From the NCBI RefSeq assembly GCF_028368995.1, contig NZ_JAQNDL010000001.1:288001-352000 (forward strand): a stretch of 64,000 nucleotides of DNA, read 5' to 3'. The DNA comes from Nannocystis bainbridge (GTDB lineage: Bacteria; Myxococcota_A; Polyangia; Nannocystales; Nannocystaceae). Shown here piece by piece: positions 1-64,000 of the stretch. Position numbers and translations under genes: made by a program. Each line of letters begins with the position of its first letter. The first letter of the stretch is position 1. The notes under the pieces are model-generated. The model did no database searches. It was not told the origin of the DNA and saw nothing but the letters and a program-made list of their open reading frames with translations.

Positions 1-2
1 TC

Positions 3-1484
3 CTGGTCGTCACCGTGCCGCTGATCGGCGGCGTGCTCACGATCGTCATGGGCCGCGGCAAGGGCCCGTGGGCGTGGGCCACCCTCATCACCGGGCTGGT
101 GTTCTACTTCACCGTCCTGCTGATGCAGCAGGTCCTGGCCGCAAAGACAGGTACCATCTCCTACGAGCTCGGCAACTGGCCGCGCCAGTGGGGCATCGAG
201 TACCGGGTCGACGCGCTCAACGCCTTCATCCTGCTCACGGTCGCCGGCGTCGGCTTCGTCACCACGCTGTACGCCCAGAAGAGCGTCGAGAAGGAGATCC
301 CGCAGGACCGCCACAACTTCTTCTACGCGGTGTGGATCCTGGCGATCTGCGGCCTTTTGGGCATCACGGTCACCGGCGACGCCTTCAACGTCTACGTCCT
401 GCTCGAGATCAGCTCGCTCACCGTGTACGCGCTGATCGCCATGGGCAAGGACATGAACCGCCAGGCGCTCACCGCCAGCCTGCGCTACCTGATCCTCGGC
501 TCGGTCGGCGCCAGCTTCATCCTCCTCGGCATCGGTTACCTGATGATGGTCACCGGCACGCTCAACATGGAGGACATGCACGACCGCCTGGCGGCCCTGC
601 CCGACGCGGTCCACAACCGCACGGTCCTGGTCGCGTTCGCGTTCCTGCTGGTCGGCCTGGGCATGAAGATGGCCCTGTTCCCGCTGCACATGTGGCTGCC
701 GAAGGCCTACACCTACGCGCCCTCGGCCGTCAGCGCCCTGCTGTCGGCCACGGCGACGAAGGTCGGCATCTACATGGCCTTCCGGTTCCTGTTTACGATC
801 TTCGGCGTCGGCTTCTCGTTCGTCGCCATGCCGGCCAACGTGGTCCTCAGCGTCGCCGCCTGCACCGGCATCCTCGTCACCGGCGTCACCGCGGTGCGCC
901 AGACCAACCTGAAGCGCATGCTGGCCTACTCCTCGGTCGGTCAGCTCGGCTACATCGTCGCCGGCTTCTCGCTCGCCAACGTCAACGGCGTCGCCGGCTC
1001 GGTCGTCCACATCTTCAACCACGCGGTGATGAAGGGCGGCATGTTCATGGCCGCCGGCGCGATCATGTACCGCCTCGGCCGCTGCGACCTGCGGGCCGTG
1101 CGCGGCCTCGGCAAGCGCATGCCGCTGACGATGGCCGCGTTCGTGGCCGGCGGCCTCGGCCTGGTCGGCTTCCCGCTGACGGCCGGCTTCATCTCGAAGT
1201 GGTACCTCGTGCAGGGCGCGCTCGAGGCCCCGCACATGTGGCCGGTCGCCGCCGTCGTCCTGGTCGGCTCGCTGCTGGCCGTCGCCTACACCTGGCGCGT
1301 GGTCGAGGCCGCGTACTTCCAGGAGCCCGAGGGCGACAGCGCCCTCGTCACCGAGGCGCCGCTTTCGATGGTCCTGCCGATGTGGATCCTCATCGGCGCC
1401 AGCGTGTACTTCGGCGTGTCCGCCACCTTCACCGGCGACATCAGCATGCGGGCCGCCAAGAGCCTGCTCGGAGGGGCCCCATGA
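3..1484 (+). CDS. Mrp-type Na+/H+ antiporter subunit D family protein (5' end truncated by window edge)
   Basis: Polytopic membrane ORF with LLEISSL, KMALFPLHMWLP, LKRMLAYSSVGQ and PLTAGFISKW motifs of the MrpD/NuoN-type proton-antiporter family; frame is open to the window start. Confidence 0.9.
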   Translation: MVVTVPLIGGVLTIVMGRGKGPWAWATLITGLVFYFTVLLMQQVLAAKTGTISYELGNWPRQWGIEYRVDALNAFILLTVAGVGFVTTLYAQKSVEKEIPQDRHNFFYAVWILAICGLLGITVTGDAFNVYVLLEISSLTVYALIAMGKDMNRQALTASLRYLILGSVGASFILLGIGYLMMVTGTLNMEDMHDRLAALPDAVHNRTVLVAFAFLLVGLGMKMALFPLHMWLPKAYTYAPSAVSALLSATATKVGIYMAFRFLFTIFGVGFSFVAMPANVVLSVAACTGILVTGVTAVRQTNLKRMLAYSSVGQLGYIVAGFSLANVNGVAGSVVHIFNHAVMKGGMFMAAGAIMYRLGRCDLRAVRGLGKRMPLTMAAFVAGGLGLVGFPLTAGFISKWYLVQGALEAPHMWPVAAVVLVGSLLAVAYTWRVVEAAYFQEPEGDSALVTEAPLSMVLPMWILIGASVYFGVSATFTGDISMRAAKSLLGGAP

Positions 1485-3055
1485 TCCACTTCGACGTGAG
1501 CCCGCCGCTGCTGGCGCTCTACATCCCGCTGCTCGGCGCCCTGCTGATCTCGCTCGCGGGCCGCTGGCCCAACCTGCGCGAGCTCGTCACCCTGCTGACC
1601 GCCGGCGCGCTGCTGTGGGTGGTCGGCGGCATGGCCCCGGCGGTGCTCGCCGACGACTTCTGGGCCAGCTTCGCCAAGGCGCCGGCGCTCAAGCTCGCCG
1701 AGGTGCTGCCCGGCGTGTGGCTCGAGCTCAAGGTCGAGCCGCTCGGCATGCTGTTCGCGCTGATCGCCAGCAGCCTGTGGATCCTCAACTCGATCTATTC
1801 GATCGGCTACATGCGCGGCAACCACGAGAAGAACCAGACCCGGTTCTACGTGTGCTTCGCCCTGGCGATCGCCAGCGTCATCGGCCTCGCCTTCGCCGGC
1901 AACCTGTTCACCCTGTTCGTGTTCTACGAGGCGCTGACCCTGACCACCTACCCGCTGGTGGCCCACAAGGGCTCGGCCGAGGCCATCCGCTCGGCCCGCA
2001 CCTACCTCGGGATCCTCGTCGTCACCTCGGTCTGCTTCCTGCTGTCCGGCATCATCGCCACCTACGCGTTCACCGACGGTGACATGACCTTCCGGCCAGG
2101 TGGCGTGTTCAGGCGCGCGCTGGCCGACGGAAGTCTCACCGCGCCCACCTTGGGAATTCTCTTCGTCCTGTACATGTACGGCATCGGCAAGGCGGCTTTG
2201 ATGCCGGTGCACCGCTGGCTGCCGGCCGCCATGGTCGCGCCGACCCCGGTGTCGGCGCTGCTGCACGCGGTGGCGGTGGTGAAGGCCGGCGTCTTCACCG
2301 TCCTCAAGGTAATCGTCTACGTGTTCGGTCCGGCCGTGCTGGTGCGCTACGGCGTCGGCTCGTGGCTGATCTACGTGGCTGGCGCGACCATCCTGATCGC
2401 GTCCTGCATCGCCCTGTTCCAGGACAACCTCAAGCGGCGGCTGGCCTACTCCACCGTCAGTCAGCTCAGCTACGTCATCATCGCCGCCGCCCTGCTGTCG
2501 CCGCTGTCGATCACGGCCGCGGCGCTGCACATCGCCGCCCACGCGTTCGGCAAGATCACCCTGTTCTTCGCCGCCGGCTCGATCTACACCGCCGCGCACA
2601 AGACCGAGATCAGCCAGCTCGACGGCATCGGCCGGCGCATGCCGTTCACCATGGGCGCGTTCACCATCGGCGCGCTGTCGATGATCGGCCTGCCGCCGAC
2701 GGCCGGCTTCGTCAGCAAGTGGTACCTGCTGCAGGCCACCTGGGAGACCGATGCCCCGTTCGTGCTGGTCGTCGTCGTCCTGTCGACCCTGCTCAACGCC
2801 GCCTACTTCCTGCCGATCGTCTATCGCGCCTTCTTCGTCGCCGAGGCCAAGCACGACGACGCGCACCACTCCTCGGCCGACGGGCACTTCGGCGACGACG
2901 GCGACCACCACGGCCACCACGCCGGCGACCACGGCGAGGCCCCGTGGCCGATCGTCGTCGCCCTGTCGTGCACGGCGCTCGCCACCATCGCCTTCTTCTT
3001 CTATAGCGACCTCGCCATCGGCCTGGCGAACCAGCTCCGGAGCGGCCTGCCATGA
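1481..3055 (+). CDS. Mrp-type monovalent cation/H+ antiporter subunit D family paralog with His-rich C-terminal loop
   Basis: ATG at 1481 overlaps the previous stop (ATGA); motifs FYEALTLTTYPLV, KAALMPVHRWLPAAMVAPTPVSALLHAVAVVKAG, LKRRLAYSTVSQL. Confidence 0.9.
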   Translation: MIHFDVSPPLLALYIPLLGALLISLAGRWPNLRELVTLLTAGALLWVVGGMAPAVLADDFWASFAKAPALKLAEVLPGVWLELKVEPLGMLFALIASSLWILNSIYSIGYMRGNHEKNQTRFYVCFALAIASVIGLAFAGNLFTLFVFYEALTLTTYPLVAHKGSAEAIRSARTYLGILVVTSVCFLLSGIIATYAFTDGDMTFRPGGVFRRALADGSLTAPTLGILFVLYMYGIGKAALMPVHRWLPAAMVAPTPVSALLHAVAVVKAGVFTVLKVIVYVFGPAVLVRYGVGSWLIYVAGATILIASCIALFQDNLKRRLAYSTVSQLSYVIIAAALLSPLSITAAALHIAAHAFGKITLFFAAGSIYTAAHKTEISQLDGIGRRMPFTMGAFTIGALSMIGLPPTAGFVSKWYLLQATWETDAPFVLVVVVLSTLLNAAYFLPIVYRAFFVAEAKHDDAHHSSADGHFGDDGDHHGHHAGDHGEAPWPIVVALSCTALATIAFFFYSDLAIGLANQLRSGLP

Positions 3056-3297
3056 GCCTCGAAGACCCGCAGACGATTCGCAAGTTGTGGATTGGTTCGC
3101 TCGCCGTGCTGGCCCTGCTGGTGCTGGCTGACTTTTGGGCCAGGCAGGACCCACACCACCACGCTCACTTCGGCATCGACGGCGCGTTCGGCTTCTACAC
3201 CTGGTACGGCTTCGGCGTGTGCGCCGTCATGGTCCTGGTGTCCAAGTTCGTCGTCGGCCTGCTCTTGAAGCGGAAGGACACCTTCTACGATGACTGA
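3052..3297 (+). CDS. Small two-TM membrane protein in the Mrp operon
   Basis: 81 aa with two hydrophobic segments; overlaps both neighbouring genes. Confidence 0.8.
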   Translation: MSLEDPQTIRKLWIGSLAVLALLVLADFWARQDPHHHAHFGIDGAFGFYTWYGFGVCAVMVLVSKFVVGLLLKRKDTFYDD

Positions 3298-5089
3298 GTC
3301 GGTCGGCTTGCCTCCTCCGGGCCTCATCCTGGTCCTCGGCGGTCTCCTGCTGCCGCTGCTGCGCGGGCTCGGCCCGGCCGTCGCGCTGCTGCTGCCGCTG
3401 CTGACGCTGGCCGCGATCTGGGCCATCCCCCACGACCTCGTTGTCACGCTCCCGTTCATGGGCCAGTACGACCTCACGGTCCTGGCCTTCAATCCGCCGA
3501 CCCGCGTGTTCGCCACCATCTTCGCGGTGATGGCCTTCGCCGGGGCCCTGTTCGCCCACCCGATCGCCGGCCTCGACAGCGAACGCGGCCGGCGCTGGCG
3601 CGTCGAGCTGCCCGCGGCCTTCGTCTACGCCGGCTCGGCCATCTGCGTCACCTTCGCCGGCGACATCCTCAGCCTGTTCGTGTTCTGGGAGCTCATGGCG
3701 GTCGGCTCGACCACCGTGATCTGGAGCGCCGGCACCAAGGAGGCCGGGCGCGCCGGCTACCGCTACGCCCTGGTCCACTTCGTCGGCGGCGTGCTGCTGA
3801 TGGCCGGCATCCTCGCCAAGGTGTTCGCGCTCCAGGCCGCCGGCGTGGCCGACCCGCTGGCGCTGCACCACTTCTTCTTCGGCGCCGCCGGCTTCGAGGG
3901 CCTGTCCTTCGGGGCAGGTGACGCCGCCGCCTGGTTGATCCTGCTCGGCATCCTCGTCAACGCCGCCGCCCCGCCGCTCGGCTCGTGGCTGGCCGACGCC
4001 TACCCGGAGGCGTCCGAGAGCGGCACCGTGTTCCTGTCGGCCTTCACCACCAAGACGGCCGTCTACGTGCTCATGCTGCTGTTCGCCGGCACCCAGCTGC
4101 TGATCTACGTCGGCCTGTTGATGGCGGTGTACGGCATCGTCTACGCCATCCTCGAGAACGACATGCGGCGGATCCTCGCCTACTCGATCGTCAACCAGGT
4201 CGGGTTCATGGTCTGCGGGATCGGCATCGGCACCGCCATGGCGCTCAACGGCGCCGCCGCCCACGCCTTCGCCCACATCGTCTACAAGGCGCTGCTGCTG
4301 ATGTCGGCCGGCTCGGTCCTCTACATGACCGGCAAGCGCAAGTGCACCGACCTCGGCGGCCTCTATCACTCGATGCCGATCACGATGACGTGCGGCATCA
4401 TCGGCGCCCTGGCGATCTCGTCGTTCCCGCTGACCTCGGGCTTCGTCACCAAGTCGATGATCAACCAGGCCGCCGCCGACCAGCACCTCGCGCTCGCGTG
4501 GTTCACGCTGACCGCGGCCTCGGCGGGCGTGTTCCTGCACGCCGGCATCAAGTTCCCGTGGTTCGTGTTCTTCCAGAAAGACTCGGGCCTGCGCCCGCCG
4601 GACCCGCCGTGGAACATGCGCGCGGCGATGATCTTCTTCGCCGCCGTCTGCATCCTCCTCGGCGTCCCCGGCGTCTACGGCCCGCTCTACAGCATCCTGC
4701 CGTTCCCGGCCGCCGCGGGCGAGACCCTCTACGCGCCCTACACCGTCCCGCACGTCATCAACCAGCTGCAGCTGCTGCTGTTCTCGGGCCTGGCGTTCTT
4801 CGCCCTGCTCCCGGTCCTCAAGCGCACGCTGACGATCACCCTCGACGCCGACTGGTTCTACCGCCGCCTGTTCCCCGGCGTGTGGAAGCACCTCGTGCGC
4901 CCCGTCGTGCTCGCCTTCCGTGAGCTGTTCGACTACCTGTTCGGCCACATGCCGCAGATGGTCAAGGACCTGGTCTACTCGCCGCCGCAGGAGTCGGCCA
5001 TGTTCAAGGAGTGGGGCCTCGGCGGCGCCATGGTCGTGATCACCGGCTTCCTGTTCGCCTTCCTGGTGCTCGGCTACATCGCCGTCTGA
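3290..5089 (+). CDS. Mrp-type Na+/H+ antiporter subunit D family paralog (third)
   Basis: FWELMAVGS, WLADAYPEAS, FLSAFTTKTAVY, RRILAYSIVNQVG, SGFVTKS motifs. Confidence 0.9.
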   Translation: MTESVGLPPPGLILVLGGLLLPLLRGLGPAVALLLPLLTLAAIWAIPHDLVVTLPFMGQYDLTVLAFNPPTRVFATIFAVMAFAGALFAHPIAGLDSERGRRWRVELPAAFVYAGSAICVTFAGDILSLFVFWELMAVGSTTVIWSAGTKEAGRAGYRYALVHFVGGVLLMAGILAKVFALQAAGVADPLALHHFFFGAAGFEGLSFGAGDAAAWLILLGILVNAAAPPLGSWLADAYPEASESGTVFLSAFTTKTAVYVLMLLFAGTQLLIYVGLLMAVYGIVYAILENDMRRILAYSIVNQVGFMVCGIGIGTAMALNGAAAHAFAHIVYKALLLMSAGSVLYMTGKRKCTDLGGLYHSMPITMTCGIIGALAISSFPLTSGFVTKSMINQAAADQHLALAWFTLTAASAGVFLHAGIKFPWFVFFQKDSGLRPPDPPWNMRAAMIFFAAVCILLGVPGVYGPLYSILPFPAAAGETLYAPYTVPHVINQLQLLLFSGLAFFALLPVLKRTLTITLDADWFYRRLFPGVWKHLVRPVVLAFRELFDYLFGHMPQMVKDLVYSPPQESAMFKEWGLGGAMVVITGFLFAFLVLGYIAV

Positions 5090-5273
5090 GCGGACCCGTC
5101 CGCACGCCGCCCGCGGGCCGCGCGAACCTCCAGGTTCCGCGGCCCGTCGCACGTTCGAGGTCCGATCGGCGCCCGAGCCTGGGCACGGCGCCCCGGGCCA
5201 CATTGAGAGCGTACGCGCCCGCAGGTCCGGCGCTCCGCGTCGCCGGCGATTGCTCGACGCCATGCACCCCTGT

Positions 5274-5353
5274 GGACATGTCTCATCGAGAATGTCTTGA
5301 AGGACATGCTCTTTACGACATGTCTTCGAGGACATCCACGTCATGACATCGTC
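5274..5353. repeat. 14-bp-period GGACATGTCC-type palindrome array (6 units)
   Basis: Core tetramers at 5277, 5291, 5305, 5319, 5333, 5347. Confidence 0.85.
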
Positions 5354-5401
5354 CGATCGCAGTCGGGGCCATGCACGGGCCGCTCGCGCTACACCGGGAT
5401 C

Positions 5402-8026
5402 ATGACGATCCGGCTGTCTGCGCTGTTCGGCCTCGGCATCCTCCTCGCGTGCAGTCGCTCCGCGACCACCCCGCTCGCCTACCCCGAGCTCTTGCCCGAG
5501 CCCGACTGGCAGCAGCTCGAGGTCCCCGTGCGCGCCGCCGAAGCGCGACCCGAGCCCCCGCCCGTCGCCCTCGCCGACGGTGAAGTCCGCGACGTCGTCT
5601 ACACCGACCCGGGCGCGCTCCCGCAGCTCATGCACGCCGGCGTCGCCTTGCCCCTGCGCAACACCGACGTGCGCGCCCACCTGCGCGGCCCCGTCGCCGA
5701 GGTCGTCGTCCGCCAGCGCTTCGTCAACGACAACGCCGCCGCGCTCGACGCCGTCTACACCTTCCCCTTGCCCGAGAACAGCGCCGTCACCGACATGCGC
5801 ATGATCGTCGGCGCGCGCACGATCGAGGCCGAGATCCGCGAGCGCGCCCAGGCGCGGGCCGAGTACACCGCGGCCCGCGACGCCGGCCACACCGCCGCGC
5901 TGCTCGAGCAGGAGCGGCCCAACGTCTTCACCCAGTCGCTCGCCAACATCCCGTCGGGCGAGACCGTCGAGGTCGAGCTGCGCTACCTGCAGACCCTGAG
6001 CTACGACGCCGGCGAGTACGAGTTCGTGTTCCCCACCGTCGTCGGCCCGCGCTACCTCCCCGGCGATCCGCTCGCGCGCCGCAGCGAGGGCAGCGGCACC
6101 CGCTCCGACACCGACCGCGTCCCCGACGCCTCGCGGGTCTCCCCGCCCGTGCTCGGCCGCGGCCTGCGGACCGGGCACGACCTCTCGATCTCTGTCGTCG
6201 CCGAGGCCGCCACCCCGATCGTCGCCTGGGCCGCACCCGCGCACGTCGTCACCGCCGACGCGACCGACGGCCACCTCCGCGTCGCCCTCGCCCGCCGCGA
6301 CGAGATCCCCAACCGCGATTTCGTCCTGCGCTACCGCAGCGCCGCCGCCCAGCCGGCCGCCAAGCTGTTCCTCGGGCCAGCCGACGGCGCCTCGGGCGGC
6401 CACTTCCTGCTCGTCGTCGATCCGCCGCGCCTCGACGTCGAAGCCGCCGTCGGCCGCCGCGAGCTGCTGTTCGTCGTCGACGTGTCCGGCTCGATGTCGG
6501 GCGCCCCGCTCGCGCTCGCCAAGGCCGCCATGCGCGAGGCCCTCGCGCGCGCCCGGCCGGTCGACACCTTCGACGTCATCACCTTCGCCGGCAGCTCCCG
6601 GCGCCTGTTCGGCGCGCCGCGGCCGGCCAACGCCGAGAACCTGGCCCAGGCCGTCGAGTTCGTCGACAGCCTCGGCGCCGGCGGCGGCACCGAGATGCTC
6701 GCGGCCGTCGACGCCGCGCTCGCCAGCCCGGTCGAGGCTGGCCGTCACCGCTACGTCTTCCTCATGACCGACGGCTACATCAGCGAGGAGGACGCGATCG
6801 CTCGCGCCGCGCACGACCTGCTCGAGCGCCAGCGCGCCCACCATCGCCGCGCCCGCGTGTTCGGCGTCGGCATCGGCGACGCGCCCAACAGCCACCTGAT
6901 CGCCGCGATCTCCAGGGCCGGCGACGGCGCCGCGCTGCACGTGCGCCGCCCCGCCGACCTCGCGCGCGCCGGCCAGGTCATCGAGCGCACCATCGACGCC
7001 CCCGTGCTCACCGGCGTCACCATCGACTGGGGCAGCCTCGCGCCGCGCGACCTCTCGGTCTCGCTGCCACCTGACCTTTTGGCCAGCCATCCGCTGGTCG
7101 TGCACGGCCGCTACGAGGGCGCCCCGCCGGCCGAGCTGCGCCTGCGCGCCCGCGTCGGCGAGCGCTCCGTCAGCTTCCCGATCGAGGTCGTGCGCAGCGA
7201 CGAATCGGGCCGCACCCTCGCGCGCCTGTGGGCCCGCGAGCAGATCGGCGCCCTCGACCTCGCGCGCGCCACCGCCGGATCGGCCGAGGACGCGCAGCAG
7301 GCCCGGCGATCGATCTTGCAGCTCGGCCTGCAGCACCACCTCGTCACCGCCTACACCAGCCTGGTCGCCGTCGATCGCACGCGCCGCGTCGAGGGCCTCG
7401 CCGCCGAGGTCGTCCAGCCGGTCGAAACGGTCGCCGGCACGGACAACGCCCAGGTCACCAGGCTCCGCTCCGATCAGGTCCGCTACATCCCGGTCGGCGG
7501 CACCAACCGCGACTTCACGGCCGTCGTCGAACTGGCACCCACCGCCAGCCGCGACGCCGCGGGCATCCGCCTCGGCGGGACCACGGCCGCCGAGGCGCGC
7601 TACGTCATCGACGCTCAGCGCGGCGACCTCGCGACCTTCGGCGCCCCGCCCTCGGAGGCCCTGGGCAACCCCGGCCGCGGCTTCGCCGGCGTCGAGCCGT
7701 ACGCCCGCGCCCGCATCGGCGCCGTCAGCGGGGCCAGCGACGCCGAGGCCGTCCGCCTGCGCGCCCTCCTGCGCGCCGACGCCGAGTCGCTCGCGCTGTG
7801 TTTCCTCGACGCCGGCGACACCACCTACCGCGTCCACCGCCGGTTCGTGCTCGTCGTCCACCTCACCGCCGCCGGCGGCCTCGCGCGCATGGAGGTCAAG
7901 GGCCGCTCGCCGCTCAGCCCGGGCCTCACCGCCTGCCTGCGCCAGAAGGTCTACCCGCGGGTCCGCGGCGTCGTCAGCCCCGGAACCACCATCGAGATCG
8001 ACCTCGGCGTGTGGATGCGCTTCTAG
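5402..8026 (+). CDS. VIT and vWA domain lipoprotein (inter-alpha-trypsin inhibitor-like)
   Basis: Lipobox-like LLAC; VIT motifs (YTFPLPENSAV, LLEQERPNVFTQSLANI); vWA MIDAS DVSGSM, GGGTEM, LMTDG; upstream ORF extension is repeat-derived. Confidence 0.9.
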   Translation: MTIRLSALFGLGILLACSRSATTPLAYPELLPEPDWQQLEVPVRAAEARPEPPPVALADGEVRDVVYTDPGALPQLMHAGVALPLRNTDVRAHLRGPVAEVVVRQRFVNDNAAALDAVYTFPLPENSAVTDMRMIVGARTIEAEIRERAQARAEYTAARDAGHTAALLEQERPNVFTQSLANIPSGETVEVELRYLQTLSYDAGEYEFVFPTVVGPRYLPGDPLARRSEGSGTRSDTDRVPDASRVSPPVLGRGLRTGHDLSISVVAEAATPIVAWAAPAHVVTADATDGHLRVALARRDEIPNRDFVLRYRSAAAQPAAKLFLGPADGASGGHFLLVVDPPRLDVEAAVGRRELLFVVDVSGSMSGAPLALAKAAMREALARARPVDTFDVITFAGSSRRLFGAPRPANAENLAQAVEFVDSLGAGGGTEMLAAVDAALASPVEAGRHRYVFLMTDGYISEEDAIARAAHDLLERQRAHHRRARVFGVGIGDAPNSHLIAAISRAGDGAALHVRRPADLARAGQVIERTIDAPVLTGVTIDWGSLAPRDLSVSLPPDLLASHPLVVHGRYEGAPPAELRLRARVGERSVSFPIEVVRSDESGRTLARLWAREQIGALDLARATAGSAEDAQQARRSILQLGLQHHLVTAYTSLVAVDRTRRVEGLAAEVVQPVETVAGTDNAQVTRLRSDQVRYIPVGGTNRDFTAVVELAPTASRDAAGIRLGGTTAAEARYVIDAQRGDLATFGAPPSEALGNPGRGFAGVEPYARARIGAVSGASDAEAVRLRALLRADAESLALCFLDAGDTTYRVHRRFVLVVHLTAAGGLARMEVKGRSPLSPGLTACLRQKVYPRVRGVVSPGTTIEIDLGVWMRF

Positions 8027-8033
8027 CTCCCGA

Positions 8034-8099
8034 GGACATGCCCGATCGAGCATGTCCGTACGGACATAAACCAAGGGACATGCTCCGAGGAGCATGTCC
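8034..8099. repeat. 14-bp-period GGACATGTCC-type array (5 units) between convergent genes
   Basis: Cores at 8037, 8051, 8065, 8079, 8093. Confidence 0.9.
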
Positions 8100-8118
8100 C
8101 TTCATGGTACCCGCAGCG

Positions 8119-9999
8119 CTACTTGCCGCCGGCCGCCTTGAGCTGCCGCTTGGCCTCGTCGAGCGCCTTCTTCACGTCCTTGTCGTTCGAGCGCATCTTG
8201 GCCGCGGCGGCGTAGGCGTCGACCGCCTCCTGCCAGCGGCCCTTGCCGGCCATGCCCTGGCCCTTGAGCACCAGCGGGTCGAAGCCGGGCTTGACCCCGA
8301 GCTTCTCGTACTCCTCGAGCAGGGCCGCCAGCTCGTCCCAGGCCTTCATCAGCCGCAGGATCTTGCCCTCGCCGATCAGCGCCTCGGCCAGCAGCTCCTT
8401 GACCCCGGGGGTCTCGGGGGCCAGCGCCTGCACGCAGCGGAACACCTGACCCGCGTCGTGGAAGCGCTTGTCGGTCAGCGCCTTGCGGCCGGTGTCGAGC
8501 GCGGCCGACGGGATCTTCTTGGTGAGCCGCTCGATCGCCTCGTGCTTCGGATCGATCTCCCGCAGCGCGGCCAGGTAGTCGCGCACGCACTCGCCGGAGG
8601 GCTGACAGAAGCGGCCCTCGCTGAGCGCCAGGTCGGCGCGTCCGGCCAGGACCAGCGGGTCGCCGGCGTTGTCGACCGCCTGCGGGATCGCCAGGTCGAG
8701 CGGCTTCGGCGGCTCGGCCGGCGTCGAGTCGTCGACGTCCTGCGTGACCCCCGTCAAGACCGCCGGCCCCTCGCTCGGCGGCTTGGCCTCGCCGCCGAAC
8801 AGGCGCGGCCCGAACAGCACCAGCACCACCGCGATGGTGCCGGCGCCGACCAGCCACAGCCACGCGTGCGGGTGCTCCTTGACCGGCGGCGGCGCGACCA
8901 GCCGCGGCTCCGCGGTCGGCCGCGGCGCGCTCATCGACGCGCTCGCCAGCAGCATGTTGGGGTGCGACGCCGCGGCGATCGGCTCGCTCGGCGGCAGCAG
9001 CGAGCCCGAGCTGAGCGACGTCGCGGCTGACCTTTCGGACCTGTCCGAATCGCCAGACGACGAGCGAGCGGCCCGCGGCGCCGCCGGGTCGAGCGAGCGC
9101 AGGAGGTCGACCTCGAGCACCCGCATCGAGCGGATCCGGTTGTCGGGCCGGGGCGCCAGGCAACGCGCCACGAGGTCCGCCAGCGCGGCCGGCACGTCGC
9201 GCACCAGGTCGTCGACACGCGGGGCCTCCTGGCGGCCCTTCTTCATCATGATGTCGTAGTCGTTGCGGCCGGTGTACGGCAGCCGCCCGGTCAGCATCTC
9301 GAACAGCACCGTGCCGAGCGCGTAGATGTCGGAGACCGGGTCGGCCTCCTCGCCGGCCGCCTGCTCCGGCGCCATGTAGGCCGTCGACCCCACGAGCTTG
9401 TCGATCGTCGACACGCCCGAGCGCTCGCTGTCCATGTGCGAGCAGACGCCGAAGTCCAGCACCTTGACGACGTCGAGCTCGCCGTCCTCGGTGACGAGGA
9501 CGATGTTGCTCGGCTTGAGGTCGCGGTGGATGATGCCCATGTCGTGGGCGGTCCCCAGCGCGCGGCACACCTGGCTGGCGATGTGGACCGCCCGCCCGGC
9601 CGAGATGCGCTTCTCCTCGTCGAGCACGGCGCGCAGGTTCTGCCCGTCGAGCAGCTGCATCACCGAGTACACGCCGCCGTCGTCGAGCTTGCCGGTGCTG
9701 AACACCTCGATGATGTTGGGGTGTTGCAGCACCTGCGCCGCCTCGGCGTCGCGCAGGAAGCGGTCGCGGATCTCGGGGTCGCGCGCGTAGATCTCGGGCA
9801 GGATGCGCAGGGCGCAGGGGGCCCCGCGCTCGGTGTCGCGTGCCCGGTACAGCGCCCCCATCTCGTCGAAGGAGAGCAGCTCCTCGACGCGATAGCGGTG
9901 CGCGATCATCGTGCCCCAGCGCTGCTCCGCGGCCTCGCGCGGCGAAACCATCGCCCTGTTGGGGTTGCTGAGCAGGCCGTCGTTCTCGATATCCGCCAT
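8119..9999 (-). CDS. Membrane Ser/Thr kinase-family protein with C-terminal TPR-like region (probable pseudokinase)
   Basis: HRDLKPSN, DFG, YMAPEQ and SDIYALG present; one TM; Gly-loop and beta3 Lys altered. Confidence 0.9.
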   Translation of the reverse strand: MADIENDGLLSNPNRAMVSPREAAEQRWGTMIAHRYRVEELLSFDEMGALYRARDTERGAPCALRILPEIYARDPEIRDRFLRDAEAAQVLQHPNIIEVFSTGKLDDGGVYSVMQLLDGQNLRAVLDEEKRISAGRAVHIASQVCRALGTAHDMGIIHRDLKPSNIVLVTEDGELDVVKVLDFGVCSHMDSERSGVSTIDKLVGSTAYMAPEQAAGEEADPVSDIYALGTVLFEMLTGRLPYTGRNDYDIMMKKGRQEAPRVDDLVRDVPAALADLVARCLAPRPDNRIRSMRVLEVDLLRSLDPAAPRAARSSSGDSDRSERSAATSLSSGSLLPPSEPIAAASHPNMLLASASMSAPRPTAEPRLVAPPPVKEHPHAWLWLVGAGTIAVVLVLFGPRLFGGEAKPPSEGPAVLTGVTQDVDDSTPAEPPKPLDLAIPQAVDNAGDPLVLAGRADLALSEGRFCQPSGECVRDYLAALREIDPKHEAIERLTKKIPSAALDTGRKALTDKRFHDAGQVFRCVQALAPETPGVKELLAEALIGEGKILRLMKAWDELAALLEEYEKLGVKPGFDPLVLKGQGMAGKGRWQEAVDAYAAAAKMRSNDKDVKKALDEAKRQLKAAGGK

Positions 10000-10186
10000 G
10001 ATTCGAACTTGCTTGCCCGGCGCTGCAGCGCCGGGCCCCCAAGGCTAACGCGAGCCGGTCACACCCTCAAATTTGTGCCCCCGCGCAATTTCAGGCTGCG
10101 CCCGTCCCAACCTGCCGAATCGCGCCGCGAACGTTCCAGCGCACATGGGCGCGGAGAACTTCCGCATCACCCGCCGGACCCCGAGG

Positions 10187-11500
10187 TCACGGCGAGTCGT
10201 CGACCTCCATCCGCCCCGTCCACGGGCCCCCGTCGTCCGCGGGCACGGTCACCTGCCCGCGTTGCGAACGCAGCCCGCGCACCCGCACCCCGAGCGTGTA
10301 GGTCCCCGGCAACACCGCGGCCGCGCCGATGGTGCCCTCCTCGTCCGTGCGCGCGCCGGCGAAGGGCCCGCCGTCGACCACCGCCCCGACCACGGGCAGG
10401 TCGCTGCCGCGTCGTATCACCGCCACGGTCACCGCGCGGCCGAGCGCCGGCACGCTCCCGACCAGCGTCACCGCCTCTCCGGCCACGTGTCCGGCCGAGA
10501 CCGCCAGCTCGACCCCGTCCTGGACCACGCGCAGGTCGTAGCTGCCCTCGCCGAGCTCCGCGAGGCTGAACTGCCCGGCCTCGACCCGCGCCTGGTGAAC
10601 CTCGTAGCCTCGCGCCTGCGCCCGCGCCAACACACGCGCGCGCGCGTAGGCCCGACCCTCGGCGTCGGTCACCGTGCCCTGCAGCGGCGTCAGCGGCGGC
10701 GCCAGCACCAATTGCCAGCCGTCCTCGTCGTCGACCGACACCTCCTTCTCGGTCGCGCGGAAGCCCGGCGCCCGGGCGATGAGCATCAGGGACGCGTAGG
10801 TCGGCACGTCGCGGGCGTCGCCCGGCTCGCAGCGCCCGCTGGCCTCGCCGCACGGGTCGCACGGCGGCTTCTCGACCCGCGCGAAGCTGAAGAAGCCCTC
10901 GCCGTCGCTGACCGTGTTGCGCGAGGTGAACGGCGGCAGCGCGCCCGGATCGTCGTCGGCCCCGCGGCGGACCCAGATCTGCGCCCCCGCGACCGCCCGG
11001 CCCTCGCCGTCGCTGACCGAACCAACCACCCGGCCCAGCGATTGCGCGACCAGCGTCACCGGCGCCCGGTTCGGCTCGAGCACCCACGGATCGCGCGGCA
11101 CCATCGTCGGGTGCCGCAGCTCGGCGCAGACGATGCCGCGGCAGCCCGGCCCGCTGAAATCGCCCTCGGCCCCGAGCTCCACCACCCCGCCGTCGATCGG
11201 CGCGCTGCGGCCCGTCCCGCCGGCCAGGCAGTGCAAGATGATCCGCCCGTCGCTGACGGGGCTGCCGTCGCGGTCGACGATCCGCCCCTGCACGACCCCT
11301 CGCCCGCTGCGATCGACGTCCGCACGGCGCGCCACCCCCTGCGTCGGCGCACCGACCTCGACCGCCGCCGTCACCTGCGTCGCCGTCGGCTTGTTCTTGC
11401 GCGCCCCCGGGCGAGCGGTCGACCGCGCGCCGGTCCCGAGCCAGACGGCCAGCGCCGCCAGCAACGCCAGCAGCGCGGCCACCACCGCCGCTCGCCTCAT
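10187..11500 (-). CDS. Secreted/anchored protein with repeated carboxypeptidase-regulatory-like (transthyretin-fold) domains
   Basis: N-terminal hydrophobic segment; repeated G-x-V-x-D-x-x-G-x-P/A-V motifs and TDEEG...PGTY; ATG overlaps the upstream stop. Confidence 0.75.
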   Translation of the reverse strand: MRRAAVVAALLALLAALAVWLGTGARSTARPGARKNKPTATQVTAAVEVGAPTQGVARRADVDRSGRGVVQGRIVDRDGSPVSDGRIILHCLAGGTGRSAPIDGGVVELGAEGDFSGPGCRGIVCAELRHPTMVPRDPWVLEPNRAPVTLVAQSLGRVVGSVSDGEGRAVAGAQIWVRRGADDDPGALPPFTSRNTVSDGEGFFSFARVEKPPCDPCGEASGRCEPGDARDVPTYASLMLIARAPGFRATEKEVSVDDEDGWQLVLAPPLTPLQGTVTDAEGRAYARARVLARAQARGYEVHQARVEAGQFSLAELGEGSYDLRVVQDGVELAVSAGHVAGEAVTLVGSVPALGRAVTVAVIRRGSDLPVVGAVVDGGPFAGARTDEEGTIGAAAVLPGTYTLGVRVRGLRSQRGQVTVPADDGGPWTGRMEVDDSP

Positions 11501-13299
11501 GAAGCCGAACCCAGCCAGGGTCGCATCATCGCCTCGATCTGCGCGTGCGCGTCGGCCAGCACCGCCTCGACCACCGCGTCGATCTGCGACACCAGCGCCG
11601 GCAGAGCCGCCGGCTCGATCCCCGGCGCGCTGCGAGCGAGCCCGTAGATCTTCAGCTTCGGCTCCGTACCGCTCGGGCGCAGCACCAGCCGGCATTTCTT
11701 ACCGCCCTCGCCCTCGAGCTCGAGGCTCAGCACGTCGCCCGGCAGATCGCGCGTCGGCGATCCGGTGCCGCGCGGCCGCAGCCGATCCTCGAAGTGACGC
11801 GTGGTGAGCCCGGCGAAGCCCGCGGGCGGCGACGTCCGCCACGCCTGCATCAGCGCCGCGATCGCCTGCCGCCCGGCCAGGCCCGGCGCCATGTAGTTGA
11901 GCGTCTTCTCGCGGTGGTAGCCGAAGCGGCACCAGATCGCGTCGAGCGAGTCGAGCAGCGTCTCGCCGCGCAGCTTGGCCAGCGCCGCCGCCTCGGCCAG
12001 CAGCAGCGCCGCGATCGAACCATCCTTGTCGCGGATCTCGTCGCCGCGCAGGTACCCGTGGCTCTCCTCGCAGGCGAACACGACCGTGCGATCGGGGTGC
12101 TCCGCCGCCATGCCCGCGTGGTGCTTGAAGCCGACCAGCAGATCGTCGACCGCCGTCAGCCCGCGGGCCGCGGCCATCGTCGCGATCAGCGGCGTCGTCA
12201 CCAGCGTCGTCAGCACCCACCCGTCTTCGTCGAGCGTCGCGTTGGCGAGCACGTGATCGAGCATCAGCACCCCGAGGCGGTTGCCGTCGAGGGCCACGAA
12301 CTTGCCGTCGCGCCCGCGCACGCACGCGCCCAGGCGGTCGGCGTCGGGGTCGGTGGCCAGGACCAGGTCGGCACCTGTCTCTTCGGCCAGCTCAATCGCC
12401 ATCGCCATCGACTCCGGCGCCTCGGGGTTGGCCGAGCGGACCGTCGAGAACCTGCCGCCGTCGGGATCGCACTGGCGCTCGACCGGCAGCACCTCGATCT
12501 TCCGCGCGCGCAGGGCCGGCAGCACGCTGGTGTGACCGACCCCGTGCAGCGGGGTGAAGGCCACCTTCAGCCCCGCGGCCGACAGGTCCGCCGGCGCCAC
12601 GCCTTGCGCCAGCACGTACGCGTGGTACGCCGGGTCCGCCTCGGTCGCCACGCGCTCGGGCGGCAGCACGTGGATCAACTTGCGCTGCTCCTCTTGCAGC
12701 CCCGGGAGCTCCTGCACCGCCAGGATCGCGCGCATCAGCGCCGCGTCGCGCTCGCCCAGCACCTGCGCGCCGTCAGGCCCGTAGATCTTGATGCCGTTGT
12801 CCTCCGGCGGGTTGTGGCTGGCGCTGATGACCACACCGGCCCCGCAGCCGAGCCGACGCACCAGGAACGACAGCTCGGGCGTCGGCCGCGGTGCGTCGAT
12901 CAGAACCACTGTCACGCCGCCGGCGGCGCACTGCTCGGCCACCGCGTAGGCGAAGTCCCGCGAGTGCGTGCGCGTGTCGTAGACCACGGCCACCTGGGGC
13001 GTGTCGCCGGCCGCGCGCATGGCCTCCACCAGCCCCTGAGCTGTTTCGCGCACCACTACCTTATTAAAGCGGTTGGGACCGGGCCCGACCTTGCCGCGGC
13101 GCCCGCCGGTGCCGATCGGCAGCACCTGCGAATAGGCGTCGAGGATCTCCGCCACCGCCACGGCCGACCCCGCTTCGGCGGCGGCGACCAGCGCCTGCAG
13201 CGCCTCGCGCTCGGGGGTGAATCGGGGCTCGGCGAGCCAGTGGGACAGGGTGCGCTCGACATCGGCGGGGAGGCGGAGGGCGCTCAGGCTCGGGGTCAC
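11497..13299 (-). CDS. Phosphoglucomutase/phosphomannomutase family protein
   Basis: GTGGRRG, ISASHNPP (phospho-Ser loop), DPDADR (metal loop), EESHG, RPSGTEPKLK. Confidence 0.95.
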   Translation of the reverse strand: MTPSLSALRLPADVERTLSHWLAEPRFTPEREALQALVAAAEAGSAVAVAEILDAYSQVLPIGTGGRRGKVGPGPNRFNKVVVRETAQGLVEAMRAAGDTPQVAVVYDTRTHSRDFAYAVAEQCAAGGVTVVLIDAPRPTPELSFLVRRLGCGAGVVISASHNPPEDNGIKIYGPDGAQVLGERDAALMRAILAVQELPGLQEEQRKLIHVLPPERVATEADPAYHAYVLAQGVAPADLSAAGLKVAFTPLHGVGHTSVLPALRARKIEVLPVERQCDPDGGRFSTVRSANPEAPESMAMAIELAEETGADLVLATDPDADRLGACVRGRDGKFVALDGNRLGVLMLDHVLANATLDEDGWVLTTLVTTPLIATMAAARGLTAVDDLLVGFKHHAGMAAEHPDRTVVFACEESHGYLRGDEIRDKDGSIAALLLAEAAALAKLRGETLLDSLDAIWCRFGYHREKTLNYMAPGLAGRQAIAALMQAWRTSPPAGFAGLTTRHFEDRLRPRGTGSPTRDLPGDVLSLELEGEGGKKCRLVLRPSGTEPKLKIYGLARSAPGIEPAALPALVSQIDAVVEAVLADAHAQIEAMMRPWLGSAS

Positions 13300-13413
13300 G
13301 GGCGGATCTTACCTCAGCGACATGCACGCCAGTGAAATCATCTGCGCCGCGCCTACGTTTTGTGGAACACTCAAAGGCTGCCGGTTGTCCGGGCCAGCAC
13401 GTAAGGCGGGTTT

Positions 13414-15765
13414 ATGGCGAACCAGGATCCTCGTACTCCTTCACGACCGACTGGGGCCCAGAGCCCGACGCGGTCCCTCTCCCAACGACTTCGTCCCTTC
13501 CTCCGCCGCGACCTCCGGTCGCGCACCGCCTCGGCCCTGGTCGCCGCGACCCTGATCAGCGGCCTGACATGGCTAGGGACCTCCGCGCTGACGCGCATGG
13601 ACAGCCCCGCCGCTCAGGACGTGCGCGTCGCCGTCGGCCTCGAGGACGCCTGGGCCGTGTGCGACGGCCCGCAGATGCCGCGCTGCAGCTTCGACGACCG
13701 CGAGCAGGCCGTCGTCGACCGCGAGTTCGCCGCGCAGCAGCGCGTGCGGATCGCCGTGCTCACCGAGCTGCGCGCCCGCGTCGACCAGGCCGTGCGCAAC
13801 CTCGACCGCGCCCAGTCGATCCTCAAGCGCGAGACCGTCGACCTGCGCGGCGACCTCCTCGGCGGGCGCAGCGACCTCCACGAGCTCCTGCTCTCGACCG
13901 TCGACCTCCGCCCGCTGACCACGCGTGACGAGGACCTGGCCCGCACCGCTGCGATCCAGGCCGCCGCCTTCGCGGTCGACGTCGACAACGGCAAGCTCGG
14001 CGAGCCCGCCGGTCCGCTGCTGCGCGAGATCGACGGCCAGCGCCGCCAGCTCGTCGCGCTCGGCGCCCGCATCGATCGCCTCGAGCGGCGCGACGGCCCC
14101 GTCGCCATCGACACCAACGGCACCGATCGCCAGGCGCTGTGGGCCGACCTCTTCAACAACGATCCGTACGGCGACGGCGGCCAGCTCGCCGGCTGGGTGC
14201 TGAGCTCGGGCGGCCTGCCGCACATCTCCAACACCCTCGTCAACCTCGCCAAGGGCGACCTGCGGACCCTCGCCGAGGCCGTGTTCAACCCCAGCGCCGC
14301 GCTGTGGCAGGGCGGCCTCGTCGACCCGATCGCCGAGTTCACCGCGCTGCAGAAGCCGTCGGTCCGCTACCGTTCGCCGGTGTCCGACAACCAGCGCGGC
14401 CAGCTGATCGGCTCCGTGCTGTTCGGCTTCGCCGCCTTCATGCTCCTGTTGGTCGGCCCGGTCGTCACCGCCACGCACACCGCCCGCGAGCGCGAGGCCG
14501 GCACCTTGCCGGTCCTGCGCATGACCGGCCTGTCCGCGGGTGACCTCGCCCTCGCCATGTCGGTCGGGCCCAACGTGTTCGCCATGGTCGCCGGCGCCCT
14601 GCTGCTGCTGCCCGCCCTGGCGCTGCTCGGCCTCACCGTCGGCTTCGGCCCGCTGCTGCTCCCGCTCGGCCTCCTCGTGCTCTTCACCGGCGCCACGCAC
14701 CTCACCGCGATCGGCCTCGGCGACGCGCTCGGTCAGCGGGTCAACGCCTTGCTCGTCGGCGCCTTGATGGCCGTCGGCATCGCCGGCGCCGGCCTCTTCG
14801 GCACCGCGCTCGTCGGTGCCAACATCGCCAGCGCCGGCCTCCTCCTCGGCCCCCTGCCCACCGTGCTCGGCGCGATCCTCGGCTTCACCGGCCTGCCCGG
14901 CTCCGCCGATCTCATGACCGCCGGCGACCCCGAGCTCGGCTCCTCCTTCCTCGCCTACGCCGTCGGCACGCAGGTCATGCTCGCCACGATCTGCCTGTTC
15001 AGCTGGCGCCGCCGCGTCGAGCAGGCCTGGGCCCCGCTGTTCCGCCCGGCCGAGGGCGTCGCGCTCGCGCTCGCGTGCGTCGGCTGCTCGGGCCTCACGC
15101 TGCTCGACCTCTCGTCGCGCACCAACACCCAGACCTTCGACGGCCTCAACCTCGTCACCTTCCTCGCCAGCGCCTTCTTGCTGCCGGTGCTCGGGTGGCT
15201 GCTGGTCGCCAGCCTGCGTCGCCCGGCCCGCGCCCACGCGGTGCCGAGCCACGTCGAGGCCCGCGGCGCCTTCCTGCGCTTCCAGGGCGTGCTGGCCGTC
15301 GCCATGCTCGTGGTCGGCTTCGCCTACAGCGCGGTGATGCAGCGCAACGGCCTCGCCGGCGAGCAGAGCGAGATCATGTACGCCACGCTGACGCAGGTCC
15401 TGCTGATCGCCGAGACCGCCGTCGCCACCTTGCTGCTCGCCTCGCGCAAGCGCGACGGCAAGCTCGGCATCGCCATGATGGGCGGCGCCCTGCTGCTCCT
15501 GCAGATCGTCTTCGCCGTGCTGGTCTACCGCCTCGAGGTCGACCACGTCGCCCTCACCCACAGCGCCGGCCTGCCGTTCCTCTACGGCATGAACGCCTCG
15601 CCCTACTGGATCGCCCTCATGATCCTCACCTGGGGCGCCGGCTTCGGCCTCATCCTCACTGCCCTGCTGCGTGAGCGCGACCAGGCCCGCGCCGCCGCGG
15701 CCGACGCCGACGAGCAGGCGGACGAGGACGCCGACGACGAGCGTCGCGGCCGCTGGCTCCACTGA
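13414..15765 (+). CDS. Large ABC-2-type permease-like membrane protein with extracytoplasmic domain
   Basis: AREREAGTLPVLRMT matches the ABC-2 ExExGTL motif; large soluble loop after first TM and many C-terminal TMs. Confidence 0.65.
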   Translation: MANQDPRTPSRPTGAQSPTRSLSQRLRPFLRRDLRSRTASALVAATLISGLTWLGTSALTRMDSPAAQDVRVAVGLEDAWAVCDGPQMPRCSFDDREQAVVDREFAAQQRVRIAVLTELRARVDQAVRNLDRAQSILKRETVDLRGDLLGGRSDLHELLLSTVDLRPLTTRDEDLARTAAIQAAAFAVDVDNGKLGEPAGPLLREIDGQRRQLVALGARIDRLERRDGPVAIDTNGTDRQALWADLFNNDPYGDGGQLAGWVLSSGGLPHISNTLVNLAKGDLRTLAEAVFNPSAALWQGGLVDPIAEFTALQKPSVRYRSPVSDNQRGQLIGSVLFGFAAFMLLLVGPVVTATHTAREREAGTLPVLRMTGLSAGDLALAMSVGPNVFAMVAGALLLLPALALLGLTVGFGPLLLPLGLLVLFTGATHLTAIGLGDALGQRVNALLVGALMAVGIAGAGLFGTALVGANIASAGLLLGPLPTVLGAILGFTGLPGSADLMTAGDPELGSSFLAYAVGTQVMLATICLFSWRRRVEQAWAPLFRPAEGVALALACVGCSGLTLLDLSSRTNTQTFDGLNLVTFLASAFLLPVLGWLLVASLRRPARAHAVPSHVEARGAFLRFQGVLAVAMLVVGFAYSAVMQRNGLAGEQSEIMYATLTQVLLIAETAVATLLLASRKRDGKLGIAMMGGALLLLQIVFAVLVYRLEVDHVALTHSAGLPFLYGMNASPYWIALMILTWGAGFGLILTALLRERDQARAAAADADEQADEDADDERRGRWLH

Positions 15766-15863
15766 TCCCGCGTTCGCTTGAGTCTCGGGCGGCGGCAGGG
15801 CTATAAGGCCCGGCCTCCGCCCGGAGTCTTTTAAGAACCCCCGGACCTCTCGAGTCGCCCAAA

Positions 15864-16694
15864 ATGCCCTGGCTTTACGAGCACTACCACGACCTCTCCG
15901 CGATCGGCCTCCACGTCACCGACAAGGTCCACGAGGAGCAGAGCCCCTTCCAGCGCATCGAGGTCTACGACACCAAGGGCCACGGCCGCCTGCTCATGCT
16001 CGACGGCATGGTCATGCTGACCGAGCTCGACGAGTTCGTGTACCACGAGCTCATCAGCCACATCCCGCTGTGCATCCATCGCGACCCGCGGCGCGTGCTC
16101 GTCGTCGGCGGTGGCGACGGCGGCACCGTGCGCGAGGTGCTGCGGCACCCCGGCGTCGAGCAGGTCGTCCTGTGCGAGATCGACGAGCGAGTCACCCGCG
16201 TCTGCCAGCAGTGGATCCCCGCCGTCGCCGGGCGCCTCGAAGACCCGCGCGTCGAGCTCGTGTTCGCCGACGCCGTCGAGTACGTCCGCAACCATCCTGA
16301 CAGCTTCGACGCCATCCTCGTCGACAGCTCCGAGCCGATCGGTCCCGCCGCCGGCCTGTTCGGCGGGGCCTTCTTCGCCGACCTGCGCCGCGCCTTGCGT
16401 CCGGGCGGCATCATCAGCGCCCAGACCGAGTCGCCGTTTTACGCCGCCGACACCGTGCGCGGCGTCTTCAAGGAGCTGCGGGGCGTCTTCGCCGGCGTGC
16501 ACGCCTACTACGGCAGCATCCCCACCTACCCGAGCGGCTGCTGGACCTTCGCCCTCGCCGGTGACGACCTCCGCCTCGGCGATCTCGACGCCACCCGCCT
16601 CGCCGCCGTCGCTGGCCGCTACGTCGGCCCGAGCCTCGGCCTCGGCGCCTTCGCCTTGCCCGAGTTCGTGCGTCGCCTCGTTGAGGGCGACTGA
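15864..16694 (+). CDS. speE: Spermidine synthase (polyamine aminopropyltransferase)
   Basis: LMLDG, DEFVYHE, VVGGGDGGTVREV, CEID, DSSEP, IPTYPSGCW motifs. Confidence 0.95.
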   Translation: MPWLYEHYHDLSAIGLHVTDKVHEEQSPFQRIEVYDTKGHGRLLMLDGMVMLTELDEFVYHELISHIPLCIHRDPRRVLVVGGGDGGTVREVLRHPGVEQVVLCEIDERVTRVCQQWIPAVAGRLEDPRVELVFADAVEYVRNHPDSFDAILVDSSEPIGPAAGLFGGAFFADLRRALRPGGIISAQTESPFYAADTVRGVFKELRGVFAGVHAYYGSIPTYPSGCWTFALAGDDLRLGDLDATRLAAVAGRYVGPSLGLGAFALPEFVRRLVEGD

Positions 16695-16771
16695 CACCAG
16701 CGAAAACGGGTGATCACACACACGCAGCGCGCGCCGCATCGCTGCAGAGGCCGTCTGGTACCGTCGCCACG

Positions 16772-18175
16772 ATGGCCCCTCAAAACGCGCGCACCCGTCT
16801 TTCCTGCCTCGTCCTGACGCTGCTCCTCGTGCCTGGATCGGCACTCGCGGACGGGCCTGACGACGTCGCCGCCGCCATCCCGATCACCTCGCCGTTCCAC
16901 CAGCCGCTGGTGTTCGGCGCCGACCTCGAGCAGCCGCCGCTGCCCGCCGGCGAGTGGATCGTGTTCACCAACTTCGACGGCGCCGACATGAACTTCTGCG
17001 GCTGGGGCAACAACGACCCGCAGGACAACTGCTCGACGATCTTCGACGGTCAGGTCCTGCCGTTCGGCGGCGACGCTGGCCGGCGCGCCGCCGTCGTCCA
17101 GGTCATGCGCAACGACCTCGGCAAGTTCAACATCCACGTCACCGACGTCCGCCCGGCCAGCGGCGACTACGACATGGAGATGATCGGCGACTGGAACCCT
17201 GCTCCGGGCGGCGGCTTCGCCGGCGTCGCGCCGAGCATCGACTGCTTCAACAGCGACGGCGGCGAGGTCAGCTTCACCCTCGACTACACCAGCTCGCCGA
17301 CCGGCATCGCCAAGGCCGTGTTGCAGGAGATCGCCCACACCTGGGGCCTCGAGCACGTCGAGTCGAAGTCCGACCTGCTCTACCCGACCACCCAGAGCGT
17401 GCCTGACCCGACCTACGTCGACGAGTGCTTCCGGATCGTCCGCCTCGACGACAACAACCAGCCGGTGCCCGAGAACAACATCGAGTGTCCCAACCAGCAC
17501 TCGCAGTTCTGCAACGGCAGCACCTTCCAGAACAGCTACCAGGAGCTGATGCAGATCTTCGGGCCCGGGTCGCCCGACCTCACCGCGCCGACGATCGACA
17601 TCACTGCCCCGGCCGAGGGCGCCGAGCTCGACGGCAAGTTCGACCTCACGCTCACTGCCGCCGACAACCAGTCGCCGCAGCAGCTCACGCTCACCCTCAA
17701 GATCGACGGCCCGAGCGCCACCGAGACCGACCCGACCGCCTGGCCCAGCCCCTCCGATCTGACCTTCCCGATCTCCGGCCTCGCGCCCGGCGAGTACACC
17801 GTCACCGCCACCGTCCACGACGAGGACAAGAACGAGGCGATCGACACCGTACACTTCACCATCAAGGGCGAGCCCGTCCCCGGCACCACCGGCGAGCCCG
17901 ACACCACCGGCGAGCCTGCCACCACCACGGGCGACGACAGCACCACCGGCGAAGCCCCCGACACCACCGGCGACGCGCCGACTACGAGCGACGGCAGCGG
18001 CGACCCGACCACCGGCGTCACCAGCGCGACTGGCGGCACCGACTCGGCCACCACCGGCGACCAGAGCGGCGGCGATGACGGCTGCGCCTGCCGATCGGAC
18101 CTCGCTCCGACCTCCGGCGCGCCCGCCCTGCTGCTCCTCCTCGGCCTCGCCCGCCGTCGCCGCCCCCGCTCGTAG
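16772..18175 (+). CDS. Secreted metzincin-like (QExxHxxGxxH) protein with Ig-like domain and MYXO-CTERM signal
   Basis: Signal peptide; QEIAHTWGLEH; Thr/Gly linker; C-terminal GCAC...LLLLLGLARRRR. Confidence 0.8.
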   Translation: MAPQNARTRLSCLVLTLLLVPGSALADGPDDVAAAIPITSPFHQPLVFGADLEQPPLPAGEWIVFTNFDGADMNFCGWGNNDPQDNCSTIFDGQVLPFGGDAGRRAAVVQVMRNDLGKFNIHVTDVRPASGDYDMEMIGDWNPAPGGGFAGVAPSIDCFNSDGGEVSFTLDYTSSPTGIAKAVLQEIAHTWGLEHVESKSDLLYPTTQSVPDPTYVDECFRIVRLDDNNQPVPENNIECPNQHSQFCNGSTFQNSYQELMQIFGPGSPDLTAPTIDITAPAEGAELDGKFDLTLTAADNQSPQQLTLTLKIDGPSATETDPTAWPSPSDLTFPISGLAPGEYTVTATVHDEDKNEAIDTVHFTIKGEPVPGTTGEPDTTGEPATTTGDDSTTGEAPDTTGDAPTTSDGSGDPTTGVTSATGGTDSATTGDQSGGDDGCACRSDLAPTSGAPALLLLLGLARRRRPRS

Positions 18176-18215
18176 CCCCTGCGCCCGCGCGCCAAACCGC
18201 GTACCCTGACCGCCC

Positions 18216-19793
18216 GTGGACTTCGCCCTCGCCCCCGCCCTGCTCGCCGCGCTCGTCGGCGATCCGGGCGTGGCCGCGACCGCGGCGACCGCCGTCCGTC
18301 TACCTGTCCCGGTGGACATGTCTCAAAAGGCCAAGACCGGGACCGCCGAATCACATGTCCCCGCGGACATGTCCCAAAGCGCATCCGGAAGCCCCGCCCC
18401 CGAATCACATGTCCCCGCGGACATGTCCCCAGAAGCAGCCGGTAGAGACGCCGCCACCTCCTCACATGTCCCCGCGGACATGTCCCAAAACGCAGCCGGC
18501 AAAGCCGCCGCGCCCCCCGGCGGAGCACCTGCCCCCACGGACCTGTCCCCAAGCACAGCCGACCAGGAGACCCAGCTCGCGCTCCGCCCTCGCGCCTCCC
18601 GACCCGCCGCCGAGCCGCTGCGCCCCGGCGGCACCCCGCCGCTCGCCGCCCGCGGCCCCGACGCTCTCCCTGTCGAGCCCGGCACTCCGCACACCCTGTT
18701 CATCAACTTCGACGGCGCCGTCCTGCGGCGCGGCTGCGGCAACGACTCGCGCCACGACTGCAGCACCCTCGCCGACATGTTCGACGGCTACATCGGCCCG
18801 TTCGTCGGCACCGAGGCGCGGCGGGTCGCCATCATCGAGTCGGTGCGCAAGGACCTGCGAGAGATCGGCGTGCGCACCACCTGGCGGCGCCCGCCCGACG
18901 ATCCCGGCTACACCATGGTCCTCTACGGCGACATCGGCGCCCAGGACTTCGCCGGCATCGCCCCCTACATCGACTGCGGCAACCTGTGGGCCAACGACAC
19001 CTGCTTCGCCGGCGCCTTCAAGGGCTCCAACACCGGCGCCACCATCGTCTTGCAGGAAGCTGCGCACACCTGGGGCCTCGAGCACGTCAACAGCCCGTTC
19101 GACAACCTGCACCCGTTCGTCGAGGCGCCGACCCCGTACTTCCAGGATCAGTGCAACAAGATCGTCGCCAACACCGACCTCGTCGAGACCTCCGGCGTCT
19201 GCAACCTCGTGCACGAGATGTTCTGCGAGACCGGCTACCAGAACAGCTTCCAGGAGCTGCTCTATCTGTTCGGCCCGGCCCAGCCCGACATCACCGCCCC
19301 GACTCTGAAGCTCACCAGCCCGGCCGACGGCTCGTACCACGTGCTGCCGGTCGACCTGTCGCTCTACGGGGAGGTCGTCGACGATCTCGAGCCGCAGTTC
19401 TACGCCGTGGAGATCCAGCAAGCCGGTCAGACGCTGTTCAGCGACGAGGCGATTCGCGTCGACCTGCGGCTCAAGAACCCGCCGCCGGGCGAGTATGATC
19501 TGCTCGTCACCGTGCGCGACGAGGGCGGCAACGCCGGCAGCGATCGCGTGCGCTTCACGATCCTCCCCGAGGGCAGCGAAGACCCCGACAGCACCACCGG
19601 CGACGGCGACACCGGCAGCACCGGCGACACCGACGACACCAGCACCGGCGGCCTGTCCGAGACGCAAGGCTGCGACCTCGCCGTCGCCGCGGGAGGCCCT
19701 GCCTGGCTCCTCGGGCTCGCGCTCGTGCGTCGGCGCCGGCGATCACCCGCGGCCCGCCGCACCGCGCTGGCAACCCCGACCGCGCCGCGCTAA
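18216..19793 (+). CDS. Paralogous metzincin-like (QExxH) MYXO-CTERM protein with repeat-derived N-terminal linker
   Basis: INFDGA, FAGIAP, QEAAHTWGLEH and QNSFQEL shared with the upstream paralog; C-terminal GC...LLGLALVRRRRR. Confidence 0.8.
   Translation: MDFALAPALLAALVGDPGVAATAATAVRLPVPVDMSQKAKTGTAESHVPADMSQSASGSPAPESHVPADMSPEAAGRDAATSSHVPADMSQNAAGKAAAPPGGAPAPTDLSPSTADQETQLALRPRASRPAAEPLRPGGTPPLAARGPDALPVEPGTPHTLFINFDGAVLRRGCGNDSRHDCSTLADMFDGYIGPFVGTEARRVAIIESVRKDLREIGVRTTWRRPPDDPGYTMVLYGDIGAQDFAGIAPYIDCGNLWANDTCFAGAFKGSNTGATIVLQEAAHTWGLEHVNSPFDNLHPFVEAPTPYFQDQCNKIVANTDLVETSGVCNLVHEMFCETGYQNSFQELLYLFGPAQPDITAPTLKLTSPADGSYHVLPVDLSLYGEVVDDLEPQFYAVEIQQAGQTLFSDEAIRVDLRLKNPPPGEYDLLVTVRDEGGNAGSDRVRFTILPEGSEDPDSTTGDGDTGSTGDTDDTSTGGLSETQGCDLAVAAGGPAWLLGLALVRRRRRSPAARRTALATPTAPR
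18300..18549. repeat. In-frame tandem array of paired GGACATGTCC palindromes (3 exact copies of TCACATGTCCCCGCGGACATGTCCC plus 2 degenerate)
   Basis: Copies start at about 18300, 18351, 18405, 18462 and 18525 (spacings 51, 54, 57, 63); encodes SHVPADMS. Confidence 0.9.
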
Positions 19794-19803
19794 AGGAGAC
19801 CCC

Positions 19804-20547
19804 GTGACGCACCGCCTGCGCCTCGCCCCGTTCGCCCTCGTGCTCCTCGTCGCCTGTCCGCAAGCACAGGCGCCCGCGCCGACCCCGACCGTCGACGGCG
19901 CGCACCCGACCCCCGACGACCCGCGCGTCGTCGAGGTCGCCGGCGACCTCTACGCCGCCCAGAGCGCCCCCGTGACCACCCAGCCGCCCGAGGTCCCGCC
20001 CGCCAAGTCGCCCGGCACCGGCCGCCCCGACGAGACCAACGGCGTGTGCCGCCTCTACGCCCCCGAGCTGCCCGACCCCGCCTGCTGCGAGCACACCCTC
20101 GGCTTCGACAGCAAGGCCGCCGCCGAGATCTGCGGCCTGCAGGTCTACCTCGGCGAGTCGTTCCACAACAGCTGCGGCTTCTACTTCGTGCCCGAGCCCA
20201 ACAGCCCCGCCCAGTGGTTCCGGATCGCCACCATCCTCGGCGACACCCCGCAGAAGGCCGCCGAGGACAACCTCTACACCATGCGCCGCACCGACCCGAA
20301 CGTCACGGTCGAGCCCGTGCCCGACGTCCCCGGCGCCTTCTGGACCCGGCAAAACGAGTACCGCTGGGCCTTCCTGCCCGGCTGGTCGACGGTCCGCATG
20401 TTCGCCTGGAAGACCAGCAGCTGCAGCGACGAAAAGATCGGCGGCCTGCTGCGCCTCATCATCGCCGCCCCCGAGCAGGTCTCCGCGCCCCGCCGCGCCG
20501 GCCTGTTCCCGGTCGACGCCCCGCCACCGCCCGCGCCTGCCCCCTGA
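19804..20547 (+). CDS. Putative lipoprotein
   Basis: AAAGGAGA RBS before GTG 19804; lipobox LVAC; Cys-containing globular domain. Confidence 0.75.
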   Translation: MTHRLRLAPFALVLLVACPQAQAPAPTPTVDGAHPTPDDPRVVEVAGDLYAAQSAPVTTQPPEVPPAKSPGTGRPDETNGVCRLYAPELPDPACCEHTLGFDSKAAAEICGLQVYLGESFHNSCGFYFVPEPNSPAQWFRIATILGDTPQKAAEDNLYTMRRTDPNVTVEPVPDVPGAFWTRQNEYRWAFLPGWSTVRMFAWKTSSCSDEKIGGLLRLIIAAPEQVSAPRRAGLFPVDAPPPPAPAP

Positions 20548-20602
20548 GACATGTCCTGAGGGACAGGCGCCATCGCCACGACATGTCCCGAAGGACACGT
20601 CA
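20547..20602. repeat. GGACATGTCC-type array (two 14-bp pairs) between convergent genes
   Basis: Cores at 20550/20564 and 20582/20596. Confidence 0.85.
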
Positions 20603-20613
20603 TCCGCGGCGCC

Positions 20614-21039
20614 TCAGCCCGCGCGCCAGCCGTCGAATCGCGTCGGCCCCGCGATCCCGCGCGCGGCCGCCAGCGCTCGCTTGCCGAGCGCGTATACGCG
20701 GAAGAACAGCTCGAGCCCGCCTCGCTGCGCCCGCGTCAGCGGCCCGGCGCTGAAGATCACCTTCGGGTCTTCCTGGCCCACGTCGATGAAGCCCACGATC
20801 GCCACCACTGCCAGCTCGACCTCCGCCCCCGCTGGCAGGCGGCGCCCCAGCACCACCGCGTCGAGCGGATCGCCGTCGCCCGACATGACCCCCGGGACAT
20901 GTCCGTAGTTGTAAGGGCACGGCAGCGGCGACACGAAGTCGATACTGCCGTCGCTGCGGCGCTTGACGAAGCTGAGGCGCGGGTACTCGATCGTCACCCG
21001 GCGGCGCGCCCCGATCTCCGGCAGGTCCATCGCCGACAT
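20614..21039 (-). CDS. ppa: Short family I inorganic pyrophosphatase
   Basis: IEYPR, PYNYG, DGDPLDAVV, D..EDPKVI and FFRVY motifs. Confidence 0.85.
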   Translation of the reverse strand: MSAMDLPEIGARRRVTIEYPRLSFVKRRSDGSIDFVSPLPCPYNYGHVPGVMSGDGDPLDAVVLGRRLPAGAEVELAVVAIVGFIDVGQEDPKVIFSAGPLTRAQRGGLELFFRVYALGKRALAAARGIAGPTRFDGWRAG

Positions 21040-21227
21040 CTACGCCAGCCTCGCCGCGCCCGCAACGGCGCGGTCCCCGTCCACCTGTCCCCAAGGACAC
21101 GCGAGAATCGCCGCGGAGTTCGCCCGGCTCCGCCCATCGTCCCGTGACCACCGCGCCGACGTCGATCCCGGCGAGCCCATGCGGCAGACGAAGCGCTCAG
21201 CCGCCTCGGCCTCGCCTCGACGCTCGC

Positions 21228-22130
21228 TCAGAACTGCCCGAACGCCGTGATCCCGGCCCCACCGGCTCCGAACGTCGGCGCCGCGCGAGCCGCTCGCCGC
21301 TTGCGCTCCTGCACCCGGTCCGCGAACAGCAGGCTCGCCCCTGCCAGCAGGATCCCCGCACCCGCAGCCAGCGTCAGATAGCCCGCGTCGTGGTAGCTCG
21401 CCAGCGCCGCGTCCGAGCAGTCCGGCGTCGCCGTCGTGCACTCCGCGCGATACAGCAGCAGCCCCACCCCGACCGCCGAAGTCACCGCACCGCCGACCGA
21501 CACCCCGAAGCCCGCCGCCAGCAGCTCGAGCGACGGCTCCGACGGCGCCGCCCAGCTCGTCTGTCCCCGCCACTGACTCGGGCGCGGCGGCGGCAGCCGC
21601 TTCAGCGCCGGCGTCGGCGTCGGCGCGCTCGTCGGCGCAACCTCGCTCACCTCGTTCGCCTCGCTCGGCTTCGGGCTCACGAGCGGCGGTGGATCGGCGC
21701 ACACGTCCCGCCCCGCGGTCTGGCTGATCGCGCGCAGCTGTTGATCGATCCGGTCGGCCAGCCCCAGCGCCCGGCGTCGCAGCCGGATCGCCTCGGCCTT
21801 CTGCGGCCGCTCGAGATAGTCGCGCACCACTCCCGCCGCGCGGCACATCGAGCTCGTCTCGCCGTCGCGCGCATGAGCCTGCTCGTACGCCGCCACCGTG
21901 TCGCCGAGCACATTGAAGAGATCGCGGCTCGCTCGCCCGTCGAGCTCCGTCAGCCCGACATAGATCCGCTCGAAGCACGCCCCTGCCTCGCCGCTGCGGC
22001 CCTCCTTGCGCAGCGCCTGACAGCCCTCGTGATCGCGTCGCAGCGCCTCCGTGGCCGGGTTCGCCGCCGCGACCGGACCGCTCGCCAGCGCCACCGCGCA
22101 CGCCAGCGCCGTCGTCCTGCGCCTCGCCAT
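21228..22130 (-). CDS. Secreted TPR-like myxobacterial protein with C-terminal hydrophobic region
   Basis: Signal peptide MARRRTTALACAVALAS, helical domain, Pro/Thr linker, two hydrophobic segments, terminal GQF. Confidence 0.65.
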   Translation of the reverse strand: MARRRTTALACAVALASGPVAAANPATEALRRDHEGCQALRKEGRSGEAGACFERIYVGLTELDGRASRDLFNVLGDTVAAYEQAHARDGETSSMCRAAGVVRDYLERPQKAEAIRLRRRALGLADRIDQQLRAISQTAGRDVCADPPPLVSPKPSEANEVSEVAPTSAPTPTPALKRLPPPRPSQWRGQTSWAAPSEPSLELLAAGFGVSVGGAVTSAVGVGLLLYRAECTTATPDCSDAALASYHDAGYLTLAAGAGILLAGASLLFADRVQERKRRAARAAPTFGAGGAGITAFGQF

Positions 22131-22226
22131 CCCTGCAGTATCGGCCACTTCGGCCTCGCGGACAGCGGTCGCTTCCGCGCCTTCAGGATGCGCCGGCGCC
22201 GCCGCGCACACCTTTATACTCGCCGC

Positions 22227-23816
22227 ATGGCGGGCGACGACATCGACGGCACCGGCCCCACGCAGGCCAACCCTGCGGGTGACGCCCCGACCGACCTCGC
22301 CTCTGGCGTCACCCGTCGCGCCGACGCCCCTGACTCGCTGCTCGGGGGCGTGCTCGCCGGTCGCTACCGCATCGATCGCCGCCTCGGATCTGGCGGCATG
22401 GGGGCCGTCTACGCCGGCACCCACCTCCTGCTCGATCGCCCGATCGCCGTCAAGATCATCAAGCCGCGCTTCGGCGACGACCCTGGCATCGCCCAGCGCT
22501 TCATTCAGGAGGCGCGCGCCGCCTCGGGCATCGGCCACCCTCACGTCGTCGAGATCACCGACTTCGGCGAGACCGAGGGCGGCACCGCCTACTTCGTCAT
22601 GGAGCGGCTCGAGGGTGAAGACCTCGCCGACACCGTCACGCGCGAGGGCCCGCTCGCCTGGCCGCGCGTCGTCCACATCAGCGAGCAGATCGCCCGGGCC
22701 CTCGCCGCTGCGCACAAGCACGGCGTCGTCCACCGCGACATCAAGCCTGCCAACTGCTTTCGCCTCACCCGCGACGACGACCCCGACTACATCAAGGTCC
22801 TCGACTTCGGCCTCGCCAAGGTCGTCGGCAGCGCCTCGCGGGCCGAGCAGGACGCCTCGCTGACCCAGACCGGCGCCCTGCTCGGCACCCCCGGTTACAT
22901 CGCCCCCGAGCTCTACCGCGGCCTGTCGGCCGACCACCGCGTCGACATCTACGCTCTCGGCGCCCTCATGCACAAGCTCCTCACCGGCGAGCTGCCGCCG
23001 ATGCGACTCGGCAGCGACGGCCCCTCCGAGCTCTCGCTGGCCGCCGTGCCACCTGGCCTTCAGGCCATCTTGCGTCGCGCCCTCGCCGACGAGCCCGCCG
23101 CCCGTTACCCGACCGCCCAGGCGCTCGCCGTCGACCTGCGCCACCTGGCCGCAGGGACAGGTGTCAGCCTCGACCCTGGCTCCGAGCCGCCGGCCGCCAG
23201 CGGCCCGCTCCTGGCCGTCACCCACGACGCCCGCGGCATCTCCTTCACCATCGGCGCGCCGCTGCTCGGCGCCCTCGTGCTCGGCCTCGGCCTGTTCGCC
23301 TTCTTCAGCTTGCGCGCCGGCTCGCTCCCTCCCGCCGATCCTGCCGGCGTCCCCGTCGAGCCCGCGCGCATCACCGCCGAACCCGGCCCGCCCGTCATCG
23401 CCGCCGCCGCAGCGCCACCGACCTCGCCCTCCGAGCCGCCGACCGTCGAGCCGCCCACCCCAGCCTCGCCCGACGTCCTCGGGCCGAACACCCACGAGCC
23501 CGCGTCACCCGGCGAAACCACCGCGCCCGCCACCACCTCCGGCGCCGACGAGCCCGAACCACGCGCCGCCCTCCCGAAGGGCAGCCCCGCAGCTGTCCAA
23601 AAGGCCATCCGCCGCCGCTGCGCCGGCACCTTCGGCTACACCGTCAAGCTGCAGTGGAAGGCCGACGCCGACGGTCATCTGATCCCCGGCTCGGTCAAGG
23701 TCCTGGGCACGCCCCAGCACAACGACGCCGAGAGCTGCGCCCTGCGTCAGCTCGTCCGCAGCGAGCTCGCCTGGACCCCGGGCGAGACCTACGCCCACGC
23801 CTTCAAGAGCGGCTGA
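22227..23816 (+). CDS. Membrane Ser/Thr protein kinase
   Basis: LGSGGMGAVY, IAVKII, HRDIKPAN, DFG, GTPGYIAPE; single TM and Pro-rich region. Confidence 0.95.
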   Translation: MAGDDIDGTGPTQANPAGDAPTDLASGVTRRADAPDSLLGGVLAGRYRIDRRLGSGGMGAVYAGTHLLLDRPIAVKIIKPRFGDDPGIAQRFIQEARAASGIGHPHVVEITDFGETEGGTAYFVMERLEGEDLADTVTREGPLAWPRVVHISEQIARALAAAHKHGVVHRDIKPANCFRLTRDDDPDYIKVLDFGLAKVVGSASRAEQDASLTQTGALLGTPGYIAPELYRGLSADHRVDIYALGALMHKLLTGELPPMRLGSDGPSELSLAAVPPGLQAILRRALADEPAARYPTAQALAVDLRHLAAGTGVSLDPGSEPPAASGPLLAVTHDARGISFTIGAPLLGALVLGLGLFAFFSLRAGSLPPADPAGVPVEPARITAEPGPPVIAAAAAPPTSPSEPPTVEPPTPASPDVLGPNTHEPASPGETTAPATTSGADEPEPRAALPKGSPAAVQKAIRRRCAGTFGYTVKLQWKADADGHLIPGSVKVLGTPQHNDAESCALRQLVRSELAWTPGETYAHAFKSG

Positions 23817-23912
23817 CCTGTCCGCTCAAGGGCGAGGCTGCCCGAAGGGACAGGTCAGCGCAGCACCCGAAGACATCGAGCTGCATCCTTCACCTGTCCC
23901 TGAGACCAGGCT
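23814..23912. repeat. Degenerate GGACATGTCC-type units between convergent genes
   Basis: Cores at 23817, 23837/23851 and 23893/23907. Confidence 0.6.
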
Positions 23913-23964
23913 CGGCCTCACTCCCTGGTTGACCCCTCGCCTGTCTCACAGACCACTCGCGCGC

Positions 23965-25542
23965 TCACGGCCTCGCTCGCCACAGCGCCCGCCCCACCAG
24001 CCCCGCCATCACCAGCCCGATCGCCGCCACCACGGCGAAGCCGATCAGCAGCCCCGGGTGCCCCGCGCGTGCCAGTCGCACCGCCCCGAGCATCAGCACA
24101 TCTGGTTGCAGCGACCCGAACCCCACGATCGGGCTCGCCCACCCCGCGAAGTGTGAAGTCTCGAGCACGTGCCCGGCCGAGCGGGGGTCGTTCGTCAGCG
24201 CGATCATCCACTCGAAGATCGATCGCGTCGCCAGCCACCCCGTCAGCGCCGCGCTGGCGGTCAGCCCCGACCAGACCCACCGACGCACCCGCACCGACCG
24301 CCGCGGCAGGTCTTCGATCAGCGCCGCCAACCCGATCATCACCAGCGGGATCGCCGGCACCAGGTGACGCGGTCCCAGGCTCCATCCGCCGTACCAGTCG
24401 GTGCGCGCCGACACCACCAGCCAGCGCGTCGCCAGCAGCGACAGCGCCAGCCACGTCGCCGCCGGCGCCCGTCGCAGCGCAGCCCGCATACCGAACAGCC
24501 CCAGCGTCGCCGCCGGCGCGTACAGCCACAGGCTCCGGCCTGGCGCCAGCATCTGCGCCCACAGCCCCGTCCACGGATTGGTCCACGCGCTGTAGTGGCC
24601 GAACCTGCCGGTCTCGAGTGCATCGCCGAAGCGCAGCCACTGCCCGAGCAGCAGCAGCCCGAGGCCGAGCCCTGCCAGCAGCGCCGCGCCGATCAGCCCG
24701 CGCCGCGCCGGCGCCAGCGCTTTGAGACATGCCCCAAGAGACATGCCCTTTCCATCATGCCCCTTCGAACCTGTCCAAAAGGGCACCAGCGCGTACGCCG
24801 CCAGCCACGGCCACGCCACCAGGTTGAGCACGTGGACGTGGACCGCGAAGCCGGCCGCCGCCCCGGCCAGCCACAGTCGGCAATCGGCCGCCCGCGGTCG
24901 GCCGGCCCGCAGCGCCTGCGCCTGAGCGATCGCCACGGCCGCCGCCAGCAGCACCATTGCCGAGAGCGGCTCGCTGAGGAACGTGCGCGTATACGGCCAC
25001 GCCGCCGTGCCGGTCGCGTACGCCAGCCCCGTCCACAGCGCCGCTCTCGGCGACAGCCCGACCCATGCCAGCCAGCGGACCAGCAGCCACGCCGTCGCCG
25101 CCGTCACCAGGCAGTTCGTCAGGCTGACCACCAGGTGCAGCCAGTCGGCCCGCGGCTCGCGCGCGTGGAACGTGAAGTGGTCGGAGCGGACCGCGCGCGT
25201 CCACGCGAACGGCACCCGCGGCGGCGCGGTCGCGCGGCCCAGCGCGTACATCGGCGCCGCCACCAGCGACAGCCCGTGGCCGAACAGCCCGTAGCGGCGG
25301 CCCTCCGGCCCCTCGGCCCAGCCGAACGTCCCTGGCGGGCGTCCTGGCGGTTCACCGGTGCGGTGGGCGATGCCGGCGATGGTCAGCGAGCCGCGCTCGA
25401 CCAGGCTCGCCGTCGTCTGGAACACGATCTCGTCGTCGGGGAACTGGATGCGCCCCGGCGCGGTGCACAAAAATAGCGCGGCGCAGGCCGCAAAGAGAGC
25501 GGCTGCGCCGGGCGTACGCGGATTTGGGGTTGTCGGGTCCAG
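23965..25542 (-). CDS. GT-C-fold (PMT/ArnT-like) membrane glycosyltransferase-like protein; start codon uncertain
   Basis: First-loop DDE motif, WPYTRTFLSEPL, W.GGWSLGPRHLVP, many TMs; N-terminal TM lies upstream of TTG 25470, so CTG 25542 is proposed as start. Confidence 0.7.
   Translation of the reverse strand: MDPTTPNPRTPGAAALFAACAALFLCTAPGRIQFPDDEIVFQTTASLVERGSLTIAGIAHRTGEPPGRPPGTFGWAEGPEGRRYGLFGHGLSLVAAPMYALGRATAPPRVPFAWTRAVRSDHFTFHAREPRADWLHLVVSLTNCLVTAATAWLLVRWLAWVGLSPRAALWTGLAYATGTAAWPYTRTFLSEPLSAMVLLAAAVAIAQAQALRAGRPRAADCRLWLAGAAAGFAVHVHVLNLVAWPWLAAYALVPFWTGSKGHDGKGMSLGACLKALAPARRGLIGAALLAGLGLGLLLLGQWLRFGDALETGRFGHYSAWTNPWTGLWAQMLAPGRSLWLYAPAATLGLFGMRAALRRAPAATWLALSLLATRWLVVSARTDWYGGWSLGPRHLVPAIPLVMIGLAALIEDLPRRSVRVRRWVWSGLTASAALTGWLATRSIFEWMIALTNDPRSAGHVLETSHFAGWASPIVGFGSLQPDVLMLGAVRLARAGHPGLLIGFAVVAAIGLVMAGLVGRALWRARP
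24725..24790. repeat. 14-bp-period array (5 units) embedded in the GT-C gene
   Basis: Cores at 24728, 24742, 24756, 24770, 24784; AT-richer than flanking codons. Confidence 0.8.
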
Positions 25543-25569
25543 GGCCGAGCCGGTCGGCGAGCGCAGCGG

Positions 25570-26085
25570 CTAGCCGGAGGTGCCGCTGGAGCTGTTGCCC
25601 ATGCACAGCGAGGTGTCGAACGTGCAGGTCACCGGGTCGCAGCCGAGCTGGCCGCCGGCGTTGCCGAGCGACTCGCAGGTGAACCCGTTGAGGTTGCCGC
25701 CGTCGCACTGCTCGTTCGGATCGATGTTGCCGTTGCCACAGCCGGCGGGGTCGGTCGTCTGCGTGGTCGTCGTGGTCGACGTCGAGGTGTCGGGATCACC
25801 GGTGGTGGTGGTGTCCGGCAGCGTGGTCGACGTCGGCCCGTTGGTGGTCGGCGTCACCGTCGTGCTGGTCGTGTCCGGGCCGGTCGTCGGGTCGCCGGTG
25901 GTGGTGCTCGTGCCCGGGGCGCCGGTCGAGGTGTCCGTGCCGCTCGACGTGTCCGTCGTCTGGTTCGTGTTGCTGTTGGTGTTGGGGTTGTTGGTACTGA
26001 AACCGCCCGCACCACCATCGTCCCCGCAAGCGGGAGCGAGACACAGCAAGGAAACGGAGCAAGCGAGCGTACGCCAGGCGGTCAT
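25570..26085 (-). CDS. Lipoprotein with Thr-rich linker and myxobacterial Cys-rich repeat
   Basis: Lipobox APAC; CGNGNIDPNEQCDG...TCESLG...LGC...CTFDTSLC. Confidence 0.85.
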   Translation of the reverse strand: MTAWRTLACSVSLLCLAPACGDDGGAGGFSTNNPNTNSNTNQTTDTSSGTDTSTGAPGTSTTTGDPTTGPDTTSTTVTPTTNGPTSTTLPDTTTTGDPDTSTSTTTTTQTTDPAGCGNGNIDPNEQCDGGNLNGFTCESLGNAGGQLGCDPVTCTFDTSLCMGNSSSGTSG

Positions 26086-26559
26086 GGCGCCTTTATCCCC
26101 AAGGCGCAGCCCGAGGGTCAAGAGAAAAGCGAGCACGACCTCAGAGGCCGTCCGAGCCGGCCCAGAGACCTGCATCACGGGTTTTAGCGACATGCAGGCC
26201 AGTGGAGCCGCGAGCACCCACGCGTCGTCACTGGCACTCGCGCGGTACTTCAAGGACGACCGAGTTGGTGAGTGAGCATTGAAAAATCAGTCCGCGAAGC
26301 GAGACGGCCACGCGGGTCGGCGGCACCACCTTCTGGGCCACCTTCATCGCCGGCCCACGACCGGACCGCGGGCCAATCACCACATGAACTTTGGGACAGC
26401 CAAACCGACGCCGACGGGCCCAGCGAGCACCCGGACATCCGACCGTGACGGACGGGCGAGCCACGGCTCGGCCCGCCCGCTCGCAACCCCTTGTTCGTCG
26501 CATACCCCGCCATGAGTCCGCTGCCGCCCGCGGCGAGGCCCGCCCTCGCGGCCTTCGGG

Positions 26560-26680
26560 TCCGATTATACCGTATATTTTTAGATCTATTATGACGAAGA
26601 CTTACGCCACTGAACATCAAGTAAATCCGAGCTTGCGAAACAGCCCCTTTGCGCCCCCCACGGCGCGAGTGCTACCACGA
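26560..26680. promoter_or_regulatory. AT-rich divergent promoter region; candidate TTGCGC-N18-TACCAC promoter for the protease gene
   Basis: Sharp GC drop (TATACCGTATATTTTTAGATCTATTATG); TTGCGC 26649-26654 and TGCTACCAC 26670-26678. Confidence 0.4.
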
Positions 26681-26688
26681 AGGTCCAC

Positions 26689-29439
26689 GTGACACTCTCC
26701 GATGCTCCTGCCATGACCCCGACCTGGCGCGAGAGCCTGGAACGCGTCTGCGCGGCCGTCGTCTCGGTCCGGATCGACGCCCCGCGCCCCTTCGACACCG
26801 AGTGGAACGGCAGCTCCCAGGCCACTGCGTTCGTCGTCGACGCCGAGCAAGGCCTCCTGCTCAGCAACCGCCACGTCGTCCAGCCCGGCCCCGTGGTCGC
26901 CGAGGCGGTCTTCCTCAACCACGAGGAGATCCCGCTGCGACCGGTCTACCGCGACCCGGTCCACGACTTCGGGTTCTTCCGCTACGACCCCACGGCCCTG
27001 CGCTTCATCCGGCCGCCGGCGCTGCGCCTGCGCCCCGACAAGGCCCTCGTCGGCACCGAGCTGCGCGTGGTCGGCAACGACGCCGGCGAGAAGCTCTCCA
27101 TCCTCGCCGGCACGCTCGCCCGCGTCGATCGCCCGGCGCCGCTCTATGGGTCGAGCAAGTACAACGATTTCAATACCTTTTACCTGCAGGCTGCAAGCGG
27201 AGCGTCAGGTGGATCTTCCGGCTCTCCGGTGGTCGACATCGAGGGCGACGTCATCGCCCTCAACGCCGGCAGCCGGACCCAGGCCGCCTCGAGCTTCTTC
27301 CTCCCGCTCGAGCGAGTGCTGCGCGCCTTCGAGCTGCTGCGTGCGGGTCAGCCGATCTCGCGCGGCACCTTGATGACGACTTTCTCGTACACCCCGTTCG
27401 ACGAGCTGGCGCGCCTCGGCCTCCGCCCCGAGACCGAGCAGGTCTGCCGCGCCGCCGACCCGGGCGGCATCGGCCTGCTCATCGTCGACAAGCTGATCCC
27501 CGGCGGCCCGACCGACAACCTGCTCGAGCCGGGTGACATCCTCCTGCGCGTCGAGGGCGAGTTCATCCCCCGCTTCGTCCCGCTCGAGGCCCGCCTCGAC
27601 GCCTCGGTCGGCCAGACCATCACCCTCGAGCTCGAGCGCGGCGGCCGGCCCCTCACCATCCGCGCCAAGGTCCACGACCTCCACGCCGTCTCCCCCAGCA
27701 CCTATCTCGAGGTTGGCGGCGCGATCCTCCACGACCTCTCCTACCAGCGGGCCCGCAACCCCCAGGTTCCCCTGACCGGCGTGTACCTCGCCAACAGCGG
27801 CTACCTGTTCTCGCCCCTCGACCTCGACCGCGGCGCCGTGGTCCGCGCCATCGCCGGCGTGCCGACGCCGGATCTGGCGGCCGCCGAGGCCGTCCTCGGC
27901 AACTTGCCGCACGCGGCACCCTTCATGGTCCGCTGGATCGACCTCGACCAGCCGACCCGCGAGCACGTCACCGTCCTCACCATGGACCGGCGGTGGTTCG
28001 CCATGACCCGCTCGACCCGCGACGACGCCTCGGGGCGCTGGCCGTCGGCCGAGGCCCCGCCGCCCCCGGCACCTCCGGTGCGCACGCCGGTCACCACCAA
28101 CCTGCCGCCCTCCGACGACATCCGGGTGCAGCAGGTCCAGCCCTCGCTGGTCACGGTCACCTGCAACATCCCGTTCAAGATCGACGGCATCCACGCCACC
28201 CGCTTCGTCGGCGCCGGCCTGGTCGTCGACGCCAAGCGCGGGCTCGTGCTCGTCGACCGCAACACCGTCCCGATCGCGCTCGCCGACATCACCCTCACCG
28301 TCGCCGGCGCGGTCGAGATCCCCGGCGAGATCGCCTTCCTCCATCCGCACCACAACTACGCCCTCGTCGCGTACGACCCGGCCCTCCTCGGCGACACGCC
28401 GATCCGCGCCGTCGACCTCGCCCCGCGCCCGCTCCACCCCGGCGATCCGGTGTGGCTCGTCGGGCTCAAGTCGGGCCACCGCGTGTTCGCCCAGAGCACC
28501 GCCGTCGCAGCCGTCGAGGCCGTCGACTTGCCGCTGCCGCGCCCGCCCCGGTTCCGCGCCATGAACCTCGAGCGGATCTCTCTCACCAGCGCCACCGCCT
28601 CGCTTGGCGGCGCCATCGTCGACAGCGAGGCCCGCGTGCTCGCGCTGTGGGCCGGCTTCTCCTACCAGGACGGCAAGGACCACCGCGTCGCCGAGTACGG
28701 CATCGCCGCCGACCTGTTCGCCGAGGCCGTCGAGATCTTCCGCCGCGGCGAGTCGCCGATCGTCTGCGACCTCGGGGTCGAGTTCGGCACCGTCACCCTC
28801 GCCGAGGCGCGTCACCGCGGCCTGTCCCCAGAGGCAGCCGCCGAGCTCGAGGGCCACGACCCGCTGCGCCGCCAGGTGCTCGTCGTCCAGCGCCTGGCCG
28901 CGTTCGCCCGCGGCTGGCAAGCGGGCGACCTGGTCCTTCGGGCAGGTGGCGCCGCCGTCACCTCGGTCCGCGAGATCGAGCGATCGCTGCGCGGCGGGCG
29001 GGTCACCGTCCGCCTGCTGCGCGACGGCCGGGAGCTCGACCTCGAGGTCGAGACCCGCCCCGACGACGGCCGCGGCACCGACCGCGTGCTCCACTGGGCC
29101 GGCGCGCTGCTGCAGGCCCCGCACCACGCCGCGCTGATCCAGCGCGCCGTCCCCGACGAGGGCGTGTACATCTCGCTCTACTGGTACGGCTCGCCCGCCA
29201 GCCGCTCGCGCCTCCGCGCCGCCCGCCGGATCGTCGCCGCCGAGGACCGCCCCACCCCCGACATCGACAGCTTCCTCGCCGCCGTCGCCGGCAAGCCCGA
29301 CCGCGCCTCCGTCCGCCTCAAGACCGTCGACCTCGACGGCAAGGTCGACCTCCTGACCCTCCGCCTCGACCTCGAGTACTTCCCGACCTACGAGCTCCGC
29401 CGCACCGGCGACGGCTGGATCCGCATCGACCACGCCTGA
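26689..29439 (+). CDS. Nma111/Ynm3/DEG7-type serine protease (duplicated trypsin-like and PDZ domains)
   Basis: Triad SNRHVV, VHDFG, GGSSGSP; GNDAGEKLSILAG and YNDFNTFYLQAA; second degenerate protease domain (GAGLVVDAKRGLVLVDR, HPHHNYA) plus PDZ-like units; alternative ATG 26713. Confidence 0.9.
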   Translation: MTLSDAPAMTPTWRESLERVCAAVVSVRIDAPRPFDTEWNGSSQATAFVVDAEQGLLLSNRHVVQPGPVVAEAVFLNHEEIPLRPVYRDPVHDFGFFRYDPTALRFIRPPALRLRPDKALVGTELRVVGNDAGEKLSILAGTLARVDRPAPLYGSSKYNDFNTFYLQAASGASGGSSGSPVVDIEGDVIALNAGSRTQAASSFFLPLERVLRAFELLRAGQPISRGTLMTTFSYTPFDELARLGLRPETEQVCRAADPGGIGLLIVDKLIPGGPTDNLLEPGDILLRVEGEFIPRFVPLEARLDASVGQTITLELERGGRPLTIRAKVHDLHAVSPSTYLEVGGAILHDLSYQRARNPQVPLTGVYLANSGYLFSPLDLDRGAVVRAIAGVPTPDLAAAEAVLGNLPHAAPFMVRWIDLDQPTREHVTVLTMDRRWFAMTRSTRDDASGRWPSAEAPPPPAPPVRTPVTTNLPPSDDIRVQQVQPSLVTVTCNIPFKIDGIHATRFVGAGLVVDAKRGLVLVDRNTVPIALADITLTVAGAVEIPGEIAFLHPHHNYALVAYDPALLGDTPIRAVDLAPRPLHPGDPVWLVGLKSGHRVFAQSTAVAAVEAVDLPLPRPPRFRAMNLERISLTSATASLGGAIVDSEARVLALWAGFSYQDGKDHRVAEYGIAADLFAEAVEIFRRGESPIVCDLGVEFGTVTLAEARHRGLSPEAAAELEGHDPLRRQVLVVQRLAAFARGWQAGDLVLRAGGAAVTSVREIERSLRGGRVTVRLLRDGRELDLEVETRPDDGRGTDRVLHWAGALLQAPHHAALIQRAVPDEGVYISLYWYGSPASRSRLRAARRIVAAEDRPTPDIDSFLAAVAGKPDRASVRLKTVDLDGKVDLLTLRLDLEYFPTYELRRTGDGWIRIDHA

Positions 29440-29862
29440 GCCTGTCCCTCGGGACAGGCCATTTCCACATGTCCTGAAGGACAGGCAACCCGGCACGCCC
29501 CGAGCGCTGCCGTGGCACCTGTCTCGAAGGACATCCGCTCGCGGCCAAATCTCGGTGCCGCAGCCATCGACCAGCGCATATGCGGAGCCGCCTGCGTGCT
29601 CGGACAACATGTCCCCGAGGACATCTCATTCCCTCGCGCACCTGCCTCGCGAGCCGACGCGAACATGTCCCAAGGGACACATTCATAATTGCCGAGTTCG
29701 GCCCCGTCGTCGTCACGCGGATCGAACCCCGGGGTCGGGACGAGCCTGTCCCCAGGGACACCTGCTCATCTGCGCGGAGATTTCCCGAACATGTCCTGAC
29801 GGCCACCCGCTCGACCTCGGCCCCGCGCCGCCGTGATGGACATGTCCCGAAGGACATCCCCC
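29438..29862. repeat. Long intergenic cluster of 8 paired (14-bp-spaced) GGACATGTCC-type units
   Basis: Pairs at 29441/29455, 29468/29482, 29518/29532, 29608/29622, 29664/29678, 29745/29759, 29790/29804, 29841/29855. Confidence 0.9.
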
Positions 29863-29991
29863 TGTGACACCTGAGTCTCCCCGCACGCTCGCGGCCGCGG
29901 CCCGCGGCCCCGTCGCTTCGGCCCCGCCCGTGCTCGCGGCTCGCCCCGTCAACCGCTTCCTCGGCCGACGCATTCCCGCTACGCTGACTCG

Positions 29992-31032
29992 ATGCGGCTC
30001 GCGTTCGTCGTCGGCCTCGGGCTTCTCGGCGCCTGCGTGCCCAGCGATCATCCCCCGTGGCTCGTCGACCACCCGATGCCCTGGGGCATCGTCGCCAGCG
30101 TCGTCGAGCCGGGCGGTTACTCCACCGGGCTCGTCGTCCCCGAAGGTCGCGTGCGAGCCTCCGCCCTCCCGCTCGACACCCTCGAGCTGCAGTGGATCGC
30201 CGCCACGCCGCCCGGCGTCACCGTCCCCCCGCCGATCTGGTTCATCTGTCCCTCCTACTGCGGCGCGCTGCTCGCCGAGCCCCTCCCGACCTGCCCCTTC
30301 CCGTTGCCGCTGGCGATCACCGAAAATTGTCGCCTCGACGAGGGCGAGCGGGTCCGCCTCAGCCTCGGCGGCGCCTATACGGCCGACGAAACCTTCCTCG
30401 GCCACTTCGGCGTCCTGGCCATCACCGGCGACGGCAGCATCGACGCCGAGACCTGCGTGCAGCGGCTCGGCACCATCCCGCGCAGCGGCCTCGAACGCTG
30501 CCTCGTGCAGACGCGCCTCATCGAGCTGGGCCCGCTAGGCCGGCTCCTTACCACCGTGCCCGGCCTCGTGGACGACGACGCCATCGCCGAGTTGCCCGAC
30601 GACCTCGCCGACGAGCCGGCCGACTTCCACCCCGTGCTCGCCGGCGTGCGCGTGCGTCACTTCGGCCGCGGCGGCCTTCAGGAACAGCTCGCCCAGCCCG
30701 GCGACACGATCGAGGTGCGCGTCGACGACATCGTCCACCTCGTGCCCGAGTTCACCGTCGACTCCGAGCAGGACTACTACGAGATCACGCTGTCGTCCGG
30801 CACCCCGCAGCGCCTGTCGGCCATCCTCAAGAGAGAGTGGTTCTTGACCCGGACCGGCATCACCACGCTGGTCGACACCCTCGACCCTCCCGACGCCGAC
30901 AACATCAGCACCTGGCGCGTCCCCGACGAGCCCGAGCCCATCCTCTTCTACTTCTACTCCACCGACATCCGCCAGGGCCGCGCCTTCGCCAGCCTGCGCT
31001 TCGTCGTCGCGGACGCGACCCCCGCGCCATGA
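29992..31032 (+). CDS. Lipoprotein associated with TonB-dependent receptor
   Basis: Lipobox LGAC; Cys pairs; stop overlaps the receptor ATG. Confidence 0.8.
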   Translation: MRLAFVVGLGLLGACVPSDHPPWLVDHPMPWGIVASVVEPGGYSTGLVVPEGRVRASALPLDTLELQWIAATPPGVTVPPPIWFICPSYCGALLAEPLPTCPFPLPLAITENCRLDEGERVRLSLGGAYTADETFLGHFGVLAITGDGSIDAETCVQRLGTIPRSGLERCLVQTRLIELGPLGRLLTTVPGLVDDDAIAELPDDLADEPADFHPVLAGVRVRHFGRGGLQEQLAQPGDTIEVRVDDIVHLVPEFTVDSEQDYYEITLSSGTPQRLSAILKREWFLTRTGITTLVDTLDPPDADNISTWRVPDEPEPILFYFYSTDIRQGRAFASLRFVVADATPAP

Positions 31033-33446
31033 TCGCCGTCGCGCTCGGCCTCCTCCTCGCCGCCCCTCCGTCGGCCGCGGCGCAAGAACCACATGTCCCT
31101 TCGGACATCTCACCTCGCGACGCCCCGGCCTCTGCTCGACCTGTCCCTTCGACCAGTTCACGCCTCGACGCCCCAACCTCCGCGCGACCTGTCCCTTCGA
31201 CCAGCCGCCTCGAGGCCCGCGGCAGCTTGCGCAGCGCCGGCGAGCGCCAGCCGCTGGTCGGCGCGCGGGTGTTCGCCGGCGGCCGCCGCGGCCCCGCGTG
31301 GACGCGCGAGGCCGTCACCGCCGCCGACGGCAGCTTCGTCCTCGCCGACCTGCCCGCCCTCGACTTCGACTTCATCGTCGTCGCTGCCGGTCACGAGCGC
31401 CTCGAGCAAGCGACCACCGCCGGCTTCTGGCGCCGCCGGCGGCCGCCCGTCGTCTACGTGCAACCGGCGGGCGCGGGCCGCTACCGCACCATCGTCGCCC
31501 AGGAGCGCTACCCCAAACCGAGCCCCTTCAGCGTCCAGCTCGCGCCCGACGAGATCGCCGCGCTGCCCGGCAGCCAGGGCGATCCGCTGCGCGCCCTGCA
31601 GAACCTGCCCGGCGCCGCGCGTGTCCCCGGCGGCCTCGGCCTGCTGATCTTCCGCGGCGCTGCACCCAATCAATCGCAGGTGTTCTTCGGCGAGCACCCC
31701 GTGCCGCGCGCCTTCCACGTGCCCGGCCTCGCCAGCATCGTGCCCGCCGGCGTGCTGTCGGGCCTGCAGTACGTGCCCAGCAACTTCGCCGCCAACTACG
31801 GCAACGCCACCGGCGGCCTCGTCGTCCTCACCCCGCGCGTCGGTCGACGCGACGGCGTGCACGGCCACGCCAAGCTCGACATCATCTCCGCCGGCGCTCT
31901 CGTCGAGGGGCCGATCGGTCGCGGCTCGTTCATGATCGCCGCCCAGCGCGGCTACCTCGACGTCGCCCTCAAGACCGTCGGCCGCCTCGCCTTCGGGAGC
32001 GACTACCTGCGCCCCAAGTACGGCGACTACCAGGTCGTCTTCGATCACCCCGTCGGCCCCGGCGCCAGCCTCACCCTCAGGCTGCTCGGCGCCAGCGACG
32101 TCATCCGCTTCAACTCGCCCGCCGCTGCCGGCGGCGGCGTCGCCCTCAGCGCCGGCTTTCACCGCATCGACCTCGTCTACAAGAAGCGCCACGGCCCGTG
32201 GGACTTCCTGCTCTCGCCGGCGCTGCGCCTCGACTCCGGCGGGATCGAGACCGCCACCGATCTGCGCCGCCGCTTCGACGTCGTCGGCCTCCTGCGCGCC
32301 GAGGCCACCACCCGCCCGTCGCGGCGGTTCCAGCTGACCTTCGGCGCCGACACCCAGCTCGATCGCCACCGCGTCCGCAGCCACGTCGAGCCGCTGTTCG
32401 GCCGCGGCGAGACCTTCGACGACGTCGCCCGCGGCTTCACGTCCGCCAGCGGCGCCTACGTCACCCCGCTCCTCGCGCTCGGCCGCTTCAGCCTCTCACC
32501 TGGCCTTCGGGCCAGCCTGTTCACCGGGACAGGTGAGTCCAAGTTCTCCGTCGACCCGCGGCTGCACGCGCGCTGGGCCCCACACCCGCGCGTCAACGTC
32601 CAGATCGGCGCCGGTCGCTACTCGCAGGCGTCGTTCTTGCCGCTGCCGACGGCCCCCTTCGTGGGCAACTTCAGCGCCGTCGACGCGCTCGGCCTCGACG
32701 GCCGGATCGTCCTGCCCGCGGCGATCCGCTACCTCGACCCGCGCATCGACGTCGACCCCCGCAGCCGCCTCGGCCTCATGCAGGCGATCCAGCTCAGCGC
32801 CAGCGTCCACCTCCGCCTCACCGCCGGCCTCGGCCTCGACGTCACCGGCTTCTGGCGCCGCGATCGCAACCACATCCCGCGCGCCGTCAATCCGTTCGGT
32901 CAGGCGGTCGAGGACCGCGGCGCGGTCACCCACGGCCTCGAGGTCATGTTGCGCCACGACCTCACCCGCCGCCTCTTCGGCTGGGTCGCCTACACCCTCA
33001 TGCAGGCGCGCGTCGGTAGCTTCGACGCCCACGACCGCCTCACCGTGCGCGCCGCCAACGACTTCGATCAGCGGCACAACCTCGTCGCCCTGCTCGGCGT
33101 CAAGTTGCCGCGCCGCTGGCAGATCGCCGGCCGCTTCCGCGTCGTCACCGGCCTCCCGTTCACCCCCGTCGTCGGCGGCATCAAGTACGACGGCGCCTTC
33201 CCCTACACCTCCCCCGTCCACGGCGCCTACAACAGCGTCCGCATGCCCGTGTTCCACCAGCTCGACCTGCGCATCGACAAGACCTGGGTCCGCCCGCGCA
33301 GCATCGTCTCGGCTTACCTCGACGTGCAGAACATCTACAACCGCCAGAACGCCGAGGGCCTGTGGTACCTCACCGATTACTCGGGCACCCAGACCGTCGT
33401 CGGCGTCCCGATCTTGCCGGTGTTCGGCGTGCGCCTCGAGTACTGA
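31029..33446 (+). CDS. TonB-dependent receptor (myxobacterial type)
   Basis: Plug motif LPGSQGDPLRALQNLPGAAR, FAANYGNATGG, DQRHNL, FHQLDLRIDK, YLDVQNIYN; terminal GVRLEY. Confidence 0.9.
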   Translation: MIAVALGLLLAAPPSAAAQEPHVPSDISPRDAPASARPVPSTSSRLDAPTSARPVPSTSRLEARGSLRSAGERQPLVGARVFAGGRRGPAWTREAVTAADGSFVLADLPALDFDFIVVAAGHERLEQATTAGFWRRRRPPVVYVQPAGAGRYRTIVAQERYPKPSPFSVQLAPDEIAALPGSQGDPLRALQNLPGAARVPGGLGLLIFRGAAPNQSQVFFGEHPVPRAFHVPGLASIVPAGVLSGLQYVPSNFAANYGNATGGLVVLTPRVGRRDGVHGHAKLDIISAGALVEGPIGRGSFMIAAQRGYLDVALKTVGRLAFGSDYLRPKYGDYQVVFDHPVGPGASLTLRLLGASDVIRFNSPAAAGGGVALSAGFHRIDLVYKKRHGPWDFLLSPALRLDSGGIETATDLRRRFDVVGLLRAEATTRPSRRFQLTFGADTQLDRHRVRSHVEPLFGRGETFDDVARGFTSASGAYVTPLLALGRFSLSPGLRASLFTGTGESKFSVDPRLHARWAPHPRVNVQIGAGRYSQASFLPLPTAPFVGNFSAVDALGLDGRIVLPAAIRYLDPRIDVDPRSRLGLMQAIQLSASVHLRLTAGLGLDVTGFWRRDRNHIPRAVNPFGQAVEDRGAVTHGLEVMLRHDLTRRLFGWVAYTLMQARVGSFDAHDRLTVRAANDFDQRHNLVALLGVKLPRRWQIAGRFRVVTGLPFTPVVGGIKYDGAFPYTSPVHGAYNSVRMPVFHQLDLRIDKTWVRPRSIVSAYLDVQNIYNRQNAEGLWYLTDYSGTQTVVGVPILPVFGVRLEY
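31089..31205. repeat. In-frame GGACATGTCC-derived units after the receptor signal peptide
   Basis: Pair 31092/31106 (HVPSDIS) plus two copies of CGACCTGTCCCTTCGACCAG (ARPVPSTS). Confidence 0.75.
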
Positions 33447-33449
33447 CGC

Positions 33450-34424
33450 TCACGGCGCCGGCTGCTGCTCGAAGCAGTACAGCCGCGCCCCCAGGTCGCA
33501 CGCCACCTCCGGACAATTCTCGGTCCACTGCGAGTCCGACAGCGTGCACTCGCCGACCACCGCCGTCCCGATCGGCGGCCCTATCCAACCGTTGCAGTCG
33601 GCCCCCTGCGCCGCCCCCATCGTGTCCGTCGCCGTCCACACCGGGCACGCGCCGCAGTTGGGCACCAGCACCGGCACCATCAGCCCGTGCTCGTCGACGT
33701 CGATCGCCGCTCCCAGAGCGCCGTCGATCAGCTCATCCCAGTGCTTGGCGACCAGCGAGCCGTCGAGCCGGAGCCACGGCCGCGTCCCGTGGGCCAGGCG
33801 GGTCGCCGCCGGGTGCTTCACGCTGCTCAGCCAGGCGACGTACGCACCCCCGAGCCCCGCCTCCTTCGCCCGCGTCGTGCACAGCGCGTCGGCCCCTTCG
33901 GTGCCCTTGAAGTCGTTCACCATCACCGGCTCGGCGGTGACGAACACGTGGAAGAACGTGCGCTTGCAATCGGTGCACGCCTCGCCGCCGTCGCACTCCT
34001 CGTTCGGCTGCACGATCGCGTCGCCGCAGACCTCGAACTTGCATGCGTTCGAGCAGCCGTCGCCCTCCACCATATTGCCGTCGTCGCACTCCTCCCCCTT
34101 GCCGAGCACGCTGTCGCCGCAGACATCCCCCGCCGTGTCGCTCGTGGTGTCGGGTCCGGTCGTCGTGCTCGACGACGCCGTCGCGGTCGCGAGCGGCCCC
34201 GTCGTCAATTCCATCGTCGTCGAATCCGTCGAGGTCGTCGGCTCGCCGGTGCCCGTCGTGATCGGGCTCATCGTCGTCATCGTGCCCGCGGTCCCCGTCG
34301 TCAGCGTCTCGCTGCCGGCCGCCGTGCCAGTGCCCGTCGTCGGCTCACTCCCGCTCGGCGAGAAGCACCCGGAGACCAGCATGAGCACCAGCGAGGCGAC
34401 GAGCGGACGGACCATCGCCACCAT
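33450..34424 (-). CDS. Lipoprotein with myxobacterial Cys-rich repeats (DUF4215-like) and endostatin/DUF1554-like domain
   Basis: Lipobox VSGC; CGD..GEECDDGN..GDGCS..C; FVT..GADALC...AGL.G.Y.AWLS; RLYCFEQ. Confidence 0.85.
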   Translation of the reverse strand: MVAMVRPLVASLVLMLVSGCFSPSGSEPTTGTGTAAGSETLTTGTAGTMTTMSPITTGTGEPTTSTDSTTMELTTGPLATATASSSTTTGPDTTSDTAGDVCGDSVLGKGEECDDGNMVEGDGCSNACKFEVCGDAIVQPNEECDGGEACTDCKRTFFHVFVTAEPVMVNDFKGTEGADALCTTRAKEAGLGGAYVAWLSSVKHPAATRLAHGTRPWLRLDGSLVAKHWDELIDGALGAAIDVDEHGLMVPVLVPNCGACPVWTATDTMGAAQGADCNGWIGPPIGTAVVGECTLSDSQWTENCPEVACDLGARLYCFEQQPAP

Positions 34425-34685
34425 TGTCGAAGAAACCGCCGCGCGGCGTCAAAGCAGGCGCAAACCGCCTCGCCGCGGCCCTCAGCCCCCGGCGCCCGCG
34501 GCTGCCTCCGCTTCTGCGATCGCTGGCCGGCAGCCCCGAGGAGGCCCGGTCCGTCGCGGCCGCTCGCGGTCGCTCGCAGCCTCGTCCTCGAGCGCGCCCA
34601 TCGAAGTCACCACCACCGCGCGCGTCCACGAGTCTCGGACCCGAACACGGCTCATCCATCCGCCTGTCTCTTCGGCCATCCCCAA

Positions 34686-34709
34686 TCACATGTCCTCAAA
34701 GACATCTCG
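34686..34709. repeat. Single 14-bp pair of GGACATGTCC-type units
   Basis: CACATGTCCTCAAAGACATC, cores 34689/34703. Confidence 0.6.
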
Positions 34710-34779
34710 CGCTCGACGTGCGCGATCGCGCTGACCTGCGAGGTTGTCGTCGTCGAACACGCGGTGGTACCGTGACGCG

Positions 34780-35379
34780 ATGGAGCACGAGAGCACGAGG
34801 GTCCGTTCGCGGGCGTGGTGGGCCGTCGTCTCGCTGTCGTTGTGGCTGCACGACCCGGCCGCGCGCGCCGACGTCGTCGACGAGCCGCCGCCCAACTGCC
34901 CGGCCGGCACCCAGGCCAACACCTGCCACAGCGGCCCGTTCTGCGCCCCGATCAAGTGCTCGACCGACGCCGAGTGCACCGGCGGCGCCACCTGTCAGGA
35001 CACCAAGGGCTGCATCGGCAGCATCGATTGCGGCGGCGGCGACAGCATGCCCGTCCCCACGCTCACGCTCTCGGCCCTTTGCCCGGACAGCAGCATCTGC
35101 GGCCCCGGCGAGACCTGCGAGGCGATCAAGCTGTGCCTGCCCGTGGTCGAACCGACCACCGGCGCCAGCTCGGACACCGGCCCGACCGCGAGCGGCACCG
35201 CCGCGAGCGATGGCAGCGCGAGCGGCCCGGCCACCAGCGACGCCACCGGCGACACCACCGGCGGCAGCAAGGGCGGCTGCGGCGGCTGCAGCACCGATCC
35301 GGGGACCGGCTCCTCCGCGCTCGCGCTGCTCGGGCTCGCGTGGCTCCTGCGGCGGCGACGCGACCGGGGCGTGCCATGA
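34780..35379 (+). CDS. Cys-rich secreted MYXO-CTERM protein
   Basis: Signal peptide ending ARA-D; many Cys; GGCGGCS...LALLGLAWLLRRRR. Confidence 0.85.
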   Translation: MEHESTRVRSRAWWAVVSLSLWLHDPAARADVVDEPPPNCPAGTQANTCHSGPFCAPIKCSTDAECTGGATCQDTKGCIGSIDCGGGDSMPVPTLTLSALCPDSSICGPGETCEAIKLCLPVVEPTTGASSDTGPTASGTAASDGSASGPATSDATGDTTGGSKGGCGGCSTDPGTGSSALALLGLAWLLRRRRDRGVP

Positions 35380-36119
35380 CGTTCACTGGCACGCCCCGCG
35401 TCGCGACAGCTTCGGCGTCGCCCCACGAACGCCACAGCGAGCGCTCACCCCATCCTCGTCTGAATCGCCCGCCTCTCCTCGCCGCGCTCGTGCTCGTCGC
35501 CTGCGCCCCGCGCGAACCCCCGGCCCCGGTCCCCGCACCCGCGCCTACGCCCGTCACCGCACCCGTCACCACGCCCGCTCCCTCCGCATCGCCCCCCGCT
35601 CCGCCCGAGCCCGCGATCGAGTCGCCTACACCCGTCGAGTCGAAGCCGAGCGAACCGCTGACGCCGAGCAAGACCTGGCCGTTCGTCGTCTGGGATCGCG
35701 CCGAGGCCTTCACCTTCAACCACCTCCTCTACGGCCCCGGCATCCCGCTGCGGGTCTGGGACGCCACCTCCGGCTGGAGCCCCAAGATCGTCGATCGCAA
35801 GCCGGTCACCCCGGAGCAGGCCTCACACGCGGTCGAGTGGGTCGTCGCCACCCGCGGCGATCTCGAGGTCTCGAAGTGCGCCTTCCCCCGTCACGCGGTC
35901 GTGCTCTACGCCGGCGACACCCCTGTCGGCAGCGTCAACGTCTGCTTCGAGTGCGGCGACATCCTGGTCTGGCCCGCCTTCGAGGCGCCCGCCACCGGCC
36001 CCGCCGCCGAACGCCGGCACAGCCAGCAGATGAAGGCCTACAAGCGCGTCTTCCCGCAGTGGCAGCGGTTCTTCCGCGACGAGCTCGGCTTCCCGCTCAC
36101 CCCGCCGCTACAAAATTGA
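35376..36119 (+). CDS. Putative lipoprotein with C..P.H / CFECG motifs; true start may be downstream
   Basis: Lipobox LVAC, Pro-rich linker, CAFPRH and VCFECGD. Confidence 0.7.
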   Translation: MTFTGTPRVATASASPHERHSERSPHPRLNRPPLLAALVLVACAPREPPAPVPAPAPTPVTAPVTTPAPSASPPAPPEPAIESPTPVESKPSEPLTPSKTWPFVVWDRAEAFTFNHLLYGPGIPLRVWDATSGWSPKIVDRKPVTPEQASHAVEWVVATRGDLEVSKCAFPRHAVVLYAGDTPVGSVNVCFECGDILVWPAFEAPATGPAAERRHSQQMKAYKRVFPQWQRFFRDELGFPLTPPLQN

Positions 36120-36265
36120 CATGTCCCGCGGGACAGCCTCACGACATGTCCCGAAAGACATCCTCGTGCACCCTCGCCCCGAAGTGCTCGAGGCCGATCG
36201 GACATGCCCCTGCGGACATGCCCCTCACGACATGCCCGATCGAGCATGTCCCTGGCGACATACCC
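36117..36265. repeat. GGACATGTCC-type array between convergent genes
   Basis: Pairs 36120/36134 and 36145/36159; run 36203, 36217, 36231, 36245, 36259. Confidence 0.9.
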
Positions 36266-36271
36266 GCGCGT

Positions 36272-37357
36272 TCACTTCAGCCCGCGCTGGGCCGCCCGCT
36301 TCGGCAGCGCCTTCGGCTCGGCCTGCAGCGCCCGCTCGAGCCCCTCGAGGGCGGCCCCGACGACGCCTGTCCCCGCGGACAGGTTGGCCGTCTCGACCAC
36401 CACCGTCACCAGTTGGTCGCCGGGCCGCCCGCTCTCGGACGGCACCCCTTTGCCGCGCAGTCGCAGCTTCGCCCCCGTCGCCACCCCGGGCGGCAGCTCG
36501 AGCAGCGCCGAGCCCGTCAGCGTCGGCACCGGCACCTTGCCGCCGCGGGCCGCCTCGAACGGGCTCACGAACAGCTCGCAGTGGATGTCCTGGCCCTCGC
36601 GGCGCAGCCACGCGTGCGGGCGCACGCTGACCGTCACGCGCAGGTTGCCGGGCCCGCCGCCGAACTGACCCGGCTCGCCCTGATTTTGGATCACCTTCTC
36701 GGCCCCGCCCTCGGTCCCCGCCGGCAGCCGGACCTTGAACGACCGCGCCTCACGCCTGGCCCCACGGCCGCGGCACGTCTCGCACGGATCGAGCTGGATC
36801 ATCCCCGTCCCGGTGCAGCGGCCGCAGGTCGTGTGGCGGGCCAGGAAGCCCTCGCCCTTGACCTCGCCGCGGCCGTGGCACAGCGGGCAGCCGCTCGGCG
36901 GGCGCCCGCCCGGCTTCGAGCCGGTGCCACCACAACTGGCGCACGACCCCAGCGCCTCGAACTGGATCTCGTGCTCCGACCCCAGCGCCGCCTCGGCCAG
37001 GTCGACCGTCAGCGTGTAGCGGACATCGCGGCCGCGCCGACGCTCGCGGCGCTGACGACCGAACACATCGCCGACCACCGCCGCCAGCAGGTCGCGCGCC
37101 GTCTGCATCGTCACCGGTTGATCGAACAGCCCGACCGGCAGGTGCCGCTGCCCGTCGTACCTGGCCCTCTGGACAGGATCGCTCAGCACCGCGTACGCCG
37201 TGCTGATCGCCCGGAAGCGGTCCTCCGCCTCGATGTCGCCGGGGTGGCGATCGGGGTGGCTGGCCAGCGCCAGGCGGCGGTAGTTGTGCTTGATCTCGTC
37301 GAGCGTGGCGTCGGATGCCACGCCGAGCACCGCGTAGTGGTCTTGGTGCTGCGCCAT
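36272..37357 (-). CDS. dnaJ: Molecular chaperone DnaJ
   Basis: J domain with HPD; four CxxCxGxG repeats; C-terminal LRLRGKG. Confidence 0.95.
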   Translation of the reverse strand: MAQHQDHYAVLGVASDATLDEIKHNYRRLALASHPDRHPGDIEAEDRFRAISTAYAVLSDPVQRARYDGQRHLPVGLFDQPVTMQTARDLLAAVVGDVFGRQRRERRRGRDVRYTLTVDLAEAALGSEHEIQFEALGSCASCGGTGSKPGGRPPSGCPLCHGRGEVKGEGFLARHTTCGRCTGTGMIQLDPCETCRGRGARREARSFKVRLPAGTEGGAEKVIQNQGEPGQFGGGPGNLRVTVSVRPHAWLRREGQDIHCELFVSPFEAARGGKVPVPTLTGSALLELPPGVATGAKLRLRGKGVPSESGRPGDQLVTVVVETANLSAGTGVVGAALEGLERALQAEPKALPKRAAQRGLK

Positions 37358-37376
37358 GAATTTCTCGGTCCCGAGC

Positions 37377-39212
37377 TCAGGAGCTCCCGGTGGATTCGCT
37401 GCCGAGCAGCGCCGCGTAGATCTGCTGCGAGGAGCGCTCGAGGGTCAAGAGGGCCGCCTCGATCGCCGTCGCCGGCGCCGCGGTGGCGAGCAATTCGCGC
37501 AGCGTGGCGACCTCGACCGTGAGCGCCGCCCGCTGCGGCGCCTGCAGCCCCGGCAGCCCCTCGGCCGCCCGCTCGCACGCGTAGGCCAGCGCCTCCGCGC
37601 GATTTCGCAGCAGCGCCGCGTCTTTGCGGACCGCGTCGGCCTGGCGGGCCGCCGCCGCCTCGCGCGCCAGCAGCTCGACCTGCGCGCGGGTCAGCCCGGC
37701 CGCCGGCTGCACCGTCGTCGCCACCTCCGCTTCGGACCCGAGCTCACGCGCCGACACGTGCAAGATCCCGTCGGCGTCGACCTCGAACATCACCTTGATC
37801 TGCGGCAGCCCCCGCGGCGCCTCGGCGATCCCCGACAGCCGCAGGCGGGCCAGCGATTGGTTGTCGGCCGCCATCTCGCGCAGCCCCTGTTGTACGTGCA
37901 CGTCGACCGCCGTCTGACCGTCGATCGTCGTCCCGAACACCTCCGCGCGGCGGGTCGGCACCGTCGTGTTGCGCGGGATCAGCGGCGTGAACACCCCGCC
38001 TTGCGTCTCGACCCCGATGTCGAGCGGCACCACGTCGAGCAGCAGCACCTCCTCGACCTCGCCTGCCAGCACCGCGCCCTGGATCGCCGCGCCCACCGCC
38101 ACCACCTCGTCCGGGTTCGGCGACGTGTTGGGCGCGCGGCCGAAGAACTCCGCCACCGCCTCGACCACCCGCGGCATCCGCGTCTGCCCGCCGACCAGGA
38201 TCACCTCGTCGACCTCACGCGCGCGCAGCTTCGCGTCGGCCAGCGCCCGGCGGCACGGCTCCAGCGTGCGCTGGATCAGCGGCCGCACCAGCCGCTCGAG
38301 CTCGAGCCGCGACAGGCTCGCCTGCAGGTGCAGCGGCCGGCCCGCGGCCGAGGCGATGAACGGCAGCTCGATGTCCGTCGCCAGCGACCAGCTCAGCTCG
38401 TGCTTGGCCCGCTGCGCCGCCTCCTGCAGCTTCACCAGCGCCGGCCGGTCGCGCCGCAGATCGATCCCGTGCTCGCGCTTGAAGCCCTCGGCCAGGTGGT
38501 CGACCAGCGCCGCGTCGAAGTCCTCGCCGCCGAGCAGCGTGTCGCCCGCGGTCGCCAGCACCTCGAACACCCCGCTGCGCAGCTCGAGCAAGGACAGGTC
38601 GAACGTCCCGCCGCCGAGGTCGTACACCGCCACGATCTTCGGCGGCCTGTCCTTTCGGTCAGCCAGCCCGTACGCCAGGGCCGCCGCCGTCGGCTCGTTC
38701 ACGATCCGCTCGACCCGGAGCCCCGCGATCGTCCCCGCGTCGCGGGTCGCCTGTCGTTGCGCGTCGTCGAAGTAAGCCGGCACCGTGATCACCGCACGGG
38801 TCACCGGCTGACCGATCGCCGCCTCGGCCGCGTCGCGCAGCGCCGACAGCACGTGCGCGCCGACCTCCGCCGGCGCGATCGTACGGCCTCCCACCTCGAT
38901 CCACGCGTCGCCTTGCTCGCCGGGCACCACGTCGTACGTCAGCCGCGCTCGCAGGCCCGCGACCGCCGCGAAGCTGCGACCGATCAGCCGCTTGGCCGCG
39001 TGGATCGTCGTCGCCGGGCTGACCGCTGCTTGCCGCCGCGCCAGCGCGCCGACCAGGACCTCCTGGCCGGCGAACGCCACCACGCTCGGCGTCGTGCGGC
39101 TGCCCTCGGCGTTCACCAGCACGCGGACCTCGCCGCCGTCCATCACCGCGGCGCACGAGTTGGTGGTGCCGAGGTCGATGCCGAGGATCGGGCTCGGTCG
39201 CGGACCGGCCAT
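37377..39212 (-). CDS. dnaK: Molecular chaperone DnaK (Hsp70)
   Basis: [55 protein letters not shown]. Confidence 0.95.
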
Positions 39213-39218
39213 CGGCTG

Positions 39219-39779
39219 CTACGACGCTTGGCCTTCGGCCTTGCCGCCGGTCGAGCCGGGGCCCGCGATCACCACGCGAGCCGGGCGCAGCAGGCGGTCG
39301 CCCTGGCGGAAGCCCTTCTCCCACTCGCGCGCCACCACTCCCGGCGGGAACTCGGGCGTATCGATCTGCTGCAGCGCCTCGTGGATCGCCGGGTCGAACG
39401 GGTGGCCGACGCTCGGCACCGGCTCGACGCCGAAGCGGCCGAGGGCGCTCATGAAGTCGTTGACGACCATCTGGATGCCCTTGTGGAGCTGCTCGTTGCC
39501 GCGCGCCAGCTCGAGCGCCCGCCCGAGGTTGTCGACCGTCGGCAGGAACGCGTTCAGCAGGTTCTGCTGGGCCCGGAACACGTTGTCGTCGATCTCGCGG
39601 CGCGTCCGCTTCTTGTAGTTCTCGAGCTCGGCCAGCGCGCGCAGCCACTTGTCCTTGAGGTCGGCCTTCTCGGCCTCGGCCTGCTCGACCCGCTCTTCCG
39701 GAGTGACGACCAACTCGGCCTCCACGGGCGCGCCGTTGCCGTTGTCGCCCGCGTTCTCTTCCTGTGGATCCTGGCTCAT
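39219..39779 (-). CDS. grpE: Nucleotide exchange factor GrpE
   Basis: AELENYKKR, LPTVDNL.RAL, FDPAIHEA, LLRPARV. Confidence 0.95.
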   Translation of the reverse strand: MSQDPQEENAGDNGNGAPVEAELVVTPEERVEQAEAEKADLKDKWLRALAELENYKKRTRREIDDNVFRAQQNLLNAFLPTVDNLGRALELARGNEQLHKGIQMVVNDFMSALGRFGVEPVPSVGHPFDPAIHEALQQIDTPEFPPGVVAREWEKGFRQGDRLLRPARVVIAGPGSTGGKAEGQAS

Positions 39780-39866
39780 GCGGCTCCCGCTTTAAGGCTG
39801 GCTGGCGCGCGAGACAAGCCCGAATCGCGACCTCGTATTCTTCGACCGCGAACCACCAGTGAGGGA

Positions 39867-40934
39867 TCACTCGCTGGTGCGCGCCGCCAGCGCTTGCGCC
39901 GCGTACTCTACCAGAGGGATCGCCGCCTCGTAGTCCATGCGGTCCGAGCCCAGCAGCGCGACCGCGGCCGTGCGCCCGTCCTCGACCGGCTGGACCCGGC
40001 AACCGATGAGGCTCATCCCCGACAGCACGCACGGCCCTGTCGGCCCCAGCCCTGCCAGCGTCGGCCGCAGCTCCGCGGCCACGTGGACCTCCGCGCGCGC
40101 CTGCTCGAGCGTGTGCTCCGGCAGCAGCTGACACAGCAGCTCGGCGAGCCCGTGATAGTCGTCGAACAGCGCCAGCACCTGCGCCAGGGTTTGGTCGCTC
40201 TGGCCCGCCAGCAGCCGTTGCCCGGCGATCTGCACCCACAACGGATCGAGCGCCGCCGCCGTGCACAGCCACAGCCCGATGCGCAGGCTCTCGGCCAGCA
40301 GGCGATCGACGCGCGCCTCGTGTTCGGCCCACAGCCGCGACAGCTCCGCCCGCGCCTCGGCCAGCGTCTTGCCGACGCACAGCCCGCGCAGCCGCTCTTG
40401 CAGCCGCAGCAGACCTCCGCCCTCGGCGAAGCGGGCGTCGATCGTCACCGGGTGCAGCCGCGTGTGCATCCCCGCCAGCGTCAGCGCCACCATCGCCCGG
40501 CAGCCCTGCACCGGCACCAGGTCGACCTGCAGCACCTTGCCGCCGCGGTCCTCGCTGACGAACGTGACCGCCACGCAGCTCGCCACCTCGCTCAGCACCT
40601 GCGCCGCCACCCGCATGCTCTCGGCCCCGTGGACCGGCTCCGACAGCGACACGTCGACCGCTCGCCGCAGCTCCGCCCGCAGCGGCGGCGGCCGCACCAG
40701 CGAGCGCACGTACAGCCGCATCGCCAGCGGCGTCGGCAGGCGCCCGGCCGACTGGTGCGGCTGCGCCACGTAGCCGGCCTCCTCGAGCGCCACCAGCTCG
40801 TTGCGGATCGTCGCCGCCGACCACTCGAGCCCGTGGGCCTGCACCAGCGCCCCCGACGCCACAGCGCGCCCGGTGACGATGTACTCGCGGCACACGGCGA
40901 ACAGGATCCGCTGGCGTCTGGGGCTCAGCTCCAC
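39867..40934 (-). CDS. hrcA: Heat-inducible transcription repressor HrcA (divergent)
   Basis: RQRILFAVCREYI, SAATIRNEL..LEE.GY..QPHQSAGR.PT, G..RMDY; first gene of the chaperone operon. Confidence 0.9.
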   Translation of the reverse strand: MELSPRRQRILFAVCREYIVTGRAVASGALVQAHGLEWSAATIRNELVALEEAGYVAQPHQSAGRLPTPLAMRLYVRSLVRPPPLRAELRRAVDVSLSEPVHGAESMRVAAQVLSEVASCVAVTFVSEDRGGKVLQVDLVPVQGCRAMVALTLAGMHTRLHPVTIDARFAEGGGLLRLQERLRGLCVGKTLAEARAELSRLWAEHEARVDRLLAESLRIGLWLCTAAALDPLWVQIAGQRLLAGQSDQTLAQVLALFDDYHGLAELLCQLLPEHTLEQARAEVHVAAELRPTLAGLGPTGPCVLSGMSLIGCRVQPVEDGRTAAVALLGSDRMDYEAAIPLVEYAAQALAARTSE

Positions 40935-41075
40935 TCGATCCGCATTTACCTCGTCTCGCCCCCGGACGCCAGCAGGCGCGCGCGTGCCCCCCGCAAACCC
41001 GCGCCGACCGCTGTCACCCGCGCCGCCGCGCCCGAACCCCTCGCCCGCCCCGGCCCGCGCGTCCCCTCACCCCAA

Positions 41076-41425
41076 GCCCGAAATCATTCGCCCGTCTCGG
41101 ACTCGCGCCCTCACCCCGCCCCGCGAGCCCGAAATCAGTCGCCCGTCTCCGACTCGCCCGTCATCCCCCCGCGAGCCCGTAATCACGCGTCCGCCCCGAC
41201 TCGCGCCCTTCTCGCCCGAAATCAGTCGCCCGTCTCCGACTCGCACCCATCCCCCCACTCGCAATCACTCGCCCGCCCCACCCGCGCCCCGCTCGGCCGA
41301 AATCAGTCGCCATCACGGATTCACCCCTCACCCCGCTCGCTCGCAATCATTCGCCCACCCCCGACCCGCGCCCCTTCACTCACCGCCTCGCCCGAAATCA
41401 TTCCTCCGCCCCCGCCTCGCGCCCC
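41076..41425. repeat. Eight-copy degenerate tandem repeat, core GCCCGAAATCA(G/T)TCGCCCG, unit 38-51 bp
   Basis: AATCA cores at 41082, 41133, 41181, 41220, 41263, 41301, 41345, 41396. Confidence 0.85.
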
Positions 41426-42442
41426 TCACTTCGCCGCCTTCGCAGCCCGCTTGCCGCTCCTCGCGCGCTCGCGCGTGACCCTCGCCTGCGCCGCCTTCGC
41501 GCCCTTCCCTGGCCTCCGCCCCTCGCTCGCCTTCACCGGCTCGCTCGCCGAGGCCGCGCACAGCGTCGCCAGCCGGTCGACGATCCACTGGTGCGCCGGC
41601 CCGAGGATCGTGTCCGCGCGGTGGATCGCCGCCAGGTGCAGCGTGTGCTCGTCGTCGGCCCACGCCGCCGGGCGAATCGCCACCAGCCGGCCGGCCGCCA
41701 GATCGTCCTCCACCATCGCCGCCGGCAGGTTGCCCCAGCCGAGGCCCGCGCGCAGCAGCGCCTGCTTCGTGTGAAGGTCGGCCACCCGCCAGGTCCGCGG
41801 CGAAAGCACCGCCTGATCGGGCACCCCCGCCTGCCCGCGCTCCGACAGCACCACCTGCACGTGCTCGCCCAGGCGCGCGCCCGCGATCTTGCCGCGCAGG
41901 CGCGCCAGCGGGTGCTCCGCGGCCACCACCGCGATCATCCGGATCGGCGCCAGCGGCCGCCGCTCGAGCCCCGGGGCCACGGCGATCGGCGCAGTCACCC
42001 CGAGCGTCGCCGCCCCCGCCAGCACGCGCGCGGACACGTCGGACATCGTCTCGGTGTCGACGCGCAGCGCCACCGTCGGGAACGCCGCCGCGAATTCGCG
42101 GCACAGCGCCACCAGCACCTGCAGCGGGAACAACGCGTCCACGCACAGCGACACCGCCGGCTCGAGCCCGCGCGCGATCCCGGCTGCCAGCCCGCGCAGC
42201 GCATCGACCTCGCCCGCCACCCGCCGCGCCGCCGCCAGGATCGCCTGGCCCGGCTCGGTCAGCCGCGGCACCCGCGTCGAGCGGTCGAACACCGCCACGT
42301 CGAGCTGGCGCTCGAGGTTGGCGACCGCCTGGCTGACCGCCGACTGGACCCGCCGCAGCCGCCGCGCCGCCGCCGAGAAGCTCCCGGCCTCCGCCACCGC
42401 CATCAGCACCCGTAACTGGTCGAGCGTGACCTCGCCGATCAT
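41426..42442 (-). CDS. LysR family transcriptional regulator
   Basis: TLDQLRVL..VAEAGSFSAAARRL.R.QSAVSQ..LE..L...FDR HTH; GLGWGNLP. Confidence 0.95.
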   Translation of the reverse strand: MIGEVTLDQLRVLMAVAEAGSFSAAARRLRRVQSAVSQAVANLERQLDVAVFDRSTRVPRLTEPGQAILAAARRVAGEVDALRGLAAGIARGLEPAVSLCVDALFPLQVLVALCREFAAAFPTVALRVDTETMSDVSARVLAGAATLGVTAPIAVAPGLERRPLAPIRMIAVVAAEHPLARLRGKIAGARLGEHVQVVLSERGQAGVPDQAVLSPRTWRVADLHTKQALLRAGLGWGNLPAAMVEDDLAAGRLVAIRPAAWADDEHTLHLAAIHRADTILGPAHQWIVDRLATLCAASASEPVKASEGRRPGKGAKAAQARVTRERARSGKRAAKAAK

Positions 42443-42451
42443 CCGCGAAGT

Positions 42452-42490
42452 ATCGCAGAAACTGATGGAAGGCATCACATCTTCAGCGAT
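42452..42490. promoter_or_regulatory. LysR binding boxes (ATC-N9-GAT and ATC-N11-GAT)
   Basis: ATCGCAGAAACTGAT 42452-42466 (T-N11-A) and ATCACATCTTCAGCGAT 42474-42490 between divergent LysR and pirin genes. Confidence 0.7.
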
Positions 42491-42527
42491 TTACAGCATA
42501 AAAACCCGCGTCATGATGGGGCACGTC

Positions 42528-43226
42528 ATGCTCACCCAACGCCTCGCCGACTCTCGCGGCCACGCCGAACACGGCTGGCTCGACTCCCATCACACCTTCT
42601 CGTTCGCCGACTACTACGACCCGGCGCACATGGGCTTCCGCAACCTCCGCGTCATCAACGAGGACCGCGTCGAGCCCGGCCGCGGCTTCGGCACCCACCC
42701 GCACCGCGACATGGAGATCCTGTCCTACGTGCTCGAGGGCGGCCTCGAGCACCGCGACTCGATGGGCACCGGCTCGGTCATCCGCCCCGGCGACGTGCAG
42801 GTGATGAGCGCGGGCACCGGCGTCTCGCACAGCGAGTTCAACGCCTCGCACACCGAGCCCGTGCATTTCCTGCAGATCTGGCTGCTCCCCGAGCGCCGCG
42901 GCCTGAAGCCCGGCTACCAGCAGCGCAGCTTCGGCGCGGCCGACAAGGACGGCCGCCTGCGCCTGGTCGCCAGCCCGGACGGCCGCGACGACAGCGTCAC
43001 TATCCACACCGACGCCAGCATCTACGCCGGTGTGTTCGCCGCCGGCCAGCGCGCCGAGCACCCGCTCGCGTCCGGCCGCCACGCCTGGGTCCACGTCGCC
43101 CGGGGCACCGTCCGCGTCAACGGCCACGACCTCAAGGCCGGCGACGCCCTCGCCCTCTCGAACGAACCCACCGTCACCGTCGAGGGCACCAGCAGCGGCG
43201 AAGTCCTGGTCTTCGACCTCGGCTAA
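42528..43226 (+). CDS. Pirin family protein (YhhW-like)
   Basis: HGWLDSHHTFSFADYYDP, GFGTHPHRDMEI, MSAGTGVSHSE, HFLQIW. Confidence 0.95.
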   Translation: MLTQRLADSRGHAEHGWLDSHHTFSFADYYDPAHMGFRNLRVINEDRVEPGRGFGTHPHRDMEILSYVLEGGLEHRDSMGTGSVIRPGDVQVMSAGTGVSHSEFNASHTEPVHFLQIWLLPERRGLKPGYQQRSFGAADKDGRLRLVASPDGRDDSVTIHTDASIYAGVFAAGQRAEHPLASGRHAWVHVARGTVRVNGHDLKAGDALALSNEPTVTVEGTSSGEVLVFDLG

Positions 43227-43278
43227 CCGAATGTCCGTGAGGACATGCTCCACAGAGCATGTCCTCACGGACAGCTTT
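43227..43278. repeat. 14-bp-period array (4 units) forming a perfect 19-bp inverted repeat
   Basis: TGTCCGTGAGGACATGCTC-CACA-GAGCATGTCCTCACGGACA (43232-43273), followed by a T-rich tract. Confidence 0.9.
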
Positions 43279-43483
43279 ATATTTCGCTTTCCAGCACCCG
43301 GCGAGAACTCCGGGCGAGGAATCCCGAGCAAGGCTCCGAGCGAGGAACTCCGGGTGAGAAGCGCCGCGAGCTCCCAGCGTGGCAGTGGACGCGCGAGGCA
43401 CCGGCGCCGCCGAAGTCGGCGGTCACGAGCACCCACGTCAGATCGCCCCCCTGCGCGCGTAGAGTCCGCGAGAGGCTCCCCGC

Positions 43484-44155
43484 ATGCGGAATTGGCTCGC
43501 GCTCGCCCTCCTCGGCTTCCTCGTCCTCGGCGCCTGGTGGTTCACGCGCACGGCTCCACGTGCGGGCGAAGCCGTGGTCCGGGCCGATACACCGGCCCAG
43601 CCGATCGCCGAGGCTGCGCAGCGGCGGACCCTGCTCGACGACCCCGCGCCCGCGCGAGCTCATCGCCTGCGCGAAGGCACCGCCCGGCGCGAGGCCATGC
43701 AGCGCCAGATCGTCGCCGCCATGGCCGCGCGCGACGCCGCGGCAGGCCCCCCGCGCACCGCCGGCGATCCCGCTCGCGGCGGCCTGGCGCGCGCGCAGCC
43801 GACCGAGGACGCCCCCGCCGGCGCCATCGTCGACCGCACCGGCAACCACGCCTACCTCACTCGCGTGCTGAGCCAGGACCTCATGCCGCTGGTCGACGAG
43901 TGCCACGCGCTCGTCCGCGAGGCGCACCCCGATCTCGCCGGCATGCTCGTGCTCGACCTCGAGCTCCTCGGCGACGAGGACATCGGCGGCGTCATCAACA
44001 CCCTCGAGCCCGGCAAGGGCAACGAGATCGCCGAGCCGGCCCTGCTCGAGTGCGTACGCGAGTCGCTGCTCGCCACCACCCTGCCCCCGCCCGAACAGGG
44101 CGGCCGCGACGCCGTCTCGCTGTCGATGCGCTTCGACCCACCGACGAGCGAGTGA
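43484..44155 (+). CDS. Membrane-anchored hypothetical protein (AgmX/TonB-C-like C-terminus)
   Basis: N-terminal TM; ECH...ECVRESLLATTLPPP pattern. Confidence 0.7.
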   Translation: MRNWLALALLGFLVLGAWWFTRTAPRAGEAVVRADTPAQPIAEAAQRRTLLDDPAPARAHRLREGTARREAMQRQIVAAMAARDAAAGPPRTAGDPARGGLARAQPTEDAPAGAIVDRTGNHAYLTRVLSQDLMPLVDECHALVREAHPDLAGMLVLDLELLGDEDIGGVINTLEPGKGNEIAEPALLECVRESLLATTLPPPEQGGRDAVSLSMRFDPPTSE

Positions 44156-44222
44156 AGACCGCGCCGCCCTGCACCGGCGCGCCTCTCCCCGCCGCCCCGG
44201 AGCACCGAGGCCCGCACGCCGC

Positions 44223-44299
44223 TGACATGACCGCGAGACCATGCCCATGCACCCGCCGCGTCGTGATGTCCGAACGGTCATGTCCCAAAGGACATGACC
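44223..44299. repeat. GGACATGTCC-type units between convergent genes
   Basis: Cores 44226/44240 and 44265, 44279, 44293. Confidence 0.75.
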
Positions 44300-44300
44300 A

Positions 44301-45479
44301 TCACGCCAGCAGGTCGGCTGCCACCGCGTCGTGCCAGTACCAGCGGCCCGGCGCGATCCGCAGCACCTGCCCCTCCGCCGCCCACTCGAGGTTCCCGCGC
44401 GCCACTTGGCGGCGCGTGCGGTGCTCGATCCACCCGCGCGTCACCGCAGGGAACCGGCGCAGGTACGCCCCCACGTCGAGCCCCCGGAGGTCGCGCAGGC
44501 CCGTCCACAGCCCCTCGATCGCCGCCGCCTCCGGCGTCAGGCGCTCCGCCTCCGCCGGCGTGCCCGGGTCCGCCAGCCACGTCGGCAGCCCGCGCACATT
44601 GCCGCGGCGCAGCACCGACCCGTCGGCGAAGTAGCGGGCCGAGTGGGCCGACGGCCCGAGCCCGAGGTAGTCCTGCCACGTCCAGTACAGCAGGTTGTGC
44701 TGTGCCTCCGCGCCTGCGCGCGCATAGCTGGCCACCTCGTAGTGCTGCAGCCCCGCCGAGGTCAGCGCCTGCTCGGCCGCGGCCAGCATGTCGGCCTGGT
44801 GATCGCTGTCGGGCAGGCGTCGCTTGCCGCGGCGGACCAGCGTCGGCCACGGCGTATCGGCCTCGATCGTCAGCGCGTACACCGACACGTGCTCCGCGCC
44901 CGCCTGCGTCAGCCGGGCCACATCGGCCTGCACGCCCGCCGCCGTCTGCCCTGGCCAGCCCACGATCAGATCGGCGCTCACCCGCAGCCCCGCCTCCACC
45001 GCCGCTGCGATCGAAGCCAGCGCCTGCTCCGGCGAGTGGACCCGCCCGAGCGTGCGCAGCCCCTCCGCCTCGGTGCTCTGCGTCCCCAGCGACACCCGCG
45101 TGCCGCCGATCGCCCGCACCGCCGCGTACAGCGAGGGGTCACCGTGCTCGGGGTTCACCTCGACCGTGAACTCGCGCGCCCCGGCCCCCGGGAACCGGCG
45201 CGCCAGCCACTCGCCCAGTTGCGCCAGCCCGGCCGGCCCGAGCAGGCTCGGTGTCCCGCCGCCGAGGTACACCGTCGACCATGGCGCATCGGCCAGGTCC
45301 GAATCGCCAGGTCCTTCGGGACATGTCCATTCCGCCAGCTCTTGCCCCCGCCCGCTCGCCTCGCGCTCGAGCCCGGCGATGAACCCCGCGACGTCCGGCG
45401 TGCGTCCGACCTGGAAGTCGAAGTCGCAGTACGGGCAGGCCCGGGCGCAGAACGGCACGTGGACGTAGATCCCCCGCAT
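44301..45479 (-). CDS. hemW: Radical SAM heme chaperone HemW (HemN-like)
   Basis: YVHVPFCARACPYCDF, GGGTPS, EVNP, RVSLG.Q, YEVASYA, HNLLYW, YLGLGPSAHS. Confidence 0.93.
   Translation of the reverse strand: MRGIYVHVPFCARACPYCDFDFQVGRTPDVAGFIAGLEREASGRGQELAEWTCPEGPGDSDLADAPWSTVYLGGGTPSLLGPAGLAQLGEWLARRFPGAGAREFTVEVNPEHGDPSLYAAVRAIGGTRVSLGTQSTEAEGLRTLGRVHSPEQALASIAAAVEAGLRVSADLIVGWPGQTAAGVQADVARLTQAGAEHVSVYALTIEADTPWPTLVRRGKRRLPDSDHQADMLAAAEQALTSAGLQHYEVASYARAGAEAQHNLLYWTWQDYLGLGPSAHSARYFADGSVLRRGNVRGLPTWLADPGTPAEAERLTPEAAAIEGLWTGLRDLRGLDVGAYLRRFPAVTRGWIEHRTRRQVARGNLEWAAEGQVLRIAPGRWYWHDAVAADLLA
45277..45328. repeat. 14-bp-period units (4 cores) inside hemW
   Basis: Cores at 45280, 45294, 45308, 45322; last is a perfect GGACATGTCC. 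Confidence 0.7.
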
Positions 45480-45653
45480 CGACGCCCTCCTCATGACCCC
45501 GCCGGCGCGCGCCGTCCAGCGACCGCGCGCGCACGGCCGCCCGCCGCGGGTCTGCCCGGCCACCGATCCCTCGGGACCCGCGCCCGCGAGCCCGCCGCCG
45601 CGCAGCAGCCCGGGCCGGCTCGCCGACCCCCCCGGGCCCGCACCTGGCTCCAA

Positions 45654-45719
45654 GAACATGCACTCTCGGCCATGCCCGGGCGGACATGTCCCTTCGGGCA
45701 TGCCCGAGAGGACCTGCGC
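45654..45719. repeat. 14-bp-period array (5 units)
   Basis: Cores 45657, 45671, 45685, 45699, 45713. Confidence 0.9.
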
Positions 45720-45734
45720 GAACGGCCAGCCGGG

Positions 45735-46448
45735 CTACACGTCGGAGACGAGCGCGGCGAAGTCGGCGCCGTGGGGAACATCGTCGTAGAGCTCGACCCC
45801 GCCGTCGGCGCGGAAGCGGGCCGCCACGCCGCGCCACCACCAGTGGGGCAGCGTCTCGAGGTCGACGCCGGCCGAGCGGAGCAGGCTGGCCTGGGCCTCG
45901 ACGGTCTCGAGGCTGGACGGGTGGAACGGCTGGCCGAGGCCGCGCATCTGCAGGCCGAGGCGGCGCGACGAGCGGAGCGGCGTCGCCTCCTCGAGCCACT
46001 CTTGCGCCGACACGAAGGCGCGGCGGGCGATGCCGATGTCGGGGAACTCGAAGATGTGGCCGTGGACCACCAGCTCCTCGCCGAGCAGCACCGCCAGGCG
46101 GGCCGAGTACATCGACAGCAGCTGCTCGTAGACCGCCAGCGAGCTGCCCATGCGCGAGACCGCGTCGGCGCGGACCAGTGCCACCACCTCTTCGGCGCTG
46201 GCGTAGGCGAACGACACGTTGTGCGACTGCAGCAGACCGATGCCCGCGCGCACCGTGAGGCGGGCGAGCTCCGAGTCGAGCGGGTCGTTGGCGCGGGCGC
46301 GCATCTCGAGCAGGCGCGCCACGCCCTCGGGGCGCGGCGCGAACTGCATCACCAGACGGAACCCCGGCATCGGCTCGTGATCGCCGAGTACACGGAAGGC
46401 GGAGAACTTACCCCAGGTGTGATTGCCTTGGACCTCGACGCTCTGCAT
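45735..46448 (-). CDS. Divergent Thg1-like (tRNA-His guanylyltransferase/TLP fold) protein, probably catalytically inactive
   Basis: Motifs collinear with TLPs: PG..V, DPLD (KPFD), FAYASAEE (AYxxSDE), Q, LL..GVD...LPHWWWRG (LL..GIN...P.W.RRG), YDDVP. Confidence 0.65.
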   Translation of the reverse strand: MQSVEVQGNHTWGKFSAFRVLGDHEPMPGFRLVMQFAPRPEGVARLLEMRARANDPLDSELARLTVRAGIGLLQSHNVSFAYASAEEVVALVRADAVSRMGSSLAVYEQLLSMYSARLAVLLGEELVVHGHIFEFPDIGIARRAFVSAQEWLEEATPLRSSRRLGLQMRGLGQPFHPSSLETVEAQASLLRSAGVDLETLPHWWWRGVAARFRADGGVELYDDVPHGADFAALVSDV

Positions 46449-46516
46449 CGGCTATCTCGTCTCGCCCGTCGCCCGCTTCGTGTGTCGCTGCTGTCTCTGG
46501 CCGGCGGATGGCCCGC

Positions 46517-48091
46517 CTACCTCATCGAGAACATCGTGTACGCGACGTAGCCGAGCCCACCGAGCCCGAACAGCACGAGGATCCACGTGATGGCCGCGCT
46601 GCCCTGCTTGGTCTGCTCGGCCATGATGCCGTGCCCGAAGCTGGTGCTCGTCGCGCCCGGATCGACCACCGGGATCGACACCGTCGACATCGCCGGGCTC
46701 TGCTTGGTCGCCATCGAGCGGCCCGCGGACAGCGAGCGGTTGGCCCCCGTCGGCGCGCGGCGCGGGCCGGAGCCGGTGCTCTGGCCGGCGCTCGGCGTCA
46801 GCGTCTTGTGGCGGCTCGACGGCGTCTTGCGATGGTTGCGGCGCGCGCCGGCCACCGCCGCCGCCTCGGACGCCGCGCGCTGGCTGCGGGTCGTCGGCGC
46901 CGAGCCGGTCGGCGGCTTCTGCTGCGCCTGCTGCTGCTGCTGCTGCGCGACCTGCTGCAGCCGCTGCGCCTCGGCGAGCACCGCGTCGAGGTTGCCGATC
47001 GTCATCGACTTCTTGCTGCGCGTGTCGGACTGCGCCGGCTTGGCCCAGTCGGGCGCGTCGTCGCGGTTGTCCTGCTGCGAGTCGAGGCGGTCGAACTGGT
47101 CGAAGTCGAGGGCCTCGTCGGCGAGGTCGTCGTAGAGGTCGTCGTAGTTGACCTCGGCCGGCGCGCCCTCGCCGAACATCTCGGCCATGTAGTTGGAGAG
47201 GATGCGCGGCGTGCTGCGGATGCCCGACTCTTCCGTGAACCGCTCGAGGTCACGGAACATGTGGTCGCAGTTCTGGTAGCGCTCGGCCGGGTCGACCTCG
47301 AGCGCCTTCATGATGATCGCCTCGAGCGCCGGCGGGAACTCGGGGTCGACGAACGTCGGCGCCGGGATGTCGCCCTCGACGATGCGATTGGCGACCTCCT
47401 CGGCGGCGCCGCGGAACAGTCGCCGGCCGAGGCACATCTCGTAGAGCACCACGCCGAGCGCGAAGATGTCGGCGCGGGCGTCGATCGGGTGGCCGAGCAC
47501 CTGCTCCGGGGCCATGTAGGCCAGCTTGCCGGCGAACTGACCCTCGCCGCCCTGCACGCTCGCGCGCGTGGCCGCGATGCCGAAGTCGACGATCTTGCAG
47601 GTGCCGTCGTAGCCGACGTGGATGTTGGTCGGGTTGATGTCGCGGTGACACAGCCCGAGCAGGCGCCCGCGGTCGTCGGCGCGCGAGTGGACGTAATACA
47701 GCCCCTCGAGCCCCTGCATGATGATGCCGAGCGAGATCTCCAGCGGCAGCCGCAGCCCCGTCTTGGCCGACTTGCGCAGGACCGCGACCAGCTCCTGACC
47801 CTTCAGGAGCTCCATGGCGATGAAGTACTCGCCTCCCATCTCGCCGAGGTCGTAGGTGTGCACCACGTTCTGGTGCGTCAGCGTGGCGGCGACCCGGGCC
47901 TCGTCGAGGAACATCCGCACGACGTTCGGCCGTTCGGCGAACTCCTCGCGCAGCCGCTTGATCACCAGCTCCTTGGCGAACCCCTCGATGCCGGAGTACG
48001 TGGCCCGATAGATCTCGGCCATGCCGCCGGTAGCGATGTGCTCGACCAGCACATACTTGTCGCCGAAGGGCGTTGGCTCAATGTTGCTCAA
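46517..48091 (-). CDS. Ser/Thr protein kinase with C-terminal TM anchor
   Basis: IATGGMAEIY, LVIKR, HRDINPTN, DFG, GKLAYMAPEQ; TTG start. Confidence 0.95.
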   Translation of the reverse strand: MSNIEPTPFGDKYVLVEHIATGGMAEIYRATYSGIEGFAKELVIKRLREEFAERPNVVRMFLDEARVAATLTHQNVVHTYDLGEMGGEYFIAMELLKGQELVAVLRKSAKTGLRLPLEISLGIIMQGLEGLYYVHSRADDRGRLLGLCHRDINPTNIHVGYDGTCKIVDFGIAATRASVQGGEGQFAGKLAYMAPEQVLGHPIDARADIFALGVVLYEMCLGRRLFRGAAEEVANRIVEGDIPAPTFVDPEFPPALEAIIMKALEVDPAERYQNCDHMFRDLERFTEESGIRSTPRILSNYMAEMFGEGAPAEVNYDDLYDDLADEALDFDQFDRLDSQQDNRDDAPDWAKPAQSDTRSKKSMTIGNLDAVLAEAQRLQQVAQQQQQQAQQKPPTGSAPTTRSQRAASEAAAVAGARRNHRKTPSSRHKTLTPSAGQSTGSGPRRAPTGANRSLSAGRSMATKQSPAMSTVSIPVVDPGATSTSFGHGIMAEQTKQGSAAITWILVLFGLGGLGYVAYTMFSMR

Positions 48092-48320
48092 GGCGGCCCC
48101 AGATTAACGGATCTGCGATCTGTCGCCAAGCCCCGGCGGCCGCCCGCGCCGTCAGGCCACGGCGTCGCCGATAAAGCCGCGGCCTTGCGGCGAAATCCCG
48201 GCGGCGGCGGCCCGGACCCGGCGGGCCGCGCCGCGGGGGCCCGCGGTTGCGCCCGGGCCGCAACCGGGATCGCGCACGCTCGCGGGTGGGCGGGTGCCCA
48301 CCTGTCGGGGCGGTCCGGCG

Positions 48321-49370
48321 TCAGTCTCGTTCGGGCTTCAAGTCGCGCTGCATCAGCGCCGCCACGGCCCGCCGCACGCTCATGCCCTCGTAGAGGATCG
48401 CGTGCATGATCTGGGTGATCGGCATCTCGACCTGCTCGCGCTGGGCCAGGCGATGGGCGCTGAGCGTGTTGTTGACGCCCTCGGCGACCATCCCCATCTC
48501 GTCGAGGATCTCCTGCAACGCCCGACCCTGCCCGAGCGCCAGCCCGACCCTGCGATTGCGCGACAGACCGCCAGTGCAGGTGAGCACGAGGTCGCCGAGC
48601 CCGGCGAGCCCCGACAGCGTGACGGGGTCGGCGCCGAGGGCGATGCACAGCCGGCCGATCTCCGCCAGCCCGCGCGTGATCAGAGCCGCGCGCGCGTTCT
48701 GTCCCAGGCCCGCGCCGTCGCACACGCCGGCCGCCAGCGCGATCACGTTCTTGAACGCCCCGCCGAGCTCGACCCCGACGACGTCGTCCGTCACGTAGAC
48801 CCGCAGCCCGTCGCCGCTCATCCACTGCTGGATCGCCGCCGCCGCCGCCGCGTCGGCGCTGGCGATCACCACCGCCGTCGGCAGCCCGCGCGCCACCTCG
48901 GCGGCGAAGCTCGGCCCGCCGAGCACCGCCATCCGCTCCGCATGTTCTTTGGGCAATGTCCCCGAGACCACGTCGGCCATGGTCTGCAAGCTGTCGATCT
49001 CGACCCCCTTGGCGGCCACCAGGTAGTACGGCCGCGGCCCCGCCTCGCCCGCCCCCGCCAGCGCCGCGCGCACCTGCTGCAGCGTGGCCCGCAGCCCATG
49101 GCTGGGGATCGCCAGGATCACGAAGCCCGCGCCCGCGAGCGCGCGCCCGAGGTCGTGCTCGACCGCGAGGTTGTCCGGGAACGGGAACTCGGCCAGGTAG
49201 CGGGCGTTGACGCGGGCGGCCGCCATCGCCTCCCAGTGCTCGACGCTGCGGGTCCACAGCCGCACCGACAGCCCGCGGCGAGCGCAGTGGAGGGCCAGCG
49301 CGGTGCCCCAGCTACCGGCGCCGAGCACGGCGACCGTCGGTGACGGGAGGGACCCGGGAGCGTTCGTCAT
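48321..49370 (-). CDS. gpsA: NAD(P)H-dependent glycerol-3-phosphate dehydrogenase
   Basis: GAGSWGTALA, KG.E, GPSFA.EV, GGAFKNVIA, GLGDLVLTC, SRNR. Confidence 0.97.
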   Translation of the reverse strand: MTNAPGSLPSPTVAVLGAGSWGTALALHCARRGLSVRLWTRSVEHWEAMAAARVNARYLAEFPFPDNLAVEHDLGRALAGAGFVILAIPSHGLRATLQQVRAALAGAGEAGPRPYYLVAAKGVEIDSLQTMADVVSGTLPKEHAERMAVLGGPSFAAEVARGLPTAVVIASADAAAAAAIQQWMSGDGLRVYVTDDVVGVELGGAFKNVIALAAGVCDGAGLGQNARAALITRGLAEIGRLCIALGADPVTLSGLAGLGDLVLTCTGGLSRNRRVGLALGQGRALQEILDEMGMVAEGVNNTLSAHRLAQREQVEMPITQIMHAILYEGMSVRRAVAALMQRDLKPERD

Positions 49371-49397
49371 CGCCTCTGGTTTTACACCGCGCCCGCG

Positions 49398-49832
49398 TCA
49401 GCGCGCGACCGTCGGGAACGCCGCCCGCAGCTCCTCGGGCACGCGCGCCAGCGACTGGCCGGCGATCTTGACGAACACCCAGCGGGTCTCGGCGGTCGCC
49501 AGCACCGCCCTGTCGGCCGGGCGCACGATCTCGTAGCGGCGCAGCGAGTGGATCTTCCCCATCTCGGTCACCCACGTGCGGACGACCACGGCGTCGCCGA
49601 GGCGGGCCGGGCGGAGGTACTCGATAGCGTGCGCGCGCACCACCCACGTCGCACCGAGCTCGCGGTAGCGCGCGAACGGCCAGCCCAGCGCGACCGAGTG
49701 GGCCTTCGCGGCCGTCTGCGTCCACGCCAGGTAGTGGAGGTTGTTGACGTGGTCGAGCTCGTCGATCTCGTCCGGCGTGACGCCATGCGGGTGATCGAAC
49801 ACGCCCGGGATCGCCGTGAGGTCGGCCGTCAT
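49398..49832 (-). CDS. Acyl-CoA thioesterase (4HBT/YbgC family)
   Basis: DEIDELDHVNNLHY, WVVRAHAIEYLRPA. Confidence 0.9.
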   Translation of the reverse strand: MTADLTAIPGVFDHPHGVTPDEIDELDHVNNLHYLAWTQTAAKAHSVALGWPFARYRELGATWVVRAHAIEYLRPARLGDAVVVRTWVTEMGKIHSLRRYEIVRPADRAVLATAETRWVFVKIAGQSLARVPEELRAAFPTVAR

Positions 49833-49875
49833 GCGGCGCGAGTAGAGCACGGCCCGCGGCGCGGGCGCGAGCCGC

Positions 49876-50028
49876 TCAGCGCGGCGCGCCTTCGGCTGCG
49901 GGCCGCTGCGGGCTCAGCACCTGCGTCGTCGCGTGGTGCGAGGCGATCCCGCCGGGCACCCGCCGGATCGCGTCGACGTCGAACACCTTCTGCGCCGCCG
50001 GTCGCGGCCCCGCCTGTACCCCACCCAT
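49876..50028 (-). CDS. 50-aa small ORF or gene remnant, not in ORF track
   Basis: ATG 50028 to TGA 49876, mostly G/C-ending codons: MGGVQAGPRPAAQKVFDVDAIRRVPGGIASHHATTQVLSPQRPAAEGAPR. Confidence 0.35.
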   Translation of the reverse strand: MGGVQAGPRPAAQKVFDVDAIRRVPGGIASHHATTQVLSPQRPAAEGAPR

Positions 50029-50134
50029 GGCGCGAAGCTAGCTGCGCGGCGGCTCCGCGCGCAAGGTCGGCTGGTGGAGGCAGAGCGCCCTCGCTCGCGC
50101 CTGCGTGCTAGCGTCGGCCTCGACCTCGCCGCCG

Positions 50135-51112
50135 ATGCTCCCGCCGCTGTACGGCCGCTGGATCTCCGACCTGCTCGGAGGGCCATTACCCGAAGAACAG
50201 GCCGCGACCTGCGGCGACTGCGTGCAGTGTCACAGCCACGTGCCCGAGGGCTACCGGTTCGCCGACGCCACCAAGTGCTGCACCTACGTCCCGGCGCTGC
50301 CCAACTTCCTCGTCGGCGGCGGGCTCAAGGCCGGCTCGCTCGCGGGGCGTGAGCGCCTGCTGCGACGCATGGTCGCGCAGCCGGACAGCATCACCCCGCA
50401 CGGGCTCGACGCCACCGAGGACGAGCGCGGCCGCTACCGCGACATCCTCGCTGCCGAGCAATTCGGCCGCGACCCGTCCCTGTTCTGCCCCTACTACATC
50501 GACGAGGCCGGCGGCCTGTGCGGCGTGTGGCGCAATCGCAACGGCATCTGCGCCACCTGGTACTGCAAGCACGATCGCGGCGCCGCCGGCCAGCGGTTCT
50601 GGCAGGCGCTCGAGGTCCTGCTCACCGCCGTCGAGCGCGAGCTCAGCCACTGGTGCGCCTGCACGATCTTGTTCGAGGAGACCCCGCAGGTCGAAGACGG
50701 CGAGTCGGCGTGGAGCTGGTGGTCGGGCCGCGAGGCCGAGTTCTTCCGCCGCGCCGCCGAGCTGGTCGAGGCCCTCGAATGGTCGCAGGTCGAGGCCCAG
50801 ATCGGCGCCGCGATCGAGACCCAGCTCGGCGAGCTGCTGGCCGCCCACGCCGCGCTCGCCGGCCCGCTGCCTGACTCCCTGCAGCTCGGCACGATCCGCG
50901 TCTCGCACCGCGGCGACGAGCGCAGCCGCGTCGTCACCTACCTCGACACCGACGCCCTCGAGCTGCCGACCGCCCTGCTCGACCTCCTGCCCCGCTTCGA
51001 CGGCCGCCCCACCGGCGCCGTGCTCGCCGAGCTGCGCGCCCTCGGCGTCGAGGTCTCCCCGGCCCTGCTGCGCATGCTGGTCGACTTCGAGCTGCTCACC
51101 GACGCGGCCTGA
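50135..51112 (+). CDS. Cys-cluster protein (YkgJ/CxxCxxCC-like, probable Fe-S or Zn) with C-terminal winged-helix-like domain
   Basis: CGDCVQC, KCCTYVP.LPNF, CPYY, CGVWRNR..ICATWYC. Confidence 0.7.
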   Translation: MLPPLYGRWISDLLGGPLPEEQAATCGDCVQCHSHVPEGYRFADATKCCTYVPALPNFLVGGGLKAGSLAGRERLLRRMVAQPDSITPHGLDATEDERGRYRDILAAEQFGRDPSLFCPYYIDEAGGLCGVWRNRNGICATWYCKHDRGAAGQRFWQALEVLLTAVERELSHWCACTILFEETPQVEDGESAWSWWSGREAEFFRRAAELVEALEWSQVEAQIGAAIETQLGELLAAHAALAGPLPDSLQLGTIRVSHRGDERSRVVTYLDTDALELPTALLDLLPRFDGRPTGAVLAELRALGVEVSPALLRMLVDFELLTDAA

Positions 51113-51118
51113 ACATTC

Positions 51119-51184
51119 GGACATGCGCGATGAGACATGCCTGAAAAGGCATGCACTTTTGGACATACGGTCTGCGGCACCCTC
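51119..51184. repeat. 14-bp-period array (4-5 units)
   Basis: Cores 51122, 51136, 51150, 51164, (51178). Confidence 0.85.
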
Positions 51185-51522
51185 GTGACCTGCGCACGCG
51201 CTCCCCCGAATGATCGCCGTCGCTGACCTTTGCGGCCCACCATCGGACCCGCGCGATCGATCCCTCCCGGCGGCATGAGAGGTTCGGGCCGACCTGGACC
51301 TCGCTCATCGCTGCACGAGGTTTCCCCTCTCTGCCCGCCGCGCCCGCCTGTCGGGACCGCGGCGCATGCGGCGACCGCTCCCCCGGACTGGGCCCCGGCT
51401 CTCGAGCGCCTCTCGTCCCTGGCGCGCATCACCGCCGTCGCCAGGCCAGCATCGAAGACCTTCCGCCGCCACCTCTTCGCGGCGGTGACCGCGACGCGCG
51501 GATCTGTTAGGATGCGCGCGCT

Positions 51523-52167
51523 GTGGCGCTGTCCCTCCGGACATCCTCACCTGTCCTCCTCGCCGGCCTCCTCGCCTGCGGGGACGCTGGCGAGCCCGCG
51601 ACCCCGGTCGTCGCCAGCACCGGCGACGTACCGGCTGACCCCGTGGCCCCGGCCGACCCCCCGCCGGCGCCCGACCCCTTCGCCGCCGAGGGCATCGAGG
51701 CTGCGCGCCCGGGGCTGCGCTTCGGCTGGCCGGTCGAGAGCCCGCACATCACCTCGTACTTCGGCTGGCGCACCAACCCGATGACGGGCGTCGGCACCAA
51801 GCTGCACCGCGGCCTCGACCTGCGCGGCGGGATCGGCGACCTGATCCTCAGCATCGGTCCTGGCGTGGTCCAGTTCGCCGGTCAGGACCTGCTGCTCGGC
51901 AACCTCGTGATCATCGACCACGGCCTCGGCGTCACCTCCTACTACGGGCACATGCACGACATCCTGGTCCACGTCGGCCTGCCCGTCGATCGTGGCACCG
52001 CCCTCGGCCTCGTCGGCAACACTGGCCGCAGCGAGGCCCCGCACCTGCACCTCACCGTCAAGATCGGCGCCCTCGCCGTCGACCCGCTGTGGCTGATCGG
52101 CGCCCCGCTCCACGGCTACCCCGGCCTGCCCGCGCTCGCCGAGGCCGACACCGACGCCGAGTACTAG
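51523..52167 (+). CDS. M23 family metallopeptidase lipoprotein
   Basis: ITSYFGWR, HRGLD, YGHM, GNTGRSEAPHLH; lipobox LLAC. Confidence 0.93.
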   Translation: MALSLRTSSPVLLAGLLACGDAGEPATPVVASTGDVPADPVAPADPPPAPDPFAAEGIEAARPGLRFGWPVESPHITSYFGWRTNPMTGVGTKLHRGLDLRGGIGDLILSIGPGVVQFAGQDLLLGNLVIIDHGLGVTSYYGHMHDILVHVGLPVDRGTALGLVGNTGRSEAPHLHLTVKIGALAVDPLWLIGAPLHGYPGLPALAEADTDAEY

Positions 52168-52173
52168 CTCTCG

Positions 52174-52239
52174 GGACATGCCCTCCGGCGCATGTCCAGA
52201 CGGACATGCACTTATGGACATGTCTTGAGAACCACCTGT
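52174..52239. repeat. 14-bp-period array (4-5 units) between convergent genes
   Basis: Cores 52177, 52191, 52205, 52219, (52233). Confidence 0.9.
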
Positions 52240-52449
52240 GCCCGCTGACCGCGCGGACACGGCGCGCCACACCTCGTCCGAAGGCGCGCCGGAGGTTCGT
52301 TCGCCGAGCTCGCGCATCGGCGCCAGCTCGACGGCCGCGGTTCCACTCCCGGGAAACGGACCAGGGCCGACTCGCCGAACGCCCGCATCAGCGCGAACCC
52401 GGGGGCGCCCTCATTGAACACGCGCCCCGGCGCCAGCCCACGTCGCGCT

Positions 52450-54075
52450 TCACTCGCCGAACACGCGCACCAGCGACATGTTCTCCGGGACATGCGCCTC
52501 GAGCCATGTCCGGACATGCACCCGGCTCGCCCGCCAGAACTCCGCCAGCGTCGTCCCGGCCGCCCCGTCGAGCCGCTGGATCAGCCCCACGAACCCGCGG
52601 ATCGCCGGCGCCAGGGTCGGCACGCGCAGCGGGTCCGAGCCGTGGCGCGGCGCGATCGCCCCGACGTCGAAGTTGCGCGTGCGGGCCAGCGCCGGCGCCA
52701 CCGGGTCGCGCGGCTCGATCAGCAGGTACAGGTCGCCCTGCCCCGGCGCCGCCGCCCGCTCGCGCAGATGCACGCACACGAACCCGAGCCGCTCGGGTCC
52801 GGCCTCCTCGAGCGCCACGCCCGGACCGGCAGCGCGGGCCGTCTGGCGCGCCGTCGCCTCGTCGCGCACCTCGTCCAGCGCCAGGTTCTGCACCAGCCCG
52901 CTCGTCAGCACCACGAACGCCTTCTGCGGCTTCAGCTCGGTGTCGCGGGTCAGCAAGATCCGCTTCGACTCCCAGAAGTAATCGTCGCGGTAGAGGTTCT
53001 GCTGGTAGTAGAAGCGGACCATCCGCAGCAGGTCGCCGAACATCTCGCGGTGGTGCGCCTGATACTTCGCGCGCGCCCCCGCCTCGTCGGCTCCGCCCTG
53101 CAGCAGCGCGATCGCCGTGCGCCCCGCGTGCCACGCCGAGTGCAGCGCCAGCAGCACCCCCGTCGAAAGCACCGGGTCGATGAACCCGGCCGCGTCGCCG
53201 ATCTGGATCCACCCGGGACCTGTCACTTCGGACATGCGGTAGCTCCAGTCGCGCTCGTGGCGGACCGGCGTCGCCCGCGTCGCCGCCGGCCCGAGCACCG
53301 GCGCCAGCTCGCCCGCCGCCGCCAGCAGCGCGTCGAAATCGCGGCGCGGCGCCCCGCGGGCCTCGCCGGCGTCGAGCTGCACCACCCCCACGCTCGCCTT
53401 GCCGCCGCCGATCGGGAAGAACCACCACCACTGATCGGCCTCGGCCAAAAACAGCGCCTGCTCGTGGCGCGGCGGCGGCACCCCGGCGCAGCCCGTGAAG
53501 TGGGCCCACATCGCCTGGTGCTTGAGCCCGCCGATCTCCTCGCGGCGATCCTTCGCCCGCCCGAGCAGCATCGACTGCCCGGTCGCGTCGATCACCAGCC
53601 GCGCCCGCGTCTCGTGCGTCGCGCCGGCCCGCTCCCACGTCACCCCGACCAGCCGCTCGCCCTCCCACACCAGCGAGCGCGCGGCCGCCCGGTCGAGCAC
53701 CACCGCCCCCGCGCGGGTCGCCGCCGCGAACAGGATCGCGTCGAAGCGCGAGCGCTCGACCAGCCACGCGTGTTCGTACGCGTCGCTGTCGTGGAACCAC
53801 AGGTCCCAGCGCGGCGTCTTGCCCCACCCCCACAGCGTGCTGCCGGTCTTGCGCCCGAAGCCCGCCGCCTCGACCTCGGCCAGCGCGTCGATCTCGGCCA
53901 GGATCGGGATGATCCCCGGCAGCAAGCTCTCGCCCACGTGTGCCCGCGGGTGCGTGCCCGCCTCGAGCAGCAGCACGCGCAGCCCCGCCTTCGCCATCAC
54001 CGCCGCCGCCGTGCTGCCCGCCGGCCCGCCGCCGATCACCAGCACGTCGACCGCGTCGAGCTCACCCGCCGTCAC
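52450..54075 (-). CDS. Flavin-dependent halogenase-like oxidoreductase
   Basis: GGGPAGS, HPRAHVGESLLP, GFGRK, WWWFFPI (WxWxIP variant), GDAAGFIDPVLSTG; GTG 54075 preferred because the upstream extension is repeat-derived. Confidence 0.85.
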   Translation of the reverse strand: MTAGELDAVDVLVIGGGPAGSTAAAVMAKAGLRVLLLEAGTHPRAHVGESLLPGIIPILAEIDALAEVEAAGFGRKTGSTLWGWGKTPRWDLWFHDSDAYEHAWLVERSRFDAILFAAATRAGAVVLDRAAARSLVWEGERLVGVTWERAGATHETRARLVIDATGQSMLLGRAKDRREEIGGLKHQAMWAHFTGCAGVPPPRHEQALFLAEADQWWWFFPIGGGKASVGVVQLDAGEARGAPRRDFDALLAAAGELAPVLGPAATRATPVRHERDWSYRMSEVTGPGWIQIGDAAGFIDPVLSTGVLLALHSAWHAGRTAIALLQGGADEAGARAKYQAHHREMFGDLLRMVRFYYQQNLYRDDYFWESKRILLTRDTELKPQKAFVVLTSGLVQNLALDEVRDEATARQTARAAGPGVALEEAGPERLGFVCVHLRERAAAPGQGDLYLLIEPRDPVAPALARTRNFDVGAIAPRHGSDPLRVPTLAPAIRGFVGLIQRLDGAAGTTLAEFWRASRVHVRTWLEAHVPENMSLVRVFGE

Positions 54076-54099
54076 GCGCACCTCGCCGGGACATCGCCA

Positions 54100-54224
54100 T
54101 GACATGTGCATCGGGACATGTCCTCTCCGACATGTCATCGCCCGTGCGCAGACCCATCGGGCGTGTCCACCCTCGGATGTCCGCCAGGACATGCCCTTCG
54201 GAACATGTCCTCTCCGACATCCCG
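54100..54224. repeat. 14-bp-period arrays (3+5 units)
   Basis: Cores 54103, 54117, 54131 and 54162, 54176, 54190, 54204, 54218. Confidence 0.9.
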
Positions 54225-54249
54225 TCGGCCGGCCCCGACACCTTCGCGC

Positions 54250-56076
54250 TCACGCTTCTCGCGCCCCGCGGTACAGGAAGAAGCAGATCGCCAGCACCAG
54301 CGCCAGCGTCGCCAGCTCGCCGAGCTCGCCGCCGAGCCACGGCTGCGCCTTCTTCGGCACCAGCCCCGCGACCACCAGGCCGGCCACCAGCACGCCCGCC
54401 AGGCCCTCGCCAGCGACCACGCCCGCGGCCGCCAGGATCCCGCCGCGGGCCTCGCCCTCCGCCGGTCGGCCGCGCTCCGACAGCGCGCGCACGCAGCCGC
54501 CGAGGAAGATCGGCAGCATCGAAGCGATCGGCAGGTACACCCCGATCGCGAACGCCAGGCCCGACACCCCGCACAGCATCGCCGCCCCGGAGATCCCCGC
54601 CCCCGTGGCGACCAGGCCCCACGGCAGCTCCCCGCTCAGCACGCCCTCGATGATCGTCTTCATCAGCGTCGCCTGCGGCGCCGCCAGCTCCTTGCCGCCG
54701 AAGCCGTAGCTCGACAGCAGCAGCACCGTCCCGGCCACCACCCAGCACGCGCACGCCGCCCCGATCAGCTGCCCCAGCTGCTGCCACGCCGGCGTCGCCC
54801 CGACCAGGTAGCCGGTCTTCAGGTCCTGCGAGATGTCGCCGGCCTTCGAGGTCGCCACCGCCACCACTGTCCCGACCGTCAGCACCGCCGCTCGCGCCCC
54901 GAGGTCGTCCCAGCCGAACGCCGCGAACACGGCCGCCGTGCCGAGCAGCGTCACCAGCGTGATCCCCGACGTCGGCTGCGACGACACCCCGACGATGCCG
55001 ACGATGCGGGCCGCCACCGCCACCGACAGCAGCCCGAACACCGCCACCCCGAGCGCGCACACCAGCCGGGCGACGAACCCGAGGTCGCCGGCGATGAGCC
55101 CCGGCACCAGCGCCACCGCGGCGATCACCACCGCGATGGCCGCGGCGATGAACCAGCCCGGCAGGTCGCGGTCGGTCGCCGCGACCGCGCCCTTCTCGCC
55201 TGTCTCTTTGCGCATGCCCCTGGCGACCGACACGAACGCGCCCGCCATCATCGGCATGTTGCGCAGCACCGTCAGGATCCCCGCCGTCGCCACCGCCCCC
55301 GCGCCGATGTAGCGGATGTACTGGCGCCAGATCTGCGACGCGTCCATCTGCGCGATCGTCAGCTCGCGCTCCGGGTACAGCGGCTCGGGCAGGCCGGCGC
55401 CGATCCACGCGATCAGCGGGATCAGGGCCAGCGACGACACCACCGCCCCTGCCACCACCACCGCCGCCTGGCGGTAGCCGAGGATGAAACCGACCGCCAG
55501 CAGCGCCGGCGCGAACTCCAGCGCCACCTCGGCCTTCGGCAGCAGCGGCACCGCCGCGCCCGCCTCGCTCGGCACCGCGAACAGCAATGCCACGAGCAGC
55601 TTCATGCCCGCGCCCACCGCCATGCCGCGGAAGATCCACGCGCTCCCGGTCGCGCTCGAAGTCGTCGCCCGCAGCACCTCCGCGCACGCGCGGCCCTCGG
55701 GGTACGGCAGCTCGCCGTGGCCGTCGACGATCAGCATGCGCCGCAGTGGGATCATCGCTGCCAGGCCGAGCACCCCGCCGAGCAGGGCCAGCAGCGCGAT
55801 CTGCCAGAACGGCGGCGCCAGGCCCCACAGGAACAGCGCCGGGATGGTGAAGATCGTGCCGGTCGCCAGCGACGTCGAAGCCGAGCCGATCGTCTGCGAC
55901 AGGTTGGCCTCGAGCAGGCTCGCCCGCCCGCGCAGCAGCGCCACCGTCATCACCGACGCCGGGATCGACGCCGACACCGTCATGCCGACCTTGAGCCCGA
56001 GGTAGGCGTTGGCCGCCCCGAACACCACGCCGAGCGCGATCCCGGTGACGACCGCACGGACCGTGAACTCGCGCAT
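54250..56076 (-). CDS. OPT family oligopeptide transporter
   Basis: EFTVRA, NAYLGLKVGMTVSASIP, LPYPEG.ACAEVL, QDLKTGYLVGATP..QQ, APQATLM. Confidence 0.95.
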   Translation of the reverse strand: MREFTVRAVVTGIALGVVFGAANAYLGLKVGMTVSASIPASVMTVALLRGRASLLEANLSQTIGSASTSLATGTIFTIPALFLWGLAPPFWQIALLALLGGVLGLAAMIPLRRMLIVDGHGELPYPEGRACAEVLRATTSSATGSAWIFRGMAVGAGMKLLVALLFAVPSEAGAAVPLLPKAEVALEFAPALLAVGFILGYRQAAVVVAGAVVSSLALIPLIAWIGAGLPEPLYPERELTIAQMDASQIWRQYIRYIGAGAVATAGILTVLRNMPMMAGAFVSVARGMRKETGEKGAVAATDRDLPGWFIAAAIAVVIAAVALVPGLIAGDLGFVARLVCALGVAVFGLLSVAVAARIVGIVGVSSQPTSGITLVTLLGTAAVFAAFGWDDLGARAAVLTVGTVVAVATSKAGDISQDLKTGYLVGATPAWQQLGQLIGAACACWVVAGTVLLLSSYGFGGKELAAPQATLMKTIIEGVLSGELPWGLVATGAGISGAAMLCGVSGLAFAIGVYLPIASMLPIFLGGCVRALSERGRPAEGEARGGILAAAGVVAGEGLAGVLVAGLVVAGLVPKKAQPWLGGELGELATLALVLAICFFLYRGAREA

Positions 56077-56309
56077 GGAGGGCTGTGGGCTCGGATCGGC
56101 AGTCACGGCGAGCCTCAGCAATACCAGACGTCCCGACACCGACGAAAGCGGCCCTCGCCTGGATCCGGGTGCCGCGGCCCCTGGTCGCCGGTGCTTCATG
56201 AAGCGGCGGACAGGCTCCTGCTCGGAGCCGCTGACGCTCTGCGAGCACGCCGAGCGCCGGGGCTCACGTCTGCGGCGACGGCGAGCCCGCAAACATCCGT
56301 CAGCCGGCC

Positions 56310-56981
56310 TCACAGCCCCGAGAAGAAGCTGCGTGGGTCCTCGCCGCGGCGGTCCCGGGCCCAGCGGAGCCGCTGGCGCCGCCACTGCGTCAGGTCGGTC
56401 CGCTGCGGCGCTCGCCAGTGGCCCTCGTGAGCCCGCTGCAGCAGCGGGGCGATCGCCAGCGGGTACTCGATCGGCGTCCGGCAGACCCACGCCATACCTG
56501 TCCCGAAGGCCAGACGCAGCTCCCACAGCGCCGCCGCCCGCCGCGACTCGCCGAGCCACGGCGCCGGCTCGTCGACCCGCACGCACAGCCCGCGCAGGCG
56601 GTCGCGCAGCAGCAGCGGCGCCCCCGGCCACACCTCGAAGATCCCCGCCTGCGTCGTCGCCAGCAGCCGGTACAGCGGCGTCGGCTCGAGCCCCGGCACC
56701 CGCCCCGTCGCCGCCCGCCACGCCCACGTGTCGCCGGGCGCCGCCCCCGGCGGCTCCGCGTCGCACAGCGCCCAGTCGACGCGCGCCGCCGACAGCGCCT
56801 CGTGGCCGCTGTCGAGCGACGTGTGCACCCCGATCTCGCGGTCCCACCGCTCGAGCAGCGGCGCCGCACGCCGGGCCCCGTCGCGCCCGCCGAACACCCG
56901 CTCGCCGAGCTCGTCGAGCGCCGCCGACAGCCGCGCCCGCCCCATGTCCTCGGGCACAGGCCCGCTCACCCCCGCCTCCAT
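56310..56981 (-). CDS. Hypothetical protein
   Basis: 223-aa ORF with host-like codon usage between carA and the OPT gene. Confidence 0.7.
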   Translation of the reverse strand: MEAGVSGPVPEDMGRARLSAALDELGERVFGGRDGARRAAPLLERWDREIGVHTSLDSGHEALSAARVDWALCDAEPPGAAPGDTWAWRAATGRVPGLEPTPLYRLLATTQAGIFEVWPGAPLLLRDRLRGLCVRVDEPAPWLGESRRAAALWELRLAFGTGMAWVCRTPIEYPLAIAPLLQRAHEGHWRAPQRTDLTQWRRQRLRWARDRRGEDPRSFFSGL

Positions 56982-57111
56982 GGCCTGTCCCTCGGGACAG
57001 ACTCATCCACGCGCCCGCCCGCGCTCACGCCACGCCTGCCCCTCGGGACATGTCCTTTTGAGCCTGTCCCTCGGGTCATGCCCATGCGAACATGTCCTCG
57101 CGGACCTGTCC
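56940..57111. repeat. GGACATGTCC-type arrays downstream of carA, extending into the next gene
   Basis: Pairs 56943/56957 and 56984/56998; run 57035, 57049, 57063, 57077, 57091, 57105. Confidence 0.9.
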
Positions 57112-57119
57112 GCACGGGC

Positions 57120-58310
57120 TCACTGCGCGCGCTCGCGGCGGAGGCGACGGACCTGGGCGACGAAGTTCGCCAGCAGGTCGGTCGCGTCGTTGGGGCCCGG
57201 GCCCGCCTCCGGGTGGTACTGGACCGAGCCGATCGGGCGTCCGCGCACCCGCAGGCCGGCGCAGGTGCCGTCGAACAGGTTCAGGTGGGTCAGCGCCGCC
57301 CCGGCCCCGAGCGACTCGAGGTCGACCGCGAAGCCGTGGTTCTGCGACGTGATCGCCACCTTCTTGTCGTCCTCGTTGCGGACCGGGTGGTTGCCGCCGT
57401 GGTGGCCGAACTTCATCTTGAACGTGCGGCCGCCGAGCGCCAGCGCCAGCAGCTGATGGCCGAGGCACACCCCGAACACCGGCGGCAGCCCCTGCGCCGC
57501 CAGCAGCCCGCGCAGCTCGGCGATCACCGCCGTCGCCGCCGCCGGGTCGCCGGGCCCGTTGCTGAGCAGGATCCCGTCGGGCCGCAGCGCCAGCACCGCG
57601 GACGCCGAGGTATTCGCCGGCACCACCGTCACCCGCGCGCCCGCGTCGCGCAGGCGGCGGAGGATGCTGAGCTTGATCCCGTAGTCCCACACCACCACGT
57701 GCACGTCGGCCGCCGGCGCCGCGTGCTGCCAGCTCGGCTGGTCCCACGCGTACGTCTTCGTCGTCGTCACCCGGCCCGTCAGGTCCTGGCCCTCCATCGA
57801 CGGCGCCGAGCGGGCCAGCGCCAGCAACTTTTCGACGTCGTCGGTCTCGCTCGACAGCGCCGCCATCACCGCGCCGCGGTCGCGCAGGTGGCGGGTCAGC
57901 GCCCGCGTATCGACCTCGGCCAGCCCCGGCAGGCGCTTGCGCGCCAGGTAGCTGCCCAGGTCCTCCTGCGCGCGCCAGCTCGAGACCACCGGCGACAGCG
58001 CGCGCACGATCAGGCCGGCGCAGCCGTGCCCGCGCGACTCCTCGTCGTCCGCGTTGACGCCGGTGTTGCCGACCTCCGCCACCGTCAGGCACACCAACTG
58101 CCCGGTGTACGACGGGTCGGTGACGATCTCCTGGTAGCCCGTCATCGAAGTGTTGAACACCACCTCGCCGACCACGGTCGTCGCGGCGCCGAAGCCGAGC
58201 CCGCGGAACACCCGGCCGTCGGCCAGGACCAGCGCGCCCGGACGCGCGGCGGGCCCTCCGGCGGTGAGCGGGCGGGCGGCGAGGTCGGGACGGGCTGTCG
58301 CTTGGGTCAT
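57120..58310 (-). CDS. carA: Carbamoyl-phosphate synthase small subunit
   Basis: GEVVFNTSMTGYQE..TDPSY, LSNGPGDP, GVCLGHQ, FGHHGGNHPV, SQNHGFAV, VQYHPEAGPGP. Confidence 0.98.
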   Translation of the reverse strand: MTQATARPDLAARPLTAGGPAARPGALVLADGRVFRGLGFGAATTVVGEVVFNTSMTGYQEIVTDPSYTGQLVCLTVAEVGNTGVNADDEESRGHGCAGLIVRALSPVVSSWRAQEDLGSYLARKRLPGLAEVDTRALTRHLRDRGAVMAALSSETDDVEKLLALARSAPSMEGQDLTGRVTTTKTYAWDQPSWQHAAPAADVHVVVWDYGIKLSILRRLRDAGARVTVVPANTSASAVLALRPDGILLSNGPGDPAAATAVIAELRGLLAAQGLPPVFGVCLGHQLLALALGGRTFKMKFGHHGGNHPVRNEDDKKVAITSQNHGFAVDLESLGAGAALTHLNLFDGTCAGLRVRGRPIGSVQYHPEAGPGPNDATDLLANFVAQVRRLRRERAQ

Positions 58311-58329
58311 GGTCCTCCAGACATGTTCT

Positions 58330-59334
58330 TCAGAGCAGCTCGACCCCGCAGGCGCGGGCCAGCACCGCCATGCGGACCGCCACGCCGAGGGTGACCTGGC
58401 GGAGGATCCGGCTGTGTGGGCCGTCGGCGACCGCGTCGGCGATCTCGACGCCGCGGTTGATCGGCCCCGGGTGCATCACGATCGCCCCGGGCGCGAGCAG
58501 GCCGAGGCGCGCGGGCGTCAGCCCCCAGGCCGCGTGATAGCTCGCCGCGTCCGGGATCGCCACGTCGGCGCCGAGGCGCTCGCGCTGGATCCGTAGCATC
58601 ACCGCCACGTCGGCCCCGCGCAGCGCCTCGTCGAGGCTCGGCGCCGCCGTCGCCCCCAGGCGCGCGGCCAGCTCGGGCGGCGCCAGGTCGCCGGGTCCCG
58701 CGACCACGCACTCGGCCCCGAGCGTGCGGAACAGCTGCAGGTCCGAGTGGGCCACCCGGCCGTGGCGGACATCGCCGCAGACCGCCACGCGCAGCCCGCT
58801 CATCGCCCCCTGGCTCGGCGCCCGGCCGAACGCCTCGAGGATCGTCAGCGCGTCGAGCAGCGCCTGCGTCGGGTGCTCGTTGACGCCGTCGCCGGCGTTG
58901 ACGACGCGGGCGCGCATGACCTCGGTCCACGCGCGCGGCACCCCGTCGCGGCGGTCGCGGACCACCACCGCGTCGAAGCCCATCGCGTCGAGGTTCTCCA
59001 GCGCGTCGCGCTCCGTCTCGCCCTTGCTGGCCGAGCTGGCGGCGTCTTGCACGAAGTGCACGACCTCGGCGCCGAGCCGGCGCGCCGCGACCTCGAAGCT
59101 GAGGCGGGTGCGCGTGCTCGGCTCGGAGAACACGCTCAAGATCTGGGCCCCGCGCAGGATCGGCAGCTCGCGCGCCCCGCCGCCCTCGGCCAGCGGCAGC
59201 ACGCGGGTGGCGGCGGCCAGCACGGCGCAGGCCTCGGCCGGCGACAGGTCGGCGATCTCGCACAGGTCGCGGCCGGGACGACGACCCCGCCGCGTTGCCG
59301 CGCCCCCGTCGCCGCTGTCGCCTGCGCGGTGCAT
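58330..59334 (-). CDS. pyrB: Aspartate carbamoyltransferase catalytic subunit
   Basis: EPSTRTRLSFE, SKGET, NAGDGVNEHPTQALLD, LRIQRER, MHPGPINRG. Confidence 0.95.
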   Translation of the reverse strand: MHRAGDSGDGGAATRRGRRPGRDLCEIADLSPAEACAVLAAATRVLPLAEGGGARELPILRGAQILSVFSEPSTRTRLSFEVAARRLGAEVVHFVQDAASSASKGETERDALENLDAMGFDAVVVRDRRDGVPRAWTEVMRARVVNAGDGVNEHPTQALLDALTILEAFGRAPSQGAMSGLRVAVCGDVRHGRVAHSDLQLFRTLGAECVVAGPGDLAPPELAARLGATAAPSLDEALRGADVAVMLRIQRERLGADVAIPDAASYHAAWGLTPARLGLLAPGAIVMHPGPINRGVEIADAVADGPHSRILRQVTLGVAVRMAVLARACGVELL

Positions 59335-59466
59335 CGTTTCTACCTGGCGCGGAGGGATAGCGCCGGCCCGCGCTTCGCGTCAACCCGCGCCTCCCCTCGC
59401 GCCCGGACCGCGGCGGTGCCCTGGCTCACCTGCCTGTCACTCCTGGTACCCTGCGACCAGGGCCCC

Positions 59467-60285
59467 ATGGACCGCGAACCCTCCGTCACCAGCGCCGCCG
59501 TCCTCCTCATCGGCAACGAGCTCCTCAGCGGCAAGATCCGCGACCAGAACGGCCACGAGCTGGCGAAGATGATGCGCCGGCGAGGGATCCGCCTGGTCGA
59601 GATGTGCACCGTCGAGGACGACCTCGGCGCCATCGGCGAGGCCTTGCTGCGCCTGCTCGCCCGCGTGCCGCTGGTGTTCACCAGCGGCGGCGTCGGCCCC
59701 ACCCACGACGACGTGACGATGGAGGCGATCGCCCGCGCCATCGGTCGCCCGCTGCGACGCGACCCCGACATGGAGCGGACCCTGCGCGCCCACTTCGGCG
59801 AGCGCATCACCGACGCCGCGCTGAAGATGGCCGACCTGCCCGAGGGCACCGCCTTGACCGCCGCGCGCGGCTGGCCGGTGATGCGGATCGACCTGCCCCC
59901 CGGTGCGCAGGCGAGTGCGCGGCGGATCTACGTGTTGCCCGGCATCCCCGAGCTGTGCCGGGCCAAGATCGAAGCGCTCGAGAAGATCCCCGGCGAGCTG
60001 CCCGACGCTGGCGGTTGGGCGCTGGAGACCCTGCACACGGAGATGGACGAGTCCGACCTGGCGGCCAGCTTGAACCGGGTCGTGGCCGCCTATCCGGAGG
60101 TCGAGATCGGGTCCTATCCGCGCTGGCTCAGCGGTGACGACGGGCGGCTGCGCTGCGTCGTGCGCGTGACCTTTGAGGCCATCGGCGAGCACAGCGGGCG
60201 AGCGGGCGCCGCCCGGGACGCCCTCGCGGTGGCGCTCGGTGACGCGGCCGTCTTGGCGGTCCCGGCGGACGGCGCGCTGTTGTGA
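59467..60285 (+). CDS. Molybdopterin-binding-domain / CinA N-terminal-like protein
   Basis: IGNELLSGKIRDQN, TSGGVGPTHDDVT, LPGIP, IGSYP. Confidence 0.9.
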   Translation: MDREPSVTSAAVLLIGNELLSGKIRDQNGHELAKMMRRRGIRLVEMCTVEDDLGAIGEALLRLLARVPLVFTSGGVGPTHDDVTMEAIARAIGRPLRRDPDMERTLRAHFGERITDAALKMADLPEGTALTAARGWPVMRIDLPPGAQASARRIYVLPGIPELCRAKIEALEKIPGELPDAGGWALETLHTEMDESDLAASLNRVVAAYPEVEIGSYPRWLSGDDGRLRCVVRVTFEAIGEHSGRAGAARDALAVALGDAAVLAVPADGALL

Positions 60286-60324
60286 ACATCCCTCCGCCGA
60301 AAGTTCCGTGCTAGCTTCCGGGCC

Positions 60325-60843
60325 ATGCGCCGCAGCCTGACCGCGCTCTTCTTCACCAGCGCATTGCTGGCCGTCTCTGGGTGCAGCCAGCCCAAGAAGG
60401 ACATCCTGGCGCTCCCCGCGGCGTACGACCCGCAGGGCGCCGACCTCACCTTTAACAAGAAGAACCTGGAGAGCTTCAACACGATGAAGCCCCAGGAGCG
60501 GGCGGACTTCGTCAAGGCGCTGCAGGACAAGCCCGGCAGCTTCCGCGGCCAGGCGGTCACCGAGGCGGGCAACGGCCTCGCGGCCGGCGTCGAGGGCTCC
60601 GAGCACGGCCCGTGGGAGACCTTCGCCCACGTCACCGAGCCGGTGCTGTTCGAGATCACGATCGATTACCGCATCTTCTCGACCGAGGAGCTGGGCCGGC
60701 CGCTGGGTCGCAACCTCCCGATCTCCTTCACCGGTACGCTCGTCGACCTGCGTTACGACGCCGAGTCGAAGCCGCGCAAGCTGACCATCCAGGTCAAGGC
60801 CGACGCGATGGCGCTGATCACCGACAAGACCCCCGCGAGCTGA
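60325..60843 (+). CDS. Putative lipoprotein
   Basis: Lipobox VSGC; host-like codon usage. Confidence 0.8.
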   Translation: MRRSLTALFFTSALLAVSGCSQPKKDILALPAAYDPQGADLTFNKKNLESFNTMKPQERADFVKALQDKPGSFRGQAVTEAGNGLAAGVEGSEHGPWETFAHVTEPVLFEITIDYRIFSTEELGRPLGRNLPISFTGTLVDLRYDAESKPRKLTIQVKADAMALITDKTPAS

Positions 60844-60853
60844 GCGAGCGCCC

Positions 60854-61828
60854 TTGTTAGACTCTGTCGGCTCACCCCTGACCTGGGTCGCGTTCCTCGT
60901 CGGCATCCTCGTCCTGCTGGCGATCGACCTCGGTCTCTTCAACCGCAAGCCGCGCCGCATCTCGATGCGCGAGGCGCTGATGTGGTCGTGCATCTGGGTG
61001 CTGCTCAGCCTGGCCTTCAACGGCTGGGTCTGGCACGCCTTCGGCGACGAGAAGGCGCTCGAGTTCCTCAGCGCCTACCTGATCGAGAAGGCGCTCTCGG
61101 TCGACAACATCTTCGTGTTCATCGTCCTGTTCCGCTACATGCGGGTCCAGCAGGAGTACATGCACCGGATCCTGTTCGCCGGGATCCTCGGCGCGCTGAT
61201 CCTGCGCGGCATCTTCATCCTCGCCGGCCTGGCGCTGATCGAGATGTTCACCTTCTCGCTGTACCTGTTCGGCGGCTTCCTGGTGTTCACCGGCCTGCGC
61301 CTGCTGTTCGTGCGCGAGGGCGGGGGCGACGGCGAAGAGGCCGGCCAGGACAACTTCGTCAAGCGCTGGGCCGAGAAGTTCTTCCGCGTCACCAAGGACT
61401 TCCAGGGCCCGCGCTTCTTCGTCACCAAGGACGGCAAGCGCTACGTGACGACCCTGTTCGTCACCCTGCTGATGGTCGAGACCGCCGACGTCGTGTTCGC
61501 GCTCGACTCGATCCCCGCCATCTTCGGCATCAGCACCGACCCGTTCATCGTCTTCACCAGCAACGTGTGCGCGGTGATGGGCCTGCGGGCCATGTTCTTC
61601 CTGCTGGAGAACGTGATCGACCGCTTCTGGCTGCTCAAGTACGGCCTCGGCCTGGTGCTCTCGTTCGTCGGCGTCAAGATGCTGCTCGGCGTCGGCTACG
61701 CCCCCTACGTCGAGCCGTTCCACATCCCGATCGGCATCTCGCTCGGCGTCGTCTCGGCCCTGATCGGCGGCACCATCGTCCTGAGCCTGCTGTTCCCGCC
61801 CAGCCACCCGCCCGAGGCGAAGTCGTAG
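60854..61828 (+). CDS. terC: TerC/Alx family membrane protein
   Basis: YLIEKALSVDNIFVF, D.VFALDSIPAIF, FTSNV.AVMGLRA, FVGVKML. Confidence 0.93.
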   Translation: MLDSVGSPLTWVAFLVGILVLLAIDLGLFNRKPRRISMREALMWSCIWVLLSLAFNGWVWHAFGDEKALEFLSAYLIEKALSVDNIFVFIVLFRYMRVQQEYMHRILFAGILGALILRGIFILAGLALIEMFTFSLYLFGGFLVFTGLRLLFVREGGGDGEEAGQDNFVKRWAEKFFRVTKDFQGPRFFVTKDGKRYVTTLFVTLLMVETADVVFALDSIPAIFGISTDPFIVFTSNVCAVMGLRAMFFLLENVIDRFWLLKYGLGLVLSFVGVKMLLGVGYAPYVEPFHIPIGISLGVVSALIGGTIVLSLLFPPSHPPEAKS

Positions 61829-61839
61829 CCTGACCGCGG

Positions 61840-61877
61840 GGACATGCGCGAAGGGACATGTCCCTTCGCGCATGTGA
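61840..61877. repeat. 14-bp-period array (3 units), hairpin-forming
   Basis: Cores 61843, 61857, 61871; ACATGCGCGAAGGGACATGTCCCTTCGCGCATGT is a perfect palindrome. Confidence 0.9.
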
Positions 61878-62209
61878 ATGCGGCGCGCCGACCCGGCTCC
61901 TCGTGCTGCCGACTCGCGGCGGTGGGTTCGCGCGGCCCCGGCCGCTGCGACGGAAATCGCTCAGAGCCCGCGACCCGCGCTGTCGCCCTCCGTCCTCGCG
62001 GCCCCTCACGCACCCTTGCGATCCCCGGGGCGCGGGAACGCAGGTTCAAGCCGCGGCAGACGACGCGACCCTCGCTGGCGACCTCTGCCCTCGCTACCCA
62101 CGAGTGATTCTGCCCTCGCGGCCGCCCGGACCCGCCGCGCTCACGCTCCTTCGCGGACCTGCGGCGCGGCGCCCCGGAACGGCCGCCCGCCCGCGGTGTC
62201 TCATCGGCC

Positions 62210-63994
62210 ATGCCGTCCGCCGCGCTCGCGCTCGTCCTCGCCCTCGCGCCCGCCGCCGCATCGACAGGTACTTTGGGACAGGCCGCCTGGGACAGCGCCG
62301 CCATGAGCGCCCGCGACATGGTCGATCGCGCCGGCCTGGTCCGGCCGGGTCAAAAGACTCGCGGCGAGTTGGTCGCCGCCGCCGGCCTCTCGCGCGCCGA
62401 CGTCGTCCGTGTCCTGGGGGACATGTTCACCGCCTGCGGCGGCGCCGCCTGCCCGGCCCTGCAGAGTGACGAGCCGGCCCGGATCCTGCTCGACACCCTC
62501 GGCGAGATCGGCGTGTTGGCCGACGCGCCGCTGCTCCTGCGCCTCGACGCGGTCAGCATCTACCAGGCCGAGCGGAGCCTCGAGGCGATCCTCACCCGCG
62601 CCATGGCCGACGCCATCCCGAAGGCCCGCTGCGCCCCTCCGACCCGCAGCGAGCTCGCCACTGCCCGCCTCGCGCTGGCCGACTTCGCCGTCCTCCGCCG
62701 CCACGGCGACGTGCTTCAGGGCGACGCGCCGACCCCCGCCGAGCTCGACGACCTCGCCTACTTCTTCGCCGCCGTCGCCGACACCGGCCCCGAGGTCGGC
62801 CGCACGCGCGAGGCTGGCGGCGCGCGCAAGCCGGCAGCGCCCGACCCCGAGAGCGATCGCCTCGCCGCCGCCGTCGCTGACGCCAAGACCCGCGGCGACG
62901 TCGCTGGCCTCGTGCAGCACGGCCGCGCCTACCTGGCTCGCCTCGGCTTCCCGGGCCCGCTCGACAGCAGCGCCGAGACCCACTGGGCGTGGGGCGGCGC
63001 CCGCTACTCCTACGTCTTCCGCGACCTCGCCCTCGGCGCCGAGCTGCTCGGCGACCCGACTCTCGCCGGTGAGCTCTACCGCCGCGCCAACCCCGGCGGC
63101 GGCATGTGCGGCACTAGCGTCTCTTACCGCTGGAGCGAGCAGGTCCGCGGCGCCATCCGCAGCGCCGAGCGGACCGGCGACTGCCGCGTCGCCATGGCCG
63201 AGCGGCTGCTCGACGTGGATGGCCCGAGGGACATGTACCCAAAGCCAGCCCCTGCCAGCATCGACTACGGCCCGGCCCGCCTGGCCGAGGCCGGCTTCGA
63301 CGTGGCCCGGCTGTACCGCGGCGCCATCCTCACCGCCGGTCGCGACGGCGAGCCCGCGGAGGTCCGCGCCGCGCTCGAGCGGGCGCCCGAGCCGCTGCGC
63401 AGCGCCGCCCTGGCTCGCCTGGCCCGCCGCGGCCCCGAGGCCTGGGAGGCCCGCGTCCACGCCCTCGAGGGCCTGGCCGACGTCGTCGGTCGCCCCGCCG
63501 TCGCCGAGCTCGAGCGGATGCTGCCGCTGCTCGCCGACGGTCCGCGCCAGCGCGCGCTCGAAGCCATCGGCGAGCTCGCCGACCGCCCCGCGTGGGACCC
63601 GTGCGACCCCGACGAGGCCGGCATCTACTTCAGCAGCTACAGCAGCCAGTGGTCGCGCCACGTCACCAGCCTCGGCGACAGCTGCGACACCGTCCTGCGC
63701 CTGCACGAGGCGGGCCCGCTGGCCCTCTCGCTCACCGCCTGGCTCGCCGACGCCAACCCCGACACCCGCGAGGCCGCCGCCGCCGCGCTCGGCAAGATCG
63801 GCCACCGCGCCGCCCTCCCGGCCCTGCGCGCCAGCAAACGCGACCGCTTCTACCCGGACGACTCGAAGCGCTGCGACGACGGAAATTGCCACATCTACTT
63901 CCCGGTCCGCGAGGCCGCCGCCGAGGCGATCGTCGCCATCCGCGAGCGCAGCGTCCACGACGCCCGCTGGCGCCGCAACGACGCCCACCGCTGA
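62210..63994 (+). CDS. Secreted HEAT-repeat-containing protein
   Basis: Signal peptide; LADANPDTREAAAAALGKIG and VREAAAEAI HEAT-like units. Confidence 0.75.
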   Translation: MPSAALALVLALAPAAASTGTLGQAAWDSAAMSARDMVDRAGLVRPGQKTRGELVAAAGLSRADVVRVLGDMFTACGGAACPALQSDEPARILLDTLGEIGVLADAPLLLRLDAVSIYQAERSLEAILTRAMADAIPKARCAPPTRSELATARLALADFAVLRRHGDVLQGDAPTPAELDDLAYFFAAVADTGPEVGRTREAGGARKPAAPDPESDRLAAAVADAKTRGDVAGLVQHGRAYLARLGFPGPLDSSAETHWAWGGARYSYVFRDLALGAELLGDPTLAGELYRRANPGGGMCGTSVSYRWSEQVRGAIRSAERTGDCRVAMAERLLDVDGPRDMYPKPAPASIDYGPARLAEAGFDVARLYRGAILTAGRDGEPAEVRAALERAPEPLRSAALARLARRGPEAWEARVHALEGLADVVGRPAVAELERMLPLLADGPRQRALEAIGELADRPAWDPCDPDEAGIYFSSYSSQWSRHVTSLGDSCDTVLRLHEAGPLALSLTAWLADANPDTREAAAAALGKIGHRAALPALRASKRDRFYPDDSKRCDDGNCHIYFPVREAAAEAIVAIRERSVHDARWRRNDAHR

Positions 63995-64000
63995 GCGCAT

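Follow-up and report, generated by a model that had tools for sequence, protein, structure and literature searches.

A 64,000-nucleotide stretch of the Nannocystis bainbridge genome (hereafter the window) carries short palindromes that recur at a fixed 14-bp step, raising the questions of whether they belong to a genome-wide system, how such runs arise and what maintains them. The repeated unit is a 10-bp palindrome, GGRCATGYCC, plus four unconstrained, A/T-richer bases (spacer profile YWWR). Throughout the genome (11.05 Mb, five contigs), distances between CATG cores peaked at 14 bp (3,736), 28 bp (2,073) and 42 bp (1,586), as the first-pass annotation had anticipated, and also at 56 bp (751) and 70 bp (383); the background at neighbouring distances was ~70-300, and distances +/-1 bp off phase stayed at background. 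The word GGACATGTCC occurred 956 times genome-wide and TGTCC-N4-GGACA 1,987 times; the latter, a second dyad already described from the window, is real and represents the commonest arrangement in the genome. When PWM units were chained at 14 bp, with two or more units constituting an array, 3,206 arrays were obtained genome-wide, including 1,276 with at least three units and 771 with at least four, versus 148-400 arrays, almost exclusively of two units, at control periods of 12, 13, 15 and 16 bp. With units of at least 6 bits, the window itself held 31 arrays of at least two units, in agreement with the earlier estimate of about 30 loci, and the six runs given there as examples were all recovered by the PWM chain, with offsets of 3-11 bp. 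GACATG was found 100 times in the window versus 24.8 +/- 5.4 in 100 dinucleotide shuffles (shuffle maximum 41). Even inside called coding sequences, in-phase pairs numbered 1,083 versus 98-107 in three synonymous-codon shuffles, the codon-preserving control that had been proposed, while single units were only 17% in excess (4,678 versus ~3,983). The phased, dispersed array family is confirmed as real and genome-wide.

Gene context, derived from a crude GC3 ORF caller (7,415 genes, 81% coding), revealed a strong preference for gene 3' ends. The 771 arrays with at least four units were distributed over convergent gaps (371), tandem gaps (252), divergent gaps (18), called coding sequence (79) and partly coding positions (51), and arrays were present in 50% of the 1,268 convergent gaps versus 14% of the 1,233 divergent ones. 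They began a median of 11 bp past the stop codon in convergent gaps and 18 bp in tandem gaps, and in the latter 81% were closer to the upstream stop than to the following start. The median length of convergent gaps rises from 102 to 252 bp with unit number and the non-array remainder is constant (~73-109 bp), indicating that the arrays contribute additional DNA to the gaps. In practical terms, they are handy landmarks of gene 3' ends for annotating such genomes. A role in organising the whole chromosome, through sites like parS or matS, as suggested in the first-pass annotation, or like KOPS, would be in line with thousands of palindromic sites on all contigs; sites of the parS/matS type, however, are placed in origin or terminus domains and number from a few to tens, whereas the sites found here track gene ends (371 convergent versus 18 divergent) rather than chromosome position, are fairly evenly spread over the five contigs (each full 250-kb bin containing 9-76 arrays of span >=3) and, being palindromic, have no polarity. 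We regard this explanation as very improbable.

Table 1. Phased arrays and dyads in the window (positions in the window; features given without strand)
Position	Feature	Context or remark
5274..5339	5-unit array, weaker sixth unit next	PWM chain, TRF period 14/28; gap between Mrp/NADH-type antiporter gene (end 5089) and VIT/VWA gene (start 5402)
8034..8099	5-unit array occupying convergent gap 8027-8118	Two hairpins, one per stop codon
18351..18485	Three 2-unit dyads (18351-18374, 18405-18428, 18462-18485)	Within 54-57-bp tandem repeat
20579..20602	2-unit dyad	Convergent gap 20548-20613; extra single unit overlaps region past stop at 20547
24725..24776	4-unit array, GACATGCCC-type units	Within ORF 23965-25470 (no Pfam hit) by the crude caller
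29515..29861	Three separate 2-unit dyads (29515-29538, 29605-29628, 29838-29861)	
36142..36265	2-unit dyad (36142-36165) and 5-unit array (36200-36265)	Convergent gap terminating hrcA-grpE-dnaK-dnaJ operon; dnaJ ORF end 36272
43241..43264	2-unit dyad, perfect 12-bp-stem inverted repeat	~15 bp past stop of pirin-family gene (43226)
44223..44299	Two 2-unit dyads	Convergent gap 44156-44300
45654..45705	4-unit array, weaker fifth	Adjoins stop of gene 45735-46448; overlaps called start region of 44301-45701
51119..51156	3-unit array	Starts 7 bp past stop at 51112
52174..52225	4-unit array	Convergent gap; starts 7 bp past TAG stop of M23 peptidase gene (52167)
52474..52511	3-unit array	3' end of halogenase-like gene (52450-54111, - strand)
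54100..54210	Two arrays: 54100-54137 (3 units), 54159-54210 (3 units, 4 lattice places)	Gap 54112-54249
57046..57111	5-unit array	Past carA stop (57120-58310, - strand)
61840..61863	2-unit dyad, weaker third unit next	12 bp past stop of TerC gene (61828)
63995..64000	First bases of 6-unit array	Starts at stop of ORF 62210-63994; reaches window+64074

How the lattice comes about follows from the unit itself. Because the unit is self-complementary, two units separated by four bases are inverted copies of each other and, at the same time, direct copies with a 14-bp period; slipped-strand tandem duplication of such a direct repeat adds whole units, so that a strict lattice results automatically. 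Tandem duplication of the 14-bp unit builds the lattice, as is shown by the excess of variant cores running in the same orientation (CAGG followed by CAGG 122 times versus 38 expected, CCTG followed by CCTG 117 versus 49) and by fully identical adjacent 14-mers (11 of 3,736 versus ~1 expected). In G071, a genome of a sister genus, five of the 11 perfect three-unit arrays had identical spacers; one G071 array that was inspected started 5 nt past a TGA stop. The site-adding mechanism proposed in the first-pass annotation thus exists, with arrays lengthening gaps and growing by duplication, and its statement that the runs are unlike a slippage minisatellite was too strong in view of the G071 spacers. 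The first-pass observation of spacers and flanks that vary from unit to unit nevertheless holds for the N. bainbridge genome, in which neighbouring spacers resemble each other little more than random pairs do (1.32 versus 1.09 of 4 positions matching). The sequencing runs recovered came exclusively from soil, wetland and root metagenomes, and none from the organism in culture. Among contigs of four of them (X1-X4) compared with window positions 43001-63000, which are short, low-depth pieces, three spanned arrays with the unit count unchanged, and no 14-bp indel was among the differences listed; these pieces carry no information on array dynamics or transcript 3' ends.

Comparison with relatives indicated that unit number and gap length turn over rapidly between species. 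The gap of the 8034..8099 array bore arrays in all five relatives, with 5, 2, 7, 4 and 5 units, and the counterparts of gap 44156-44300 held 1, 6, 7, 7 and 5 units in gaps of 147-532 bp that could not be aligned; within the window, the 552-bp gap 29440-29991, which includes three dyads, contains 13 units altogether. Insertions of ~2.5 kb in relatives at 5090-5401 and 36120-36271 were considered as a mobile element and rejected, as they consist of ordinary genes that G000 lacks, with no relation between the two loci. Such turnover, together with the duplication signatures, would also be expected if the arrays had no function, that is, if slippage-prone palindromes expanded wherever they are harmless and 3' gaps were the sole tolerant places; the distribution is that of any tolerated insertion, with 3' gaps favoured and promoter gaps and most coding sequence avoided. 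Neutral decay should, however, erase all parts of an array equally fast, and it is contradicted by cores and phase that outlast the spacers: a middle core flanked by two CATG cores is itself CATG in 1,670 of 2,073 cases (81%), and phase-breaking indels are lacking, yet the spacers are randomised. The 57046..57111 array keeps its five-unit lattice in phase in all six species compared, with differing spacers. The spectrum of core variants is not neutral either, since the pair-breaking CCTG and CAGG amount to 132 and the wobble-compatible CGTG and CACG to 11, transversions exceeding transitions 12-fold. Occupancy of 50% of convergent gaps would, moreover, require repeated seeding beyond slippage alone. 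We therefore consider an absence of function quite improbable. Interspecies identity in 14 gaps under semi-global alignment was 0.70 for cores, 0.60 for flanks, 0.47 for spacers and 0.59 for other gap DNA, values that are not relied on here because the aligner may match non-orthologous units and CDS edges scored only 0.60.

The variant spectrum bears further on what is being conserved. The great excess of pair-breaking over wobble-compatible variants means that hairpin formation alone is not the conserved property, and the tolerance of core variants that break pairing points to a sequence-specific reader. Complementarity between adjacent units is close to that of random unit pairs (mean 6.85/10 versus 6.75/10), and inverted variant combinations that restore pairing occur at expectation (58 versus 43 and 46 versus 43). 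A palindrome spanning the whole array was rejected, since spacer-against-spacer matrices detected no symmetry about the array centre. A structural contribution is suggested all the same by the folding of the gaps, in which the mean fold z was -4.4 for convergent gaps with arrays, -2.0 for convergent gaps without arrays and -0.4 for divergent gaps (60 sampled per class); array-free convergent gaps still carry other hairpins, suggesting a structural niche. Two units with their spacer (24-28 bp) fold, and a single unit has just 10 bp. Array examples from the window gave RNA fold z values of -2.4 to -7.6: the 8034..8099 array folded at -40.7 kcal/mol on the + strand (z -7.6) and -45.3 kcal/mol on the - strand (z -7.3), and the 36142..36265 arrays at -40.6 kcal/mol (z -4.2) on the - strand, which is the sense strand of dnaJ, versus -25.0 kcal/mol (z -2.4) on the + strand. 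On the sense strand of the nearest gene, the G.U-compatible form is favoured (G..T versus A..C, 753:566 in convergent and 578:482 in tandem gaps), a bias for which transcription-linked deamination could be an alternative source, and the difference between sense and antisense fold energy is weak (266 versus 228 arrays, p = 0.04).

The arrays share with Rho-independent terminators the G+C-rich hairpins directly after genes, which could act in both directions between convergent genes, but differ in that they have no U-tract, use a single stem sequence common genome-wide and comprise several tandem units. The T frequency 3' of 226 arrays did not exceed 0.34 and reached the genome level within 12 nt, and intrinsic termination was rejected for want of this downstream U-tract. 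A consensus terminator scan of window positions 1-20000 found five sites versus 4.4 expected by chance. The Rho hexamer covers ~13 nt per subunit; a reading as Rho loading sites was dropped in view of the strong structure of the arrays and their balance of G and C.

Known repeat classes were compared as well. REP/BIME elements are imperfect extragenic palindromes of 20-40 bp, present in hundreds to thousands of copies in Enterobacteria and Pseudomonas (including REPINs). The arrays resemble them in being extragenic, of high copy number, clustered past stops and between convergent genes, potentially hairpin-forming and variable between relatives; they differ in their 10-bp perfectly self-palindromic unit and strict 14-bp phase, in forming no sequence families among copies and in growing by local tandem duplication. 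They also lack the GTAG or CGTC tetranucleotide tag that REP elements carry at one end (PMC3733652), and the genome has no RAYT. Movement in trans, of RAYT-driven REP/REPIN elements or transposase-driven MITEs, would suit extragenic, palindromic, high-copy and clade-restricted sequences. In the window, 28 of the 42 called ORFs belong to ordinary Pfam families, none of them a transposase, which bears out the first-pass annotation on the lack of a transposase or RAYT there; a search of G000 (90.5% complete) for the Y1 transposase (PF01797) gave no match, with six of 14 control genomes positive. The earlier view that the arrays are not MITEs holds, too: unit-shuffled controls gave the same distance to the best-matching other array, apart from 25 of 1,669 windows that had an identical copy. 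MITE copies descend from a master element and share their full length, with terminal inverted repeats and target-site duplications; here copy families are absent, and so is such a terminal-repeat or target-site architecture. Perfect in-phase pairs numbered just 20 and perfect triples zero. Classical mobile repeats are accordingly a most unlikely explanation. No Rfam family was found in the window. CRISPR arrays have repeats of 23-50 bp, unique spacers of comparable length and cas genes; a CRISPR array was rejected on the 10-bp unit, the 4-bp spacer, the limit of ~12 units and the thousands of loci. DNA uptake sequences (Neisseria, Haemophilus) and HIP1 (cyanobacteria) are clade-specific, non-mobile words with thousands of copies, and pairs of uptake sequences often form terminator-like inverted repeats past genes. 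These words are common within genes and unphased, whereas the signal here lies in phased arrays, with single units in coding sequence hardly raised.

Combined with the above analysis, the reading that we prefer, and to which we give about an even chance, is that the arrays are clade-specific, REP/BIME-like extragenic palindromes without a RAYT, which would act as gene-end barriers and be kept by a sequence-specific reader. Slipped-strand duplication extends dyads into the 14-bp lattice, and arrays persist almost solely just past stop codons; there they would become part of the 3' end of the mRNA from one converging gene or from both, and could fold into tandem hairpins of 10-13 bp. The arrays may shield mRNA 3' ends or insulate against read-through, as proposed for REP/BIME. 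For those elements, the proposals extend to protein binding and to termination as well as to protection of the 3' ends of mRNA (PMC3733652). The reader, which would maintain unit sequence and phase, is likely to be a clade-specific protein recognising ACATGTCC-N4-GGACATGT.

Alternatively, the arrays could function purely as double-stranded DNA, with one dimer of a clade-specific DNA-binding protein per 14-bp step (on the unit or on TGTCC-N4-GGACA) polymerising over ~3-6 units and marking or insulating gene ends in the manner of a topological barrier or a roadblock terminator, so that the hairpins would be irrelevant; we judge this possible but rather unlikely. Binding of a dimeric or polymerising protein is consistent with the strict lattice, the missing compensatory pairing and the non-pairing variants. 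The centre-to-centre spacing is fixed, without +/-1 variants, though the spacer sequence is free, as in cooperative operator arrays. Core variants track base identity rather than pairing. Array spans (447 of four units, 329 of five, 245 of six, 107 of seven and 35 of eight, the largest having ~12) show a shoulder at 4-6 units before declining. Unit, spacer and array are similar whichever strand is read. On the other hand, no candidate protein emerged among the ORFs next to arrays or sister-genus dyads, the G.U-compatible sense bias, modest yet significant and with a clear example at dnaJ, would be unexplained, and the other hairpins in array-free convergent gaps favour a structural niche. Ribbon-helix-helix operator arrays, such as the 8-bp metboxes of MetJ, the 7-bp heptads of omega protein and the ParR/parC iterons, offer a likeness, with 2-10 short, partly palindromic head-to-tail units at a fixed period and a cooperative dimer per unit; those arrays occupy promoters or centromeres at few loci per replicon, in contrast to the 14-bp period found here and the location of ~3,200 arrays past gene 3' ends.

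The dyad was restricted to three related genera (g1, g2 and g4; 20 genomes, with 3 to 772 hits each), and the 41 other genomes searched had 0-1 hit, so the array system extends beyond one genus to three genera of the family. The genus g2 keeps 21-24 copies (about 22) in each of its five genomes, in favour of the DNA-lattice explanation. At 15 loci in G011, the dyad was located in A/T-rich gaps, mostly 5' of genes and several times directly after a -10-like TA-rich box, positions that, judged by eye, look like promoters or operators. In samples from other genera, covering G011, G013 and G024 (100 kb apiece) and G022 (41.6 kb), a search for periods that are not multiples of three revealed none, samples of this size being too small for sparse dyads. 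Comparison of 20 ORFs neighbouring the 39 divergent-gap arrays with Pfam yielded one AraC regulator and nothing recurrent, and the 24 + 15 ORFs adjoining sister-genus dyads contained no recurrent DNA-binding family. A P4-type integrase gene starts 377-475 bp from the dyad at four of the 15 G011 loci (two being duplicates); as a partner it was rejected, with the dyad outside the conserved element, no tRNA gene nearby and no match in G000 (E <= 1e-10). An 82-aa ORF adjoining two dyads was also set aside, having neither a Pfam hit nor a match in G000. The M.SsoII/Ecl18kI operator, given as AGGACAATTTGTCCT in PMC2760811, has GGACA/TGTCC half-sites in common with the arrays, arranged differently with 5 nt between them, and is taken as a lead only. 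The likeness to the p53 half-site was treated as coincidence, the literature matches listed for GGACATGTCC (20 of 47) being all eukaryotic and mostly p53.

A more specific and, on the sequence evidence, unlikely version holds that the arrays are tracks for a polymerising clade-specific dimer, one per 14 bp and ~3-6 in a row, which would form bidirectional transcription-unit boundaries and derive from a regulon of ~20 operators. Six units make 84 bp, or eight helical turns. If this were true, about half of the converging gene pairs would carry a roadblock terminator or supercoil barrier that is specified by sequence, and the ancestral ~20-operator regulon would remain visible in the sister genus.

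The strictness of the 14-bp phase, together with core variants that do not pair, makes a protein reader a testable prediction. A general rule also emerges for such lattices: where the unit is self-complementary, an inverted dyad is at once a direct repeat, from which slippage yields a phased array. The sister genera form a natural series for following this process, from ~22 apparently promoter-side dyads through young arrays with identical spacers to the old, diverged arrays of N. bainbridge. The arrays bear on how REP-like families without a RAYT keep their uniformity and on how transcripts end in high-G+C bacteria without U-tract terminators. If the preferred reading is true, one shared, sequence-specific element, distinct both from classic terminators and from REPs driven by a transposase, would mark roughly half of the converging gene ends throughout a whole clade of large-genome myxobacteria.

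The arrays, in which a 10-bp palindromic unit (GGRCATGYCC) and a 4-bp spacer recur at a fixed period, were called in the 11.05-Mb assembly (71.5% G+C, five contigs; window, G000:C1:288001-352000) with a 10-column weight matrix, trained on lattice positions adjoining CATG-N10-CATG pairs, by linking matches that scored 6 bits or more and lay exactly 14 bp apart. The example runs listed in the first-pass annotation were recovered in the window sequence at the positions given there. Chaining found 31 arrays within the window; the genome-wide total was 3,206, of which 1,276 had three or more units and 771 four or more. Control periods of 12, 13, 15 and 16 bp gave 148–400 chains genome-wide, almost all of two units. 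The 14-bp periodicity proposed in that annotation held across the genome, with CATG-CATG distance peaks at 14, 28, 42, 56 and 70 bp (3,736, 2,073, 1,586, 751 and 383 pairs) and no excess over background at ±1 bp from the peaks. In called coding sequences, in-phase pairs were tenfold enriched over synonymous-codon shuffles, the control proposed in that annotation (1,083 vs 98–107); single units were only 17% enriched. ACATGT was the genome's most over-represented hexamer relative to base composition. Array density was roughly even, and arrays were present on all five contigs.

The units are degenerate; perfect units occurred in phase 20 times as pairs and never as triples in the genome, and the adjoining half-units TGTCC-N4-GGACA (1,987 occurrences) outnumbered the perfect unit GGACATGTCC (956). 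The four spacer bases showed only a loose YWWR trend and were A/T-richer than the genome; the spacers of one array were close to independent of each other, and no array-wide palindrome was found. Under permissive extension, lattice spans of one to eight units numbered 4,403, 1,979, 790, 447, 329, 245, 107 and 35 genome-wide, with 23 of nine or more, giving a shoulder at four to six units and then a drop. One 21-unit span at period 14 and one 13-unit chain at period 13 were outliers in the size distribution. Since each 54–57-bp copy of the tandem repeat at 18305-18511 (see the table) holds one dyad (unit-N4-unit), the dyad has also been amplified within a longer repeat unit. A second, related module, which resembles a CCTG-core dyad whose second unit is degenerate, fills the whole corresponding gaps in the relatives G005, G007 and G001.

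Features of the window and their state in the compared relatives
Position	Feature	Relatives
5090-5401	Array site	About 2.4–2.9 kb extra DNA with ordinary genes in 5/5 mapped; looks like a sensor kinase/response-regulator hybrid, judged by eye
18305-18511	54–57-bp tandem repeat, about 3–3.5 copies, one dyad CACATGTCC-CCGC-GGACATGTCC per copy	
23817-23964	Module CACCTGTCYCTTCGRCCAGC, recurring every about 48–75 bp	
31118-31223	Module CACCTGTCYCTTCGRCCAGC, recurring every about 48–75 bp	
36120-36271	Array site	About 2.4–2.9 kb extra DNA with ordinary genes in 4/4 mapped
41075-41439	51- and 87-bp tandem repeats, C-rich, carrying the motif 'GCCCGAAATCA'; located in the 954-bp gap that precedes hrcA	
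57046	Array	Five-unit phase in 6/6 species, degenerate middle units included

Gene context came from a home-made, crude GC3-based ORF caller (7,415 genes, 81% coding), whose calls in the window were inspected by eye and compared with Pfam, which matched 28 of the 42 window ORFs, all ordinary chromosomal genes. By this crude caller, the 771 arrays of at least four units lay in convergent gaps (371), co-directional gaps (252), divergent gaps (18), called coding sequence (79) or partly coding sequence (51), in a genome whose convergent gaps number 1,310 and whose divergent gaps number 1,289. An array of at least two units was present in half of the convergent gaps (n = 1,268) and in 14% of the divergent ones (n = 1,233). 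With the same caller, arrays in convergent gaps began a median 11 bp past the stop codon and those in co-directional gaps a median 18 bp, the latter with the next start codon a median 220 bp away. The hrcA-grpE-dnaK-dnaJ operon of the window contained no array inside and a five-unit array directly after dnaJ. The tandem repeats upstream of hrcA are unrelated to the CATG units. Genome-wide, the hexamers TTAGGA, TGCTAA, TTAGCA and TCCTAA were the most over-represented against a maximal-order Markov model; TTAGCA and TGCTAA we take to be reminiscent of the CIRCE element of HrcA regulons.

Classical mobile repeats were not supported as an explanation. The genome had no match to the Y1 transposase family (RAYTs, IS200 elements), which was matched in six of 14 control genomes, and, relative to unit-shuffled controls, the distance to the nearest other array was not reduced, the exceptions being 25 of 1,669 array windows that had an identical copy; therefore there are no MITE- or REPIN-like copy families, in agreement with the earlier view that the arrays are unlike a transposed MITE. 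No Rfam family reached threshold in the window, no U-tract followed the arrays (226 arrays), and a consensus terminator scan of window positions 1–20000 gave five sites (4.4 expected), the sole convincing one being an array hairpin.

The arrays are added DNA: median convergent gap length rises with unit number (102, 112, 131, 164 and 252 bp), and the non-array remainder stays at about 73–109 bp. Variant cores cluster within arrays in the same orientation (CAGG followed by CAGG, 122 vs 38 expected; CCTG followed by CCTG, 117 vs 49), and fully identical adjacent 14-mers occurred in 11 of 3,736 cases, against about one expected. The clearest evidence for how the lattice arises comes from the listed matches of one incomplete genome (G071, genus g4 of the same family, 67% complete), with 275 three-unit in-phase arrays at up to three mismatches in 24 (control pattern, none) and identical spacers in five of the 11 perfect three-unit arrays listed; the single array inspected there starts 5 nt past a TGA stop. 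Because the unit is self-complementary, two units in a dyad also repeat each other directly, with a period of 14 bp, and slipped-strand duplication of 14 bp would generate the phase without further assumption, a source that we infer from the sequences.

The spacers are nearly randomised, but cores and phase are not: the lattice place midway between CATG cores 28 bp apart carried CATG in 1,670 of 2,073 cases. Within the synteny blocks of the 64-kb window, all five large relatives were syntenic (aligned blocks 69–95% identical), and the same gaps held arrays in most of them, with varying unit numbers and gap lengths and unalignable gap sequence. The extra genes that relatives carry at 5090-5401 and 36120-36271 are absent from G000, and the arrays are kept at both sites. 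That the arrays are pure junk is unlikely, because cores and phase are conserved. Pairing-preserving changes are not the ones tolerated in the core (CCTG and CAGG 132 vs the pairing-compatible CGTG and CACG 11; AATG and CATT 99 vs GATG and CATC 8), complementarity of adjacent units was barely above that of random unit pairs, and inverted variant combinations able to restore a stem were at expectation. This variant spectrum, together with the strict phase, favours the main rival, in which the functional object would be the lattice as double-stranded DNA, together with a polymerising protein, and the hairpins would be incidental, a reading that we consider possible but less likely than the gene-end element proposed below; strand bias and structural niche argue instead for a role at the RNA level. 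Predicted folds are strong (window examples, z −2.4 to −7.6), averaging z −4.4 in convergent gaps with arrays, −2.0 in those without, which thus contain structure of another kind, and −0.4 in divergent gaps. The G.U-compatible form is commoner on the strand that is sense for the nearest gene (753:566 in convergent and 578:482 in co-directional gaps), with the dnaJ array as a clear case (predicted −40.6 vs −25.0 kcal/mol); overall, sense and antisense fold energies differ weakly (266 vs 228).

The dyad was searched across the family as ACATGTCC-N4-GGACATGT with up to one mismatch, and the reversed control pattern gave 0–1 match per genome. It was found in all eight genomes of the window's genus (43–772 copies each), all five of genus g2 (21–24 each) and all seven of genus g4 (3–214 each), with a single match in one of seven g10 genomes and none in 34 genomes of 13 other genera. 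Given the span of 3 to 214 copies, amplification (or loss) inside g4 (genomes G013 to G071) seems independent of the window's genus. Three-unit arrays were essentially absent from g2 (0 and 1 matches in two genomes). By eye, the 15 dyad loci examined in G011, a g2 genome, occupied A/T-rich gaps and for the most part preceded genes; at several the dyad came immediately after a TA-rich, −10-like box, and at one it fell between a box of this kind and a Shine-Dalgarno sequence. Three of these loci (L089, L092 and L095) share, some 250–480 bp to the right of the dyad, a near-identical stretch that opens with a (GGCGAT)n hexamer run and continues into a P4-type integrase gene; the DNA to its left, dyad included, differs at each locus, and L090 duplicates 140 bp around the L089 dyad. 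The nearest named relatives of the window DnaK homologue were from Enhygromyxa salina (60%) and Plesiocystis pacifica (59%), in keeping with the placement in Nannocystaceae suggested by the first-pass annotation.

No description of the array family was found in the literature searched, which comprised main texts outside subscription journals, and nothing relevant emerged on repeats, REPs or terminators in Nannocystis or Myxococcota. Among the matches listed for GGACATGTCC, all concerned eukaryotes, mostly p53; PMC3733652 contained none of the myxobacterial terms looked up, and PMC12306157 did not mention Myxococc or Nannocystis.

The suggestion of a parS/matS-like organiser found no support. 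At about an even chance, the arrays represent a RAYT-less, REP/BIME-like gene-end element whose lattice would be built by slippage on the self-complementary unit and retained behind stop codons, where it would form the 3′ ends of converging transcripts, with sequence and phase held by a putative sequence-specific reader. Such an RNA-level role at gene ends and a protein lattice are not mutually exclusive.
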